Origin: Isurus oxyrinchus
Taxonomy: Eukaryota
Length of the DNA stretch: 64,000 nt
Reading direction: 5' to 3'
Assembly: GCA_026770705.1 (NCBI GenBank)
Contig: JANJGN010000009.1
Span: forward strand, 164,300,001-164,364,000
Shown here: in pieces, positions 1-64,000 of the stretch
Position numbering within the stretch: the first letter of the stretch is position 1
Layout of the letters: every line of letters begins with the position of its first letter
Translations under genes and position numbers: made by a program
The notes under the pieces: generated by a model
The model's input: only the letters and a program-made list of their open reading frames with translations
What the model was told of the DNA's origin: nothing
Databases searched by the model: none

Positions 1-199
1 ACATCCCCCGAATGAATTTTTTAAAAACATTTAATTACATTGTTAATGGCCTTAATAGGACTTTTAATTGTTGGTGGGCACGTTGCTGACTCCGATGTGC
101 ACCCACTGACGGAACTATCGCTCTTCATTTAATGCTGGAGCGGGTCAGACAGGCACCCACCCACTCAGTGAAAAATTCAGCCCAAGAACTGAAGAAGGC

Positions 200-610
200 G
201 AGACTTGTATATACATACCACCTTACACAGCCACAGGATGGTCCAAAGTGTTTTACAGCCAATGAAGTATATTTGAAGGATTGTCACTGTTGGAATTCAG
301 GAGACACAGCAATCAATTTACGCACAGCAAGCTCCCAAAAACAGCAAAGTGATAAGCAGATGATCTGTTTTGCTGATATTGATTGAAGGATAAATATTGA
401 ACAGGATGCTTGCGAAAGCTTCCCGGCTCTTCTTCGAAATAAGACATTTTTACATCCACCTGAAAGGTTAGACTTGGCCTCAGTTTATCGCCTCATCTGA
501 AAGAGGGCACATCCAACAGTGCAGCACTCTCTCAGCATTGCATCGGTGTGTCAGCTTAGCTTATTGTGCTCAGGTCCTGGAATGGGACTTGATCCCACAA
601 GTCTCTGATA
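200..610 (-). mobile_element. Deu-domain (SacSINE/AmnSINE-like) SINE
   Basis: Reverse complement of the gagtgctgcactgt..ggtgcc..ctttcagatgag core; homologous to copies at 8680-10085, 23790-24125 and 53200-53625. Confidence 0.65.
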
Positions 611-738
611 GAAAACATTTCATGGTCTAGATTTTCCACCTCCGTAACCACACAATAAATAGCCCATTTCAAGACATAACTAGGGTTTCTCGGTGGAATT
701 GTGGTGATGCACAAAGAACAACTCAGGAAATGTCACTT

Positions 739-1355
739 ATGTTATGACGTGGCAGATGGCGTGTGCCAGGCAGATTAAATCCACCAGGGAAACTTGATCC
801 CGCTATCACAACAGTTTTCCAATTAGTATTTATTTCTCGATGTGTGCCCTGAATTCAGAAGTAATAAGTCCACCAAGACTTCAGATTTTTTTTTAATCTA
901 AATTAAGCATTTATTAACAAAAGAAAAGATCTCAAGCACATATATGGGTCTACAAGTTACTACTATAATACTTCCTAAAACCCCTAATTAATCTGGCTTC
1001 TAGTTACGCCCCCGTTAATGCAACAGTAAAAAAGAACTAGATTTTAAACAGATCCAGCAAGCTAAACACAATACCCCGTACAGTAGCTTTTCCTAGTTTC
1101 AGTTTCTGTAGACAGCAGGTTTAATGTACAAATACTGGAGACTTCTCACACTTCTGGTAGATCTTATAATGGCTTCCTTCTGACACATATCATCATTCTC
1201 CTTTATACATGTTTCTCCCTTTAATGTATAAATTCCATTGTCCATCTGCCTTTGGAACTTTACCTTTTTCATAATATAAATCTTTTCACTATATTGTCAA
1301 TAACCCTTGAGAAAAATAAACATTCTTTAAGTTGCTTATCTGGCTATTTGTAAAC
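739..1355. mobile_element. Probable solo LTR / LTR fragment
   Basis: Starts TGTTATG; non-coding, LTR-like layout; no internal domain seen. Confidence 0.35.
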
Positions 1356-1383
1356 ATATATATATATATATATACATATATAG
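1356..1383. repeat. (TA)n microsatellite
   Basis: Direct inspection. Confidence 0.9.
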
Positions 1384-1499
1384 TCTACCCACCTTATCAT
1401 AGTACTTACTGAACATTAAATGACCAAGACATTGAATACTTTGAACCATAAAATTATACAGCACAGGGAAAGGTGATTCAACATATTACACCTACACGT

Positions 1500-2760
1500 G
1501 ACAGGAAAATTCCTCTTGTTACCTCTGGTTCTTTTGTTAATTACTTTAAATCAGTGTCTTCATACTGACACTTTTGCCACTGGAAACAGTTTCTCCTTCT
1601 TTGTATAAAGGTTTAGCATAACTTCCTTGTTTTTGTACTTTCTGGCTCTGTCTCTGAAGCCAAGGATCTTGTATGCTTTTAAACAGTTTTTTTCAACTTG
1701 TCCTGTCACCTTCAAAGATGTGTGTGTATATGCCCTGAATGTCTCTGTCCTGCACCTCCTCTAAAGTTCTACAGTATAGCTTATACTGTCTCCCTTCATT
1801 CTTCCTTCAAGTGTATCACTTCACACTTCAAGGTGCTAAATTTCATCTCCAGTGTGTCTGCCCATTTCACCAATCTCACTATGTCCCCATGAGGTCTGTT
1901 ACTATCCTCCTCACTACATTTCTTAGGTTTGTGTCATCTACAAATTTTGAAACTTTTCCTATATGCCCAAGTCCATTTCATTAATATATAAAAAAGAGCA
2001 ATGGTCACTTCCCTCCAGCCCTTCTCTCTTTTCTTTAGCTTATTTTGTATCTGTGGTGCCACTGTGCCTTTAATTTCAAGTGCTTCAAATTTGCAAACTA
2101 CTCGATTATGTGATACGTTATCAAGGGCCTTTTGAAAGATCATATAGACAATATTAACTGCTCAACTCTCATCAACCCTTTCTGTTACTTCATCAAAATA
2201 ACTCAATCAAGTTAGTCAAATATGACCTTCTCCTTAACAAATCCATGCAAGCTTTTATTTATTAACACTCACTTTTCCTAAGTGTCAATTGACTTGATCC
2301 GAGAATGTCTTTTAAAAATCCCTCACCACTGGCATCTGGTGTCTGACTGCCCTGCAATGTTTATCTCTCCCTCTTTTTGAACAGGGGTGTAACATTTGAG
2401 ATCCACCTGTCCTCCAGTATTATTCCCATTTCTAAGGAGGATTGGAAGATTGTGGCTGAAGCCTTCACAATTTCCACCCTTACTTCCCTCAGCAACCTAG
2501 GCTGCAATCGTTTGGACCTGGTGACTTTTCGGCTTTGAGTGTTGTCAACATTTTAAGCACCTCCTCTATATCTATATTATCCAAACCAATCTCTCTACTG
2601 TAATGTTGGCAACATCCTCTTCTTTAGTAAAGACAGATGCAAAGCACCTCAGCCATGCCCTCTGCCTCTATGTGATGATTGCCTTTTAGGTCCTTAATCA
2701 GCTTTGACCTTTCACTGGCCACCCTTTTACTATTTATATGTGTCATATCCCAATATATTC
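1500..2760 (-). mobile_element. Degenerate CR1 LINE ORF2 fragments
   Basis: Minus-strand remnant IFQKALDNVSHNR (DFQKAFDKVPH), similar to the other CR1 copies. Confidence 0.7.
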
Positions 2761-3018
2761 TAAACTTGGGGTTAAATTTTAAAAATTGACCACAAAAGAT
2801 GACAAAAAGGTGGCTTCCCAATTGGGTTTCCAGCAAAAACCTGTTCGGCAGACAGAGTTCCACGAAAGCCATCGAATCCGCTGCAAGTCATCCAAGCAGC
2901 CAAAGGTAATCAATAGCAAGGATAAAAGCAAAGTACTGCCGATGCTGGAAATCTGAAACAAAAACAAAAATAGCTGGAAAAACTCAGCAGGTCTGGCACT
3001 ATCTGCGGAGAGGGACAC

Positions 3019-3057
3019 AGTTAACGTTTCGAGTCCGTATGACTCTTCATCAGAACT
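3019..3057 (-). ncRNA. Minimal hammerhead ribozyme motif (Penelope-associated)
   Basis: Minus strand AGTT-CTGATGA-A-GAGTC-atacg-GACTC-GAAA-CG-TT-AACT: intact core with stems I and II. Confidence 0.7.
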
Positions 3058-3259
3058 AAGAAAAATAGAAATGAGGTGAAATATAAGCTGGTTGAGGGGG
3101 GTGGGACAGGTAGAGCTGGATAAAGGGCCGGTGATAGGTGGAGGCAAAGAAGAGATTGCCAAAGATGTCACAGACAAAAGGACAAAGAGATGTTGACGGT
3201 GGTGATATTATCTAAGGAATGTGCTAATAGGTGACATTAAGGGTAGAAAGCAGGACGAG

Positions 3260-3430
3260 CAAGGTACAGATAGCCCTAGTGGGGGTGGGGTGGGGTGAAG
3301 GTACAGATAGCCCTAGTGGGGGTGGGGTGAAGGTACAGATAGGCCTAGTGGGGGTGGGGTGAAGGTACAGATAGGCCTAGTGGGGGTGGGGTGAAGGTAC
3401 AGATAGCCCTAGTGAGGGTGGGGTGGGGGG
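3260..3430. repeat. ~32-bp G-rich minisatellite, 5 copies (gaaggtacagatagccctagtgggggtggggt)
   Basis: Direct inspection. Confidence 0.9.
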
Positions 3431-4659
3431 AAGGGATCGAAATAGGCTAAAAGGCAGAGATAAAACAATGGATGGAAATACATTTAAAAATAATGGAAAT
3501 AGCTGGGAAAAGAAAAATATATATAAAAAATATAAAAACTTTATACAGTATTGGAAAAGGGGGATCGGAAAAGGGGTGGGAATGGAGGAGAGAGTTCATG
3601 ACCTGAAGTTGTTGAACTCAATATTAAGTCCAGAAGGCTGTAAAGTGCCTAGTCGGAAGATGAGGTGTTGTTCCTCCAGTTTGCATTGAGCTTCACTGGA
3701 ACAATGCAGCAAGCCAAGGACAGACATGTGGGCATGAGAGCAGGGTGCAGTGTTGAAATGGCAAGCGACAGGGAGGTCTGGGTAATGCTTGCAGACATTC
3801 CGAAGGTGTTCTGCAAAGCGGTCACCCAGTCTGCGTTTGGTCTCTCCAATGTAGAGAAAACAGCATTGGGAGCAGCGAATGCAGTTGACTAAATTGAGGG
3901 AAGTGCAGGTGAAGTTCTCCTTCACTTGAAAGGAGTGTTTGGGCCCTTGGATGGTGAGGAGGAGGGAAGTAAAGGGGTAGGTGTTGCACCTTCTGCGGTT
4001 GCAAGGGAAAGTGCCGTGGGAGGGGGTTGAGGTGTAGGGGGTGATGGAGGAGTGGACCAGGGTGTCCCGGAGGGAACAATCCCTGCAAAATGCCACCGGG
4101 GGGGCGAAGGGAAGATGTGTTTGGTGGTGGCATCATGGGCAATACCTTGAATGTGGGAGAAGGACTCCCCTCCTCCCAGCCTATTTCAACTTTGAGTTCA
4201 TCTGAGAACCAACCTCCTTGAAATTCAACTACAAGAAGCCTCATGGCTTACTGAGATCCCTCTGCTTTACAAGATCTTCACTTCAGCTAAAGTATCAATT
4301 TCATCCAAGAAACTATGGGCTTGCCTTGAAAGAGACTGAAATAATTAAATGTTGTAACCATATTATTTTTACTGTCCTCTATAACTAAGCGATGTATGTA
4401 TGAAGCAAGTGAGTGAGACATTGTGTTAAATTCCAGGGCAAGTGTGTGATAATAAATAACCTCCTTTACTTTTAAATGCACAGAAAGCTTGCTGCCGGAA
4501 ATATTTAATTGGGATTTTCACCCTGAGGGTAGGGAAACACACCCCTCTTGGACAAATATACTGATCGTAGGCAATGGACAGAAATGCGTAAATTCTGTCC
4601 ATGACAGATGATTATAAAAGACTTTTGGGTTTCCTTTTATGTTACCCATTAAAATATTC

Positions 4660-5235
4660 TTATACCTACACCACATGGACTGCAGAGGTTCATGAAGACA
4701 GCTCACCACCACCTTCACAAGGGCAATTAGGGATGGGCAATAAATGCTGGCCCAGCCAGTGATGCCCACATCCCGTGAATGAATAAAAACAAAAATTTCC
4801 TCTTTGTCCCTGTTAATTCCTGTTTCAGTTCTTCTCTGTACATCCGATATTCTACTGAACTATGACCCTGACACTTGCTGATTGAAAATAGATGCAGCAA
4901 TTCACCCAGGCTCCTTCGAGAGCACCTTCCAAACCCACCACCCCTACCATTTAGAAGGACAAAGGCAACAGATGCATGGGAACACCACCGCCTACAAATT
5001 CCCCTCCAAGCTTTACATCATCCTGACTTGAAACTATATCACCATTGCTTCACCGTGGCTGAGTCATACTCCTGGAACTCCCTTCTTAACAGCACTGTGG
5101 GCGTATCGACACTGTACAGGCTGCAGAAGTTCAAGGAGGCAGCTCACCACCACTTTCTCAAGGGCAATTAGGGATGGGCAATAAATGCTGGCCCAGCCAG
5201 TGATGCTCACATCCTGTGAATGAATAAAACAAAGT
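4660..5235 (+). mobile_element. Two adjacent LINE 3'-end copies (tail ...gggcaattagggatgggcaataaatgctggcc...tgaatgaataaaa)
   Basis: The same tail occurs at 4660-4795, 4890-5235 and 32425-32605, and on minus at ~62190. Confidence 0.7.
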
Positions 5236-5461
5236 CATCAATCCATTAGGAATAGTCCGTTTTAAGGGTAAAGTTCAGAGGGGGTGCAAATCGGTTGGTA
5301 GGAAGTTGGCCCACTTGTTATACAACCCACAATTTTGGAAAGGAAAGTTGATTCGGTGATGTCCCAATCCCACTGTCAGCAAAGGTTCTAGGCAGGTTTC
5401 TGCTACATTCCCTGGAACTGAGTCTACAGGAGAGTCCAAATGACATGATGTGTGAACCAAC

Positions 5462-6005
5462 AAACCAAAAACCAAAACAAAAACAGAATTACCTGGAAAA
5501 ACTCAGCAGGTCTGGCAGCATCGGCAGAGAAGAAAAGAGTTGACGTTTCGAGTCCTCATGACCCTTCGACAGAACTTGAGTTCGAGTCCAAGAAAGAGTT
5601 GAAATATAAGCTGGTTTAAGGTGTGTGGGAGGGGCGGAGAGAGAGAGAGAAGTGGAGTGGGGGTGTGGTTGGATGGACAAACAAGCATTTGGGGGTGGGG
5701 TGTGGTTGTATGGACAAACAAGCAGTGATAGAAGCAGATCATCAAAAGATGTCAACAACAATAGAACAAAAGAACACATAGGTGTTAAAGTTGGTGATAT
5801 TATCTAAACGAATGTGCTAATTAAGAATGGATTAAGCACTCAAGGTATAGCTCTAGTGGGGGTGGGGAGAGCATAAAAGATTTTAAAATATTTAAAAATA
5901 ATGGAAATAGGTGGGAAAAGAAAAATCTATATAATTTATTGAAAAAAGGAAGGGGGAAACAGAAAGGGGGTGGGGATGGGGGAGGGAGGATGGGGGAGGG
6001 AGGAA
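5462..6005 (-). mobile_element. Penelope terminal-repeat fragment
   Basis: Collinear with 2940-3590; carries a hammerhead variant. Confidence 0.75.
5538..5576 (-). ncRNA. Hammerhead ribozyme variant (core CUGUCGA, GUC cleavage triplet)
   Basis: Minus strand AGTT-CTGTCGA-A-GGGTC-atgag-GACTC-GAAA-CG-TC-AACT. Confidence 0.55.
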
Positions 6006-8679
6006 AAACCAAACAATATTCTTTGTCTCAGGAATGACAAGTCCAAAACTTGAATGTTGAGTTTTTATGGGATCCACAGAAGTATATCAGACTCTGATTC
6101 TGAAAAGAATACATGACCAAAATTAAGGTGACGAAGGCAGCCACCTTGGGACATAGATTGTAAGTAACTGAATAAAGTGCTGTCTTTGCAAATGCAGTTC
6201 TAAAAGAAGTGATTTATTTTGGGACCAAAGCCAAGGAATTACTGCTGGCAAGGTTATTGGATGAGTACTGGGATGATATTATACTTTCACTAATTCTTTA
6301 ATCAAAATGTTAACCCATGTAAAATAAATCAGTTGATGTCTCTGAAGTTGTAGGCAAAGCTATTTACCCATGAACATTGCCAACATTAACTTGTAGAGTC
6401 AAAAGGTTTTGACATTGCAACAGGACACCAGAAGTGAGAGTATATAAATTTGTGAATGAAGTATTACCACAACTGCATGATTTATTGATGTGATTATAGG
6501 TTGTTTCCTGTCTAGCGCAGTGGGGAATGTCTTTCTCCATACACATAACAGAGGATGTGGTACATCTGCTTCAAACTGTCAGAAAATGCATCAAATAATG
6601 TCAAACACCTACACTTCCTGGTGGAGGAAATATTAATCCCACTTCTCCCGTGCACGCCCTCTCAGGGATGAAATCCCATACATGATATACAGTTTAACCA
6701 TTTCTAAAGTTAACACAGAACATTGCTTCTTAACCAGTTCCCATTTTTTACTAAGACTAGTAGGTCTTCTGTGGTATCACTTAGGAGCAAGTCCAAGATC
6801 TGGGCTACTGCGCTTGGTGAGTAATGAGGACTTGCCCTGTTCCATTGTGACCTCCCAAATTTGGCTCCCTGATTCACCCCCTGGTGTGGTACACAGTTCA
6901 TCAGCCCAATCAGCTACTGCTGGATTAATCAGAAAGCAAACAGGAGCCCTATAATCCCATAAAAGTAACAGCAGGTTGTGTCTTCGCTAATCATTTCTTT
7001 CACCCAAGCTTGGACACTTGAGGGCTGAATTGCTTCTTCTGTAAATTGGTGTAACCTGGCCAAGGGAAGAAACTTAGAGACTGAACCACTCCCCTCCCCT
7101 CCACCACCACCTCTCCCCACCCCCCAACCATCCTCCCCCTCTGCTCACCAGCTCCCAGTCCAAAGAGAGTTCAAATCTGATTGCTCGGGAGTGTTTAACT
7201 TCTGAATGGTTACCTTGATGGCTGCACATGATTTTGTAAAAAATCTAAAATATATAAAAAGGAAGGGAAAATTGTTCTATATTTTCCATGGCCTCTCTAT
7301 GCTGCAGCAGGTACCCCAGCCTTGAACCGCTCAGTCAACCTCTCCTGCCAAGTGAGGAGGGAAACTGAGCTGCAGTTCAAGTGGGGTGATACCATTCACA
7401 TGACCCCAGGGTCAGATCTGAGGTAAAGAGAAGTTCCAATCCAACAAAGTTCTGCCTCCCTGTGGAGCCAAAGAGGCAAATCTGCCTGGTTTATTTGTAT
7501 CCTCCATCACAACCATTGTATGCTTCTGTTCAATGGGTTTAAGTTCCAACTGTTCTAATTCTAAATGTCACCCTCTAGTCTGTATGTTCCCCCATTGCTG
7601 ATTATTTTCATAATAGGCAAAAATACATTAAATGCCTCAATGGCAGATCATTAAGTTGGGTTAGGCACGGGATTTCAAAGAATATAACATTGCGCTGACT
7701 GTAGATATAAAGGCCCAGAGAGATCCTTGGCCCTTTTCACAAGGCTGTTCTGTTGTCAAATCAAAGGTGGAAATTATCCTGAGTGTAAATGACTACATCC
7801 CTTCGCTTCCCATTTTATGCGATCAGTTCAACCCGAAACTGTTTTTGCTGGTTACGTTAGAGTTAACTATGGCTCAGCAAGAAGAAGGTTTTGAAAACAT
7901 TTCATTTATTTGTTTTGCTCTTTTTTCTGACGGTATGTCACATGAGGTGAAAAGGGGAGTTTGGGGTGGATTTTTTTATCTTCTCAGCTAAAAGCCTGCA
8001 ATTGGTCAAGCTAAAGTAAATGTTGTGGCCTCAATCTTCTACTCCCAGCTGTCCATTGTAGCAGTGTCAAAATTGATATCCTCATAGTCACAGGGTAGAG
8101 GAAACCTGCATCCATCAGCGTGGGCTGTGCTGACCCAGCCTAATGACTTATCACTTCATTTGTGAGGCAAATGTACATTTGATTGACTGTGGCTTGTGAG
8201 AGAGTAGAGTGGTGCACTGGGTTTAATGGAATGCCTTAGTGCTTTCAGGGAAGTATATGGGGTACTGGAAACTAGGTTACATGACTGTGCTTTTGTTGAA
8301 TACTATACTGGTACATTAGATCAAATAACAGATCAACTGTTTTTTTGACCAGCATAATAAGAAATTCTGGTTGCATGTATGCACTTCTTAAATTATTTGT
8401 CACTTGGTCTGTAATTTTAGAGCTAACCCTTTTTTAATACTGCTGTTTTCAGATGATGAGAAAAGCTCATGTTGGGATACTTAATTTGGGTTTCCAGTCG
8501 ATGGCCTCCTGAGCCTCCTACTCGGAGAGCGGGCGGACACATCATCCATGCCCTGAGCAGAGTTGGTTGGGTGCTGTCACTGCCATCGAGAACTTGCCAA
8601 GAAATTTCATCAAGATGTCCCGAAAGTGACCTTCCTTTCTGAAAAGAGGGAAGACCTCTCACTTCCTTGAATCACAAGG

Positions 8680-10085
8680 GCCCTGTGTTCAAGCCCCACT
8701 CCAGGGCTTGAGCACAAATGATCAAGACTGACATTCCTATACAGTAAACACATAGAAAATAAGAGCAGGAGTAGGCCATTCGGCCCTTCGAGCCAGCTCC
8801 ACCATTCATTATGATCATGGCTGATCATCCGACTCAATAGCCTGCTCCTGCTTTCTCTCCTTATCCTTTGCTTCCTTTCACCCCAAGAGCTATATCTAAC
8901 TCCTTCTTGAAAACATACAATGTTTTGGCCTCAACTACTTTCTGTGGTAACGAATTCCACAGTCTCACCCCTCTCTGGGTGAAGAAATTTCTCCTCACCT
9001 CAGTCCTAAATGGTCTACCCCATACCCTCAGACTGTGACCCCTGGTTCTGGACTCCCCCACCATCGGGAACATCCTTCCTGCATCTACCCTGTCTAGTCC
9101 TGTTAGAATTTTATAGGTTTCTATGAGATCACCCCTCATTCTTCTGAACTCCAGCAAATATAATCCTAACGGACTCAATCTCTCCTCATATGTCAGTCCC
9201 ACCATCCCAGGAATCAGTCGGGCAAACCTTCGCCGCACTCCCTCTATAGCAAGAACATCCTTCTCCAATAACTTACCATTTGCCTTCTTTACCACCTGCT
9301 GCACCTGCATGCTTACCTTCAGCAACTGGTGTATGAGGGCACCCAGGTCTCGTTGCAATTTATAGCCATTCAGATAATAATCTGCCTTCCTGTTTTTGCT
9401 ACTGAGGGAGTGCTGCACTGTCAAGGGTGCTGTCTTTTGAAAGAGACATTAAATCGTGGCCCCATCTGAATGCTCAGGTAAAAGATCCTATGGCACTATT
9501 TTGAAGAAGAGCTGGGGAGTTATCCCCAGAGTCCTGTCCAACATTTATCCCTCAATCAACATCACAAAAGACAGATCATCTGGTCATTATCATACTGCTG
9601 TTTGAGAGTTTTCTTGGAGAGCAACCTGGCCTGCTGGATTTCCTACATTACAGTATACAGCCATTTAGTAGCACAGAACGAGTATTGCTGAAAACAGAGA
9701 CATTTTTTGTCAAAGCTTTTATCTTGCACTCATCAGGACAATTCGTAAGAAGATACCAATGTCAGGGGAAACAACTTATTTATACCCTATGAGAAGAGAG
9801 TGCTGATTGGTTGGCAAATGGACTCTGATTGGCAGAGGCATTGCCCTGGAGAATGCACCAATTGATGGTGACTGACAGTTAACTACCAAGCATTCTCCGT
9901 GTTGAACTCTCCATGGCAACACCCCTACCAATTAGAGATCATCATATAGAGGCAGAAGAAAGGTTTCAACAAAAAATATCTCTTTTATCAACATTACAAC
10001 AGTGATTACACTTCATTGGCTATAAAGTACTTTGAGATATCTGATGGTTATGAAACAAGCTATATAAATGCAAGTCTTTCTTTTT
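8680..10085 (+). mobile_element. Deu-domain SINE split by a CR1 insertion (8747-9400) and a Penelope-derived insertion (~9653-9990)
   Basis: SINE sequence resumes collinearly after each insertion; acattaca is duplicated around the second. Confidence 0.65.
8747..9400 (-). mobile_element. CR1 LINE 3' end
   Basis: ORF 8861..9424: EGV.RRFARLIPGM..L.YEERL..LGLY.LE.RRMRGDLIETYKIL...FFTQR.V..WNSLP. Confidence 0.9.
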
Positions 10086-11199
10086 TAAAGTCAATCAATG
10101 GAAAGCCTCCATTTGGAAGATACCAACACCTGCAAAACATTTTTGCAAATTCCCCCCCATGTATATTATTCTTTAACAATGCATCGTCTTATTGTCACTG
10201 ATCATTTGTTTTTAGTGAAGTCAAAATCGGCTTTTTTCTCCCTTCTCACCCATGTGGAAATAGAAAGCAGGTACGTAAAATGTTGAAAAAAAAAATTAAT
10301 AAAAAGGAGACATTTCCAAAAATAGTGATGGTAAGAGTGAAGGATGTCAGAAATGGAGCAAGAAACACAGCCCAAAGCATGTAGGGTGATGGCAGCAGAT
10401 GTTAAGAATGGACAGAATTTGGATCTAATGGGGTTGTGGATATTGACTCAATAGTAGCCTTCAGAAGGAAATTGGATAAACATTTGAAAGAGAAGAAATT
10501 GCAGGGGAAAGAGCAAGGGAATGGAATCAACTGGATTTTCTTTCAAAAGAACTGGCAGACTCCCAAAGGGCCAAATGGCCTCCTTCTGTGCTGCACAATT
10601 TTCTGTGTTGGAGGTCACTGAATTTGCTTTACTGAGTGAACCTCATGTCTCCAGCATTTCTTACCACACTCCTTCCAGAATAAGGCAATTCATGTAAATA
10701 TCTACAGAAAGCTGCCTTCAAACCCATTGATATGCTTCTGCTATTTTGACTGTTTAAATCACATTTCTTTTTCAATATTTTTGCTGATTTTTCTTCTGTC
10801 TTGTTGTGTTGACATTGCTCACTGTGTTGTGAAACTTCAGCTGCCTAAAGTGCTGGTTAAAAATTAAATGTCTACAAACAAACTATTGCATTATAGTCCT
10901 CGAATGCAGTGCCGCTGTGGTTAAGTGAGTTGTGCAATCTTTATTTTGTACTAAGAGTTTAAAACCCTTTTCACTCCACCTTGTCATGTTGGCTTGAAGA
11001 ATATCTTTCCACCTATTGGATAATACTCAATGCTAAATATCAATACTTTGCTCACTCATTTTTACCACAGGAACTGCTGGCATGTCTCCTTCTGCTGGAA
11101 GTACTAGATTTGCACTTTTGCAGCATGGCTGCTTTCATATTGATTGAGAAGGAAACTGAATCATTTTAAGGAGTTTAATACCCTTACATTAGAATCTCA

Positions 11200-11630
11200 C
11201 TACTAAGATCAGCATTTATTGACCATCCTCAGTTGCCATGAGAAGGTGATGTTTGCATTGTTCTTTTTGATTCTTTCATGGGATGTAAGTGTCACTGGCA
11301 AGGCCAATTTTTGCTGAACTGAGTGGCTTGCCAAGCTGTTTCAGAGGGCAGTTAAAAGTCAACCACATTGCTGTGGACCTGGAGTCATATGTAGGCCAGA
11401 CCAGGTAAGGGTGGCAGATTTCCTTCCCTATGGGGCATTAGTGAATCTGATGCATTTTATCGCCAATCGATGATTGTTTCATGGTCGCTATTACTAAGAC
11501 TATCTCTATATTCCAGATTTATTAATTGAATTTAAATTCCACCAGCTGCTAAGGTGGGATTTGTGCCCATGTCCCCTGGGCCTCTGGATTACTGGGTCAG
11601 TGACATTACCACTATGCCACTATCTCCCCA
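11200..11630 (-). mobile_element. tRNA-head SINE sharing the LINE 3' tail
   Basis: Reverse complement of the copy at 47480-47865; another copy at 32665-33000. Confidence 0.6.
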
Positions 11631-12481
11631 TAATATGCACTTAAAAAATATTTTGCAAAATGAAATAATTAAGCTCAAGATCCAGCAATGTCTCAAATTT
11701 AAAATGCTCATTCTTGTACACCAATCCTGTGTGACTGTGACTTGTGACTGTGTTATCTAATCCTGTCACCAGGTAGCTGGGAGACCCCCATCTGCCTTCC
11801 CCATTGGTCATGCACTCCAAGACTCTCCTCTCCAGCACATCTTCCTCTGCAGCGGTCAGGATCATGTTAACTTCACCATTTTCTCCCTGATATCCTGCGT
11901 AATCCTCTACTGCAAGGAGAGAAGGAAAAGGGCAATGAGTGTGAGAAATGGCTTGTGATTATTCATTCATGGGATGTCAATATTGATAGACAAGGCCTCT
12001 GTATCTACATAGCCTTCCTGTCTCTGTAATCTCATCCAGTAAGTCCACGCCCTTCACTACAGCACTGGCGACTGGGCCTTCAGTTGTATAGGTCCTAAGC
12101 TCCAGAAAGCCTTCCCTTATGTCGAACCTCTCTCCTCCTTCAAAACTCTCCAAAACTCTTGAATCAAGCATTCAGTCACTTGTGCTATTATCTGTTTATG
12201 TGGTTCAGTGTCAAAGTTTGACTAACCACGCCCCTGTGGAGTGTCTTGGGATATTTCGCAATATGGTAAAGGAATTATATAAACACGAGTTGTTACAGCT
12301 GTAAATATGCTGAGTTTAATACTTCCTCACTTCTTTTAATTCTGCTCATGTGTTGCAGTTTTTGCTGATTCAGGTCCCTTCCTGAGATGATAACATACTT
12401 TAGCTGTTGATACATCGCCGTCAGCCATTTTGGTAAAATTCAATTGGTTTAAATTTAAATCCAGCTGGCTGATCGCATTAA

Positions 12482-13253
12482 GGGCAGAATTTTATGTCCT
12501 GCGGCAGGCGTGCACCCAACCCAATTAGGCGTAAAACAGCAGGCATTGGCGTTGGGCGAGTGTCCCGATGTCATCGCGCACTCGCGGGGTATTTCGGTCA
12601 GTGGGTGCTTGCGAGAGTCGGCAGCGTGCCCGCCGACAATTAAGAGGTCTATTAAGGCCGTTAACCCTTTTGCCGTTAACTGCTATTTCTGCTGCCCGTC
12701 TAACCTTACGGTTGGGGGGGTGGTGGTGGGGGGAAGGGAGGGGAGGGGGGCAGGCGAATCGGCCAGGTGGCCTTTGCATTTTTGAGGAACCCTCATCCAC
12801 AGGCGGGATGGGGTTTCCAACAATAACTTTTTTTTTTAAATGTTTTGACAGGATTTTTATTTTGTCGGTGTTCATGTGATAAGTCCTACGGGGGGGGGCA
12901 TGTTTTTTTTCACATATTCCACACCTTTATTTAAGGGTTTTATATTCTTCAGCTCCCTGAGCCAGCTCTCTGCCTTCAGACAGTTTTCAATGTGCACTTA
13001 GCCCGCACGTGTGCAGATTTCGGCACTTGACCTCCTCCCGCACAACCCCCCCACACCCCCACCCCCACCGCCACCAGCCCACCCCCACCCTGGCAGCGCT
13101 GAGCTCCTCAGATCACCTTTCACGCTGGCTAGCCGTTAACTGGCCAGCCAGCGTGAAATCGCGAGCAGGGGCCGATCACAGGCAGTGGACCATTCCCCAG
13201 CCGCTCTTGGGCCCCTCCTCCGCGCCCACTCTGAGACCTGAAAATCCTGCCCC
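12482..13253. mobile_element. Harbinger-type MITE
   Basis: TIR gggcagaatttt / aaaatcctgccc; TAA flanks (approximate); same family as 41797-42450. Confidence 0.75.
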
Positions 13254-14179
13254 TAAGTTTGGCCACTGGGGGGAAAAGGATGTTCGACAGCTTCTCCTCA
13301 AACAACTCTCACTTTTGATGAAAAACTGCATGCGATAAGACATATTGCACTGAATGACACCAACACCTGACCTGCAACCCAGCCCTATTGTGGCAAAAAC
13401 TACGTGAAGAATTTTCACCGTCCCGAAAGGAAAATATTTAACGAACATTAAACAAAATAGCAGCCTTGTTGATCGCAAATAAACATTATTCAATACATAT
13501 TTCAGAGGGACACCAACTTAGTACATCAATTTTAGACATAAAATGGCAAGATGAAAGCACAGCTACAAGGTGCAAAACAGAAGGTGGCCATGAATATTAA
13601 TGTAACCTTGGCTTCAAAAAGTCCACAACTGATTCCTTTACAGCAAATGTTTGAGTTTGAGAAATGGCGGCAAGGCAAAGGTTGGTGATTTTTATCCACG
13701 CTTCCTGATAATAGCTGCACCTATAGTGAATAAGAATAATGACTTTTGATATTTTGATTATAAAACAGGTTTTTGTTTTGTGCAGTTAATTGGGGGAGAT
13801 GTAAAATGGGTGGCAGATTCACTATCCATTTTGCACTATCACAGAAAGTCGAAATCACCCTAATGTACGAGTAGTTCCCATGGCAATGTTTATGCAGCAA
13901 TCACACTTCGAGCATTTTCTTTTTAGAATTATTACGATCACCGTAGAGACCAAGAACTTTTAAAAGTATTCAAACTTCCAGTTAATAGTTGAAAGAATGG
14001 CCCAGCAATATTTCATATTTTAAAACTCTTACTGTAGCAAATGACTAAAGAACAGCACTATTGAAAACCGCATTTTCTTTTTGTAGGCGACTTATACTTT
14101 AAACTACAGAAAGGAATGTTCCCCCATTCTTAAAACACATCCCACTCTCCACAGCAAAGGTCTGCGATCCAGTGCAGAA

Positions 14180-17100
14180 AGGGGATGAAGGATCTCATCC
14201 ATCGCAGCAGGATAAGTCAACCATCTCATCACCCTAAACTCACACATTCACAAGCTTATAAGGCCTTAAGCAGGGAGACACTTCACAGAGATCTCACACA
14301 CTTCCAGCTTAAGACACATCATCACTCACTTCCTCATTCACCTTCCCATCTCCATCTGGGCTCATATCCTGTGCTGTTGGTGTCTTCATTCCGTCCACTG
14401 CTCCACCCACCAACCACACAAGGCAGGCATGTGCCCATCCATTTATCCATTTGTCTTCATGCTCGTACATAATAGCTGAGAGAGAGGCCCCAGACCGGAG
14501 GTGAACTGGCTGAAATTAAGGCCATAACTCCATATGAGGAGTGTGCCATTGCACTGGCCGGAGTGGACAGGGACCTTGCATGTGGTGAAGGTGAGATTGG
14601 CACTGTAAACCTAAGTGAAGACCCTGCACCAATCATCCTTAAGACAACAACCATACTGTGAGTACATTCTGCTATCTTCCAGTCACTTTCCACATTTACG
14701 TAATCTCTAATTTCATTCATAGGAACCTGCAGAAAGCATCTAAGAGCATCAGCCAACCAGGCCTTCATCTCCAGCCTTGAAGAAACTTTGAAGCAAGAAG
14801 AAGAGGAGCGCTCCATTTAAGATGCACCACAGCGTTCATTCACATCCTCCTCCGATGCAGAAACACACACTTCAGCGGGAGCTAGTTCTAGAGTGGCCTA
14901 GAGTCACAATCTGATGATCACAGCACACAGTCTCATCCATAACAAGTTGAGGCAAAGGTATCCAAGATAGCCGGCGCTAGGGGGACCGCTGGATGCCAAG
15001 ATTCTGCTGAGTCTGAATCTGATGACGAGCCTCTGGACTTGAGCCTAACTCAGTTGGTGGAGCTTCAGTGACAGTCAGGGGAATATCAGCTGCTTTCCAC
15101 ACATTGCAACATACAATGGGGGAGTCCATCCACATTCAGTCTGAGGTTATAGCGTTGTGATACCAAACAACTGAGGTCAACACTGGTAGGATGACAGCTG
15201 CCATGAAGACCTTTGTCTAGGACATAGGTCCTGCACTGCACCGGGAGCTTTACTTCATCGGTGTAGCCCTTGGTGTCATCTATCAGTGACTATGAGAGAA
15301 GGGGACAGGGCAACTCGATCTCACTCCAGCTTGCCCCTATCCTCAAGGAGTCAGCGAGGGGCCTCAAGTGCTCAAAGGGAGGGGGACCAACAGCTGGGCA
15401 CCCAAGGCCATACACCCAGGTGATTCCAGGATTGTCCAGTTAATCCCAATCCCCTCTTCCTGTGGCCCCAACATCTCCAGCTCTACCGGCCAAGGAGGGT
15501 GCACCTGCCCCACAGCTGGACACCCAAAGCAGGCCAGGACCTTCCAGGTTTCAGCCTTCTAGAGGACACATGCTAAAGTCATCACCGGCAACAGGGCATT
15601 GCAGTCAGCAAGCTGCTTCCACCTCGGCTGTGGATGTTGGGGATGCACCAAGATGTGGTGGAGATAGGAAAATTAAAAGATATTAGGAGCACAACAGTGG
15701 TATGGGTGCTAACCACAGGTTGTATCCTTTGCACCAATGTAAATAAAATCGCACACATTCCACATGTCCTCTTGTAGATGCCTCCTCTGTGTGATGAGCT
15801 GTGTTGTTGTCTATCAGGTGTGACATCATAGTCCCTACTCCCACTTATTGCAGATGTTGAAAGCACGTGCCTCTGGTAGATGTTGCCAATTTCCATATCC
15901 CCACAGTGTGTGTGCACTTTCGGATCATTTCAAACATCATTGAAACCCCGTCCTTAATGTTAAGTCTGTGTAAGGTACCTCGTTCACGTTGTTCTGGTTC
16001 ATGTCGTCTTCATTCTTGGATGTTTAAGATTGAGGCTGAGGTGTTCACCTATCTCGTCTGCATTATTGTAAGGTGAAGGTCTCATGTCCATGGAGACATG
16101 TGTAAACGCGTGGAGAAGGGTCATATATCCTGACACTCCATTTGCTGTCATCTGGCAGGATTTCCTGTCTATGAGACCTTACTCATAGATTGTGTGTGAC
16201 TCTGTCCACCTTGAGCATTGCCAACTCTCTGAGTGCACATCTGCTGAGATCAGCGAGAAGCGTGAACACCTTCCCACCTTTAAGTGCCAGAGCTCTGAAC
16301 CTCGTCGGCACTTCATTTTGCTAGTACTCAAGCTTCCAACCTTCTGCCTTTCGATCCTTGTGGTTACCTGCATTGCAGCCACAAGGCTCTCGTCACAATG
16401 TAGGGATGCAGAGCTGAGCCACACGTTCGGAGTAGCGCCCCCTCACCTGTACCCTCACCGAGGTCATTGAAGATAAATACAAATGGTGATGTGCTGCAGT
16501 CAATGGAGATTTACAGCATGCTCTGGAAGCACTTATGATATTTGTGAGGGTATCATTGAATCTGATGAGTGCTTTTTATTATCAACCAAGTGTTACCTTG
16601 AGTGGTTCATGATGTCTTTGCATTTTGCAGCTGACAAGGGTCAGGGTGGCCATGAGGGCAGACTGAGTGTGAGCTTCACGATCCTCAGGTGCTACAAATC
16701 CATGGAAAGGTCATGGTGAATGCGCACCCACATCCCAAACTGAGAGTTCCAGATGTCAATGCGATAGTGCAGCAGGTGGCACTGATGACTAGGCGATATC
16801 AAAATTAAGTTATACCTGAGTAACGTCCTCAGCTGCCTTGGCCCAAGTGTGACCTTTCAGTGACACCATCAAGTTGACACGTAACACGTCCCATTTTGGC
16901 AGATGGATCTCCTTGTGGAGCTTTGTCAGACTGAAGGCATGCAGCAACCAGTGTGCTGAGGATTGTAGAGCAGCTCCTGCCTCTATAAGGACACCATGGT
17001 GACTGGGATGCTGCAGAGGCGCTAGAAGAGGCTGTACCTTTTGATGTGTGGTGCCGGAACCTCCTCGCAGCAAGGACACATGTTCCTGAGGCTTCATCAT

Positions 17101-20055
17101 CCTTCAAAAGACTAGGAGAATGGTTGGCAAAATGGCTGAGCACTTACTCTCCTTGCAACGAGTGTTAGCAACACTGGTGTTCATGTGGACTCATGGGAGA
17201 GGACACTTGTCCAAGATGGTGCAGACTACTGCTCATCATCCTCCTCATGGAATCTGGTGGCTATGAGGGCCTCAGGTGCATGCCTTTCACGTCTGGCCTG
17301 TGCTATGGCCTCTTCCCCCACAGTCACAGCTTCCTCAAACTTATCAACCTCAATCCTTCCAATGTCCGCCTCAATGGAGGAGATGTGCAGATCCTTCCCT
17401 CTTTGCTGCACCAGGTTGTGCAGTGTGCAGCAGATGGTGATGACCCAGAATACCCTTTGGGAGTGTACTGGAGTGATCCACTAGACCTATAAAGGCATCA
17501 AAACCGTATCTTCAAGATGCCAATGCTCTGCTCAGACAATGTTCGGAGCGATATGAGCATCGTTTTACCTTCTCTCTGGATTTTGTGGTCACCGACTGAA
17601 CATCATTGGCCAGGTCCTTTGCCAAGGAGCCAAGCCTGATTCCATGTGGTCCCTCAAATATATCAGGGATCTGTGATCTACTCAAGATGTATGAATCATG
17701 GCAGCTTTCTGGGTATCTCATACACACCCACATGATTTGCTTCTTGTGGTTGCAGACCAGATGAACATTGAATGAGTGGAATTCTTTCCTGTTTATGTAT
17801 TGGAACGCCAGTTAGCAGGGAGATTTGATAGCCACATGAGTGCAACCAGTAGTACCCTGCATCTGTGGAAATCTGGAAATCTCAGAGAAGCCCAGTGCTC
17901 TGCCCTGCTGGCTCTCTTGATCCCTCTGGTGAAGTGTACATAATTGTGGGCGTTCACAGAAAGGGCATTTGTCACCTCAAGTCTGCATTTGTGCGTTGTT
18001 GCTTGGGAAACCCCACACAGGTGCCCAATGGGGCCTTGGAATGAGCCATTGGTGTAGAAGTTCAGTGCGACAGTGACTTTCAGAACTACTGACAATGGAT
18101 CCTCTCCCAGTCCCCATGATGCCAAATCCTGGGGAATGTGGCAAAGGTGAGTCACCATGAGCCACTGTGAGTCCCTGGACATGCTGAGGCGTCGGCAACA
18201 CTGTCTCTCGCTCATCTGCAAATAAGACATGCAAAGTCTGTACATCCTTGATCTTGAGAGTCACCTCACACAACGTTCCTGTGAGCCTCATCCTCTGCAC
18301 CCGGAGGGGACCCTGGTGGCCCACGCTCATGAGGGTGTAGCTCCTCCCTTTGGCAAGCCAGATGCCACAATCACAATCTTCTCCACCTTCTCTCCTTCCT
18401 GTGCAAACAGCAACAAATCCCCCAAATTTCTGTAGATTACTGGAGTGTGACCGTGGGTTCAAGGACATGGTTCCAGTGGCAGCAACTATTCAACACTGAA
18501 ATCCTGGCCAGAGCAAGGAACGTTTGATGATGCACCTTCCCCACCCCACCCCCCCCCCCACCCCCCCACTCCAACCTTGACATGACTGACTGCTACGAGG
18601 TTGCTTTGGCCAGACGCAGTGATCCTCAATGACTGCCCTGTTATTCTACACTCTTCCTGATGCCCTTGAGGTCTAATATTCATTGAGAAGCGGTGATTAT
18701 TTGGGGGTGGTGGGGGAGGAGGTGCTGAGACTTCTCATCTGTGAGCCTGCCAGCGCCAAGGCCCTGAGCTTCTGCATTAAAGATGCATCTGCAGCTTGTC
18801 CAGTCTCCAAAATGCTCTCGACCTTGTTATCACTGTGGGAAATTGTTACACTTGGAACAAGGGGTTAAAGCAAAAAGTTCCATTAGTGCCATGATTCGTC
18901 ATTAATCTGGTAGGAATGTGCGTCGTTACTTCATTCTCCTGATTCCCTGCATTATCATTGAAAGGCTCCTAACATGTCTCAGGCGTTCATCCCTCCTCAT
19001 TTGGGAATGTACAGTTCAGTTGGGTGCCCCTTTAATGCCCTCCACCCCCCCCTCCCCAGGGCAGTGCGCCACTCCTCCAAACGGCCCTCACCAGCCGATC
19101 TATTCCTCAGTTTAATTTTGTGCCGCACAACCACTTCAGGTTGCAAGATGATGGTGCCAAGGCCTCACTATCAGACCAGCTTGGACCCTACCCCGTGTGA
19201 GTGCGGTGACCCCTGCATTATGTTCAGGTGTCCCCCCTCCAATAACTCTCAAGCCTTCCCCTCCAAGGCTTTATGTCATTTTGATTGTGGAGGATATTCC
19301 TGTGTGACCCCCCTGAATGCATTGAGGTCGATGTGCCTATGCCTTATTTGCAGATCCCCATCTTGAGGCCGATTGCACAGTGAGATACTGAATGCCTCCT
19401 CTGCTCCACCTTGAACATCTGAAATGACCCTACAGTACCTTTCCCCATCGATAGCCTACCCTGACTTTGAGAGTGCCATCTGCAGCCCATCATTGAAGCA
19501 GAAACCCTCCACCCAGACTGAGGCGCCTGTTATAACAACTAGGCCCAACGCACAACATGCTGGGCATGACTGACACTTGACTGACATGCCCCTCCCCCCT
19601 CCCTGTTGTGGGACAAAGACAGTCTATGAAAAGTCAGCAATATAAACTGAAGCCCCCTCTTCGCTCTGCCATCTCCCCATTCTGGCCCCAACTCACTCAT
19701 GCCTCTCTCTAAGACTCTGTTCCCCATTCTGGCCTAGAGGATGGTTCCAACTCGCAGTACCTGGTCATGTGCCGGAGGCCCTCCTTTGCCACTTTTACCC
19801 CACTCCCAGTGGAGGCCTTGTCCTGTGGCCCATTACCTTGCCTCTGCATTATGATGAGTATTCATCATATTCAAATGTAATAAAGTGAGATTCCCGACAA
19901 GGCATGGCAGGAATCGTGTGCCTCCTTTGAAGTCAGGTGTCAACAATCGCAACCTGATTTCCCACTAACATGAAACCGATTTTTTCACTCTGACAATATT
20001 TTCCACTCCCGCCTGCCTTGGTGTCGGCTGCAGAAAGGAGCAGAAAATCCTGGCC
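14180..20055 (-). mobile_element. Degenerate PIF/Harbinger transposon: transposase on minus (~17190-18470), Myb/SANT-gene remnant on plus (~14180-15686)
   Basis: PLSVVLKVTVALNFYTNGSFQG..G.LCGVSQAT; YPESCHDSYIL. Convergent second gene ends PRC.G..KIKRY*. TIR-like gaaaatcctggcc at ~20055. Confidence 0.8.
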
Positions 20056-20152
20056 ACAATTCCAAAACACAACGATCTTGTAAACCTCACGATTGTAACA
20101 GAATCAACCAGACAGAATAGACAAATTAGATTAAAGTAATCTTTATTAGTGA

Positions 20153-21350
20153 CTGTTACGGACAGGAGAAAGACAGGCAAACTGTACTTACTTTCTCTCA
20201 TCAACTACCCAGAAGCAGAAAGTGTTTTGAGTTATTTTTAAATTATGCAGTGGCAAGTTTTGCTAAATCCGCAGTTTGTGTGATCCTATTTACTAATAAC
20301 TCACAGCAAACTCACGTTATGATTAACTCAGAAGGTTGGTTTATTCCACATTCAAAACCAGGGGAGGAGCGTTTGCAANNNNNNNNNNNNNNNNNNNNNN
20401 NNNNNNNNNNNNNNNNNNNNNNNNNNNNNNNNNNNNNNNNNNNNNNNNNNNNNNNNNNNNNNNNNNNNNNNNNNNNNNNNNNNNNNNNNNNNNNNNNNNN
20501 NNNNNNNNNNNNNNNNNNNNNNNNNNNNNNNNNNAATAAAGAGCTTCACAGCTATGGATAGTAACAGTACAAGAACCACAGAAATTAATATTAGTTCATG
20601 TGATTTCTAGGATCTGTTAAGTCAAAAGTCCAGAGTGTGTGCTTCCTTCGTGGCTGAGTTCAGTCTCAATGAGTTTCTGGATGGGAGACAACAACACCAA
20701 AACCCTCGAAACAGATGGTGCTGCAACACAATGGGCTTTCTGTGCTTAGACCACTTGGCAGGCATTAATCAGACACTTTTAAAATCAAACGCGTTTCATG
20801 GAGTTAAGAGATGGTAACCGACTGCTTGCTCAGCTGGACTGCTAGAGTCCTTTCCAGTTGATGTTAAAACAGCAGTCTGCCTGTGAGGCCAATGATGGAA
20901 TGTTAAAACTGTCCAAAAGGCCTGAGGCTTAGATCATGTGACAGGCCCCATTAATGGTCAATTGCAGCTTAAAAATCAATTTCTGTGCCTCTGGCCAGAA
21001 TTCCATTGTTCCTCCTTGGGAGAGAGACTCTCCTACTCTTGCAATAGTTCAGGTTGGGGGGCCAGTTCATCTGTACTTCTTCTGCTTGTATTGGTTATAA
21101 TGGGTCATTACAATGAGGTGTGAGATTCCACAGGTTGAGAGAGGAAATATTTTGTTCCAACAACTCCTGCAGTAGCTCCCGGAACAAAGCATCGGTCCTG
21201 TGGTCATGTGACTTGTGGCGATCATCTTTTTTTTCAACAGAAAGTCCATTTTTTTTAAACATGGCAAAAGAATAAGGTTTTGGATTCCTTTTCATGTCAT
21301 ATGGACAAACAGTGACTATTTGATTCATGAATGGGGTATTGACAAAGGCA
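20153..21350. mobile_element. Probable LTR-type repeat spanning the assembly gap
   Basis: Starts TGTTACG; non-coding; boundaries uncertain. Confidence 0.3.
20379..20534. other. Assembly gap (156 N)
   Basis: Run of N. Confidence 1.
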
Positions 21351-22276
21351 ACTATAACAATTTGCATTTACATAACATACTAAAAATTCCAGGATGTTTC
21401 ACAGGAACATTATGAAACAAAATTAGGTAATAAGCCACATAAGGCAATGTTAATAACAAGTTGACTAATAATGGCCATCCTCCCATTCAAACAAACAGCC
21501 TTAAGGTCAAGGGTAATGTCGCAAGCAATAGATTATTAAAGTTTGTTTGAAAGCTAGGCTCCAGTGTGATTGGAATAAAGTTCAAGAAACAACAAATGGC
21601 AGCAGAAACTTGGGCAGTTCCTCATTGAGCAATGTTGATACCAAAGAAAATGCACTGGAGTGGAAACTGATTAAAGTGACCTATCAGCAATGTTCGTCAA
21701 TCCCTGCACCAGAACTGTTAGGCCCGTAGTCTGATAGCTTTTGGGTCCTGAGCCTCATTTTAATAAGAGTGACAAGCTGCAGACGCCTATCGCACTGCCC
21801 TTGGCAACTCACTGACAAAGGCCAGATAAACGTTGAGCTGCTGTAATAGAGGTGGCAGCCCTCAGGTAAGCCATGGAACAGTTAGGCTGAAGAGAGGGGA
21901 GAGGGTGGGCAGTGATAAAGAGGGGGCTAGTGTCAGCCTCAGGAGTCCTGCTCCTTCTGGCTCTAAGTTAAAAGTGTGTCATTTAATATCATGATTCATT
22001 GATCTAGGCCAAGTGTTTCTGGTTATCTATGGTAGCTGGTGATTAACACATTGTCCAGCCAGCTACAAAAACAGGATAATTTGACATTCTCTTGGTATTA
22101 GCACATTAAACCTCACTTTATTTGAACAAAAAACCCACAAATTAGATACATGCATTTCACTTTGCCAGACTTGCAGAAACAGCCAAACAAAACATTAAAT
22201 AATAAAGACCAAAACAGTTCAAACACAAAGTGCTTGAAATACTGGCAGCATCTGTGGAGAGAGAAATAGAGTTAAT

Positions 22277-23175
22277 GGGCTGGATTTTCTCCTAATTGGG
22301 GTGACTCAGGAGCCCTTTAAAAATTGTAGCGGATTGCAACTCTAGGGTTTCCAATTTTTGGGGGTGCCTTTTAGGAGTGCCGACTAGCTCAGGCCCCGAG
22401 GGCACACCCTGCACTCCTGGCTCCAGATGTTTTAATACACTAATGGATGAATGGGCTCTCAGCCAGGAATACAGGATAAGGCTTGGCAGAGAGCCCATCA
22501 GCCTGTCGAAACACAAGAGCCCAAGGACAAACATTGCTTGATTAATGTTCCTAGCTCAGTAATTTATTTTACCTGCACAAGCTAAAAAGGTTTCAAGTGT
22601 TTGCAGTTTCTGCTATTGAAACTTAAAGGGGCTTCGATAATTTCCACTTTAATTTGACTGTAGTAAAAATGAGTTTTACTTAAGGAAGTGGAAAGATGTC
22701 AATGAATATCTTATTTAAAAGCTTATTTTGCAATCTTACTGTCACCATCATTTCTTCTACAAAGTGTATATTGAATGAATGGGCTTGGAAGTGCCATAGC
22801 TTGGCATGTGGGCATGAGGGGCCATACGGAACATGTGGGGGAGGGGAGGGTATGAAATGGCATGGATGGAGCATGGGGAATGAGTGAGGGTGAGGGCGTT
22901 TGAGGGGTGAGGGCGTTTGAGGGGTGAGGGCTGGACCGCCTTTCTGTTTTTCTTTTAACTGGGATGGTGTCCCACAGCACCGAGGCAGGCCTTTTAAACA
23001 GGACACCTCCAGATCTGGCCCCTGTGGCTGCCTCTGAACGTTTCCTGGGTCAGCTGGCCAGACTGCACCGACGATGAAAATCCCATCCTTGCTGGCACTT
23101 TCTCCTGAGGCAGCTGGGCGGAGCCAGGAATTTTCCCAACTCCCGCTACCTGTTTCAGGGATGAAAATCCAGCCC
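22277..23175. mobile_element. Harbinger-type MITE inserted in a Penelope-derived palindrome (~22200-23355)
   Basis: Perfect 13-bp TIR gggctggattttc / gaaaatccagccc; TSD AAT. Confidence 0.85.
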
Positions 23176-23396
23176 AATGAATCGAGGCAAATATGAGTCT
23201 TTATCAGGACTGTACAGCAGTTCTGAAGAAAATTCATAGTCAACTCGAAACATTAACTCTGTTGCTCCTTCCGCCGATACTTCCAGATCTGCTGAGTATT
23301 TCCAGCACTTTCCGGTTTTATTTAGATCTCTAGCGTCTGCGGTATTTACTTTTGCCAAAGAATTTTGTCATTAGCGCTTCCCCATTCCTCAAAATG

Positions 23397-23405
23397 CACT
23401 TCCTG
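23397..23405 (-). promoter_or_regulatory. ETS/PU.1-type site (CAGGAAGTG on minus) in gene 1 proximal promoter
   Basis: CACTTCCTG ~140 bp upstream of the ATG. Motif match only. Confidence 0.3.
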
Positions 23406-23543
23406 TGAACTTGAGCAGTTGAAAACAAGAATCATCCCCTTGTTTTCAGTTTCATTAGTCAATAAAGCTGAGTGAAGCAAAAATAAGGAGGGGCAGTTCC
23501 ATAGCTCTCTCTGTGATATTTGTTCAACTTTAAAACATAAAAC

Positions 23544-23583
23544 ATGGATTTGTCGTTTCATCTTTTCATGATCTCCTTCTCAG
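23544..23583 (+). CDS. Gene 1 exon 1 (signal peptide MDLSFHLFMISFS)
   Basis: aacATGG context; 40 nt ending TCAG|gtaaga. Same length, donor and 5' context as gene 2 exon 1. Confidence 0.8.
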
Positions 23584-26500
23584 GTAAGAAACAAACAATT
23601 TCTAGGAGCTTCTATGGTGAAATGAGAATTGTGTGCATTAGTGCAAGTTTTATGGAAACATTAATTAGTAGCAGATCTTTCGTCTAGAATATTTGCCTAA
23701 TTATAAGTTTGTTAATCCTCCCTATCCAATTTTCCTATAGGAAATTCAATACCCCCAGGCATAGGAACAGGAAAATCCACTGCAGCATTCCTATCAGCTG
23801 TGGCTCAATGGTGGAACAGTAGTTATGGTACCTGTGAAGGTTGTGGGTTCAAGTCCCAGTCCAGCGACTTGAGTATGTTGAACTAGAATAGCACTTCAGC
23901 TTAGTGATCAGGGCTCAGACATCCCATCTCCCCTATCAGGTGCATGTGAAAGATTTCATGGTGTTACCTTGATGTGTGATACAAAAGTAAATCATCTGGT
24001 CTTTCATTGTTATTTGTGGGATCTTGCTGCTCACACGTTGTTTGCCTCTTTAACTACTACAATGAGTATACTTGCACCAAGTTTGTTGGCTGTAAAGCAT
24101 TCTGATGTCATGAAAGATGCAAGACTTGATTTCTTTTTCCAATCATTTTAATGCACTTTAAACTATCCTTTTGTGTTTTACTTTAACATCTGTTTCAAAT
24201 AATTGAAGCCATTTTATGAATCCGTGCAGATTTATGTGTCAGCAATCTGCTGCTGAGAAAAGTCTCTCTATACTGTGACAGGAGGGTAAACACCTGTTCA
24301 TGTCATAATCTTTTTGATCATCTTTTTGCTTGCCACTGCTTCATGCACTGAACTATTATGTCCTTCAGCCTTATTGCACCAGAGCAAAAGAAACTAAATG
24401 TCAATTTTTAAAAAAGTAATAACAGCAATTAACATTTACAGGTCCCATGTACGCTCTTCCAAATGCAGAAGCGATGTTCGATATTCAGCAATGTTTGTGT
24501 CATATTATAGGAACAGTAGGAGGCCCCTTGAGCCAGTTCCAATATTAGCGAACACTTTGAATTTAAATGTGTGTATTGAGATTGGTAAACTTACTCTCCC
24601 AATTTGGTCATTCGAGTGATGTAGTTGAGGTGCTTACTGTGTCTTGCAAAGGAAGTACAGGAAGCATTCTGTATTGAAACTGTGCTCTGTATCGTGTCCT
24701 GGAGAAGGGTTATGTTTGACTTGAAACATTGGCCAGGGTTTTCCGGCCCAGCCGTGAGGGATAGGGCGAGCCAATCAAGTGCCCGTTGACTTCGATGGGA
24801 GATCCCGCCGGCGGGAGGGGCTGGGAAAATTCCGCCCATTAGCCTCGTTTCTCTCCCCGTAGATGCTGCGGACCTGCTGAGTCTTTCCAGCACTTTCTGT
24901 TTTCATTTCAATGAGATCGTGGCTGACCTATGACCTAACTTCATACGCCTGCTTTTGGCCTATTTCCGTGAATAGGTTTGGTTGATAAAAATCTATCAAA
25001 CTCAGACCTAAAATTAGTAATGACCAGGTATCAACTTCCATTGCGCAAGAGAGTTCCAAATCGTGTGTAGATGTACAAGAGGTGTTTCCTTCATTTCACT
25101 CTTGGAAGGGCAGACTCTAGTTTTGAAACTATCTCCCCTATAGACTGCCAACCATGGAAATAGCTGCTCTCTACCTACCCTATCTAATCCCCTTAACATC
25201 TTGAAAATTCCAGTAAAATCACCCCTTAACCTTCTAAATTCCAATGAATACAACCTCTCTGCGTGAATAATCTCCCCACTTAATCCAGTCCTTGGAATCC
25301 CTATTTACACAAGGGCAGCTGAATTTCAATCCAGCATGTTTTTTTGGTGCTCCTTTGCGAGACACGTTGGCCTGGATTTTCACTGAGTCAAGTTGACTGA
25401 GGAGCCCTTGGAAAAATGGCAGGCGGGTCCCGATTCCAGGATTCCCGACCCCACTCCCAGGCTGTGCGATTCTTGGGGGTGTTTTTAAAGGATGCGGGTT
25501 GCTTCCTGTCAGAAGCACGTGTCCTGGTCAGCTCCGTTGCGGAGGTAGTCATGTCCCGGTCCTCTGCAGTTTTCATGGAGCCGGGCCAGGTTTTTAAAGT
25601 GATTCACGGGCCTGTGAGTGGATTCCTGAACCATAGGGGAGAATGTTCCACACCTGCCCACCACTGCCATCTTCCGGACCCACCACAAGGCAACGGATTT
25701 CTGGCCGCGGCACTGCCTTGCCCATAGCTTGAGGTGATCTTTTAAAATGTAAGTTCAAGAGGTTCCCCTCATGGCTCCTACACCAAGTTATGCCCCCACT
25801 AACCCCCTCAGGGCCCTCTTGCCTCCTATCCCAAGCTCTGCCCTGAGGGGTTGGGTGGAAGGTGAGGGAACATAGGGGTGAGTCATGAACATGGGGTCAT
25901 GAGATGGCATTGATGGGACATAGAACCATAGAATCATAGAACCATAGAACACTAAAGCACAGAAAACAGGCCATTCAGCCCTTCTAGTATGTGCCGAAAT
26001 ATTATTCCAATTGTCCCATTGAACTGCACCCAGTCCATAACCCTCCAGACCTCTCCCATTCATGTATCTATCCAATTTATTTTCTGTGGAGTGTTTGGAG
26101 GATGAAGGAGATAAGAAAAGGGAGGGGGGGGGGGCAACGGAGGGGAGGGCCTTTGTGTATTTTTTCACTGGGACAAAGTCCCATGGCACCGAGGTAGGCC
26201 TTTTAAAAAGCCCCTCCCCTGCGGCTCCGAACCTTTTTCCAGGTCAGCTAACCCGACTCCAGCCAGCATCCACCTCCCAGCATTGAGGATCCTGCCTGGG
26301 CTGGGCACGTCCTCCTAAGACAGGCGGGCAGATCAGGAATATTTCCCCGACTCCCATTATCCGCCTCGAGGGTGAAAATCCAGGCGTTAATACGGAAATC
26401 CCTCAAACGCCATCATTAGGACCATCAAATTGGGAGAGTGAGTTTACAAGCCTTAATGGACATTTTGAAACTTCAAGTATTCAAGGGACACTTTATGCTG

Positions 26501-29500
26501 TTAAACTGTTGCACTGATTTATTTTTATTGTATTTTACAACGTGTGTGTTATAATTTCACACTGAACAGTTACGTACGCTGCATTAAATGGACCAGATGT
26601 TATCAATGCATTAGTCGGACAATCGATCCATGTCACATGTACACATGACAAATACTACAGCAATTATCGAAAGTACTGGTGCAAAGGCAACACCCAGGAA
26701 GCCTGTGCTATTCTCATGCAAACCCACAGCCTGAGTAAGACAAATTCTGATGGCAGAATCACCATTGCAGCTGATAATGAATCAGGGGAGTTTACAGTCA
26801 CAATGGAACACTTAACTCAGGATGATGAAGGCTTGTACTGGTGTGGAATCGAAAGGCCTTTCTGGGACCTGTTAAGCCCTGTGGAACTTAAAATCACTGA
26901 AGGTAGGATCTGGATGTTTCTGTTTATTTTGGGCATTTTCAGCTGCATAGTTTCGAGTTTATAACTTTTGCAGTATGATTTAGCATATGTTCTGCAACAT
27001 TTCCAAAGCTTTGTGGTGGTAAGTTAGAATCCTGTAAAGAGGATCATGAAAAATAACAAACTGGGTTGGATTTAACAGCCCCCAACTCGCCGACTAAAAC
27101 ATCGGGGGTTGGGGGGGGGGGGGGGGGGGGTGGGGGGGGCAGCCTGCCCAGCAGAAGGCAATTGATTGGCCACTAATAAACTAGAGGTGGGATTTCCACC
27201 CCTGAAGTTCCCCCTCAGAGAGCTGCTGGCCACAGGAGGAGGTCGCAACAGGTGAGAGTTTGGCAGTCTTGCAGGTTCCCGCAAGGGGGCTTGTGGTGGT
27301 GGTGGTGGGGGGGGGCGGATGCGAGGGTATGAGAGGCCACAGGCCATGGGAGGGTGGGGGACCTGTGGTGGTGGGGGAGTAAAACTTTGGGAGGACACTG
27401 TGATGGGCCCAGAGGGCCTGTTAATGAGGGATGTCCCTGCCCAACGCCAGGCCATGCGCTTGGTGTGAGCCTTTTCCCTGCCACTGGTTAAATCCCAGTG
27501 AGGGCAGGATGAGACCCTAAGTGGACATTAAATGCCCACTAAAGGGACTCAGTTGACCCACAGGCACTGACACTACCTCCACCATTGGTAAAATTGCAGT
27601 GGGGGCAGGAGTGGGGATTGGTGTAATTTGCCTTTAAGGGATAGCAGCATGACATCACTGCCTGTGATCAGAATGTAGCACAGCTCTGATATCTTCCAAG
27701 CTTTCTACCTTTGTATAAATATTCTCATCTGCCTGTTCTCAGTAAATGAACCAACAACGTTTTTACACAATCCCTTATGAGTGATTGGTGCCTATATCAT
27801 TATAACAACACAACAGTCAGGTAGGCAGCACCCATGCCACCCACTGCATCTAAAATGCCATCCCCAAATCAATATACAGGACAGCATTAAATTCAGACCA
27901 AAATATATAATTTTAGTACTAATTCTGCTCATGAAACTTTCCATTTTTTTTCATCACAAATTTGAAGAAATTTATCTCTGTTGACTTAGACTGATGTGTA
28001 ACATAATTTGGCAGTATAATTTAATAACAATTATTTATATAATTTCTAACAGGTCCCAAAGTACTTCTATCAATCTCCCCATCAGACAAGGAAATCCTAA
28101 GGTAAATGTCATGCCTATTTAAACTGGTCTATTCTGAACATTAATTCTGTCTCTACACAATAGTGATCACACTAAAGAGAGGGCACCGAGGAGGTTTATG
28201 AGCGTGTTGCTGGGACTGAAGAATATCACAGGCAGAAGTGGAACTAAGACTGGATTACATGACACACTTCCCTTCTAGTGATGTCCTGGTGCTATCTCTT
28301 AAAGGCATATTACAACAATTCCCACTCCTGCCCCCATTGCAATTTTACCAATGGTAGTGGTATGTCAGTGCCTGTGGGTCAACTAATTCCCTTTACTGGG
28401 CATTTAATGCCCACTTAGGGTCTCATCCTGCCCTCACTGGGATTTAACCAGTGGCAGGGAAGAGGCTCACACCAAGCGCATGGCCTGGCGTTGGGCAGGG
28501 ACATCCCTCATTAACAGACCCTCTGGACCCATCACAGTGTCCTCCCAAAGTTTTACTCCCCTGCCACCACAGGTTCCTCTCCCTCTCATACCTTCACATC
28601 CCGCACCCCCCCCCCCCCCACCCCCCCAACCCCCTTGAGGGAACCTTCATGAGGAAAGATTGGTTGGGCTGGGGTTGTTTCCTTTGAACAGAGGAGGTTG
28701 AGGGGACATTTAATTGTGAGGGGGCCAGATAGAGTGGATTTCCCTCAACAGAGAGGTCAAAAACTGGGGGCATAGATTTAAAGAAATTGGTATGAGGTTT
28801 AAAGGGGAGTTTAGGATAGGTTTTTCACCAGAAGATGGTGGGGCTATGGAGCTCACTGCTGGAAAGGGTGGTGGAGGCAGAGACCTTCAATGTATTTTTA
28901 AAAATGCTTGGATATGCACTTGAGTGCCTGAACTTACAGGGCTATGCACCAAGAGCTGGAAGGTGGAATTAGGCTGGAATGCTCCTTTTTTGTGGTAGGC
29001 ACAGACGTGCTGGGCCGAAAGGCCTCCTCCTGTTCCAATTTCCTATGGGCAGAATTTTCCAGCCTCCTCCCCCTCACTGGCAGGCGGTGGGGTGGGGGCA
29101 CAATGTGGCGGGAGCTAAAAGACTGGTTTCTCATCGATGCAAAATGGCAGCAGAAATGCCCCCTCCCGCCCATCATGGTGGGGTCACCATTCCCACCAGA
29201 GGTCAGCAAGAAGCCGTTTTGCATCCCATTAATGGGATACCGATGAAGACCCGACTGGAATTGTGCCCCCCCCCGCCTCGTCCAATTTTCCACAATGCCG
29301 GGCTAACGTGTCCTGGACAATCACTGCTCACCCGGAAGGAGAGGCCATGGGGCAGCGAGCAGACAGTGGACGATGGAGATCTCCAGTGACTGTGTACCCT
29401 GGAGCACCACATGCAGCCGTGGGTGGGTGGAGCGTCAATCACGTGTATCTTCTAGCCGCAGGATCTTCCCAGCAGTGGATCTTCTCACGACAGGTGTTCG

Positions 29501-32500
29501 ACTGCATGAGGTACTGTTCGGCGGCAATGGTCTGTGCTGGCGGGGGAATTAGACAAGGAGGACAGGAATCCCCTCATGCCTGTTCATGCCTGCACATCCC
29601 TCACACCACCACCAACCCCACCCCCACCCCAACCAACGCTCCATTATGGCCCTTTTTCCAGCCTCCCACTCCATACCAGCTCCCTTATTCTACAACTCCT
29701 GCAGCATCTCTCTCTTTCCCCTACCAAGCCCAATCTCTCCTGCCCCACAACCACCCCCCCACCCCACAAGCCTCCACATCCATCCCATCTCTTCATTCCT
29801 GTCCTCCTCGTCTAATGCAATGGGGCGTGTATGTGGTGTGGTGCACACAGGCATAAGGGCTATGAATGGCAGATAAACCACATCCGACCTCATTAAAGTT
29901 AGAAATGTGTCATAGCATTGACAATCACAGTGCACCCACGCAACCACATGAAAGCAAGATTTAATCTTGCATTTCCTGCCACTTCTGCTAGATGCTCCCC
30001 TGACAGCCACAGTAGTGGTGGAGGCAGCTTGCTAACTAGTTTGCCCTGTTTTCTTAGAGGATCTTGGTGGGCATCCTCTGGAGACCTGAGGCCTGGACTG
30101 CCCCAGCTTACTTTGGCTGTCCTGCTGTGGGGCCTCTGCAGTCACAGAGGGCGGAGCTGAGAGGGGGGTCACAGGCAAGGGGGATTCCGAAGGCCCGGCG
30201 TTCTCCGAGAGTCCTGACAGAGTGTTCCGGTGAGGCCCAACAGCCACGCCTCCTCCCTTTGGGTGGCTGAAGGCCCCTGCCTGACTCCTTGAGGAGCAGG
30301 AGTGCCTGGAGGGAGGTCGAGGTGCCCCATCCCCATCCCACATAGCCACTGCAAAAGCTTAACCATGGCTACAGCAATGGACTGCAGATCTACACGCATC
30401 TCCAGAAGAAACTGGGCATTCCATCTTCCTATGGAGACCTCAATGCGTGCACATGTCGGCACCACTTCATCAGCCAGCAGGTGGACGGACTCCTTTGCCT
30501 CACGTGTCACTCTATTGAGGGCCTCCGTCACCTCTACCTGATGTTGCCCACCTCTCGCAGGGCCCAGCCCTGAGGCTCGTCCTCTGACTTGGGCATCACA
30601 GGTACCTCTTCCCCAGCAGTCCTTCCAGTGCCAGTGAGCTTGGCTGACCCTGCCTTCTCCTATTGTGGACACATGTCTGTGCGCTGACCACCAGAATGTG
30701 AGGTCCAGTCTGAACTATGTCTAGTACCCACTAAGGTGTGTGTCTCTGCGCTGGAGGAGGGTGCAGGTGACTGCTACAGGTCCTCCTCCCCAAAGTCCTC
30801 GGTCCTGTGTGGGCTGGAGGATCTGTTGGGCAGTGTCCCCACTTCTTCCCTTGCCCTCTTCCTGCAGGCACCTGTAAGAGAGGAGCGGGCGAGCTGCCTC
30901 CAACATAGAGGAACACATAAACCTTAGGTTTCTATGTGACTACATTATGCATGGCTCCTTACTGGATGGAGGCTGCCCTCTGACCTCTCTATCCGCTCAG
31001 GCTCAGTCCGATTCTTCCCCTGTCAGTCGGGCTGCCTGCTCCTCGAACTCAGTGATGGCCTCCTCCTGTCTTCCCTCTACCTCTCCTGTCGTCCCTCAAC
31101 TTTTCTCAAAGAGAGGTGGGGTTGAAAGCAATTAGGGATCAAGTTTCTTTCTCATGCTCCCATCTGACAAATAATCCATTGGATTTGGTGCCGTGTGATT
31201 GATGCACTGCAGGTTGTTCACAAGGGTTCTCGGGCTGCACCCTCCAGAGCGCTGAGCCCATGGAGGTAGAAGGATAAGGCTCACAGAGGCATTTCATTAG
31301 CGGTGATTGCCCTTAACATCTAATCCCCTTTCCCCCCACCGCACCCCTCCCAGACAGCATCTGAGTTCTCTGTGTGAAAGGGACAGGGACCCACAGTGGC
31401 CTCTCCACCTGCAGACTGGATGGACTGCAGTGGGGCTGGGAGGCATTACCTTGTCACGTTGAGTAGTTCCATCATGCATGAGCTGCGTGGATGGTGCTCT
31501 TACCACTGAGGCCCATGTGCCTTCTCCTATTCAGTGAGGCAAGTGTAAGCAGTTGAGGTTCCACTTATCTTGGCAGCGCAGTTGAGATCATTCATCCGTT
31601 TCCAGCCTTGCAGGATAGTCTTTTCTGGTGGAGGCCCTGAGCACTGAGCACCCCTGGGACTCCCTCCCACGCAGGGTTGGTCATATGGCTCGGTCTCCTC
31701 CTTCCATCCTCAGGGTAGAACACACCCCATTGGCCTCCACTGCATTAAGCAGCACATCAGGGGGAAGTGTCACTGAATTTGGGGGCTGGAACTCCCTGTG
31801 ATCAACAGGCATCTCCTCCTTCAATGGTGGGTATGGAAGAAGTTGCTGTTCAGATGCCTTTAAAATATGGTGCCCGGATATGATGGGGTGGCACACCCCA
31901 TCCAACCTGCCCCACCGTGCCATACATCAGCAAACCCCCGGCTGCATAATTAATTAGGCCAGCACTGCATAATTCAGCACAAATTCCTACTCACCTCCAC
32001 GACAGGAAACACTCCCGGTTCCCATCCCACTTAAGGCCTCGAATGGAAAATTCCTCCCTATGTTTCTAAGTGTAAAAAGTGAGTAACGTCCCATCGGGTT
32101 ATGAGGGATCTTAAATCATTTCCCTGGGAAGCTGCAGGTTAATGATTGCCGAATGAGTGGGATGACAATGTGGCTGGAGGAATTGCATTTTGGACACTCA
32201 TGTCGGAACCAAAACAGGATATTTCTGACCTTATGCGATAATACAACATGCGTGATAATGGACTGGCAAATCTCTCCAGTTGAAGTCAATAGAAATAAAG
32301 GTCAGGAAAGACAGCACTATCAGCTGGCTGCCTCATGCGCTCAGATAGTTAAAATCCAGAAGTGAATCCCCTGTTGCACCAATGATATATTTTTGCCATC
32401 CTTTAGCCACCAAAATCCTTCACCGTCACTGGGTCAAAATCCTGGCACTCCCTCCCCAACAGCACTGTGGGTTTACCCCGCCACATGGACTGCAGCGGTT

Positions 32501-34801
32501 CAAGAAGGCAGCTCACCACCACCTTCTCAAGGGGCAATTAGGGATGGGCAATAAATGCTGGCCCAGCCAGCGAAGCCCACATCCCCCGAATGAATAAAGA
32601 AAAAACAATCATCAAATTGAATTTGAAAGAATTTCCAGGGCTTTTTGTTTTCTTTTGTAGATTATGGCAGCCAGCATTTACTGCCCTTCCCTAACTGGCC
32701 TTAAACTGAGTGGCTCCCCAGGCCATTTCAGAGTCAACCACACTTGCTTTGAGTCTGGATTCAAATGTAGGCCAGGCCAGGTTAGCAGATTTCCTTCCCT
32801 AAAGGGACATTAGTGAGGATAATCAATGATAGCTTCATGGTCACCACCACTGAGACTAGCTTTCAATTGCAGATTTAATGAATTGAGTTTAAATTCCACC
32901 AGCTGCTATGGTGGGAATTTGAACCCATGTCCCCAGAAGATTAACCTGGGCCTCTGGATTACTAGACTAGTGACGTTACCACTATGCCAACATATTCCCT
33001 GAATTGCTGCCTCATTTTAGTTAAAGATCTAGTTCACAGTCTCTAATGAGGCTTTCCCCACTCTTCTGCCATAACTTTGACAGGAGACTGGCAAAATCCT
33101 GAATGAAACGGTACCAGCAACCATCCCAGTGGGAGATCGGCTGCAGAAATTCCAGGCACTAAATTCCCATGGATTGAAATTTCATATCATTCGTTCATTG
33201 CTTAGCCTGGTGGAGGTCCACCCAAGCCTGATACACCCTTGAGTCCTGCGGTTTATCAAATTTTGCAAGAAATATGTTAAAGAAAGTAATTTATCTTGAT
33301 TGGGAGGCAATTTTAATCCAATGAGTCTGTCAAACAACTCATGGGATTAGGTGCAATATTGGCTTTACAACCAGCTCCCTACAGGAATTTTAATGGCCAG
33401 CGTAAACACAGTGTTCTGCCCCATCCCATGTGTTTCTTTCCCACAGCGTGAGGCTAAGATTACCCCCTTGTCTTTTTGTTACCAGTAAGTATTGTGCTTA
33501 AAACCCACCTGCAGCAGCCCACTGTCATCTTTTGTTCACAGCGCCGGTTGCATATTTAAATCAAGACATAAAAATCCATTTTAGCGAGAACAAAAAGCAG
33601 AATCCCATAGATGCTGGAATTCAGAAACAAAATCAGGAAATTTTGGAAAAGACATTACTCATTTTAACAGTTCGAAACATAGAAAAAGGGACCATAAGGA
33701 GGCCATTCAGCCCAATATGTCTGTGCTTGCCAAAAAAAGAGCATTCCAGCCTGATCCCACCTTCCACCTCTTGGTCCATGGCCCTGTAAGTTAGAGCACT
33801 TCAAGTGCATATCTAAGCAGTTATTTTAAATACAGTGAGGGCTTCAGCCTCTATCACCCATTCAAGCAGTGAGTTCCATATCCACACTAGCCGTCCTCAA
33901 CTCCCTCCTAATCCTTCTACCAATCACTTTAAATCTATGCCCCCTGGTTTTTGACCTTTCTGCTGAGGGAAATAGATCAGTCAGCATCTGTGGAGAAAAC
34001 AGACAGGGTAACATTTCAATGATAAAAACAAAAAAACTGCGGATGCTGGAAATCCAAAACAAAAACAGAATTACCTGGAAAAACTCAGCAGGTCTGACAG
34101 CATCAGCGGAGAAGAAAAGAGTTGATGTTTCGAGTCCTCATGACCCTTTGACAATTCTGTCAAAGGGTCATGAGGACTCGAAATGTCAACTCTTTTCTTC
34201 TCCGCTGATGCTGCCAGACCTGCTGAGTTTTTCCAGGTAATTCTGTTTTTGTTTAGGGTAACATTTCAGTTCTGACGAAGAGACTATATCTGAAAGGTTC
34301 ATCTCAGCTGTTCTATCCAGCACTGCTGACTGACAATTTCCTCCTTTTCTAATCAAAGCAAGTATTTTTATAGCAGGGAGAGATCAGTAGAAGCTGACTC
34401 ACGATGCTCTGCTGCCGTTAGGTTACCACATCTATTGAGAAAAGCAAATTTCATCCCTCTTGGCACAGGTTAGAACTGGGACGTAACGCACCTTCCAACT
34501 CAATGCTTTGTCCTCACTAATTTAAATGGACGGACTATCACGGGTCAAAGTGTGCGCCGGACAGTAATTAGCCAGGTGCCCAGGAGCATGAAAGTAGATA
34601 GGTTCGGCCACAAGTGTAACTAAATAAATCACACATCTAAGTTAACTCTGTGGATTCAGAAAACTATCTTGATGAAACCATTTTGTCTCCTACCTACCTA
34701 GGCAAAATAAATATCTGTACTATTTTATATGGAGCATTTTACGTTGGGCATTCTTCATCATTCTCCTCATTTGGGCCATTTTTGTCAAACTGAAAATATA
34801 G
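23544..34801 (+). CDS. Gene 1: CD300/CMRF35/pIgR-like single IgV receptor; join(23544..23583,26570..26902,28053..28101,34702..34801), 173 aa
   Basis: All introns GT-AG with matching phases (1,1,2). The spliced product is open: MDLSFHLFMISFS-VTYAALNGP...VTC...KYWCKGNTQEAC...DEGLYWCG...LKITE-GPKVLLSISPSDKEIL-RQNKYLYYFIWSILRWAFFIILLIWAIFVKLKI*. It has a signal peptide, a V domain with the extra Cx7C pair, a stalk and a TM. Confidence 0.85.
23790..24125 (+). mobile_element. Degenerate Deu-domain SINE (gene 1 intron 1)
   Basis: tRNA-like head ggttgtgggttcaagtccca; same tail as the other copies. Confidence 0.55.
24731..24837. mobile_element. 107-bp Harbinger-type MITE
   Basis: Imperfect TIR ggccagggttttcc / ggaaaattccgccc; TSD ATT; sits in a Penelope hammerhead remnant. 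Confidence 0.75.
25369..26385. mobile_element. Harbinger-type MITE containing a CR1 tail insertion (~25919-26085)
   Basis: TIR gcctggattttcac / gtgaaaatccaggc; GTT on both flanks. Confidence 0.75.
26570..26902 (+). CDS. Gene 1 exon 2 (IgV domain, CD300/pIgR type)
   Basis: 333-nt phase-1/1 exon, aacag|...G|gtagg. Motifs: VTC, KYWC-x7-C, GRITI.D, FTVTM..L...DEGLYWCG. Confidence 0.93.
27273..28646. repeat. Inverted duplication: arms 27273-27668 and 28225-28646, flanking gene 1 exon 3
   Basis: Arms are reverse complements, shown by the near-identical spurious ORFs 27215..27484(-) and 28451..28687(+). Confidence 0.92.
28053..28101 (+). CDS. Gene 1 exon 3 (stalk GPKVLLSISPSDKEILR)
   Basis: ctaacag| and AG|gtaaat; 49 nt. 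Homologous to gene 2 exon 3 (PK...DKE.LR), including the downstream intron sequence. Confidence 0.85.
28165..29046 (+). mobile_element. CR1 3' fragment interrupted by the right arm of the inverted duplication
   Basis: RRFTRMLPGL-like sequence at ~28180-28220 resumes as EERL..LGLF at ~28650; tail runs to 29046. Confidence 0.7.
29047..32058 (-). mobile_element. Non-autonomous Harbinger element with decayed Myb/SANT gene
   Basis: TIR gggcagaattttcc / ggaaaattcctccc; TSD TAT. Minus-strand remnants resemble the Myb gene of the 48318-52750 element. Confidence 0.78.
34019..34254. mobile_element. Palindromic Penelope insertion (97-bp arms 34057-34153 / 34158-34254) with 14-bp TSD
   Basis: Near-perfect inverted arms with a 4-nt loop; agggtaacatttca at 34005-34018 and 34255-34268. 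Confidence 0.88.
34702..34801 (+). CDS. Gene 1 exon 4 (transmembrane, intramembrane Arg, stop)
   Basis: Pyrimidine tract plus tag| acceptor. In phase 2 it reads QNKYLYYFIWSILRWAFFIILLIWAIFVKLKI*. Confidence 0.85.
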
Positions 34802-34989
34802 GTGATTAAAAACTGGTAAGTTGTTGATTTGAATCATTTCTGTGCATTTAAGTTTAAGCACAACACATTTGGAGGGATTCCTTATAATCTGCTTATTATA
34901 TTTCAGAAAGGATAGCAGAACCATGACAATATATTTCTGAAGTAAACGTGCACTCATTTTGTCTTGTATTGAGATCATTTTTTGAGGGG

Positions 34990-36795
34990 ACTTTTTATTG
35001 ACATTGATGCTAAAAGGTTAGTTAAGGAAAAAGTGGGACCTATCAGAGATGAAGATGGAAACTTGTGTGTAGATGCAGAGGCTGTGGGAAGGGTTTTGAA
35101 TGAATATTTCGTCACCGTGTTTACAAAGGAAAGGGAGGATGTAGATATAGTAGTCCAGGAGGAACACTGCGAGATATTAGATGGGTTAGTCATAAAGAGA
35201 GAGGAAGTACTCGAAGGGCTGAAATGCTTGAAAGTTGATAAGTCACCAGGGCCAGATGGATTGTTTCCAAGGCTGCTGAAGGAAGTCAGGGAGGAGATAG
35301 CAGATGCTCTGAGGATGATTTTCCAATCTTCACTAGATACAGGGGAGGTACCGGAGGACTGGAGAAATGCAAACGTAGTTCCATTGTTTAAAAAGGGATC
35401 TAAGGACATGCCAAACAATTATAGGCCAGTTAGTCTTTGTGAGCAAATTAGTAGAATCAATCCTGAGAGATAGGATTATCTGTCATGTGGAAAGGCATGG
35501 ACTAGTCAGGGATGGTCAGCACGGATTTGTTAAAGGAAAGTCTTGCCTCACAAATTTGATTGAATTCTTTGAGGAAGTGACAAGAAGGGTTGATGAAGGT
35601 AGTGCAGTGGATGTTGTGTACATGGATTTTAGCAAGGCATTTGACAAAGTCCCACATGGCAGATTGGTCAGGAAAGTAAAAGCCCATGGGATTCAGGGTA
35701 ATGTGGCAAATTGGATAAAAGGTTGGCTTTGTAACAGGAAACAAAGGTAATGGTTGATGGATGCCCTTGCGAATAGAATGTTGACTCAAGTGGTGTTCCA
35801 CAGGGCGTGGTGTTGGGACCCTTGCTGTTTGTGTTATGTATTAATGATTTGGACATGAACGTGGAGGGCACGATTGGGAAATTTGCAGATGACACAAAGA
35901 TTGGCCAAGTAGTTGATAGTGTAGAGGATAGCCATAATCTCCAAACTTATATAGATGGGTTGGTGGAGTGGGCGGTAAAGTGGCAGATGGATTTTAACAT
36001 AGAGAAGTGTGAAGTCATACATTTAGGGAGATCAAACAGTTACAGGGATTACATAATAAATGGGAATATACTAAGAGGGGTAGATGAAGTGAGAGATCTT
36101 GGCGTACAAGTACACAGGTCCCTGACGGCAGCAGTTCAAGTAAACAAGGTTGTAAAGAAGGCATATGGAAAGCTCTCCTTCACTGGCAGAGGTATAGAAT
36201 ATAAAAGTAAGGATATAATGTTGGAATTGTATAAAACACTGGTGAGGCCACAACTGGAGTATTGTGTGCAGTTCTGGTCACCACATTACAGGAAGGACAT
36301 AATAGCTCTGGAGAGAGTGCAGAGGAGGTTTACAAGAATGTTGCCAGGGTTAGAAAAGTGGAGCTACGAGGAAAGATTGGATAGGTTGGGGTTATTTTCC
36401 TTAGAACAAAGAAGGCTGAGAGGTGATTTGATTGAGGTATACAAAATTATGAGGGGAATAGATAGAGTGGACAGGATCAAATTGTTTCTCTTGGTGGAGA
36501 ATTCTAGATTCAAGATAAGTGGCAGAAGCTGTAGGGGGACATGAAGAAGAACTTTTTTACGCAGAGGGTGGTGGGTGTCTGGAATTTGCTGCCCAAGTTG
36601 GTGCTAGAGGCAGAAGATTTAAACTCTTTTAAAAAGTACCTGGAACTGCACCTTAAGTGCTGTAAGCCGCAGGTCTATGGGCCGGGTGCTGGAAGGTGGG
36701 ATTAGAAAAGGCACCTGGGTGTCCTCGGGCTGGCATGGACAAGATGGGCTGAATGGCCTCCTCCTGTACTGTAACTTTTCTAATGTTCTATGGTT
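34990..36795 (+). mobile_element. 5'-truncated CR1 LINE (RT domain, frameshifted)
   Basis: KSPGPDG, DWRNANVVPLFKKG, NYRPVSL, QHGFVKGKSCLTNL, DFSKAFDKVPH, KFADDTK, RPQLEYCVQFWSP. Confidence 0.95.
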
Positions 36796-39700
36796 AAGCA
36801 GCTTTCAGGTGAAAGGTAGATACAGTCAGCATTTATTTACTGAATCTTCTAAATGTGCTGTACTTTATATTCAGAATATTAAGTGCATTAACATTTTACC
36901 AAAGTAGAATGATTACTACAAAACATACATTTAAACATACCCCAAAACACAATGGGGAGAGTTTCAACTTGGGAATAAATGTGAGTGGGTTTGGTACAGC
37001 TGATTAAAAGGGGCAATACTGGCGATGCATCAAGAAAATGGGGACAACCCCCAAACTTCCACCTTTAACTTCAGCGCGTTTTGTTGTGTGTGGCGAACTC
37101 TACCATGGGGCAGTAGAGTGGCAATTTTAATACCCAAAGATCTCATTTTCAGCTGTTTTAACTGGGATTTCTGAATTTAACTGCGTGCGCACATGTTTCA
37201 CAAAACTTGCCAAGGATATGAAAGTAAGAGGACAGCGGAATTGGAGGGGACGGAACAAGTGACGGGCTGGAAATCCTTTGAATACTGAGATCTCACACCT
37301 GTTTTCATGGCCAGTTGAAAGCCTTTGACTCACAGGCCTGTTCTGAAAGTGTGCTTTCACAGTGCTAGTGGGCAGTGTGCATGGTCCTGTGACGGTACAT
37401 CCCCAGAGTGAGTGGCCCTCTCTGAGGGTTCTCCTTCCTCTTCCTGCACCACATCCTATCTCCAGTCATCTGGAGGCCCCTGAATCTCCATCTCCGAGGG
37501 TAAGGCACACTGAGGATCAGCTTATTTCCTTATCTGAAGCTGTCAGTATGCAGATGGCTGGAGGGTCACCTCCGGTTTTCTGTCTCTCCCTGGGGTTCGG
37601 TGCTGTCTTCTCCTGCAAGGAGGAAACTAAAAGATGTATGAAAAATGGAATGTGCATATGAGCATTTGAATTAGGAGCAGGAGTAGGCCACTCGGCCCCT
37701 CCAGCCTGCTCCATCATTCAATAAGATCATGGCTGATCTGAATGTAACCTCAACCCCACATTCCTGCCTACCCCCGATAACAAGTCACCCCCTTTGTTAA
37801 TCAAGAATCTATCCAGCTCTGCCTTAAAAATATTCAAAGACTCTGCTTCCACCATCTTTTGAGGAATAGAGTTCCAAAGACCCTCAACCCCCCAAGAGAT
37901 AAAAGTTTATCCTCATCTGTCTTAAATGAGTGACCCCTTATTTTTAAACAGTGACCCTGTTGTAAGGGTGGCTGAGTTGTACTATTAATGATAGAGTTGA
38001 GCTGCAGACACTTCTTGGGCGGAAACATTAAGTTTATTTACAACATACTCAGCAGCAACCACACATGTGCTTTCAACTCCAACTCTATCTCTACATCATC
38101 TGCTGAGGTAGCCCGCGCTACTCTCTTGTTGGTTACTACAGATCATGTGGTCCTTCCTAATAATCATTATTCTTAAAGGTATATTACACACTAAATAAAA
38201 CCATCATTACTACCTTCGTCCCCCTTTAAATTTGTCTACATATATTTACAAGTACATATTTTTCAAGGCAGTAGAATATTTACATTGGGTAAGGAATTTA
38301 CAAGTTCAGTCTTTCAGGTGGTTTCCTGGTACGTGTGGAACGTCGCAGCTCCACAGCTTCAGATTCTTTGTCAGGAACCTCCTTTTCTTGAGTTGCCTGA
38401 ACATCAGGTGCTTCGATGGGCACTCGCAGGTCTGTATCCTTCAACTCTTACAGGAGCATCAGACATGCCAATCCTCAACAGGAAATGCAGACCCGGTCAC
38501 GGTTACTGGTTGAACCAAATCTTGGTGATTTGTCTCTTTCCTCTTTAAATGGTCCACATGTTTACAGAGGATCTGGCCTTCCACCACCATGTGGTAATTT
38601 AGAGGTCCAGTCACCGCACTTATTTCACCCAGTAACCACTTTGATCCTTCCCCGAAGTTTATCACGTATACCAATTCTCCCATGGTAAATTTCCTCTCAC
38701 GACTACGCCAGTCGTATGTAGTTTTCTGGCTTCCCTGACTCCTTTCCACCTTCTCCTCTAAATTTGGTATTATTCAGCTCAATCTCGTCCTGAGACAGCA
38801 TTTCAACAATAATTCCACACCATGTGACACCTGCTGTTGTGTGAGGGGTGGTCCTGTAATGAGAAAGAAAGTGTGCTAGCTTGGTTGCCAGGGAATCACC
38901 AGTTAGCTTTCTCATGCCTGCCTTGAACGTTTGATTGGCCCTTTCAGCCAGTCCGTTTGAGGAAGGGTGGGGACGGTGCAGTTTTCACATGAGTGATATC
39001 GTTGAGGCTGATAAACCGTTGAAACTCAGCACTCATAAATGCCATGCCGTTATCAGAAACGACTACTTCTGATGGTCCATGAATGGCAAAACTCTGATGT
39101 AGTTTCTCAATTGTAGCAGAAGACATTGGTGACTTCACCTCATATACATCCAACCACCTTGAATGGACTTCAGCAATGAGCAGAAACATTGTTCCCAGGA
39201 AAGGTCCAACATAGTCAATGTGTAACCACACCCAGGGTCTATCTGGCCACTCCCATGGGTGTAACAGAGCTGTCACTGGCAACTTTTGCAGTTGCTGACA
39301 TTGCCCACAATTCTTTACCAAACTCTCTATTTCGCCATCCATCCTTGGCCACCATAAACAGCTGCATGCAATGGTCTTCATTCAGGAAATTCCTGGATGG
39401 GCACTGTGTAGTTCAATTAAAAGTGGCCGCCCTCCCTTTGGAGGAACTATCACTCGTGCTCCCCACAATAAGATACCATCCTGGCTGGTTATTTCATGTC
39501 TTCTGTTGAAGTACGGTTTCATTTAATCAAATACGGGCTCCTGTGACCAACCATGTAGCACTTGTTCTCGTACTTGAAGTAGGGCCGGGTCCCAACTTGT
39601 CCAGTCTCTGGTGTGTTGAGCACATACTGGTGAGGAATCTAAGAAATTTAACAGTAAAACAAGTCCCTGTGGAACTGGGATGTGCTCATCATTTTCTTAC

Positions 39701-39799
39701 AAAGGCAAATGTCTAAGGGCGTCGGCGTTTGCGATTTGATTGCCAGGCCTATGTATGAAAGTGTATTCATACGCTGCCAGGATTAAGGCCCTATTATAT

Positions 39800-40398
39800 T
39801 TCTGTATCTTCTTTTTACGTGTCTTCTTCTTTCTAGCACAGACTTTAATCTCGGCCTCCTTTTTGACTTCACTGTTGGCCAGACTTCTCTCAGATGCCAG
39901 CTCAACTTGCCTGAGCTCAGTAGCTGAGTCCCCCAAACTTTCATTATCTGTCTGCTTCTTGGAAAATTCTGCAACTTTTGCTACCAAAGCCTCTCTGGCT
40001 CCATTTAGCTGATTCTTCACCTCTTCCGTCTTGTTTTTGTTTTTTTTTGCTGCCTCCTGGAAAATTGAGCATCGTTGTGTCTTCTCTGCCAACTCATCCT
40101 TCAGTTTGTTCAGGGAAGTGCTGAATTCTCTCTGTTCTCTTCATACTTTTCCAGTGGTATAAACTTTGACCTGAGGGAATCTTGTCGTGTGTGAAGGTCT
40201 TTCAGCAGGTTTTCTGATTCCCTGCGAAGGTTGTTCACTTCGTCGCGAACTCTGTCGTCAAGCAGGGTCCCTTCGAGTTCCTTCTGCTGTTCTTCCAGGT
40301 TTTGGCTTAAGACAGCCTGCGTTTCTTCAGGCTGTTGAGTCCTTACACACTCCTTTTCCAAAACAAGAACGCTTCCAGCTTCCTTTTGGAATCCCAGT
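39800..40398 (-). pseudogene. Captured host coiled-coil coding fragment (UACA/RAI14/ANKRD24-like) replacing Gypsy RT
   Basis: E/K-rich heptad peptide LKDLHTRQDSLRSKFIPLEKYEE..EFSTSLNKLKDELAEKTQRC..EAAKKNK (one frameshift) between protease and the RNase H C-terminus; no RT motifs. UACA resemblance is from memory. Confidence 0.6.
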
Positions 40399-41796
40399 GG
40401 CCAATCAAGGTTGATTTCCCTTAGCCAATTTCACCCTAGAAGGCTTGGTCCTCTGCCTCTCAATACTAACACTGGTAGCTTTGCCGATTGGCTTCCATAA
40501 TGGATAGTTAGTCTGCTATTGCCTTGTACTTGAATGTCTTCACCCGTATATGTTTTTAGCTTGGCAGCTTGTTCTAAGTTTAACTGATGTTCACCATTAT
40601 TCAAATATCTGAAAGTATGTTTCCCAATTACTGTAGTGGAAGCTCCTTTGTTCACTTCCATTCTAACAGGTCTGCCATTTACTTTCACTGTGTGACAGAT
40701 ATACGTTCTGTCTTTCTACCTTTCAGATTAAACAACGAATAAATGTCAGCATTTGCTGGTCCAGGCTCTTCTACATTGTAGATTTCATTGGGCTTCTTCT
40801 TTTGTTTACAAGCCTACTTGAGTATTTCCTCGCACTGCCTCTTCGTATGTCCATTTCTGTGACAATAGTAGCATTCGATTTTTTTTAAACTGCCAATTGC
40901 TAAAAGATGGATTGCTTCCACCTCTATCAAAATGATTTTTCAATCTCACTGCTAAGTTATTTTCTTTTATTCTTCAGCTAGCGGGAGCTGTTTCCCACTT
41001 CTCGCCAGAGTCTCACTTTCTCGCATCTCTTTCGGCTGAGGTTTCCCACCTGATCTGGAGGACGGCGCCATTTGGCACACCCTGCGTTGCTTTTGAATCT
41101 CTTACTGCGCGTTCCATGGCCAGTGCTAGCTCTAGCACCTTCTTAAAATCCAGATTCACTTCAGACAGTAATTCTTTTCTGAATAGCGTCCTCTTTCACA
41201 CCACGCACTAAATGATCTCTAAGTATGTCGTTCACAGTCATACCGAACTCACAATGTTCCATTAACTGCTTCAACGTTTCCATGTAGCATGCAATTGTCT
41301 CAGCCGGGGCTCTATTTCACAAATTAAACCTAAACCTCTGCATCATGGCTGAGGGCTTGGGTTGAAACTGACTCTTCACGAGGTCCAGCAATCCATCGAA
41401 ATTCTTAGAATCTGGGGCACTGGGTACCATCAAATTTTGAATCAAACCATGGGTGTTGGTCCCATAAATACTCAAGAGGATCACTCGCCTCTTCTGTTCC
41501 CCTGTAATCTCGTTTGCTTGAAAAAAGAACGTGAGGTGTTCTACGTATTGAGATCAATCATCTGTGGCTAGTTCAAAAGGATCAGTTCCCCCAAATTGTG
41601 GCATTTCAAGAGAGGGTAACTTCTTCAATGCTAACAGAGTTTGCTGCTTACAATCACTGGGCAAGGTACAGTGCTGACTTCTTTCTAACTTGATTTCTTC
41701 TGTTGAATCCTATCCAGTCCTCATCGCCAGTTTGTTGTAAGGGTGGTCCAGTTATACTATTAGTAATAGAGTTGACATATCCTGGGTGGAAACATT

Positions 41797-42450
41797 GGGC
41801 AGGATTTTTAGCTCGGTGTGCAGGCGCGGGGCCCTACATACAGGAGCGTAAAATAGTGAGCAATGACGTCAGGTGAGCATCCCTGTGTCATATTTTGGTC
41901 AGCGGGCACACGCGAGAGTCAGCAGGGCGCCCAGCGACAATTGAGAGGGCTGTTAAGCTCATTAGTCAATTAATTGAAGTGAATTTTTCCCTACCCGGCG
42001 GGTGATTAGGCCAAGTGGCCTCTGCATTCTTTCGTGAAACCTCATCCACAGATGGGATGAGGTTTCGAACAGCGATTTAAAAAAACCAATAAAAATTTTA
42101 AAAACTCATTATTCCCATGTCCCTACTCATGTGACAGAGTCACATGTTTTCCTTATTTTTAAAATCTTTATTTTTAATGTCAAAAATCTTCAGCTCCCTG
42201 AGGCAGCTCTGTACCTTCAGGGGGTTTACCCTGAGCTCACCCTCGCACATGCACTCACCTCAGCGCTCACACTCCTCCAGCCCCCACGCCGGCAGTGCTG
42301 AGGTCATCGGTGCGCATTTCACCCTCTCTGGCCGTTAATTAGCCAGCCAGCATGAAATCGCGGTGGGGGCCTGATCACAGGCAGCGGGTCATTGTGTGGC
42401 CAGTCCCTGGGCCTGCCCACCTAACCCGCCTGACAAGGGAAAATCCTCCC
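41797..42450. mobile_element. Harbinger-type MITE inside the Gypsy 5' LTR
   Basis: TIR gggcaggatttt / aaaatcctccc; absent from the other LTR. Confidence 0.85.
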
Positions 42451-43559
42451 AATGAAGTTTATTTACAACATACTCAGCACCACCTACATGTGTGCTTTCA
42501 ACTCCCACTCTATCTCTACACTGCCACTTGCCCACGCTCTTCTCCCATTCGTTACTACAGATCATGTGATTCTTCCTAAAAAGCGTTATTCTTAAAGGTA
42601 CATTACACACTAAATAAAGCCATAAATACTACTGACCCTCCAGTACTAGATTCTCCCAAAGAGGAAACATCATCTCCACATCCACCCTGTCCAGACCCCT
42701 CAGGATCTTAAAGGTTTCAATTAGGTTGCCTCTTTTCTTCTAAATACAAGCACAACCTGTCTAGCCTTTGATCATAAGACCATTCCTGGTATTAGTCTAG
42801 TAAACTTCTCTGAACTGCTTCTAATGTATTTACATCTTTCTTTAAATAAGGAGACCAGTACTGTACACAATACAGTGGTGTGGTCTCACTAATGCCCTGT
42901 GCAACTGAAGCATAACCTCCCTACTTTTGTAATCAATTCTCCTCACGCTAAATGATAATATTCTATTAGCTTTCCTAATTACCTGCTGTACCTGTGTACT
43001 AACCTTTTGTGATTCATGCACTAGGATACTCAGATTCCTCTGAATCTGAATCTCAGAACTCTGCAATCTCTCACTATTTAGATAATATGCTTCTTTTTTA
43101 TTCTTCCTGCCAAACTGGACAATTTCACATTTGCTCACATTAACCTCCATTGGCCTGATCTTTGCCCATTCACTTAACCTATCTATGTCACTTTGTAGCA
43201 TCTTACATCCTCTTCACAATTTACTTTCAAACTTTGGTTTCCTATTAGCCAATCTTCTAGCCATGACAATATGTTTCCCCCTACACCATGAGCTCCTATT
43301 TTCTGAAATAACCTTTGATGTGGCACTTTATCAAATGCCTTCTGGAAAACTAAGTAAAGCACATCCACCAGTTCCCCTTATCCACAGCACATGTGACTCC
43401 TTGAAAGAACTCCAATAAATTGGTTAAACATGATTTCCCCTTTACAAAACCAGGTTGACTCTGCCTGATTGCCGTGAATTTTTCTAAATGCCCTGCTATA
43501 ACATATTTAATAATATCTTCTAACATTTTCCCTTTGACAGATATTAGGCTAACGGGCCT

Positions 43560-44235
43560 GGTGTTGCAAGAATGGAAAGCCATTTGTGGAGGATCACTGT
43601 GAGGGATGGGTATGGTATTGTATTATGGTGGGGATGAGTATCAGTGGTGGATGGTCAGACGGGGTGTGAGGAGCTGCATGGACAGAGAGGGATGGGTACT
43701 GGAGAAGGCTTGGGAAGGCAGAGTAAGGGGGACACAGATCAAGGTATATTTGAATGTGCCAAGTCACTCACTTTCCTGTTCTGATTAGATCATTAAACCA
43801 CTCCCAGCAGAAGGAGTGTCCCAGTCCTGCTCATCCCCTCAGTGACTTTCGACCACACCTCTACACCAGGCTTCTCCCTCCCATCGGCAAATAACAGAAA
43901 CTCACAACGGGCCCCTTCCAACCTAAAGCATCATCTCCAGGGAGGTATCAGTGAAGTTTGGTGCTGCCTTGTGACGTGGTGAGTCCGCAGCTCCAGGTTC
44001 TGACTCTGTTTAAGCAGCTGTACAGTTGCTTCAAATCACATCCTCTCAGGGTCCTTTTAAATAGTTGAGCTGAAATAGGCAGATTCAGGTCATCAACACA
44101 CCCACTCAGGCTAATTGCTGGGAAATCTGGAAGTTAGAAGATAATGGAATGGCTGCTTTGAGAAGCTACTGACAAATGGGTTTCTGAACCTCCCTGACAC
44201 CACTGCCGGCAGGTTGAATAGTTAAAATCCAGTCC
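43560..44235 (-). mobile_element. Harbinger terminal fragment with start of Myb/SANT gene
   Basis: Minus strand KAAPNFTDTSLEMML; TIR-like aaaatccagtcc at the right end. Confidence 0.55.
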
Positions 44236-44712
44236 GATGCCACTAGCGATGTGCTCAGTGACCTTACCATAGAATCAGAGTGATAGATCAAAGGAGGAAG
44301 TCACTCAACCAACTGTTGACTATTTCTCCATGTTGCTCTCCTGCTGTCGGCTGTGGGCACTAAAAAGTGAGTTCTTCTGTAATCTGCCTTAACAGTGCAC
44401 ATTGGCCCAGTTTCAGAAGAGCAGAGCCTAGATAGGATTATATAATATGATATTGAGAGAAGGGAGCAAAGGTTCTTATTGCCAAGCATGTTGGTTTCAA
44501 TCCCTAATGAGCGCAGCAAAAGAAAGAGCCTGAATTTTCAGTTTGTGTTACAGTTAAAACTGATCCTTTCTCTTAACGCATTCCCTTAATTCAGTACTTT
44601 CAATTTTCCTTTAAAATGACTGTGCTATAACGAAAGCACAGATTTACTCTGAACACAAAGTTTGCGTACTGTATTGTCATATTTGAAACATCCTTTGTTT
44701 TTCAATTTCCAG

Positions 44713-45260
44713 GTTAATAAGATCTGTAACTTTACATGACTATGACATCAGGACCTTCAGTGCATTGGAAAATTTCAGTCAACCGAACAGCAAAACTACC
44801 TTCATTGTACCCTGATTCACCACATGTATGGCATGGACAGACTGCGAAATATTATGCAAAAACTGTAATGTTCTTTGAAACTCACTCACTCTCTTTAAGG
44901 GCTACGATGACCCAATGCAGGGTAAATATTGCAAATAGGTGCAATTTGAAACTACCAACAAGGCTAGTTCAACCCACAATGACAGAAGAGGGCTGAATAG
45001 TTCCAACCATGCCAGAAACATAGAATGTGGAAAAAATATTTGAATCTGTGCAGCTTTAACGTCGGGCTTCTCATTAAAGCTTTCCAATGGGAGAGATTTG
45101 TGCCTGAAAGATGCATTATTACAGCAACACCTGTACCATAGCTCCACATTTCTATTCCCATTCCTGAATTTATAGTCTCATTCTGACCGCAATTTCTAGA
45201 CTTATAAGTTTAAACTGACGCCACAACACTGATAGCTATGATTAGCTTTTACACAATAAA
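44713..45260 (+). other. Candidate terminal exon of gene 1 (3' UTR, or frameshifted cytoplasmic exon)
   Basis: Strong acceptor tttgtttttcaatttccag at 44712. Gene 1 stop codon abuts a possible donor (TAG|gtgatt). AATAAA near 45255. Confidence 0.35.
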
Positions 45261-45270
45261 TGTTTGCAGA

Positions 45271-45650
45271 TTAACAATGGAAAAGTTTGTCAAAGCACCA
45301 ATTCATCAGCCCTGGGTGTTGACAACTAAATTGCATTTTTTTCCATTCAATATGTTGGTACTTCCAATGTATATTGTGGACTGGAAATTTTTCAGGGGTC
45401 CTGACCTCCAGCAGTAACTTCGCAGCATTTGTCCCCAATACCTCGTTAAGGTTACGGTGGAATCTTGGGAGAAAACCATGGAATTTCATGGAGTATACGT
45501 CAGATGTCATTTTCTGATTTTGCTCTTTGCCACGAGGCTCAGCAGCTGGGAAAGCCTCGCTGGGAATTCAGACATGCTTCTCCAATCCTTCAAAGTAATG
45601 GTCAGAAAGTGATGTGCTTGCACAATACGCACGCTTTTGATGCAGACTCC
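45271..45650 (-). mobile_element. Possible ancient Crypton (tyrosine recombinase) relic
   Basis: Minus strand LSDHYFEGLEKHV*...PRGKEQNQKMT...PEKFPV...QHP...NW resembles the order of Crypton/DUF3504 motifs; heavily decayed. Confidence 0.3.
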
Positions 45651-46394
45651 AAGTGGGTGAGGCTCTCTGCCAGAAGTGCGCAGTCAGGTTTTAGCTTCAT
45701 TATGATCTATTTCTTGTGCTCCATAACTGTTGATATTGCAAACTTGTCCTCAAAATAAACTGCATCATTCTGCCTAATATTTAGTTACCTGCTATTGTAA
45801 AGTTAATTGTTTTTCAATAAACTAATGTATGAATACTGCTCGTTAAAAAAAAAGTGCTTTAACTGATTTGTGGAAGAGGTCGCTGCAGTTCTGTAACTTA
45901 TTTTAACTCATTTCCATTTCTTCATCGCCTGCTGCTTCAATACAATCATCGCAGGTGGAGAAGGATTCTAGCTTCATCACCACAGACATCAATGACACAC
46001 GATTACCAGGTCACACAAAAACATTCAGGACCAACAATGCCACTTCGCTTATCCATTTCATACGAAACAGTTCCTTTGGCAAGTCTCCACTGGCACAGTC
46101 CAAATAATGGACTGTCCAGAGTCTCAAAATGACCTTCTTTGCCTTAGTCTTGGATTGAATTTATATTCAGGTCAAGGTGAGAGTTAACAATGCAGAGGAT
46201 TGAAGTATTTTGTATATTGAGGACTGTAAAGTTAGGTCCAGCATCCTCAGACGAAAAATCCTCTCTGCTCTGCCTCAAGCAAGGTTGCCGGGGGTAGAGT
46301 TTTCTTTGATCTAACTGCAAACTGTGCTCAAAACTGCGCTAGCTTTTAGAAATGTACCTTTGCTCAAGTTTCCACTCAAACTCGTTTCAGCCTT

Positions 46395-47470
46395 GAATAT
46401 ATTTAATGATTGAATATTCACAGCTCTCTTGAGTTAGAAATTTCTAAAGATTCACAGCCACCCTGATTGAAGAAATTTCTCCTCATCACAGTCCTAAAAA
46501 GCTGGTCTCTTACCCTGAGATTACATGGCCTCTAGTTCTAGTCTCTCCAACCAGGGGATACAACTGCACAGCATCTGTCACCCATCTCAGAATCTTCTAT
46601 GTTTCAATGAGATGACCTCTCATTTTTCTGACCTCCAGAGAATATATATCAATTCTACTCAATTTCCCCTCAAAGGCTAACCCACTCATCCCAGGGATTA
46701 CTCAAGTAAACTTTGTTGCACCATCCTAAGACAAGTATATCCTTAGGAACCTTTAATATGTACACAGTACTCCAGGGTGGTCTCCCCAAAGCCCTATATA
46801 ACTACAGCAAAACTTCCTTACACTTGTATCCTACCTCCTTGCAAAAAAGGCCAACATACTATTTGCTTTCCTAATTGTTTGCTATACCTACAGGTTAATT
46901 TTCTGTGTTTCATGCACAAGGGCACCCAGTTCTCACCAAACACCAACATTTAATACTTTGTCACTATTTTAAAAATATTCTGTTTTTTCTAAACTATTGC
47001 CTAAATGAATAACTTCACATTTCCCCAATTATTCACCATTTGCCACCTTCTTGCCCACCACTCAACCTGTCAATATCTCTTTGTAGACCCTTTTATCCTC
47101 CTCACAACTTACTTTCCCACCTAGCTTTGTATCATCAGCAAACTTGGATACACTTAACTCCTTCACCTAAGCCATTATATAAATAGCTGAGGGCCCAATG
47201 CTTTTGATTCTCCCTAGTAACAGACTGCCAAGCTGAAAATGATCTATTTATTGCTAGTCTCTGTTTTCTGCCCTTTTACAAATCCTCTATTCATGAGAAT
47301 ATATTACCCGAACCCCATAAGTAACTTTATTGAATGCCTTTTGAAATCCAAAATATATTACATCCATTGCTTCCCATTTGTCTACCCTGTGAGTTATAAC
47401 CTCAAAAAACTCTATTAATAGATTTGTCAAACACAGTTGCCCTTTCGTAAAGCCATGTTAACTTGGCTTA
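46395..47470 (-). mobile_element. Degenerate CR1 LINE fragment
   Basis: tcatcagcaaacttgg (KFADD on minus) and CR1 3' motifs. Confidence 0.8.
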
Positions 47471-47479
47471 ATTTTGTTT

Positions 47480-47865
47480 GGGGAGATGATGGCTTAGTAG
47501 TAATGTCAGTGAATTAGCAATCCACTAGTCTGATATTCTAAGAACACAATTCAAATCCCACCACAACGTTTTGTGCAATTCAAATTCAATCAATTAATAA
47601 GTCTAGGATTGAAAGGCTAGTCTCAGTAATGGTGACCATGAAACTATCATTGATTGCCATAAAAATCCATTGGGTTCATTAATGCCCTTTAGGGAAGGAA
47701 ATCTGCCTTCCTTAGCTGGTCTGGCCTACATGTGACTCCAGATCCACAGTAATATGGTTGCCCTCTGAAATGGCCCAGCAAGCAACTGAGTTCAAGGGTA
47801 ATTAGGGATGGGCATCAAATATTGGCCATGCAAGTGATGCCCACGTTCCATTAAAAGAATAACTT
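47480..47865 (+). mobile_element. tRNA-head SINE with LINE-derived tail
   Basis: A-box-like tggcttagtag and B-box-like ttcaaatccc; tail caagggtaattagggatgggc. Confidence 0.65.
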
Positions 47866-48317
47866 CTTTAAAAATCATGTACTTCTCTAAGAACCCTTTC
47901 ATGGATTAATAATGGATTCCAACATTTTCCAAACAAATGGAGCCAGAATTTTGTTTTTGATTTGGGTCCCAGACATTGGATCCGCTTCCAGGTCCCAACC
48001 CCGCATCATGTTGGCACTTGACGCCAGTTACAATTTTTGCATGGAAGGCCACTTGGTGGCCAGGGGCTGAGCTCTCTGCCCAGTTGAGGACAGCAGGGGG
48101 TGGGGGGGGTGGGTTCCTTACATTGGAGGACCAGGAGGAGCCCCTCCAGCAGTGAAAGAGTGGCAGCCTGAAAAGGAGAGAGGGGAAGCTTTCAAAGAGA
48201 TCCAATAAAAACTGGCCGCATCCGCCACACTGTCCTCAATCTGCTACCCTGGCTTGTCCGGTTTTGGATGAAATGCGCTGAGAAACAGTACAATCTCATG
48301 AACCCTCCAGGCCCCCT

Positions 48318-51300
48318 GGCTGGGATTTTCCGTGCCCGCCGGTGTCGAGTGTGTTGGGTGGCGTGAGCGGACAATTTGGCGAGGAGGCCAAAAATCAGTT
48401 TCAGGACGTCACGAAACCAGTTTGCGATCGTCTTCTCCGGCCGCCAATAGCTGGCTGCATTTGCCACCATCGGACCATCGGGAACCTCAGTGGAATACAT
48501 CAGCATGTCATTATAAGGCCAGCCCGCCGGAATCGGCCCCCTCCGCTGGACCGTCCGCCCACCAGCAATCGCACTGATGTGTTTCACAACAGCATATAAA
48601 AGGCGTGCACTTGGCAGGCTGCACTTTGAGGGGAACTCGGAGGTGAGTGGACAGTAATGTTGAGGAGTGCTCGCCCGGGTCCCCTGTAGGACGTCATGGT
48701 TGAGACGTGTTGAGAGGGGTGGTGGGCAAGGGCTGCCCTTGCAGTTGAAGGTAGCGCATAAGCACGTGCAGGGTGGGGATGGGTGAGAGAAGCAGCCCCA
48801 TATGAGTGAAACCTTGTATAAAGTGACCATTCCTCTGCAGCTGAGACACTTCAGGTTCAGCCACATTGATATGATTGGAGCGGGGCCTTTAGCTTATCTG
48901 CCCACTCAATCAGCACAGAGGCATCAAAGTGCCACTGAGTGCTCCAGAGTTCTCAGCCCCCGGGCACAGACTCCAAAGTCATGAGCATTTTCGTGGACTG
49001 CAGAGCATTTGGACGACTGGGCACAATGTACAATCTCCTCGCTAAAGCTGGACATGGAGCAGTCACTGCTGGAGGTGCTCACAGCCCCTTGTAATGTCAT
49101 CATCCCGGTTTGGGCCAGTCTCCCTCATGGTTCAAGCTAACAGGGCAGCCTTGCAGCGCAGGTTAGGAGAATGCCTGTGCCTGAGCTGAGAGCACAGCCT
49201 GCAGACCAATCGGCAAAGCTGCTGCCAAACGTTTGGTGGAACGGGGCGGAGGTGGGCGGGGTTTTGGGCAGCCATGCAGCGCACTAATCTCTGGCCATCC
49301 AAGTGCTGGCCAGCACTCTCCGGGATGCGCTAAGGAGCCTTCAGACTGAACCAAGTCAGGTTCTGAGTACACCCATGCTAAGCCGCAAGTCTCACTCTCA
49401 TCCTGCAGGAGGTGTACATCAGGATCACGGAGTCTGGTGACCTAGCTGTACACCTGGTGGCTTACAGAGAGCGAAGACAATGGAGAAGAGAACGACTGAT
49501 GCGCCTAACTGCCCAGCGGGAGAGGTAGCACCCTCTGGAAGAATGGGCAGCTAGAGAGCCACAGCGAGCTGTCGCTGGTCAGTGCCGAGCTAGACCGAGG
49601 CTCTACCGGCACCGCCTCTCATTCCTGCAGGTGACTGAGAACCAGTGTCGCTGAAGACTGCGCATGTCCAGGGAACAGGGTGATCACATCTGCCACCTGC
49701 TGCAGGATTTGGTGTCCCGGGGATATGGAGGGCACCCACTGCCAGTGGCTGTGAAAGCGACAGCGGCGCTCAATTTCTACGCCAGTGGTTCCTTTCAGTG
49801 ATCCACAGGTCACCTCTGGGGCACATCACAAGCCTCCAACCACAATTACACCCATGAGGTCACAGATGCCATCCTTGCGAGGTCACACAACTTTGAGCAT
49901 TTTGCCCATGGCCAGGGCAGCCAGGATACAAGAGCAATTGGATTTGCCCAGATTTTGGGTTTCCCACGGGTGCAGGGTGCCATCGACTGCTCTCACGTGG
50001 TGCTCAGATCTCCATCACAACAGACAGTCAACTATATAAACCGCAAGGGCTTTCATTCTCTGAATGCGGAATTGGTGTGCGACCACCACTAATGCATCCG
50101 GCAGGTCAGTTGGTCACAGATCCCTGACGTCTTCCAGAGTCCACAGGAGCTGCAGGGTTGGCTCCTCGGGGACAAGGGCCACCCACAGAGGCCGTGGCTG
50201 TTGACACCCGTGTGGTGGCCTCAGACTTCAGCAGAGTGACGGTATAATGAGGCTCATGCTGCAACTCACAACTTGGTGGAGCAGACCATCGGGATGCTGA
50301 AAATGAGGTTCCGGTGCCTGGACTGGTCTGGTGGAGCCCTGCAGTATAGTTCACAAAGGGTGTCACACATCGTCATCGTCCACTGTGCCCTTTACAACCT
50401 GGCGCTGCAACGGGAAGAAGAGCTGGCTGAGGAGGAGATGGAGGGAGCTGAAGGTCTCCTCCAATGAGGAGGATGTCAACGGGGATAAGGGTGAGGAGGC
50501 CCTCAGAGGGGACAATGATGGAGATGAGGCCCTCGCAATGGCCAGGCAAGGCAGGTGCGCTAGGGAGGCCCTCATGGCTGCTAGATTTGTGGCGGTTGAT
50601 GATGACATGCAGTGAGGGCACTCCATACATCTTCACATAGCCTCTGAGAATGTCCTGTCTGGCCGAGGGCAGCTCACGTGTGGTCTGTCAGCAGGGTCAA
50701 ATCATAGAGACGAAGCCATGAAACATTAGCAGCATTTGATCCTTTGTCAGCCTTCAGCACCTGAACCCTTCAGGAGCAAAGCATCACTGGTCACAGATGC
50801 TGAAGAGATGGGGGCCAACCCCATCTTAAGGGTGCTTAGAGCACACATGGAGAATCTCAGAACTCTGTGGGGCCTGCCCACAACATTCTGGCAGCAATGT
50901 CAAGCACCGCCAAGGTGCAGGCATCAGTAACGTACCCGGGGAGTGTGAGGCCGGACAATCACTGTGGTCTGAAGGATACACAGAGCACAGGGAAGAGGCC
51001 CTGGACAGAGACACTTGCCTTTATCTTGTGCAGAAAGTGTTCACATCTGGGTGACATGAACATTGCTCATCAGAACAAGGAGCTACAGGCAGGGAGACAT
51101 TCTTGGGAGTTTATTGACAATAGTGAACTGTGTGTACAAGTAATGAACATCCGTGCCCAGGCTGAATAACTACATTTTCTTAACTTTCCTAAACCTGCCA
51201 CTGCATCTTGGTGCTCCCTGGACATCCACAGCAGAGCCGGAGGCAGCCTGCTGACTGCTATACCCTGTCTGTGATGACTTTGGTGGGCATCTTCTGGAGG

Positions 51301-52750
51301 GCCAAGACCTGGGGGGCCCCGGCCTGCTTTTGGGGTCCTGCTGTGTAGCGCTGGCACTCTCCTCGGCCTGTGGAGCTGGAGCTGCCGAGGTCACAGGAAG
51401 AGGGGATTTGGATGGGCTGAACACTCCTGGATTCACCTGGGTTGATGGACCCAGAGGGGACACCTGCAGATCCTCTTCCCTATGGGTGCCCGGGGGCTCG
51501 TGGCTGACTTCTTGAGGAGCAGGGGTAGCTGGAGTGAGATCGAGCTGCCTGCACCCCTCTTGCATACACACTGTTCAACGCCAACTATGGCATCAGTGAT
51601 GAAGTTCAGCCTACACAGCAGCGCAGGAGCAATATTCTGGACCAAGATCTCCATGACGGCCATCATCCTGCCAATGTTGGCCTCAGTGAGCTGGCATTAC
51701 AGCCTGAAGGTTGACAGACTCCTCCATTGTGTCTAAACAATCTGAGGACTGCAGCGGGCATCCCTTCCTGATGTTCCTGAACTTGCCTTTGCAGCTCCAG
51801 CAACTGTGACATAACCGAGCCCAGAGGCTCGTCATCTGACTCAGACTCACCAAATTTCTGGCCTCCAGCAGTCCTCCGAGTGCCACACACCTATTGGAAA
51901 CTATTGGAAGCAATTCTGAGGGACAGAATTAATCTACACTTGGAGAGGCAGGGATTAATCAAGGACAGTCAGCATGGTTTTGTTAAGGGGAGGTCATGTC
52001 TGACCAATTTGATTGAATTTTTCGAAGGGGTGACCAGGTGTGTAGATGAGGGCAATGCATTTGACGTAGTCTACTTGGACTTCAGCAAGGCTTTTGATAA
52101 GGTCCCATGGACGGGATGAAGATAATGAAGGTGTGGGAGAGAGAGTGACTGTTGATCTCCCTTGAACTAGTGACAAGCAAGAGTCCTATGGATGTGTGAT
52201 GGGTTTGTGAGTGTGTGAGCTGAGAGTGATGACTCACCCTGGCGAAACAGAGGAGCTCAATCATCCTCTTGCAGCACTGGGTGGCTGTCCTCTTTTGAAG
52301 GGCATTGGCGCTGACCACCACTGCCACTGCCTCCCAAGCCTGGTTGGTCATGACACTGCCCATCCTGCAGCCAGAGCGTGGGTAGAGGACATCACAGCAG
52401 GCCTCCACAGCACCCAATAGGCATTCCAGTGGCGTGTCACTAAACCTGGGGGCTGCAGTCTTTTTGCTTTTCATGGACATCTTTCCTGCAGTAGTCCTGG
52501 GCTGGAAGAACAGAGATGTGCGCGCACGGCTGGACTTAAAATATGGTGCCCGGTGTAATGAAGCAGCGAGGCGATGGTGTGGCGGGCGAATGAGAGCTCG
52601 CCGGCCATGGAGACAGCATGTTTCCTGGGGAATGCATAATTAACGCTACAGGTTTGGGACGAAATAGCTGCCGTTGCAGCCAACAGATTAAACGTCATTT
52701 TACCCGGCCACCAACACACTTTGTGCAAACCTGGGACAATTTCACCCCCC
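48318..52750 (+). mobile_element. PIF/Harbinger transposon: HARBI1-like transposase (+, ~49400-50615) and convergent Myb/SANT gene (-, ~51170-52480), both disabled
   Basis: Transposase: ALNFYASGSFQ, VQGAIDCSHV, YINRKGFHSLN, WLLGDKG, VEQTIGMLKMRFRCLD, CALYNLA. Myb: APRFSD..LE.LL..V...LYP...AWEAVA..VSA...RT..QC.KR..L. Confidence 0.9.
51890..52110 (+). mobile_element. Internal CR1 RT fragment embedded in the Harbinger Myb gene
   Basis: KLLEAILRDRI...SQHGFVKGRSCLTNL...DFSKAFDKVP. Confidence 0.85.
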
Positions 52751-53199
52751 TATCTTCAACCTCCAATGCTGGTTGACTATTGTGATTTGATTTTACGTCT
52801 TTTACGACAGGAAGAACTTCAAGTGATCGGAATCTGAGCCACCCAGCGCCAATGCGTACTGAAGCACACGCTGTTTCAAGTTGTGAGCCAGAAACTGTGG
52901 GTGTCATCTGTCAAACGCATTTCAGGCACATGACTTTGAGCTCGGACTGAAAGGAGGCTTTAATCACATGGTGCAGATTTGGACTCAAGGACTAGTGCCA
53001 GCTAAATAATGGCAGCAAATTAATTCACTTTGCTGCAATGTCACATTAGCTCTTCTTGGTTTCTTGGGTAGTCATTTTATATCACATAAAAGTCGCAGTT
53101 CTATCGCTTGAATTCCAATTTAAAAAATCAAACACAATACTTCTGCCGATTAGCAATAGATAAATCTAAGGGTTAACTGCTGTAAAAGGAAAAGAAAGA

Positions 53200-53625
53200 T
53201 TGGCACTTAATTACGTAGCATCTATCGTTATCACCGGACATCCCAAAGCACTTTACAGTCAATTAAACACTTTTTATTAAAGCATAGTCACTGTTATAAT
53301 GTAGGAAACACTGCGGCCAACTTGTACACAGCAAACTCCTACAAACAGTAATGCAATAATGACCAATAATCTGTATTTCTGATGTTGATTGAGGGATAAA
53401 TATTATCCAGCGCACTGGGGATATCTTCCACAAAGTGCAATGAGATCTTTTACGGCCATCTCCAAAGACAGTAAGAGCAGTCACATCCAAAAAACTTCAC
53501 CTCTGACACTGCAGCACTCCCACAGTACTACACTGAAGCATCAGCCTTGATTTCTGTACTCAAGTCCTGGAGTGGGACTACAGCCTTTTGACTCAGATGT
53601 GAGAATGCTGCAGCTGACACAGCCT
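53200..53625 (-). mobile_element. Deu-domain SINE upstream of gene 2
   Basis: Homologous to 200-610. Confidence 0.65.
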
Positions 53626-54149
53626 GTGCATTTTGCTTTCTAAAAACTCCCATCAAGGCTTTCAGAGTACTGAAGTTGTGCTTCTAATTTTGAATAAATT
53701 ATCCCAAGGAGGAAAATGGCGAGAAGCGAATTAAACGCATCACAAAGCACATTTTATGGAATACACTGTACAGAATCTAAATGGTTTAATAGAGATTGCA
53801 AAAAGCTGTACAATTTTAACACTACCCACAACAATCATTCTGTCACTAACAATTAAACAGTTGATCCAATGCTTCAAACAACACTAAGAAATAAAACAAT
53901 TAGGCTTTTATATAGCACCAGAGTGTTGTACCATGAATGCATTGGTACTTATTTATTCAAACTAGACATGTTGTAAGGTCTGAGGGTGTCACAACTGAAA
54001 ACTGTCCTTTCTATTCTCAGCAATAGTCGTGGTCATGATCTCACGAGCGTTAAAGGGAAGGAAATGACTGGTTAGATGCTGCAGTACAGAAGCAGGGCCA
54101 CTGAAGTAAAGATCTGTGCGTGGAACATTAGTTGTAAAACATTAAAACA

Positions 54150-54189
54150 ATGGGTTTTACCCTTCTCCTGTCCGTTGCTTTCCTATCAG
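54150..54189 (+). CDS. Gene 2 exon 1 (signal peptide MGFTLLLSVAFLS)
   Basis: acaATGG; 40 nt; TCAG|gtaaga. Confidence 0.82.
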
Positions 54190-57100
54190 GTAAGAAAATA
54201 TTGGTCTCCTTCGGATTTTGAAAGTAATAGAAATGTGTAGTTACGTCAGTCTGACCAGAAATGTAATCTGATGAAAACCTTGTGACATTGTTCACCTGCT
54301 AAGAAATATCTTCTGCTTGACAAGCCACAATTATTATTCAAGATCAACATTGATTGTCTTTTGAGAAAAGGATAAATATATGTCTCCTATTTCACACAAC
54401 AATTAATGCAACGGAACCTCATTTTAACAAACTCAAGCCTCCTGCTTTAATGATCATTTTCTTTAGTCTTGATTGGTGTGAAACTAGAAATCCAAACCTG
54501 GAAATGGTGAATTTTCTGATCAGACAAGTTAACTTTCTGCTCATGTTGAATTTGTAACAACTGGACTTTACACTTAGTGCTGATCAAGCCTCTTTAAATG
54601 TACTGGCTTGTTCAATTGATCATTCTCATTATTTATAGCATTTTAGATGAGAAATATCAACTAATTTTGAGTTAGAGCTTTAATGCAGAGGTTTGTTTAA
54701 CATCAACATATCAGCAAAATGTGGAAGAATATTAAGTGAAAATGAGATATTATATTGTAATCATTTGGAATCTTTTGAATGTTTCACTTCCTGTAACTCC
54801 CACAAAGGCCAAAACAAAGAAGGAGGAAGTTTTTAAAAATTTTTGTTATATGTTTTAATCACTGTTACTAATGTTGAGATTTTAATCACCAACATTTGAA
54901 TAAACTTTCCAACGCAAAGTGGCAACAAAATCTGACCTGGTGAGAAATTCCTGTCTTCGGGGTTTCAAATAGACATGTCACCATATATATAAACAGAGCA
55001 ATGCAGCTTTATGCTGGTGTTGACTAAAAGGGGAATTTCAGCCACTTGTGTTACATAGGCAGAATCTTGCAACTAATCAGTGCAACAGTTGCAAGCTCCT
55101 GACTTCTTAGTTATAGTTCTGACTGATTTATTTAAATGACTCTTTTTACGTAATGAAATATTTGCACGATTGATAACAAGTAATGTTTGTTTATATTTTG
55201 CACTATCGGGATATGCTTAACAAACAAGAGGACTCCATTTTGGCCCCATTCCAATCTTCTATATGTCTGTGGAGCGGTTCCCCCATGTCCCAACCCCCAC
55301 CCTTTCCAGCGCGGTATTCCAAGACCTCCACCAGAAATGGAATTCTTACTTACGTAAAAGAAACCACGACCCACCCCCACTCCCTCGCCGCACTGGGTGT
55401 CTTGCACTGCCATTTTCCTCTGCCCAGCTATATAATCCAGCGAAGCTCCCTCCATCAGAAAATATGAATTGCAGCAATGGCCTTTAAAGAATGGCAGACA
55501 CATACATTGTGTCATCATTCTTTCTCCATAACCCTGGTTCTCCTACCTTCACCTAAATGTAAGCGGGACTCATTCCAATGTCCTGAAAGACCCAGAGCAT
55601 TGCTGACCCACTTTAAATAAAGTTGGGACAGGGGTCACAACATCGAGGCAAAATACATAGATGAGAAGTTCTCAAGAAGTCAGGATAGAAGGAGACTTCA
55701 ATAACTTGAAAATCAATTCAAAAATAATGAATAAATAATTTTTGCTTTATAGGAAAGGTGAAGTGTTCTTTCTATGGATTGTCCATTTAGGTTTTTATAA
55801 TTATTGAGAAACTAAGATACAGAACTGAGGTCTACATCACCACAGAAAAAAAAACAAACCAAAACCATTCCACAGACTTCACCCATGTGCGTTGTAAAGA
55901 TGACAAAGGATGTAGTGAGCTTCAGGTGTGGTCAATACACCTCCTTTCAATGCCAACAGCAGCACCCTCTCCCAAGCTAACTTGCCCAGCACTGAGACAT
56001 TAATCACTCAAAACCAGCTCCAGTGGGCGGGAAATGCCATTCGTATGCCCAACACCAACCTCCTGAAGCAACTGTTCCACTCAGAACTTGGTCACAGCAG
56101 GAAGCTCCCAAGGCCGATAGCGGAAAGACTTTAGGGAGTCTTCAAAATACCCCTGAAGAGGTCAAACACCTCTGCTGGCTCATGGGAAACCCTGGCTTGT
56201 GACCAACCAAAATGGAGAAGGTTTGTTCAAGAAGGCACCGAACACGTTCAAGAGATTTGGTCAAGGATGTGAAGAGGCGAAGTCAAGGCATCAGAAGGAG
56301 CACACAAACCTCCAAACAATACATCTACCCAACCTTTGAAGCAGAACCTACTCTGCATGTGGCAGCATCTGCAGATCTCGCATTGGACTTATCAGCCATC
56401 TCAGAACCCATCAAACTGGAGTGGAAGCAAGTCATCCTCAATCCTGAGGGACTGCCTAAGGGGGGGAGAGATGATACACCGCTCTCTGAAAACCCCTCAG
56501 ATTGCACTTTGGTGTAACCCACAGTAGCCTGTGATGGCTAAGTTCACAGCCATTATTACAGTGGGTTGCATCAGTGCCTGGAACAGCAGCAACTAACTGA
56601 GAAGGTCTGATTCCAACATGGATATAGATGTTATAATTAACCACACAAACAGCCTCACTTACTGTTTGTTGAACCCAGTAAGGGGAAATCTGAGAATGAT
56701 TGAGAAGGAACAAACTGTTCTGCAAAACACCACATCTAACTCCTATAATTTAAATTATGTTTCAGATCACATCTCACAAAATCTTCCCAGGTATACCTCC
56801 CAACCAAAACTTTCATAAATGTACCACTTATTCGCTCTCTCATTTATTCCCACTCCATCTGCCCCAGGATTGGGAGTGGTTTAGAATTCAGCAAAGGAGG
56901 ACCAAGAGACTGATTAAGAGGGGAAAAATAGAGTATGAAAATGAACTTGCAAAGAACATAAAAGCGGACTATAAAAGCTTCAATATGTATGTAAAACGAA
57001 AAAGATTAGTGAAGACAAATGTAGGTTCCTTGCAGTCCATATCTGGAGAATTTATAATAGAGAACAAGGAAATGGCAGAACAATGAAGCAACTACTTTAG

Positions 57101-60100
57101 TCCTGTCTTCAAAGAGGAACATAAATAATTTCCAAGAAATACTAGGGAACCAAGGGTCTAGTGAGAAGGAGGAATTGAAGGAAATTAGTATTACTAAAAC
57201 AATAACGCTGGAGAAATTAATGGGACTGAAAGCCAATAAATCTCCAGGACCCAATAATCCACATCCCAGGGTACTAGAGGAGGTGGCCATGGATATAGTG
57301 GATGTGTTGGTTGTCATCTTCCAAAATTCTGTAGATTCTGGAACAGTCCCGATAGATTGGAGGATAACAATTGCAACCCCACTATTTAAAAGGGACGGAG
57401 GGAGAAAACAGGGAATTACAGACCAGTTAGCGTAACATCAGTTGTAGGAAAAATGCTAGAGTCTATTATAAAGGATGTGATAACAGGACACTTACAAAAT
57501 ATCAACAGGATTAGACAAAGTCAACACAGATTTATAAAAGGGAAATCATGTTTGACAAACCTACAGGAGTTTTTTGAGGACATAGCTAGCAGAATAGGTA
57601 AGGGAGAACCAATGGATGTGGTGTATTTGGATTTTCAGGAAGCTTTTGATAAAGTTCCACATAAGAGGTTAGTGTGTAAAATTAAATCACATGGGATTGT
57701 GGGTAATATATTGGCATGGATTGAGAATTGGTTAGCAGACAGGAAACGGAGAGTAGGAATAAATGGGTCTTTTTTGGTGTGGCAGGTGGTGACAAGTGGG
57801 GTGCTGCATGGATCAGTGCTTGGGCCCCAGCTATTCACAATATATATCAATGATTTGGATGAGGGAAGCAAATATAATATTTCCAAGTTTGCTGACAACA
57901 CAAAACTTGATGGGAATGTGACCGATGAGGGTGTTAAGAGGCTTCAAGATGATTTAGACAGATTGAGTGAGTGGGTACATACATGGCAGATGCAGTATAA
58001 CATGGATAAGTGTGAAGTCATCCACTTATGTAGGAGAAACAGAATGGCAGAGGAGTATTTAAATGGTGATAGATTGGGAAATGTTGATGTACAAAGGGAC
58101 CTGGGTGTCCTTGTACACCAACCACTGAAAGCAAGCACGTAGTTTCAGCAAGCAGTTAAAAAGGCAAATGATATGTTAGCCTTCATTGTGAGAAGAATAA
58201 GGGAGCAGGGATGTCTTACTGCAGCTGTGTAGGTTCTTGGTGAGACCACACCTAGAGTATTGTGTGCAGTTTTGGTCTCCTTACCTAAGAAGGGATATAC
58301 TTGCCATAGAGGGAGTGCAGCAAAGGTTCACTAGACTGGTTCTTGGGGTGGCAGGATTGTCGTATGAGGAGAGATTGGGCCAACTAGGCCTATATTCACT
58401 GGAATTTAGAAGGATGAGAGGAGATCTCATTGAAACATATAAAATTCTGTCAGGGATGGACTGACTGGACGCAGGGATGATAATTCCTCTGGCGGGGGCG
58501 GGGGGGGGGTGGTGTCTAGAACAAGGGGTCACAATCTCAGAATATTAGGTAGACCATTTAGGACTGAGATGAGGAGAAACCTCTTCACTCAAAGGGTGGT
58601 GAACCTATGAAATTCTCTAGCACAGAGGCTGGTCACAGAATATAATTAAGAAGGAAATAGATAGATTTCTGGACTCTAAAGTCATCAAGAGGTAAGAGGA
58701 GAGCACAGGAGTATGGCGTTGAGATGGAGGATCAGCCATGATCATATTGAATGGCGAAGCAGGCTCAAAGGGCTGAGTGGCCTACTCCTGCTCCTATTTT
58801 CTATGTTTCCAAGTTTCTTCCCCTGCAGGGCCAACTTAATCATTTTAGATCTGTCTCTACTCCCTCCCTCCCACCAAATTCTGTTTCTGTTATGCCAGTT
58901 CCATTGCCTTCTTCTTCACAGCAAAATGGCTTCAGTCCTATTGTTCTACATGTCTGAAGTCTTATGTCCTGCTGCAACATATCTTCTCATTATCTCTTAG
59001 TCTGATAAAGTACCACTTAACAGGCTTGTCAGCAAAGTGAAAGTCCATCGAATAAAAGGGACAGCAGCAGCATGGGTACGAAGTTGGTTGAGTGACAGGG
59101 AAGACAGCAGCACTGAATGGCTGTTTTACAAATTGGAGGAAGGTACATAAGGGATTCCACAGTGGTCAGTGTTTTTACACTACTTTCCTTGATTTATGCA
59201 ATGCAGACTTGGGTGTGACAGGCACAATTTCAAAATTTGCAAATGACACGAACCTTGGAAGTGTTGTGAACTGTGAAGAGGATAGTGATAGACTTCAGTT
59301 AGAGAGTATGATGGAATGGGCAAACAATTGGCAAATGCAATTTAATGCAGAAGAGTGGGAAGTGATTCATTTTGATAGGGAAAACAAGGAGAGGCAATAT
59401 AAAATAAAGTATACAATTCTGAAGATGTTGCAGGAGAAGAGGACCTGGGGGTAAATGTGTACAAATCATTGACTGTGGCAGGTAAGGTTGAGAAAGTGAT
59501 TATAAGGCCTTCATAATTACAGGCATAGTGTGCAAAAGCAAAAGAGTTATGCTGAACCTTAAGAAAACATTGGTTCAGCCTCAACTCATGTCCAATTCTG
59601 GGCATCAGGATTTAGAAAGGATGTGAAGGCATTTAAGAGAGTGCACAAAACATTTACAGGGTTAAGTGACCTCAGTTACGTGGATAAATTGGAGAAGCTA
59701 GGTCTGTTCTCCTTTAAAAGATTGAGCAGAGGTTAGAGAGGGGTGCTCAAAATTATGAGGGGTCTAGACAGAGCACATATAGAGAAACTGTACCCTTTGG
59801 CGCAAGAGTTAATGAACGCAAAAGGTCATGGTGTAAAACTGTTTTATGCAGCAAGTGGTGAGGATCTAGAAAGCATTAGTTGACAGCGTATTAGAGGCTT
59901 TCAAAAGGAAACTGGATAATTATCTAAAAAAAAAAAGAATTGCAGGACTATGAGGTGAGGGTGGAGCAGTGGGACTAGTTGAGCTGCAGTGAGCCAGCAC
60001 AGTCTGGGCCGAATGGCCTCCTTCTGTGTTGTAATCATGCAACAACATAATATGAAGCTTCTAAAGCCTCACACCGAAAGTCTAACGTTATGGTACAGTG

Positions 60101-61713
60101 GTGCTAAAGATTTAGTGCATAAGGCAGATCGCCTCACTCTAATTTGGGGCTATTAGTTTTGTTGCCCCCCCCCCCCCACCTCCAGTGCTTTTCAAAATTA
60201 AACTGGAGAAACAGCAGGATCAAGGAAATCAAATGGAGCCTCATTTTAGCACTCGCGCTAAGAGTCGATCATGTACCTAACAATACGTTCAATGCCCTTG
60301 CAGCATTCCTCTAACACAAGAACTCTCACTATCATGAACTTTCCACTTTTAGCCCCAGGGGCAAACTCTAATCTCTTGCTACTTTCCTCATACCTTGCCC
60401 CATTCTCGAAAAATATGGGTTCACTGCTCTACCATCTAGCCTCTCACTCCTACTGAAATTTATGCCACCTGTTTCGGTCTCATTCATATATGTTGCATCA
60501 GTTGCATAGGTTTTGGGCATATTTTCAACTCTGGACCCATTACAACTTCAATTGGTCCAGAATGCGATTTTGGATCCCAGGACAAACTCTACCCCCAGAT
60601 GTTCCAACGAGGCCCCTACCCACAGCTTCTTTGAAATCCATGTGCAATTTGGAATCTCCCAGTCGCCCTCTCCCCACCAATGTCTGATCCAAATCCCCTT
60701 CGCCAACCCAGTACATTTATGTTTCTTGCTGTGCCTTTCCCACTAAACATGTGAAAGAAACAGAACTTGGTAAACTGCTAACAAACACGTAGATACGAGG
60801 GGCAATACTGAAGCCAGAGGGTGTTAGTGAACAAAAAACAGACAACTACTGGCAAAACAATGAGGGAGCCAGTCAGAGAGAATAAAGGAGTGAAAAGCCA
60901 ACAAAGAGCCAAAGGTCCCAGGAAAAACAAATGAGTGGAACGCTTAAGAGAGAAAGGAACAAATTTTAATTTTTTTATGCTTCTGTGAAATGTTTAACTT
61001 TAAAGTTTATTATATTTTCACACTTACAGTCGCGCACGCTTCAATACACGGGCCAAGCTCAAAAGATGCCACAGTGGGAGAATCATTCGAACTCACATGC
61101 AATTTCGACACATCTTATCACGATTATCAGAAGTATTGGTGCAGAGGCTACTACCAGAGGAGCTGTAATGTTTTAGTACAAACCCAAGGCTCTGAAAGGA
61201 AAAGCCAAGACGGCAGAATAAAAGTGAGAGCTGATAATGTAAAAGGAGAACTTAGGGTATATATGGAGCAAATAACAGAAAACGATAAGGGGTGGTACTG
61301 GTGTGGAATAGCAAGAAACCACAATCTGGATCTACTAAGTCCCATAAAACTTAACGTTGTTCAAGGTAGGACACAAATATATGTTTATTTGCGTGTATAT
61401 ATTTAATGATATATTTATATTATACAACAGGTTTATATAATTTGATGCAGACCTTGGTACATATTTTCAAAATCTCCAAGATCCTGATTTCTCAGTCAGG
61501 TGTTAAAATTTTGTTAAAAAGCTAGGACAATATTGTAAAACTACGTGCTATGTTTTGATCATTCTACGAAATGCAGAATTTCAATCAGCAATCCCTGCAA
61601 ATGTATCTTGATAATGAATCTGTAACATGAGGCTAGTAAATTATCAAATAATATTTTTGTACATCATTTTGAACAGCTCCAAAGTCACTTACTATGGACA
61701 AGGAAAGACTAAG
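54150..61713 (+). CDS. Gene 2: CD300/CMRF35/pIgR-like paralogue, partial; join(54150..54189,61030..61365,61677..61713); TM exon presumably beyond window
   Basis: Same exon phases and near-identical exon sizes as gene 1. Product: MGFTLLLSVAFLS-VAHASIHGP...LTC...KYWCRGYYQRSC...DKGWYWCG...LLSPIKLNVVQ-APKSLTMDKERLR. Confidence 0.85.
55930..56460 (+). mobile_element. RTE-clade LINE 3' fragment
   Basis: LSQANLPS.E.LI...QLQWAG..IRM....L.KQLF.SEL, the typical RTE C-terminal region. Confidence 0.75.
56865..58810 (+). mobile_element. 5'-truncated CR1 LINE (gene 2 intron 1)
   Basis: ORF 57453..58142 carries RT motifs; RPHLEYCVQFWSP; tail ttctatgtttc. Confidence 0.95.
59000..60040 (+). mobile_element. 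Older CR1 LINE fragment
   Basis: ISKFANDT, WQMQFNAE.WEVIHF. Confidence 0.8.
61030..61365 (+). CDS. Gene 2 exon 2 (IgV domain)
   Basis: 336-nt phase-1/1 exon, ttacag|...G|gtagg. KYWC-x7-C and DKGWYWCG; lies inside ORF 60990..61406. Confidence 0.93.
61677..61713 (+). CDS. Gene 2 exon 3 (stalk APKSLTMDKERLR)
   Basis: gaacag| and AG|gtaaat; homologous to gene 1 exon 3. Confidence 0.82.
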
Positions 61714-62189
61714 GTAAATGACAAATGCATTTGAACTAGTATACTCTGAGCTTTTTTTTACTTATATCTGCACTAGTGTAATAATGAGAAATGTCCGTTT
61801 GCCATATGCGAGATTGTGCTTTTGTTGTTCTGGTGAAGTTTAGGTAGACATTTCCCCTAGATGAGGAATGTCAATGATGTAGAGTGAACATCCCTTTCAG
61901 CATCAACACCAGCTTAAATTGTTCTTGAATTTCCTGGGTGTTGCTCCCAATCCACTAGTGCAACTTCGGCAGAGGTTCAATGGAAAATTCTTGTTCTCGT
62001 GTATGAACAATTTTCCTGATGAAGCAACAGCGCTGAAGGAATTCACCCCTTAGACTCCGAAGGCAACTTCCTCCTCAATTTCCTTCCTCAATTTGTTGAC
62101 AACAAATTGTCAACAAGTGCTGAAAAACGGGTGTTGTGCACCAGGCTTAGGCTAATCAAACTCAAACCTTTCGAGTATTGTTTTAAATG

Positions 62190-62800
62190 TATCCTTTCAA
62201 GGGATGTGGTCATTACTGGGAAGCAGGGCATTTGTTGCCCATTCCTAATTACCCTTGAGAAGGTGGTGGTAAGCTACTGCAGTCCATGTGGTGTAGGTAC
62301 ACCCATAGTGCTGTTGGGAAGGGACCTTTATGGTTTCAACCCATCAACAATGATGGAATGGTGATATAGTTCCAAATCAGGATGGAATGTGGCTTGAAGG
62401 GGAACTTGTGGGTGGTGGCATTCCCATGTATCAGCTGCCCCTGTCCCTCCAGGTGGTAGAGGTCACATGGTTGGAAGGTGCAGTCAAAGGAGCCTTGGTG
62501 AATTGCTGCAGTGTATCTTGTAGATGGTACACGCTGCTGCTACTGTGCGTCAATGGTGGAGGGACTGAATATTTAAGGTGGTGTTTGGGGTGCCAATCGA
62601 GCAGGCTGCCTTATCCAGGATGTATCAAGTTTCTCGAGCGTTGTAGACTTGTGCCTTGCAAATGGTGGACAGGCTTTGGGGAGTCAGGAGGTGAGTTACT
62701 CACTTCAGAATTTCCAGCCTCTGACCTGCTCTTGTAGCCACAGTATTTATACATGACTGGTCCAGTTCTGACAAATCGTAACCCCCCAGGAAGTTGATAG
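62190..62800 (-). mobile_element. LINE 3' fragment (same tail family as 4660-5235)
   Basis: gcatttgttgcccattcctaattacccttgagaaggtggtgg is the reverse complement of that tail. Confidence 0.7.
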
Positions 62801-63249
62801 TGTTTATGGTTGATAGTAAACAAGGAGAAGAGATCATATTTCAATTAGTTTGAGTTGGATTCAAAGACAGCCTCATAAATGAAAATGCATTTTTCTACCA
62901 TACAACCTCACAGTCCTGTACATTGTATTAGTTTATGTACAGCAATAGTGCCTCAGTAAATATGTAAGATTGATTTCTTTTTGTTTTGCTTTCAATTCTG
63001 GTGTAGGTATCGTTATAACTATATGTGTGCCAAGTCAATTTTGCCAATTTTCAGCCATCAGTCAACTGTATAACTGGATCCTTAAAGATTTGTGGTACTA
63101 GTGAGGAGTCCTGAGTGCATTGGAAATTAAAATGATTCTTCCTTGCCATGAGCATGAATTAGTAAAATTATCCCCATCACTAGTAAAAGCTCAAGAAATA
63201 AGAGTGATCTGCAATGTGATTTCACCTATTATGAGCATCTCAAATGAGT

Positions 63250-63625
63250 GCCACTGCAACAACATAAACTTGCATTTGTATAGCACCTCTAACTCAGTAA
63301 GGCATCCCAATGTGTTTCACAGGGGCTTTATTAAGAAAAATTTGGCTTTGACATAAGCAGATATTGGGGCTGATGACTAAAAGAGGTAGGTTTTAAGAAG
63401 CATCTTAAAGAAGGAAAGAGAGGTAGAGAGGCAGGGAGCCGTAGGGTAGAAATTCCCAGGCAGCCAAAGACATGGCCTCGCCAGTGGTGGAGCAATTAAA
63501 ATGAGGCCAGATTCTTAGGAATGCAGGTATCTCGGGAGGTTATGGGGCTTGAGGAGGTTACTGAGATATGGAGGCATGGAGGTCATGGAGAGATTTGAAG
63601 ACACAGATGAGAATTTAAAAAGTAA
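63250..63625 (-). mobile_element. L2-like LINE 3' fragment
   Basis: PPYLSNLLKPHN.PR.L.S-like remnant on minus plus an L2-type tail. Confidence 0.5.
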
Positions 63626-64000
63626 CCAGAAAAAAACTTGAAGTGACAGAAGTGAATTATTTAAAAGTGTAATTGTTAAGTTATTTTTTGCTACAAGTTT
63701 AATTATAAGCTTTAGAGAAATGTAGCTTTCATACCATACTTTGAGTGCAGTATTTTGCACATCAACCACAATCTAGAGCTACAATAGCTAAACATCCTCA
63801 CCCAAAACCACTCGTAATATTCACCATTACCCTACTTAACAGCAGATCTTCACTGCTTGCAGTGGTAAGACAATTTTGTGATGATATGTGTTGATTGAAA
63901 TGCATTCCCCTGGGTTTCAGCGTGATTCAACATTTATGTAATGAGTGCTACCCTCTACAAAGCTCAGGGGTGACCCAGTGCAAGTCAGACTGGGATTCAT

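Follow-up and report, generated by a model that had tools for sequence, protein, structure and literature searches.

Two receptor genes lie on the forward strand of the 64,000-nt stretch of shark DNA that was analysed (the window), their leaders 30.6 kb apart and each with a 40-nt leader, a V-set exon and a short stalk (Table 1), just as an earlier note on this DNA had described. Both V exons match the Pfam V-set family (E = 4e-16 for gene 1 and 1e-14 for gene 2), every intron of the two genes within the window is GT-AG, and no V exon beyond these two was found in the window. The window is also rich in repeats, 43% of it being multi-copy.

Table 1. Exons and associated features of gene 1 and gene 2. 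L001 coordinates lie beyond the window end.
Feature	Position	Length	Strand	Evidence or remark
Gene 1 leader exon, ATG, phase 1	23544..23583	40 nt	+	Orthologues P0001-P0004 share this N-terminus
Gene 1 V-set exon with Cx7C; CD300lf Arg42 aligned with Glu	26570..26902		+	Pfam V-set; V-stalk joint in 4/4 runs
Gene 1 stalk exon	28053..28101	49 nt	+	Splice joints seen on either side
Gene 1 TM exon with Arg in the helix (WxxLRW); stop 34799-34801	34702..34815		+	Stalk-TM joint in 3/4 runs
Gene 2 leader exon, ATG, phase 1	54150..54189	40 nt	+	13/13 residues identical to P0006
Gene 2 V-set exon with Cx7C; CD300lf positions 41-42 aligned with Gln-Arg	61030..61365		+	Pfam V-set, alignment
Gene 2 stalk exon	61677..61713	37 nt	+	Comparison with orthologue
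Gene 2 intron leaving the window end	61714..64000		+	Last three exons beyond the window, in L001
Gene 2 TM exon, uncharged	L001:1522-1622
Gene 2 first tail exon	L001:5253-5308
Gene 2 last exon: ITIM VTYATV, ITSM TEYSTV, stop	L001:7504-7695

Gene 1 encodes a product of 173 residues with an Arg within the membrane helix and no cytoplasmic tail; its TM exon is followed at 34816 by a donor leading toward an unmapped 3′ UTR exon. Orthologues at 59-91% in other sharks have the same tailless end, and those in RefSeq/GenBank from Cetorhinus, Mustelus, Heterodontus and Chiloscyllium (P0001-P0004) are annotated as CMRF35-like. No sequencing run is recorded as RNA, and spliced joints served as transcript evidence instead. 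Those of gene 1, from two samples whose RNA status was guessed, link V exon and stalk in all four runs and continue into the TM exon in three of them (the leader's joint does not appear among them), supplying the spliced transcripts on which the earlier note had staked its case; two further runs, X12 and X13, contained almost none of the searched words. The repeat-rich surroundings, together with stops in two of the 40 V exons of the wider cluster (see below), might suggest that the two genes are chance open reading frames or dead genes, but their frames are intact, full-length orthologues exist and gene 1 has spliced contigs. We regard this explanation as negligible, and for gene 1 it is already refuted.

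The coordinates of the earlier note ended before the TM and tail exons of gene 2. The TM exon that it had proposed to seek downstream was found past the window end, followed by the exons of the tail. The complete model, which is founded on orthology, gives a product of 253 residues with a neutral membrane helix and with an ITIM and an ITSM in the tail, and 247 of the 253 are identical in P0006 from Carcharodon. This record and P0007 (Rhincodon) are annotated as CMRF35-like 1 and P0183 (Scyliorhinus) as a hypothetical protein; the gene 2 orthologues in other sharks stand at 64-94% and again have the same ends. All the shark records named here agree with our genes in length class, leader, V domain, TM and tail. 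The CMRF35-like names are automatic, and the records are silent on pairing, pocket and site.

Both V-set domains have an additional disulfide within the CC′ loop, of the Cx6-9C type that characterizes the CD300/TREM/pIgR superfamily and in the Cx7C form that had been noticed before. As a signature of the CD300/pIgR family, however, Cx7C is less telling than was proposed, since it is also present in NKp44, and Cx6-7C in most TREMs, according to part of a preprint (bioRxiv 2022.04.21.489081), and only 6 of the 41 V exons examined here possess it. The organization into a single V, stalk and TM segment with one exon per module is that of the CD300 family, as is the combination of an ITIM tail in one gene with a tailless, charged TM helix in the other. 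In mammals, CD300LF is inhibitory while CD300LB and CD300E are activating. The charged residue is Arg in gene 1, whereas the two tetrapod activating CD300s compared use Lys.

Mammalian CD300 is also the best match in sequence and in fold. The best single-domain PDB match is CD300lf/CD300f for gene 1 and gene 2 alike (66.5 and 68.4 bits, respectively), against 53.3 and 44.8 bits for pIgR D1 and, for gene 1, 50.0 bits for NKp44 and 34.5 bits for TREM2; a CD300-type profile outscores a profile of pIgR D1-D4 by 22 and 30 bits. The predicted structure of gene 1 (pLDDT 84.8) aligns with CD300lf at Z = 16.9 and an rmsd of 1.8 over 107 aligned residues, and with TREM-1 and the best TCR at Z = 15.3 and 15.0, the Z gaps among V domains amounting to only 1.5-2. 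Mammalian pIgR was not among the top 50 folds matched by this model, a result that does not imply its exclusion. Of the eight pocket residues named for mouse CD300lf in part of PMC6166816, gene 2 keeps seven (an insert of one residue displaces its Asp) and gene 1 six, judging from sequence. Taken together, sequence, modelled fold and pocket residues favour a CD300-like function for both genes.

V-domain trees, in which the reference set consisted of 11 domains from five proteins, none of them a TREM, leave the deep branches without settled order. Tetrapod CD300-type domains group among themselves (100/99), and a clade joining them with the shark pair was not recovered in the trees, nor was it rejected by the AU test (p-AU 0.36). 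A sister relationship of gene 1 and gene 2 to pIgR D1 was rejected (AU test, p-AU 0.033), and the D1-type BC loop, two residues longer, is absent from both. These results bear on whether the two genes might be pIgR/Fc-alpha-mu-R-type receptors binding or transporting shark IgM. With pIgR and the Fc-alpha-mu and Fc-mu receptors they share a V-domain superfamily and, in this genome, one chromosome-scale linkage group; pIgR comes first in the PDB list by summed score, and J chain is present in sharks, according to part of PMC10801876. Per-domain scores nevertheless favour CD300, each gene has a single V domain, gene 1 is tailless and the site is not that of IL10 and SARG, so that, with D1 sisterhood rejected, we hold such a role to be very improbable. 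The comparisons instead suggest that gene 1 and gene 2 are co-descendants of the CD300/TREM/pIgR superfamily, and we claim one-to-one orthology to no mammalian gene.

The two genes are among 40 V exons across 1.34 Mb of their contig, C9, which bears out the idea that V receptors of the CD300/pIgR superfamily form a multigene cluster here. One-V and two-V genes of both activating and inhibitory types are present, the ITIM-bearing paralogues that were to be looked for among them, and the on/off pattern repeats along the cluster. Its description as lineage-specific suits an upstream array of 32 V exons, whose units are 91-99% identical, but not gene 1 and gene 2, which each have separate orthologues across three to four shark orders. 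Skates have modular domain immune-type receptors (MDIR), reportedly described by Cannon et al. in 2006. Part of PMC3031540 presents MDIR as a cartilaginous-fish multigene family, activating and inhibitory, that resembles CD300, TREM and pIgR, and the shark cluster, compared by description only, is similarly multigene, activating/inhibitory and variable in domain number; no record named as an MDIR appeared in the sequence searches.

GNAI3 and another G-alpha gene border the cluster on one side, an AHCYL gene on the other. Synteny, which the earlier note had wished to see examined, places the cluster away from the PIGR site and probably from the Tweety-marked CD300 site as well, and the genomic neighbours differ from those of mammalian CD300. 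None of 21 Tweety matches falls on C9, all lying on other contigs (one marker, in a stricter search); as we take TTYH2 to mark the mammalian CD300 site, the cluster is probably not at its equivalent. Human PIGR, FCAMR and FCMR lie between IL10-family genes and C1orf116/YOD1, and that IL10/SARG site occupies C9:147.8-148.8 Mb, some 15 Mb away from the cluster. The TREM/NKp44 genes, for their part, we assume to lie between NFYA and FOXP4, with MDFI a further neighbour. The presence on C9 of NFYA (161.2 Mb) and of a FOXP-MDFI pair (152.8-153.1 Mb), along with TREM-1 among the top folds for gene 1, could indicate that what sharks have here corresponds to the TREM/NKp44 cluster and that gene 1 and gene 2 are TREM-like in function; TREMs and NKp44 likewise have a single V, the CC′ disulfide and either a charged TM or an ITIM tail. 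The cluster is, however, outside the NFYA-FOXP/MDFI interval, NFYA being 1.9 Mb off and the immediate flanks being others, and TREM2 scores far below CD300lf against gene 1 (34.5 vs 66.5 bits). We consider a TREM identity improbable.

Gene 1 and gene 2 form a clade with support of 100/99, or 95/96 under a mixture model; in a cluster-only tree their join has less than 80% support. Phylogenetically, they are sister paralogues from one duplication. Their non-coding 60-nt splice flanks have the conservation claimed for them, all six comparisons beating shuffles (0 to 8 in 1000 as high, with shuffles that do not keep the splice consensus). The V domains are 45% identical, and the claim that their loops had strongly diverged was not upheld: loops are 48% identical (29/60) and strands 41% (21/51), so divergence is not concentrated in the loops. 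Position 42 (CD300lf numbering) is Arg in all five gene 2 sequences and Glu in all five of gene 1.

Our preferred reading, with a probability of roughly 0.7, is that the two genes, which encode single-V type I membrane receptors, work as a pair, one activating and one inhibitory, with which shark immune cells sense lipids in the way CD300 does. Gene 1 might signal via an ITAM adaptor, most likely of the FcR-gamma/zeta type, at about even odds. FcR-gamma-like and CD3-zeta-like TM exons were found in the shark genome; a complex prediction for the gene 1 TM with an FcR-gamma-like TM dimer scored 0.05, and the DAP10 family search gave a single weak match containing a stop; neither outcome speaks for or against an adaptor. 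By analogy with established ITIM biology, the gene 2 tail very probably recruits SHP-1/2-type phosphatases. That each receptor binds lipids by their head groups, a Ca2+ sitting in the cleft formed by the CC′ and FG loops, may be put at one chance in two, and since the phosphate-orienting position is a conserved Arg in gene 2 and Glu in gene 1, a different head-group preference is predicted.

The same swap, with a V identity that is low for a ligand-sharing pair, favours different ligands and so counts against this reading. Gene 1 and gene 2 could be old paralogues whose ligands and cells are unrelated, a pair by ancestry and position only. Besides the fixed pocket difference, their separate conservation across shark orders fits such a history, as does the existence of closer on/off pairs among the other cluster genes (the V exons at C9:164.428 and 164.446 Mb reach 76%, and the upstream array contains V exons that are nearly identical). 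Against it, they are each other's closest paralogues, adjacent, and arranged activating then inhibitory as in the next pair of the cluster, and we think it rather unlikely.

The relevance to pIgR origin that had been attributed to this locus is weakened for gene 1 and gene 2 by the rejected D1 sisterhood, the lack of the longer D1 BC loop and a location other than the PIGR site. Another gene on the same contig does occupy that site. This lone gene, at C9:148.59 Mb and about 16 Mb away, has one V, a Lys in its helix and a short tail. The gene order is PFKFB-YOD1-SARG ... V-IL20-like-IL20-like-IL10-kinase, which puts it, with IL20/IL10 on one side and SARG/YOD1 on the other, where PIGR/FCAMR/FCMR are found in human; searches of C9:148.47-148.88, 147.76-147.84 and 147.87-147.97 Mb revealed no further V exons. 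Its V domain has a pIgR-type profile and fold, and AU tests did not achieve a placement (p = 0.37 with D1, 0.26 with all pIgR domains, 0.17 with CD300). One search identified an orthologue of this V, and another, for longer proteins, none among 95 candidates. The gene was at first read as a TMIGD3 orthologue because ATP5PB precedes it, and that order, compared with the human one (PMC9394163 Table 1), speaks for this competing identification. Among published titles and abstract openings none was found on the lone gene or the site of the cluster, a weak result as the key pIgR-origin and MDIR papers were not covered.

The lone gene is a likelier pIgR relative than gene 1 or gene 2. Tentatively, and at slightly less than even odds, we propose that all of the detectable shark CD300/TREM/pIgR superfamily is on one chromosome, with the lone gene as the PIGR/FCAMR/FCMR pro-orthologue and the GNAI3-AHCYL cluster as a CD300-side sister expansion. 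As a pro-orthologue, the lone gene would be an activating receptor not yet carrying the Ig-binding BC loop, and pIgR, Fc-alpha-mu-R and Fc-mu-R would have grown from its lineage.

Gene 1 and gene 2 already carry annotations and belong to a paired-receptor family that skates are known to have. Now that an inhibitory receptor of sharks is seen to keep most of the CD300lf pocket, and its activating sister to show a fixed exchange of charge there, the proposal that CD300 receptors sensed lipids ancestrally becomes directly testable. Mapping has set the cluster apart from the mammalian pIgR site and probably from that of CD300, and has brought to light one gene at the PIGR position which, although outside the window, is the more interesting lead. 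Parts of PMC4016189 and PMC13337447 report cartilaginous fish to be without PIGR homologues, and a syntenic pro-orthologue, if true, would therefore give the origin of the antibody-transport receptor a concrete start.

Both genes proved to lie where the earlier note had placed them, with leaders of 40 nt, introns that are all GT-AG and the exons listed in the table. The conservation of splice-flanking sequence described there also held, the non-coding flanks being homologous in six of six regions (the observed score was reached by 0-8 of 1000 shuffles), but the supposed concentration of V-domain divergence in the loops did not, since identity is 48% in loops versus 41% in strands. Gene 1 is completed by a transmembrane (TM) exon at 34702, giving a 173-aa protein with an Arg inside the helix and a stop directly after it. 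Its transcripts are indeed spliced: contigs of sequencing runs from two samples, presumed to be RNA, contain the V-stalk joint in 4/4 runs and the stalk-TM joint in 3/4, at the predicted GT-AG sites. Four of six candidates are gene 1 orthologues (91% in Cetorhinus, 71% in Mustelus, 65% in Heterodontus, 59% in Chiloscyllium), three with the same C-terminal helix and the remaining one a shorter isoform. These identities point to a lamniform shark as the likely source of the genome. In isoform X2 of Cetorhinus (P0001) the stalk is left out and the TM exon (window 34702-34800) is translated in a different frame, a predicted soluble form not seen among the gene 1 splice joints shown. The TM exon of gene 2, sought downstream, was found past the window end along with two tail exons; the predicted 253-aa model is identical to its Carcharodon orthologue (P0006) at 247 positions. 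A Mustelus record (P0005, 577 aa, 'pIgR-like') combines the orthologue of gene 2 with the two-V gene that comes next and is likely an annotation fusion. Outside the pair the window is mostly repeats, with a single N run (20379-20534).

Features of the pair, the receptor cluster and related loci (L, other stretches of the same genome; C9, the contig of the window)
Feature	Location	Strand	Description
V exons, genes 1 and 2	window	+	333 and 336 nt; phase 1; Pfam V-set; Cx7C in both
Stalk exons, genes 1 and 2	window	+	49 and 37 nt
Gene 2 TM exon	L001:1522-1622		predicted; neutral
Gene 2 short tail exon	L001:5253-5308		predicted
Gene 2 last exon	L001:7504-7695		predicted; ITIM and ITSM motifs
Second pair, activating member	L007:4210-4539		in-frame stop in V exon
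Two-V ITIM gene	L011:4140-8113 (C9:164.468-164.481 Mb)		
Lone single-V, Lys-TM receptor gene	C9:148589594-148599090 (L023, L024, L124)	+ (V)	
FcR-gamma-like TM exon	L122:1489-1578 (also L123)		two copies, other contigs (C1723, C1648)
Proline-rich open frame	L127:5267-7621		785 codons
Mobile-element sequences	window 34973-36541, 57061-58139, 38400-41600, 49800-50100		decayed LINE-type reverse-transcriptase copies; minus-strand integrase-bearing retroelement; DDE transposase fragment

The best per-domain PDB match of both genes is CD300lf, also the top match of the predicted fold of gene 1 (Z 16.9). Genes 1 and 2 are sisters in trees of 73 and 41 domains, a relationship not resolved in a third; tetrapod CD300-type domains form a separate clade, and deeper nodes lack resolution in the first two trees. 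References, which include no TREM or MDIR, were collected with the lone V gene as search seed, group labels were assigned by hand from record names and sequence, and 16 of 89 domains were dropped from the 73-domain tree (15 near-duplicates or partials and the orthologue of the lone V gene). An AU test rejects the pair as sister to pIgR D1 (p = 0.033); grouping with CD300 is not rejected (p = 0.36). The pair is not pIgR. It is genuine and well supported, and its kind is already known: the skate MDIR are described as a multigene activating and inhibitory family resembling CD300, TREM and pIgR (PMC3031540).

Mouse CD300lf binds phosphocholine and Ca2+ via Tyr34, Cys36, Gln41, Arg42, Cys44, Trp89, Asp98 and Met100 (PMC6166816). 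With positions counted from the cysteines, gene 2 keeps seven of these eight, the exception being Met100; gene 1 also lacks Met100 and has Glu for Arg42, the others being kept. Position 42 is invariant in 5/5 sequences of each gene. These residues suggest that both receptors would sense lipid head groups, with differing preferences. By analogy, gene 1 may signal through an ITAM adaptor and gene 2 probably recruits phosphatases, the two arms of established paired-receptor biology. FcR-gamma-like and CD3-zeta-like TM exons exist in the same genome; the former scores 41.7 bits with FcR-gamma versus 35.2 with CD3-zeta, and FcR-gamma has been reported absent in sharks (PMC4016189). The pair is predicted to work like CD300, a likeness claimed for its working, not for CD300 descent or site.

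A V-domain search of the genome (150 of 235 candidates scored) gave at least 40 matches, of which 39 fall within C9:163.13-164.47 Mb and the other lies at 148.59 Mb; a second query gave 35, on C9 only and in the same places. One further V exon found in the sequence of the region brings the cluster to 40, two with stops. Upstream of the pair, C9:163.13-164.27 Mb carries 32 V exons that belong to a single subfamily (21 distinct rows in the tree of the cluster, support 96/98); many lie in units of about 35 kb that are 91-99% identical, and eight have identical protein sequence. This array is mostly activating, with 17 Arg-TM exons and at least five inhibitory-type TM or tail exons, seen towards its ends; within C9:163.40-164.10 Mb only the DNA around V exons was examined. 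A rough, uncorrected pairwise count over 17 distinct exons, the pairs being non-independent, gave pN/pS 1.84. The array reflects either recent amplification or, in part, an effect of assembly. Downstream lie two two-V genes, one of them among the ITIM-bearing paralogues sought, and a second on/off pair, in which the activating member is likely a pseudogene. The second domain of the two-V ITIM gene groups (99/91) with a chimaera protein annotated polymeric immunoglobulin receptor, a name that is likely a misnomer because its helix is the activating WxxLRW. Of 192 proteins compared, 13 carry that helix, with occurrences in chimaera, rays and sterlet; it is therefore old.

The cluster is flanked on one side by a Gi-alpha gene that has GNAI3 as its best match (91.5 bits versus at most 88.9 for GNAI1) and stands tail-to-tail with a second G-alpha gene that we take to be transducin-type, and on the other by an AHCYL gene for which AHCYL1 and AHCYL2 are not told apart (61.0 and 60.6 bits). 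The human counterparts are neighbours at 1p13.3, and Table 1 of PMC9394163 lists no such receptor between them. Tweety genes, searched for in the genome, matched on other contigs, not C9. NFYA, FOXP-MDFI, SARG and IL10, which we take as markers of TREM and PIGR sites, are also on C9; in chicken, PIGR maps to chromosome 26 (PMC4016189).

The lone V gene lacks the B-strand cysteine, as does its orthologue (93% identical, 187 aa, Lys helix, short tail), which is named CMRF35-like in the annotation of two sharks. Splicing of the lone gene has thin support, two joints that each occur in a single contig. Before it come 6PF2K (-), OTU1/YOD1 (+), SARG (+) and then 0.7 Mb including a kinase exon, ATP5PB and a WDR77-like gene; after it come two IL20-like exons (-; E 0.012 for the one tested), IL10 (+) and a kinase (-), presumably MAPKAPK2. 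We take this order and its strands to match the human PIGR interval. Upstream of the WDR77-like gene, the proline-rich open frame has no match in Pfam and presumably resembles C6orf132. For the lone V, the pIgR D1-D4 profile beats that of CD300 by 21 bits, and its predicted model (pLDDT 94.5) is closer to pIgR D1 (Z 18.6, rmsd 1.3, 105 aligned) than to CD300lf (17.1). Trees did not place it, and against kinship with pIgR stand the missing D1 BC loop, a CD300-like helix and its abutting ATP5PB, two genes from TMIGD3 in human (PMC9394163). The interest of the pair rests on the predicted pocket and on this lead at the PIGR slot.

What the first reader, a model, noticed from the sequence alone, without database searches (positions are those of the whole stretch)
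27273..28646. Inverted duplication loops out a frame-changing stalk exon: possible membrane-to-soluble receptor switch
Seen: two ~400-bp reverse-complement arms (27273-27668 in intron 2, 28225-28646 in intron 3) enclose a ~556-nt loop holding the 49-nt exon 3. Both arms contain the same MITE/LTR-like junction and the right arm interrupts a CR1 relic, so this looks like a local inverted copy rather than two independent insertions. Exon 3 is phase 1 to 2, so skipping it reads the TM exon in another frame (..ITE-GKINICTILYGAFYVGHSSSFSSFGPFLSN*, stop 34791-34793) and removes the Arg-TM. Known: paired intronic inverted repeats promote exon skipping or back-splicing and are ADAR substrates. Inference: gene 1 could make a secreted decoy IgV isoform. 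Gene 2 has no such arms.
Basis: partly seen in the sequence, partly recalled or inferred. Interest (0 to 1): 0.8.

Follow-up and report, generated by a model that had tools for sequence, protein, structure and literature searches.

The report
Inverted duplication brackets shark receptor micro-exon
A real pair of about 390-base inverted repeats, most likely a local inverted copy, encloses a 49-base exon of a shark immune-receptor gene; skipping that exon gives an anchor-less protein that is annotated in basking shark, but nothing yet shows that the repeats cause the skipping.

Summary
Arms 27267-27659 and 28277-28652 are reverse-complementary (344 matches, 30 mismatches, 21 gap columns) and are the only such pair in the window. 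They enclose the 49-nt exon 3 (28053-28101).

The gene is a single-IgV, Arg-in-TM receptor of the CD300/CMRF35-like (skate MDIR) kind.

A local inverted copy is the best reading:
- The arm core has only tens of copies per genome.
- Both arms carry the same junction with a high-copy repeat terminus.
- The right arm sits cleanly in a CR1 relic, with no target-site duplication and with TCA microhomology.
- Contigs of a related species, about 2% diverged, show three of the four junctions.

The predicted skipped product exists as an annotation. Basking shark isoform X2 (154 aa) ends in exactly this alternative frame (28/29 residues). Ten other elasmobranch species have only the TM form annotated.

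In this species' own spliced RNA contigs, exon 3 is included, and no skipped form was seen. Contigs cannot show minor isoforms.

That the repeats cause the skipping, and that the product acts as a decoy, are both untested. The mechanism (flanking inverted repeats) and the outcome (soluble splice forms of TREM-type receptors) are already known kinds. Interest is moderate.

The parts
23544..23583 (+). Gene 1 exon 1, coding part (MDLSFHLFMISFS plus 1 nt), with donor CAG|GTAAGA.
   Evidence: tblastn with the N-terminus of the basking shark protein gives 12/13 identity. The X8 contig depth in bin 23401-23600 (3.71) equals 8.16 x 91/200.
26570..26902 (+). Gene 1 exon 2: a V-set Ig domain with four cysteines, phase 1 to 1.
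   Evidence: Pfam V-set, E 2.3e-16. It is 90% identical to Cetorhinus CMRF35-like molecule 2. Spliced contigs in X5 and X8 cover it with no differences.
27267..27659 (+). Left arm in intron 2, probably the source copy. The low-copy core runs to 27617. From 27618 a high-copy LTR-like repeat starts and continues to about 27791.
   Evidence: for the arm. Depth step and joints.
27660..28276 (+). The 617-nt loop between the arms, which holds exon 3.
28053..28101 (+). Gene 1 exon 3: a 49-nt stalk micro-exon (PKVLLSISPSDKEIL), phase 1 to 2. The acceptor is purine- and A/T-rich; the donor AAG|GTAAAT is strong.
   Evidence: It matches basking shark X1 at 13/15 residues. A paralogous 37-nt exon lies in gene 2. 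Depth fits its presence in the mRNA contigs.
28122..28228 (+). Left part of the CR1 relic, from the C-terminal region of the reverse transcriptase. It ends at ...GAATATCA.
   Evidence: Alignment to the CR1 at 36252 onward and the CR1 family consensus from loose ends.
28229..28652 (-). Right arm in intron 3, an inverted copy inserted into the CR1 relic. Contiguous homology to the left arm runs 28277-28652. The segment 28229-28276 carries 43 nt that the left arm has lost.
28649..29047 (+). Right part of the CR1 relic. It resumes at ATGAGGAAAGATTGG.
34702..34816 (+). Gene 1 exon 4, the Arg-TM exon. The normal stop is at 34799-34801 and the skipped-frame stop at 34791-34793. A possible donor CTG|GTAAGT lies at 34816/34817.
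61030..61365 (+). Gene 2 IgV exon, a paralogue 45% identical at the protein level.
61677..61713 (+). Gene 2 stalk micro-exon, 37 nt, also phase 1 to 2. Its intron 2 is 311 nt and has no arms.

Best explanation
Gene 1 encodes a 173-aa activating-type receptor of the CD300/CMRF35-like (skate MDIR) kind. It has a signal peptide, one V-set Ig domain, a 16-residue stalk from a 49-nt micro-exon, an Arg-containing TM helix and a 4-residue tail.

**Origin of the repeat.** In a shark lineage, after the split from gene 2, about 420 bp of intron 2 was copied in reverse into a CR1 relic in intron 3. The copied piece was a low-copy repeat core plus the start of a high-copy LTR-like repeat. The likely route was microhomology-guided templated repair. 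This produced an inverted repeat around exon 3.

**Proposed effect on splicing.** The right arm is transcribed about 175 nt after exon 3. That is roughly 6 kb before exon 4 is made. The arms can then form a duplex of about 350 bp, which closes exon 3 and its weak acceptor into a 617-nt loop. I infer that this raises the share of exon 2 to exon 4 splicing. That splice shifts the frame, replaces the stalk and Arg-TM with a 30-residue non-TM tail, and ends 8 nt before the normal stop. The product would therefore be a signal-peptide-bearing IgV protein without an anchor.

**Status of each step.**
- Shown: the repeat, the gene model and exon 3 inclusion as the assembled form in this species.
- Shown by annotation only: the skipped product in basking shark.
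- Inferred: the causal role of the arms, secretion and any decoy function.
For: **The repeat is real and can pair.**
- It is real and unique in the window.
- In the minimum-free-energy fold of 27267-28652, 352 of 526 pairs are arm to arm. Cofolding the two arms gives -708 kcal/mol, against -266 for the two arms folded separately and about -297 with a shuffled right arm.
- No other long inverted pair spans exon 3.

**Local copy.**
- Raw DNA reads and a relative's contigs put the arm core at tens of copies. A sharp high-copy repeat terminus lies at 28317/8, and the same junction lies in the left arm at 27618.
- The chance that a family member has another member within 1.4 kb is 2e-5 to 9e-5 for 30-100 copies.
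- The right arm splits the CR1 between ...TTTCA and ATGAGG. There is no target-site duplication, and TCA is shared with the left-arm flank.
- Contigs of a roughly 2% diverged relative show three of the four junctions (records 21-24).

**Gene.**
- V-set domain.
- Orthologues are named CMRF35-like molecule and MDIR.

**Skipped product.**
- Cetorhinus maximus X2 (154 aa) matches the alternative frame of exon 4 at 28/29 residues. X1 (173 aa) matches the normal frame at 31/32 and exon 3 at 13/15.
- Ten other elasmobranch species have only the TM form annotated.

**Splice sites.** The stretch upstream of the exon 3 acceptor is 62% pyrimidine, against 76% for exon 4.

**Known mechanism.** Paired intronic inverted Alus shape exon choice and back-splicing (PMC11263572).
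Against: - In this species' two RNA-type contig sets, exon 3 is included. The exon 2 piece stops at 26900, as expected when AG is shared with the exon 3 acceptor. The depth in bin 28001-28200 is 13 in X5 and 2.12 in X8, against 11.4 and 2.0 expected for a 49-nt exon at contig depth. The X8 contig ends 1 nt after exon 3. No skipped junction was seen.
- A 49-nt exon with a weak acceptor ahead of a 6.6 kb intron may be skipped without any repeat.
- An annotated isoform is a model, not a measured protein.
- The isoform annotations of the eleven species depend on how deeply each was sequenced for RNA.
- Copy numbers come from summed depths, which the tool warns are rough.
Confidence: 0.45

Rival explanations
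1. The inverted repeat is a bystander. Exon 3 is skipped now and then because it is a 49-nt micro-exon with a weak acceptor, followed by a 6.6 kb intron and a strong exon 4 acceptor. The skipped transcript is low-level splicing noise that an annotation pipeline picked up, and its product has no function.
For: The pyrimidine fraction upstream of the acceptor is 0.62 for exon 3 and 0.76 for exon 4. Exon 3 is included in the assembled transcripts of both RNA-type runs. The alternative-frame tail is short, and its two differences from basking shark give no signal of selection.
Against: Gene 2 and the other elasmobranch orthologues have the same kind of micro-exon, yet only the basking shark has the skipped form annotated. 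The 390-bp arms are by far the strongest long-range pairing in the pre-mRNA.
Confidence: 0.4
2. The two arms are independent insertions of one transposable-element family in opposite orientation, not a local duplication.
For: The arm core is repeated elsewhere in the genome, at tens of copies, and its inner end is a high-copy repeat. The arms differ by 8% substitutions plus indels, which is typical of old family members.
Against: With tens of copies, the chance of a second copy within 1.4 kb is about 1e-5 to 1e-4. Both arms start at the same outer point. The right arm stops inside the high-copy repeat at a TCA shared with its CR1 target and has no target-site duplication. No other copy lies in the 64 kb window.
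Confidence: 0.1
3. The arms drive back-splicing of exon 3 into a circular RNA rather than linear skipping.
For: Flanking inverted repeats are the classic driver of back-splicing (one search list; PMC11263572).
Against: From my own knowledge, not tested here: a 49-nt single-exon circle is far below the usual size of exonic circles. No 'goes back' joint at exon 3 appeared among the joints shown, but 531 joints were not listed.
Confidence: 0.04
4. The inverted repeat is an assembly artefact.
For: The best DNA holders may be the source sample itself.
Against: The arms differ at 30 positions and by 21 gap columns. Contigs of another species carry the left outer, right inner and right outer junctions (records 21, 23, 24).
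Confidence: 0.01

Closest known systems
CD300/CMRF35-like molecules of mammals and the modular domain immune-type receptors (MDIR) of the clearnose skate
   Same: One V-set Ig domain with four cysteines, a short stalk, a TM helix with a basic residue and a very short tail, which is the activating type. The best database relatives carry these names. MDIRs are described as resembling CD300, TREM/TLT and pIgR (PMC3031540).
   Different: This is a shark orthologue. Nothing is known here about its ligand or adaptor. Pairing with a DAP12- or FcR-gamma-like adaptor is inferred from the TM arginine alone.
Soluble splice forms of TREM-family and related Ig receptors (sTREM-1, sTREM-2, TLT-1)
   Same: A membrane receptor and an anchor-less form from one gene by alternative splicing, with the soluble form thought to neutralise ligand (PMC3031540).
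   Different: Here the TM exon is kept but read out of frame after a 49-nt stalk exon is skipped. The soluble form is known only as an annotated model in basking shark.
Inverted Alu pairs in flanking introns (IRAlus) that shape exon choice and circular RNA formation in primates
   Same: Two reverse-complementary intronic repeats of a few hundred bases on either side of an exon, able to form a long duplex (PMC11263572).
   Different: The arms are not two members of an abundant SINE family. They are most likely one local inverted copy of a low-copy repeat junction. The effect on splicing is untested, and the enclosed exon is too small for a typical circle.

Membership tests
CD300/CMRF35-like (MDIR) activating receptor | A single extracellular V-set Ig domain | tested here: met
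   Pfam PF07686, E 2.3e-16, over residues 10-110 of the exon 2 translation.
CD300/CMRF35-like (MDIR) activating receptor | A second cysteine pair in the V domain besides the canonical pair | tested here: met
   Exon 2 has four cysteines: VTC, WCK, EAC and YWCG. That this pattern marks the CD300/pIgR-type V domain is my own knowledge.
CD300/CMRF35-like (MDIR) activating receptor | A TM helix with a basic residue and a short tail without ITIM | tested here: met
   The exon 4 translation is QNKYLYYFIWSILRWAFFIILLIWAIFVKLKI followed by a stop. Its best 19-residue hydropathy window scores 2.3.
CD300/CMRF35-like (MDIR) activating receptor | Sequence relatives carry the family name | tested here: met
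   Twelve hits at E 4e-64 to 2e-12 are named CMRF35-like molecule 2, 3, 5 or 7, plus skate MDIR.
CD300/CMRF35-like (MDIR) activating receptor | Association with an ITAM adaptor and activating signalling | not testable with these tools
   Inferred from the TM arginine only.
Inverted-repeat-driven exon skipping | Complementary repeats in the introns on both sides of the exon | tested here: met
   Arms 27267-27659 in intron 2 and 28277-28652 in intron 3.
Inverted-repeat-driven exon skipping | The arms pair with each other rather than locally | tested here: met
   Tested in silico only. There are 352 arm-to-arm pairs in the minimum-free-energy fold. Cofolding gives -708 kcal/mol against -266 for the arms folded apart.
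Inverted-repeat-driven exon skipping | A skipped transcript exists | tested here: inconclusive
   It is annotated in basking shark as X2. It was not seen in this species' contigs, which carry exon 3 and cannot show minor forms.
Inverted-repeat-driven exon skipping | Skipping depends on the repeats | not testable with these tools
   This needs a minigene or a comparison of loci with and without arms. The basking shark locus could not be fetched.
Local inverted duplication by templated repair | The copy shares end points and an internal repeat junction with a nearby source, lacks a target-site duplication and shows junction microhomology | tested here: met
   Both arms start at the same outer point, AGGTTCCC. 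The same repeat terminus lies at 27618 and 28318. The insert sits between CR1 ...TATCA and ATGAGG, with TCA shared with the source.
Local inverted duplication by templated repair | The arms are each other's closest relatives among all family members | not tested
   This needs the genome. Only depth-based copy number was available.

The most novel reading that the evidence does not exclude
A lineage-specific inverted duplication created a structure-dependent splice switch in a shark activating CD300/MDIR-like receptor. When the arms pair, the stalk micro-exon is looped out and the cell makes an anchor-less IgV protein that competes for ligand. When the duplex is unwound or edited, for example by helicases or ADAR induced during infection, the Arg-TM receptor is made. 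The receptor-to-decoy ratio would then be set by double-stranded RNA handling.
Probability: 0.12. Interest if true: 0.6.

Novelty: new member of a known kind. Interest (0 to 1): 0.35.

Why it matters
If the arms do drive skipping, this would be a datable case outside mammals. A single local inverted duplication, rather than a pair of abundant SINEs, would have given an innate immune receptor a soluble isoform. The case is well suited to testing. One lineage carries the arms, many relatives do not, and a paralogue 34 kb away lacks them. It would also put soluble/activating receptor pairs made by splicing in cartilaginous fish. If the arms are bystanders, the locus is an ordinary repeat-rich intron around a skippable micro-exon.

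Tried and rejected
- **tRNA and Rfam scans of the arms.** They gave no tRNA and only a chance-level lncRNA match, E 0.78. There is no sign of a SINE head or a known RNA.
- **First estimate of the CR1 target.** By alignment to the CR1 copy at 36.3 kb, I read a roughly 25-nt deletion or a long duplication at the right-arm site. The CR1 family consensus from loose ends showed that the insert is clean, with 0-3 nt lost.
- **Extension of arm homology.** Extending it into 27660-27725 and 28220-28276 gave only a weak, gapped alignment. The left flank against CR1 scored within the shuffle range: 34, against a shuffle mean of 26 and maximum of 42. I make no claim from it.
- **LTR reading.** The high-copy inner repeat could be an LTR: a purine-rich tract sits just before a TG start at 27618. 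There is no second LTR or target-site duplication to test this, so it stays an inference.
- **Metagenome scan.** A scan for a 30-mer shared by both arms found nothing.
- **Earlier findings.** Look-ups by sequence and by words were blank. The one note nearby concerns a Gypsy provirus at 39.8 kb and does not bear on this.
- **Editing.** The RNA-type runs show no A-to-G excess over the stretch (A>G 39 against G>A 53 in X8). These are contigs laid at 80% likeness, so this says nothing about ADAR.
- **Joined models.** Exons were compared one at a time. Both deciding windows lie wholly inside exon 4.
Full report
**1. The observation**

The repeat finder on 26500-29500 reports two adjoining inverted pairs. 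They are 27301-27572/28363-28634 (272 nt, 88%) and 27574-27659/28277-28362 (86 nt, 90%). blastn joins them into 27267-27659 against 28652-28277, 87% over 395 columns, E 2e-137. Neither arm has another copy in the 64 kb window. A global alignment gives 344 matches, 30 mismatches (15 transitions, 15 transversions) and 21 gap columns, with perfect runs of up to 55 nt. Homology starts and stops sharply. The repeat is real and far beyond chance.

**2. The gene**

- Exon 2 (26570-26902) is a V-set Ig domain (Pfam E 2.3e-16).
- Exon 3 (28053-28101) is 49 nt and runs from phase 1 to phase 2.
- Exon 4 starts at 34702. In the normal frame it reads QNKYLYYFIWSILRWAFFIILLIWAIFVKLKI, with the stop at 34799-34801.
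- Exon 1 was found at 23544-23583 (MDLSFHLFMISFS) by the N-terminus of the basking shark protein.

The word search with exon 2 alone returns 12 relatives. They are named CMRF35-like molecule 2, 3, 5 or 7 in sharks and rays, plus the skate modular domain immune-type receptor. The best is Cetorhinus maximus at 90% identity. All of them share the stalk plus the Arg-TM. MDIRs are described as resembling CD300, TREM/TLT and pIgR (PMC3031540).

The window's organism is therefore probably a lamniform shark or a close relative. This is an inference from identity levels.

Gene 2 has an IgV exon at 61030-61365 and a 37-nt stalk exon at 61677-61713. It is a 45%-identical paralogue with a 311-nt intron 2 and no arms. 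Gene 1's intron 2 is 1150 nt.

**3. What the arms are**

The single read-laying run covered 23001-29000 at 80% likeness. It used two RNA-type contig runs, one raw-read DNA run of the same species and one contig run of a related species.

*Copy number in the raw DNA run.* About 4% of the run was read.

| Region | Summed depth |
|---|---|
| Unique bins | about 0-0.6 |
| Arm core, 27201-27600 | 5-11 |
| Arm core, 28401-28600 | about 39, part of it spill from the poly-C tract at 28600-28634 |
| Inner ends, 27601-27800 | about 267 |
| Inner ends, 28201-28400 | about 404 |
| CR1 tail, 28601-28800 | about 1380 |

*Copy number in the relative's contigs.* Single-copy bins sum to about 20-26. The arm core sums to about 590-1370 and the inner ends to about 39000-45000. 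The arm core is therefore a repeat of some tens of copies, and its inner end belongs to a repeat of the order of a thousand copies. The tool warns that summed depths are rough.

*A repeat terminus inside the arms.* The high-copy piece is laid as 28226-28318. After 28317, 373 contigs run on into unrelated sequence (loose-end agreement 0.35). A repeat terminus therefore lies inside the right arm at 28317/8, and by homology inside the left arm at 27618. In other genomic copies this repeat continues as the reverse strand of 27791-27697 (joints 27697/28226 and 27743/28232, 'opposite strands'). The left locus therefore carries more of it than the right. A purine-rich tract immediately before a TG start at 27618 would suit the 3' end of an LTR element's inner region followed by its LTR. 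That is an inference only.

**4. Local copy or two insertions**

- With 30-100 family members in 3-5 Gb, the chance that a member has another within 1.4 kb is 2e-5 to 9e-5. Even with 2000 members it is about 1e-3.
- Both arms begin at the same outer point, AGGTTCCC.
- The right arm lies inside a CR1 relic. Its left part, 28122-28228, aligns to the reverse-transcriptase C-terminal region of the CR1 at 36.3 kb. Its right part resumes at 28649.
- CR1-family contigs that match from 28649 have ...GAGAATTTCAGCT before it (loose ends). The relic's left part ends ...GAATATCA. The insert therefore sits between TTTCA and ATGAGG, with at most 3 nt lost and no target-site duplication.
- The TCA at that point is also present in the left arm's flank (GATCACAGGCAG on the reverse strand).

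This pattern fits a microhomology-guided, templated copy of 27270-27667 into a break in the CR1. The left arm later lost 43 nt, which family members and the right arm retain, and the right arm has a 17-nt gap relative to the left. It does not fit transposition. I put the local inverted copy at about 0.85.

**5. Age and reality**

Contigs of the related species are about 2% diverged. Records 21-24 show, for example, 26 differences in 1246 nt and 11 in 469 nt.

- One runs from exon 2 into the left arm (to 27299).
- One covers the left core (27460-27608, 3 differences).
- One runs from the loop through exon 3 and across the right inner junction (27787-28255).
- One runs from the right arm into the CR1 (28536-28977).

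Three of the four junctions are thus seen in another species. This rules out an assembly artefact and places the event before that split. The 8% substitution difference between the arms is about 3.6 times the divergence between the two species. This suggests that the event also predates the split from basking shark. That is an inference, and it ignores gene conversion.

**6. Would the arms pair**

In the minimum-free-energy fold of 27267-28652, 352 of 526 pairs are arm to arm. Cofolding the arms gives -708 kcal/mol. The arms folded separately give -162 and -104. With a shuffled right arm the value is about -297.

Within 23.4-36 kb the only other inverted pairs are two inside intron 3 and one 61-nt pair, intron 1 against intron 3. 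The right arm begins 175 nt after the exon 3 donor, and exon 4 lies 6.6 kb further on. The duplex could therefore form long before exon 4 exists.

The pyrimidine fraction upstream of the acceptor is 0.62 for exon 3 and 0.76 for exon 4. The exon 3 donor is near consensus.

**7. Is the exon skipped**

Compared exon by exon:

| Window translation | Basking shark product | Identity |
|---|---|---|
| Alternative frame of exon 4 (34704-34790) | C-terminus of CMRF35-like molecule 2 isoform X2 (XP_078402492.1, 154 aa) | 28/29 |
| Normal frame of exon 4 | Isoform X1 (XP_078402491.1, 173 aa) | 31/32 |
| Exon 3 | Isoform X1 | 13/15 |

X2 reads ...LKITE-GKINICTILYGASYVGHSSSFSSFGPFLSN.

In ten other species only the 172-175-aa TM form is on record. 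They are Mustelus asterias, Heterodontus francisci, Heptranchias perlo, two Chiloscyllium species, Hemiscyllium ocellatum, Hemitrygon akajei, Hypanus sabinus and two Mobula species. The one 156-aa entry is a truncated TM form. The skipped form is thus annotated only in the lineage nearest the window's organism. This is suggestive.

**8. This species' own RNA**

Runs X5 and X8 are labelled only as a guess at RNA. They do contain spliced contigs that cover exon 2 exactly and with no differences. The X5 contig is 1622 nt, with exon 2 at 125-458. The X8 contig is 477 nt, with exon 2 at 92-425.

Three observations indicate that exon 3 follows exon 2 in these contigs:

- The exon 2 piece stops at 26900. 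This is expected when the last AG is shared with the exon 3 acceptor. A skipped contig would match through 26903.
- Depth in bin 28001-28200 has no repeat signal in DNA. It is 13 in X5 and 2.12 in X8, against 11.4 and 2.0 expected for 49 nt at contig depths of 46.5 and 8.16.
- The X8 contig has 52 nt after position 425, which is 2 + 49 + 1.

The joint itself was not among the rows shown (531 were unlisted). No skipped form was seen. Contigs drop rare variants, so this bounds nothing beyond 'inclusion is the main form'.

**9. Consequence of skipping**

- The skipped tail's best 19-residue Kyte-Doolittle window scores 0.96, against 2.3 for the Arg-TM. Both windows lie within exon 4.
- Both stops lie in exon 4, within 25 nt of a possible last donor at 34816. 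Nonsense-mediated decay is therefore not expected, by the usual 50-55-nt rule (my own knowledge).
- The product would keep the signal peptide and the IgV domain. Secretion and decoy action are inferences.
- Intronic inverted Alu pairs are known to shape exon choice and back-splicing (PMC11263572).

**10. Verdict**

The local inverted duplication is well supported. The predicted isoform is real at the level of a related species' annotation. The causal link to the repeat and the decoy role remain open. Both the mechanism and the outcome belong to known kinds, so I file this as a new member of a known kind, of moderate interest. Its merit is that it is unusually testable: a lineage with the arms, many without, and a paralogue without.

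Noticed in passing
window 23401-23600 and 26570-26902 (records 3 and 11): The X8 mRNA contig's 91 nt upstream of exon 2 lie on exon 1 near 23493-23583. The X5 contig's 124 nt upstream of exon 2 are laid nowhere in 23001-26566 (depth 0 there). X5 may carry a different first exon from outside the stretch, or a chimeric contig.
   Followed up: no
window 28101-28102 (record 11): The X8 contig ends 1 nt after exon 3. A graph branch at that point would fit two continuations that both begin with G: exon 4 and retained intron 3, or another exon.
   Followed up: no
window 34054-34257: A 204-nt self-complementary element (94%) in intron 3, about 450 nt before the exon 4 acceptor. Related copies lie at 2917-3106 and 5468-5574. 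It looks like a foldback or MITE-type repeat.
   Followed up: partly
window 34982-36544: A CR1-type LINE with long reverse-transcriptase reading frames lies directly downstream of the TM exon on the same strand. It may be part of the 3' UTR, since the X5 contig has about 1.1 kb after exon 3.
   Followed up: no
window 27104-27139 and 28600-28634: Long G and C runs lie upstream of the left arm and inside the right arm's outer end. They draw thousands of low-complexity reads and form a second, short inverted pair (I3). The left arm's counterpart of the right arm's C run is GGTGGTGG-rich.
   Followed up: partly
window 38400-40400: Integrase-like and other retroelement reading frames lie on the minus strand. 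Another note of the scan calls this a Gypsy provirus with a captured host segment. It is unrelated to the arms by blastn.
   Followed up: no
window 20379-20534: A run of 156 N in the region upstream of gene 1. It was left untouched.
   Followed up: no

What the first reader, a model, noticed from the sequence alone, without database searches (positions are those of the whole stretch)
39800..40398. Gypsy provirus whose reverse transcriptase is replaced by a captured UACA-like host segment
Seen: straight after the protease end (..LG*NWLREINLDW) there are ~600 bp of coiled-coil coding sequence on the element's strand, then pol resumes at the RNase H C-terminus (ALILAAYEYTF.HRPG..ANADAL). RT and most of RNase H are missing, while LTRs, PBS, PPT and TSD are retained. 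The peptide LKDLHTRQDSLRSKFIPLEKYEE..EFSTSLNKLKDELAEKTQRCSIFQEAAKKNK recalls the UACA coiled coil (from memory, not a search). Inference: template-switch capture of a host mRNA produced a non-autonomous chimeric element mobilised in trans, analogous to retroviral gene capture.
Basis: partly seen in the sequence, partly recalled or inferred. Interest (0 to 1): 0.72.

Follow-up and report, generated by a model that had tools for sequence, protein, structure and literature searches.

The report
Shark retrotransposons carrying a UACA fragment
A dead shark jumping gene has its copying enzyme replaced by a piece of the host gene UACA; many copies share this build, the piece likely came second-hand from an older transposon family, and its reading frame shows signs of selection, so it was likely made into protein while the element spread.

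Summary
Confirmed. A minus-strand Gypsy element (37958-42633, target duplication GACCC) has 640 bp between protease and RNase H end, where RT-bearing sisters have 1310-1337 bp. The filler is DNA from the 2.7-kb coiled-coil exon of host UACA (70% identical): two blocks joined across a 441-bp deletion, plus a non-UACA tail. It belongs to a family: 190 exact hits to a 25-mer junction, roughly a thousand copies. A second LTR family with unrelated LTRs carries up to 1.55 kb of the same exon fused to a Gag-like start, and some members share the identical deletion and tail, so this family likely inherited the piece by recombination between elements. All host DNA lies inside one exon, so an mRNA intermediate cannot be shown. 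The fusion is in frame with protease in 26 of 31 copies. On the stem, second codon positions changed at 0.30-0.42 of the third-position rate, against 0.89 among dead copies, which points to a translated, constrained fusion. LTR gene capture is known (Tan 2016; maize Bs1); the scan noted other captures in other sharks. Not found in print for UACA.

The parts
37953..37957 (.). Target-site duplication GACCC (left)
   Evidence: same 5-mer at 42634-42638
37958..38214 (-). 3' LTR (about 256 bp)
38215..38228 (-). Polypurine tract
   Evidence: sequence printed
38300..39791 (-). RNase H C-terminal end and integrase remnant, broken by stops and frameshifts
   Evidence: Pfam rve and Integrase_H2C2; 82-90% per 100 bp to RT-bearing sisters
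39792..39911 (-). Non-UACA tail; about its first 60-70 bp align with the tail of the second LTR family (B); origin unresolved; followed by a stop in most copies
39912..40021 (-). UACA block 2 (host locus L039 5989-6098; about residues 1168-1205 of P0005)
40022..40360 (-). UACA block 1 (host L039 about 5196-5538; about residues 903-1019 of P0005), joined to block 2 at a 9-nt host repeat; frameshift near 40135 in this copy
40361..40410 (-). Linker between protease and UACA, absent from RT-bearing sisters; about 60 bp longer in subfamily A3
40411..40715 (-). Aspartic protease; its last ~90 bp are A3-type (crossover near 40500); stop codon near its end in this copy
40716..41630 (-). gag remnant, broken
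   Evidence: translation; 77-86% per 100 bp to RT-bearing sisters
41715..41729 (-). Primer-binding-site-like stretch (resemblance to a tRNA-Ser primer is recalled, not tested)
41733..41796 (-). 5' LTR, inner part
41797..42451 (.). Later 655-bp insertion of an unrelated repeat inside the 5' LTR
   Evidence: parts of it match 14 of 166 fetched loci
42452..42633 (-). 5' LTR, outer part
42634..42638 (.). Target-site duplication GACCC (right)

Best explanation
This is one dead copy of a large non-autonomous Gypsy family in which RT and most of RNase H are replaced by a fragment of the host UACA coiled-coil exon fused in frame to Gag-protease; the fragment was likely inherited by recombination from an older UACA-carrying LTR family, and the fusion was likely translated and under selection while RT-bearing sisters likely copied the element in trans. 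Order of events (inferred): (1) an LTR element with a Gag-like start (family B) took up about 1.55 kb of the UACA exon (host 4550-6100), probably by RT template switching; (2) a 441-bp deletion arose at a 9-nt repeat, in frame; (3) the shortened piece plus B tail moved behind the protease of an unrelated Gypsy (A3 type); (4) that cassette recombined into the RT-bearing sister lineage, giving A2 (keeps RT end and RNase H) and A1 (this copy). Predicted product: Gag-protease-coiled coil ending at a stop, with integrase out of frame. The most likely job of the coiled coil (inferred, untested) is to multimerise the element's own Gag-protease so that its RNA is packaged with helper RT and integrase.
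For: Shown: all 41 DNA matches (40 of 3943 candidates scored) hit the segment, most across both junctions; 150 of 150 scored protein matches of 12645 candidates; 190 exact 25-mer junction hits against 0 for the reversed control, a motif present in 5 of 34 sampled copies, hence about 1300 copies by rough arithmetic. Host exon: 911-codon open frame, 84% identical to Mustelus UACA-like over 908 aa. Identical deletion joint and shared tail in 7 family-A and 8 family-B sequences aligned with the host. On a host-rooted tree the A copies form one long-stemmed group among B copies (placement inside B poorly supported). 23 of 25 loci fetched with the B Gag-like start carry UACA DNA within 1.5 kb; that start scores 0.90-0.95 to gag-type clusters. 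24 of 30 loci found with the A2 RT-end/RNase H piece share gag, protease and/or integrase with the window and lack UACA, 5 are A2, 1 covers integrase only. The window is a mosaic: 88% to A3 vs 74% to RT sisters at 40500-40401, but 84% to sisters vs 77% to A3 at 40600-40501. Junction spacing is a multiple of three in 26 of 31 measurable copies, of 34. Codon position 2/3 ratio: net A-B 0.42 (95% bootstrap 0.24-0.68), among A copies 0.89 (0.72-1.10); repeated by pairwise mapping 0.30 (0.14-0.58) for A1-B1 and 0.43 (0.20-0.76) for A3-B1; Gag/protease positive control 0.12 (0.03-0.29).
Against: No protein or trustworthy RNA evidence. Selection is weaker than on Gag/protease and not significant on every branch: A1-A3 0.47 (0.16-1.09), net B-host 0.56 (0.28-1.03), net between B subfamilies 0.66 (0.36-1.20). 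The neutral control measures genomic decay, not RT error bias. 20 of the 34 A copies were chosen for long frames, which biases the in-frame count upward. Pfam does not recognise the B Gag-like piece and a protein search found no relatives. Two B-type loci lack UACA altogether (2 of 25) and different subfamilies lost different parts of the exon, so no single part is indispensable. Trans-mobilisation and the multimerisation role are inferences only.
Confidence: 0.62

Rival explanations
1. Passenger cargo: same capture and second-hand transfer, but the UACA piece did nothing; at most the frame stayed open to keep the transcript stable, and the third-position excess reflects RT mutation bias.
For: Repeated, different deletions of the exon in B; A diverged to about 48% protein identity from shark UACA; several branch tests include 1.
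Against: Position 2/3 ratio 0.30-0.43 with intervals excluding 1 on the A-B path; an open-frame requirement alone would remove stops, not amino-acid changes; the fragment was kept through at least three backbone swaps.
Confidence: 0.25
2. RNA-level benefit: the host-like sequence shielded the element from silencing or produced small RNAs against UACA, as described for Drosophila telomeric elements with captured piRNA-gene fragments.
For: Precedent in PMC13534243 (passages); high copy number.
Against: Family A is only about 70% identical to host, and that paper found almost no targeting at 79-82%; synonymous sites diverged fastest, the opposite of selection on RNA identity; UACA is not a known silencing gene (own knowledge).
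Confidence: 0.06
3. Direct capture of UACA mRNA by this Gypsy family at the present junctions, independent of family B.
For: Short A-rich similarities at the right junctions of A1 and A2 with the RT-bearing sister fit template switching (by eye).
Against: Same deletion joint, same non-host tail and shared differences from host in A and B; left crossover lies in protease between Gypsy subfamilies.
Confidence: 0.05
4. Independent later insertion or assembly artefact at this one locus.
For: None found.
Against: Same junctions in dozens of dispersed copies; contigs of DNA runs labelled as two different organisms cover all 30 bins.
Confidence: 0.01

Closest known systems
LTR-mediated retrocopies in metazoans (Tan et al. 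2016, PMC5131818; passages read)
   Same: Part of the internal retrotransposon ORFs is replaced by host coding sequence, both LTRs are kept, no poly-A, short similarities at joints; further rounds of retroposition are allowed for.
   Different: Those were identified through lost introns and have one or a few insertion sites in the passages read; here the piece is intra-exonic, amplified to about a thousand copies or more, passed between LTR families and in frame with Gag/protease.
Maize Bs1 LTR element (review PMC13317346, passages read; primary papers not held)
   Same: LTR element carrying host gene fragments that form a chimeric ORF reported as transcribed and translated.
   Different: Plant; three host genes; proposed host function. 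Here a vertebrate, one identified host gene, constraint seen during the element's own spread, and all examined copies decaying.
Replication-defective transducing retroviruses with gag-onc fusions (recalled, no call)
   Same: Host coding sequence fused in frame to gag in place of pol; helper-dependent.
   Different: A Gypsy retrotransposon with no env seen; the cargo is a structural coiled coil lacking UACA's ankyrin repeats, not an oncogene.
Drosophila telomeric elements with captured piwi/aub/nxf2 fragments (PMC13534243, passages read)
   Same: Repeated retention of host fragments; high copy number.
   Different: Non-LTR elements, 140-235 bp fragments acting through piRNAs; here the signal is on the protein frame.

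Membership tests
Ty3/Gypsy LTR retrotransposon | Paired LTRs with a short target-site duplication, PBS and PPT | tested here: met
Ty3/Gypsy LTR retrotransposon | Domain order gag-PR-RT-RH-IN | tested here: met
   PR then IN in the window; RT and RNase H between them in sister copies
Ty3/Gypsy LTR retrotransposon | Clade placement by RT phylogeny | not tested
   No reference RT set held; a Mag-like look is recalled only
LTR-mediated retrocopy (Tan 2016 type) | Host coding sequence replaces part of the internal ORFs between two LTRs | tested here: met
LTR-mediated retrocopy (Tan 2016 type) | Intron loss showing an mRNA template | tested here: inconclusive
   All captured DNA (host 4550-6100) lies inside the single exon 3698-6412
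LTR-mediated retrocopy (Tan 2016 type) | Microsimilarity at the primary host-element switch points | not testable with these tools
   No uncaptured parent of family B was found; the 9-nt repeat at the internal deletion is shown
Non-autonomous element mobilised in trans | Lacks RT yet is dispersed in many copies, with an RT-bearing relative sharing its LTRs | tested here: met
   target duplications of other copies were not checked one by one
Bs1-like or gag-onc-like translated chimera | Host fragment in frame with element ORF | tested here: met
   26 of 31 junction spacings in frame; natural open frames cross the junction
Bs1-like or gag-onc-like translated chimera | Transcribed and translated product | tested here: inconclusive
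   Codon-position bias supports past translation; no run on record as RNA
UACA (vs paralogs RAI14, ANKRD24) | Best protein and DNA match to the UACA locus | tested here: met
   (named full-length hits are UACA, apart from one weak insect coiled-coil hit); B copies about 75-85% to the exon; paralog loci were not fetched
Family B as Gypsy | Gag, protease, RT, integrase domains | tested here: inconclusive
   LTR pairs and gag-type Atlas hits; no Pfam hit; no pol remnant matched sampled Gypsy loci

The most novel reading that the evidence does not exclude
Shark LTR retrotransposons domesticated a host coiled coil: the UACA exon became a working module of the elements' own Gag proteins, was selected at the protein level, and spread as a cassette between unrelated LTR families, reaching thousands of copies in lamniform genomes. 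This is domestication in reverse, host to transposon.
Probability: 0.4. Interest if true: 0.8.

Novelty: new variant of a known kind. Interest (0 to 1): 0.62.

Why it matters
Gene capture by LTR elements in animals is usually seen as rare, low-copy retrocopies. Here one captured exon seeded several high-copy families, moved between backbones and shows protein-level constraint. If real, it is a vertebrate retrotransposon counterpart of gag-onc retroviruses and Bs1, with enough copies to measure selection on host cargo during transposition. Practically, these copies yield false 'uncharacterized' genes (two basking-shark RefSeq models are family members) and will confuse UACA annotation and read mapping in sharks.

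Tried and rejected
Single-sequence protein search, Pfam, PDB and Atlas (best 0.80) did not identify the segment; only the profile search did. Nei-Gojobori omega (net A-B 0.31, A-A 0.54) was set aside because transition bias lowers it and the bootstrap crashed; codon-position distances were used instead. L005 (interrupted) and L034 (truncated) were dropped, leaving 33 A and 8 B sequences. A1 vs RT-sister selection test had no power (net divergence near 0). No host source was identified for the B tail: no match in the 10-kb host stretch or to P0005, and all 150 genome matches were family-level at 75% or less apart from the query itself. No uncaptured parent of family B among 25 loci. No RNA holder listed; two runs only guessed to be RNA had contigs over the left junction, not used as evidence. 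No tRNA gene in the window, so the primer tRNA was not tested. No absolute age: no calibrated rate was obtained. Literature: no paper with UACA + LTR retrotransposon + shark, none for shark genome + Gypsy + LTR retrotransposons + Lamniformes, none relevant among 20 of 112 listed for two of UACA/retrotransposon/chondrichthyan or (listings only). Repbase and Dfam could not be searched, so an unannotated consensus entry may exist there.

Full report
Observation. The window holds a minus-strand LTR element from 37958 to 42633 with a 5-bp target duplication GACCC. Its LTRs match at 207 of 245 aligned bases, and the 5' LTR is split by a later 655-bp insertion. Protease (40431-40715) and integrase (38944-39381) are recognised by Pfam. 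This copy is broken by a stop at the protease end and a frameshift near 40135.

What is missing. A piece of RT end plus RNase H kept by a variant copy was used to find relatives. Of 30 loci, 24 share gag, protease and/or integrase with the window and lack UACA, 5 carry UACA followed by the RT end and RNase H (form A2), and 1 covers only integrase. A related locus shows the RT catalytic motif in that interval. The interval is 1310-1337 bp in five such sisters, 639-642 bp in two A1 copies (640 in the window) and 1202-1219 bp in three A2 copies.

What replaced it. A profile of 19 natural copies hit only two proteins of 7982 scored, both shark UACA-like. In the 1.84-billion library it gave 7 hits: two basking-shark 'uncharacterized' models that are family members, ray and bony-fish UACA, two unnamed assembly proteins and one weak insect coiled coil. 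The host gene is at G000:C25, with a 911-codon open frame 84% identical to Mustelus UACA-like over 908 residues and bounded by AG and GT. The window matches it at 70.1% over 40338-40013. Alignment shows block 1 (40360-40022, host about 5196-5538), block 2 (40021-39912, host 5989-6098), a 441-bp deletion at the 9-nt host repeat GCTGAAGAA, and then a tail that is not UACA. The genome is a shark's by these homologies (inference).

It is a family. All 41 DNA matches hit the segment, most across both junctions at 88-90%, and all 150 scored protein matches passed. A 25-mer at the protease-linker junction has 190 exact hits and its reversed control none. Five of 34 sampled copies carry that motif exactly, which gives about 1300 copies, roughly 600-3000, by my arithmetic on a sample biased to well-preserved copies. 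Copies are about 4 kb with LTR pairs mostly 77-90% identical, so the burst is old. DNA runs labelled as two organisms cover the whole stretch.

The capture is second-hand. Searching with UACA residues outside the window's segment gave 226 matches. Nineteen fetched loci carry host 4550-6100 in various deleted forms at about 75-88% identity. They share no LTR, gag or pol similarity with the window's element, and most show LTR pairs of their own. Their UACA is preceded, in one natural open frame, by a Gag-like start (Atlas gag-type clusters 0.90-0.95; no Pfam hit), and 23 of 25 loci found with that start carry UACA. Eight B copies have the same deletion joint and a tail homologous to the window's, and A and B share differences from host. 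On a host-rooted tree, 33 A sequences sit on one long stem (0.28) among 8 B copies. The window is also a mosaic: sister-like in gag, protease start and integrase, A3-like from about 40500 to 39800. The primary capture happened in B or an ancestor, and because it lies wholly inside one exon an mRNA template cannot be shown.

Was it translated? The protease-to-UACA spacing is a multiple of three in 26 of 31 measurable copies, and a natural 438-codon frame runs from gag through protease into UACA; 20 of the 34 copies were chosen for long frames, so this count is biased. Most copies end the frame with a stop before RNase H, leaving integrase out of frame (by eye). Among A copies the three codon positions diverged alike (0.140, 0.132, 0.147), as expected for dead DNA. 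On the net A-B path they diverged 0.216, 0.167 and 0.395, a 2/3 ratio of 0.42 (0.24-0.68). A second method gave 0.30 (0.14-0.58) and 0.43 (0.20-0.76), with Gag/protease at 0.12 as positive control. Against this, A1-A3, net B-host and the net B-subfamily test have intervals that include 1, and no RNA or peptide evidence exists.

Mechanism. Shown: structure, UACA source, copy number, shared deletion and tail, mosaic backbone, frame. Inferred: template switching for capture and transfers, copying in trans by RT-bearing sisters, translation of a Gag-protease-coiled-coil fusion. Speculative: the coiled coil multimerises the element's Gag-protease and helps its RNA into particles with helper enzymes. 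The main rival is passenger cargo with mutation bias (0.25).

Comparison. It works like the LTR-mediated retrocopies of Tan et al. 2016 (passages) and resembles maize Bs1 (review passages) and gag-onc retroviruses (recalled). It fails to show the intron loss that defined the Tan set, so membership is inconclusive on that feature. It differs in copy number, serial transfer between families and constraint on the captured frame. Targeted literature searches found no report; subscription papers, Repbase and Dfam were not searchable. The scan's own notes describe other host captures by shark Gypsy elements in other genomes (unchecked, not used as support), and none for this sequence.

Verdict. Real, a new variant of a known kind; interest 0.62.

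Noticed in passing
window 40700-39700 vs L135 (G000:C9:165396500-165404500, about 1.06 Mb away): A neighbouring copy is 93-100% identical per 100 bp over this 1 kb but mostly 77-93% elsewhere, which suggests gene conversion between nearby copies.
   Followed up: partly
L040-L058, L136-L160: A second large LTR family (B) carries up to 1.55 kb of the same UACA exon fused to a Gag-like start, with several distinct internal deletions and one rearranged subfamily.
   Followed up: yes
L119-L126: Subfamily A3: same UACA cassette on a sister backbone about 70-80% identical to the window, longer linker, most of integrase gone.
   Followed up: partly
G000:C1:29545689-29546075 (L124): 95% identical over residues 2-130 to basking-shark protein XP_078401457, while the other 23 matches are 71-85%; possibly an insertion shared between genomes.
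   Followed up: partly
window 41797-42451: Unrelated 655-bp repeat inserted in the 5' LTR; parts recur in 14 of 166 fetched loci.
   Followed up: partly
window 34054-34257: Perfect-looking hairpin, 100-nt arms 96% complementary; similar sequence interrupts other loci such as L054 and L005, so probably a small repeat family.
   Followed up: no
window 34973-36760 and 42640-43620: Decayed LINE (CR1/L2-like, recalled) reverse-transcriptase fragments; the Gypsy element sits inside one such repeat.
   Followed up: no
L139 and L140 (G000:C2:94991913-95001419): Two B-family loci with identical scores in opposite orientation about 6 kb apart: an inverted duplication.
   Followed up: no
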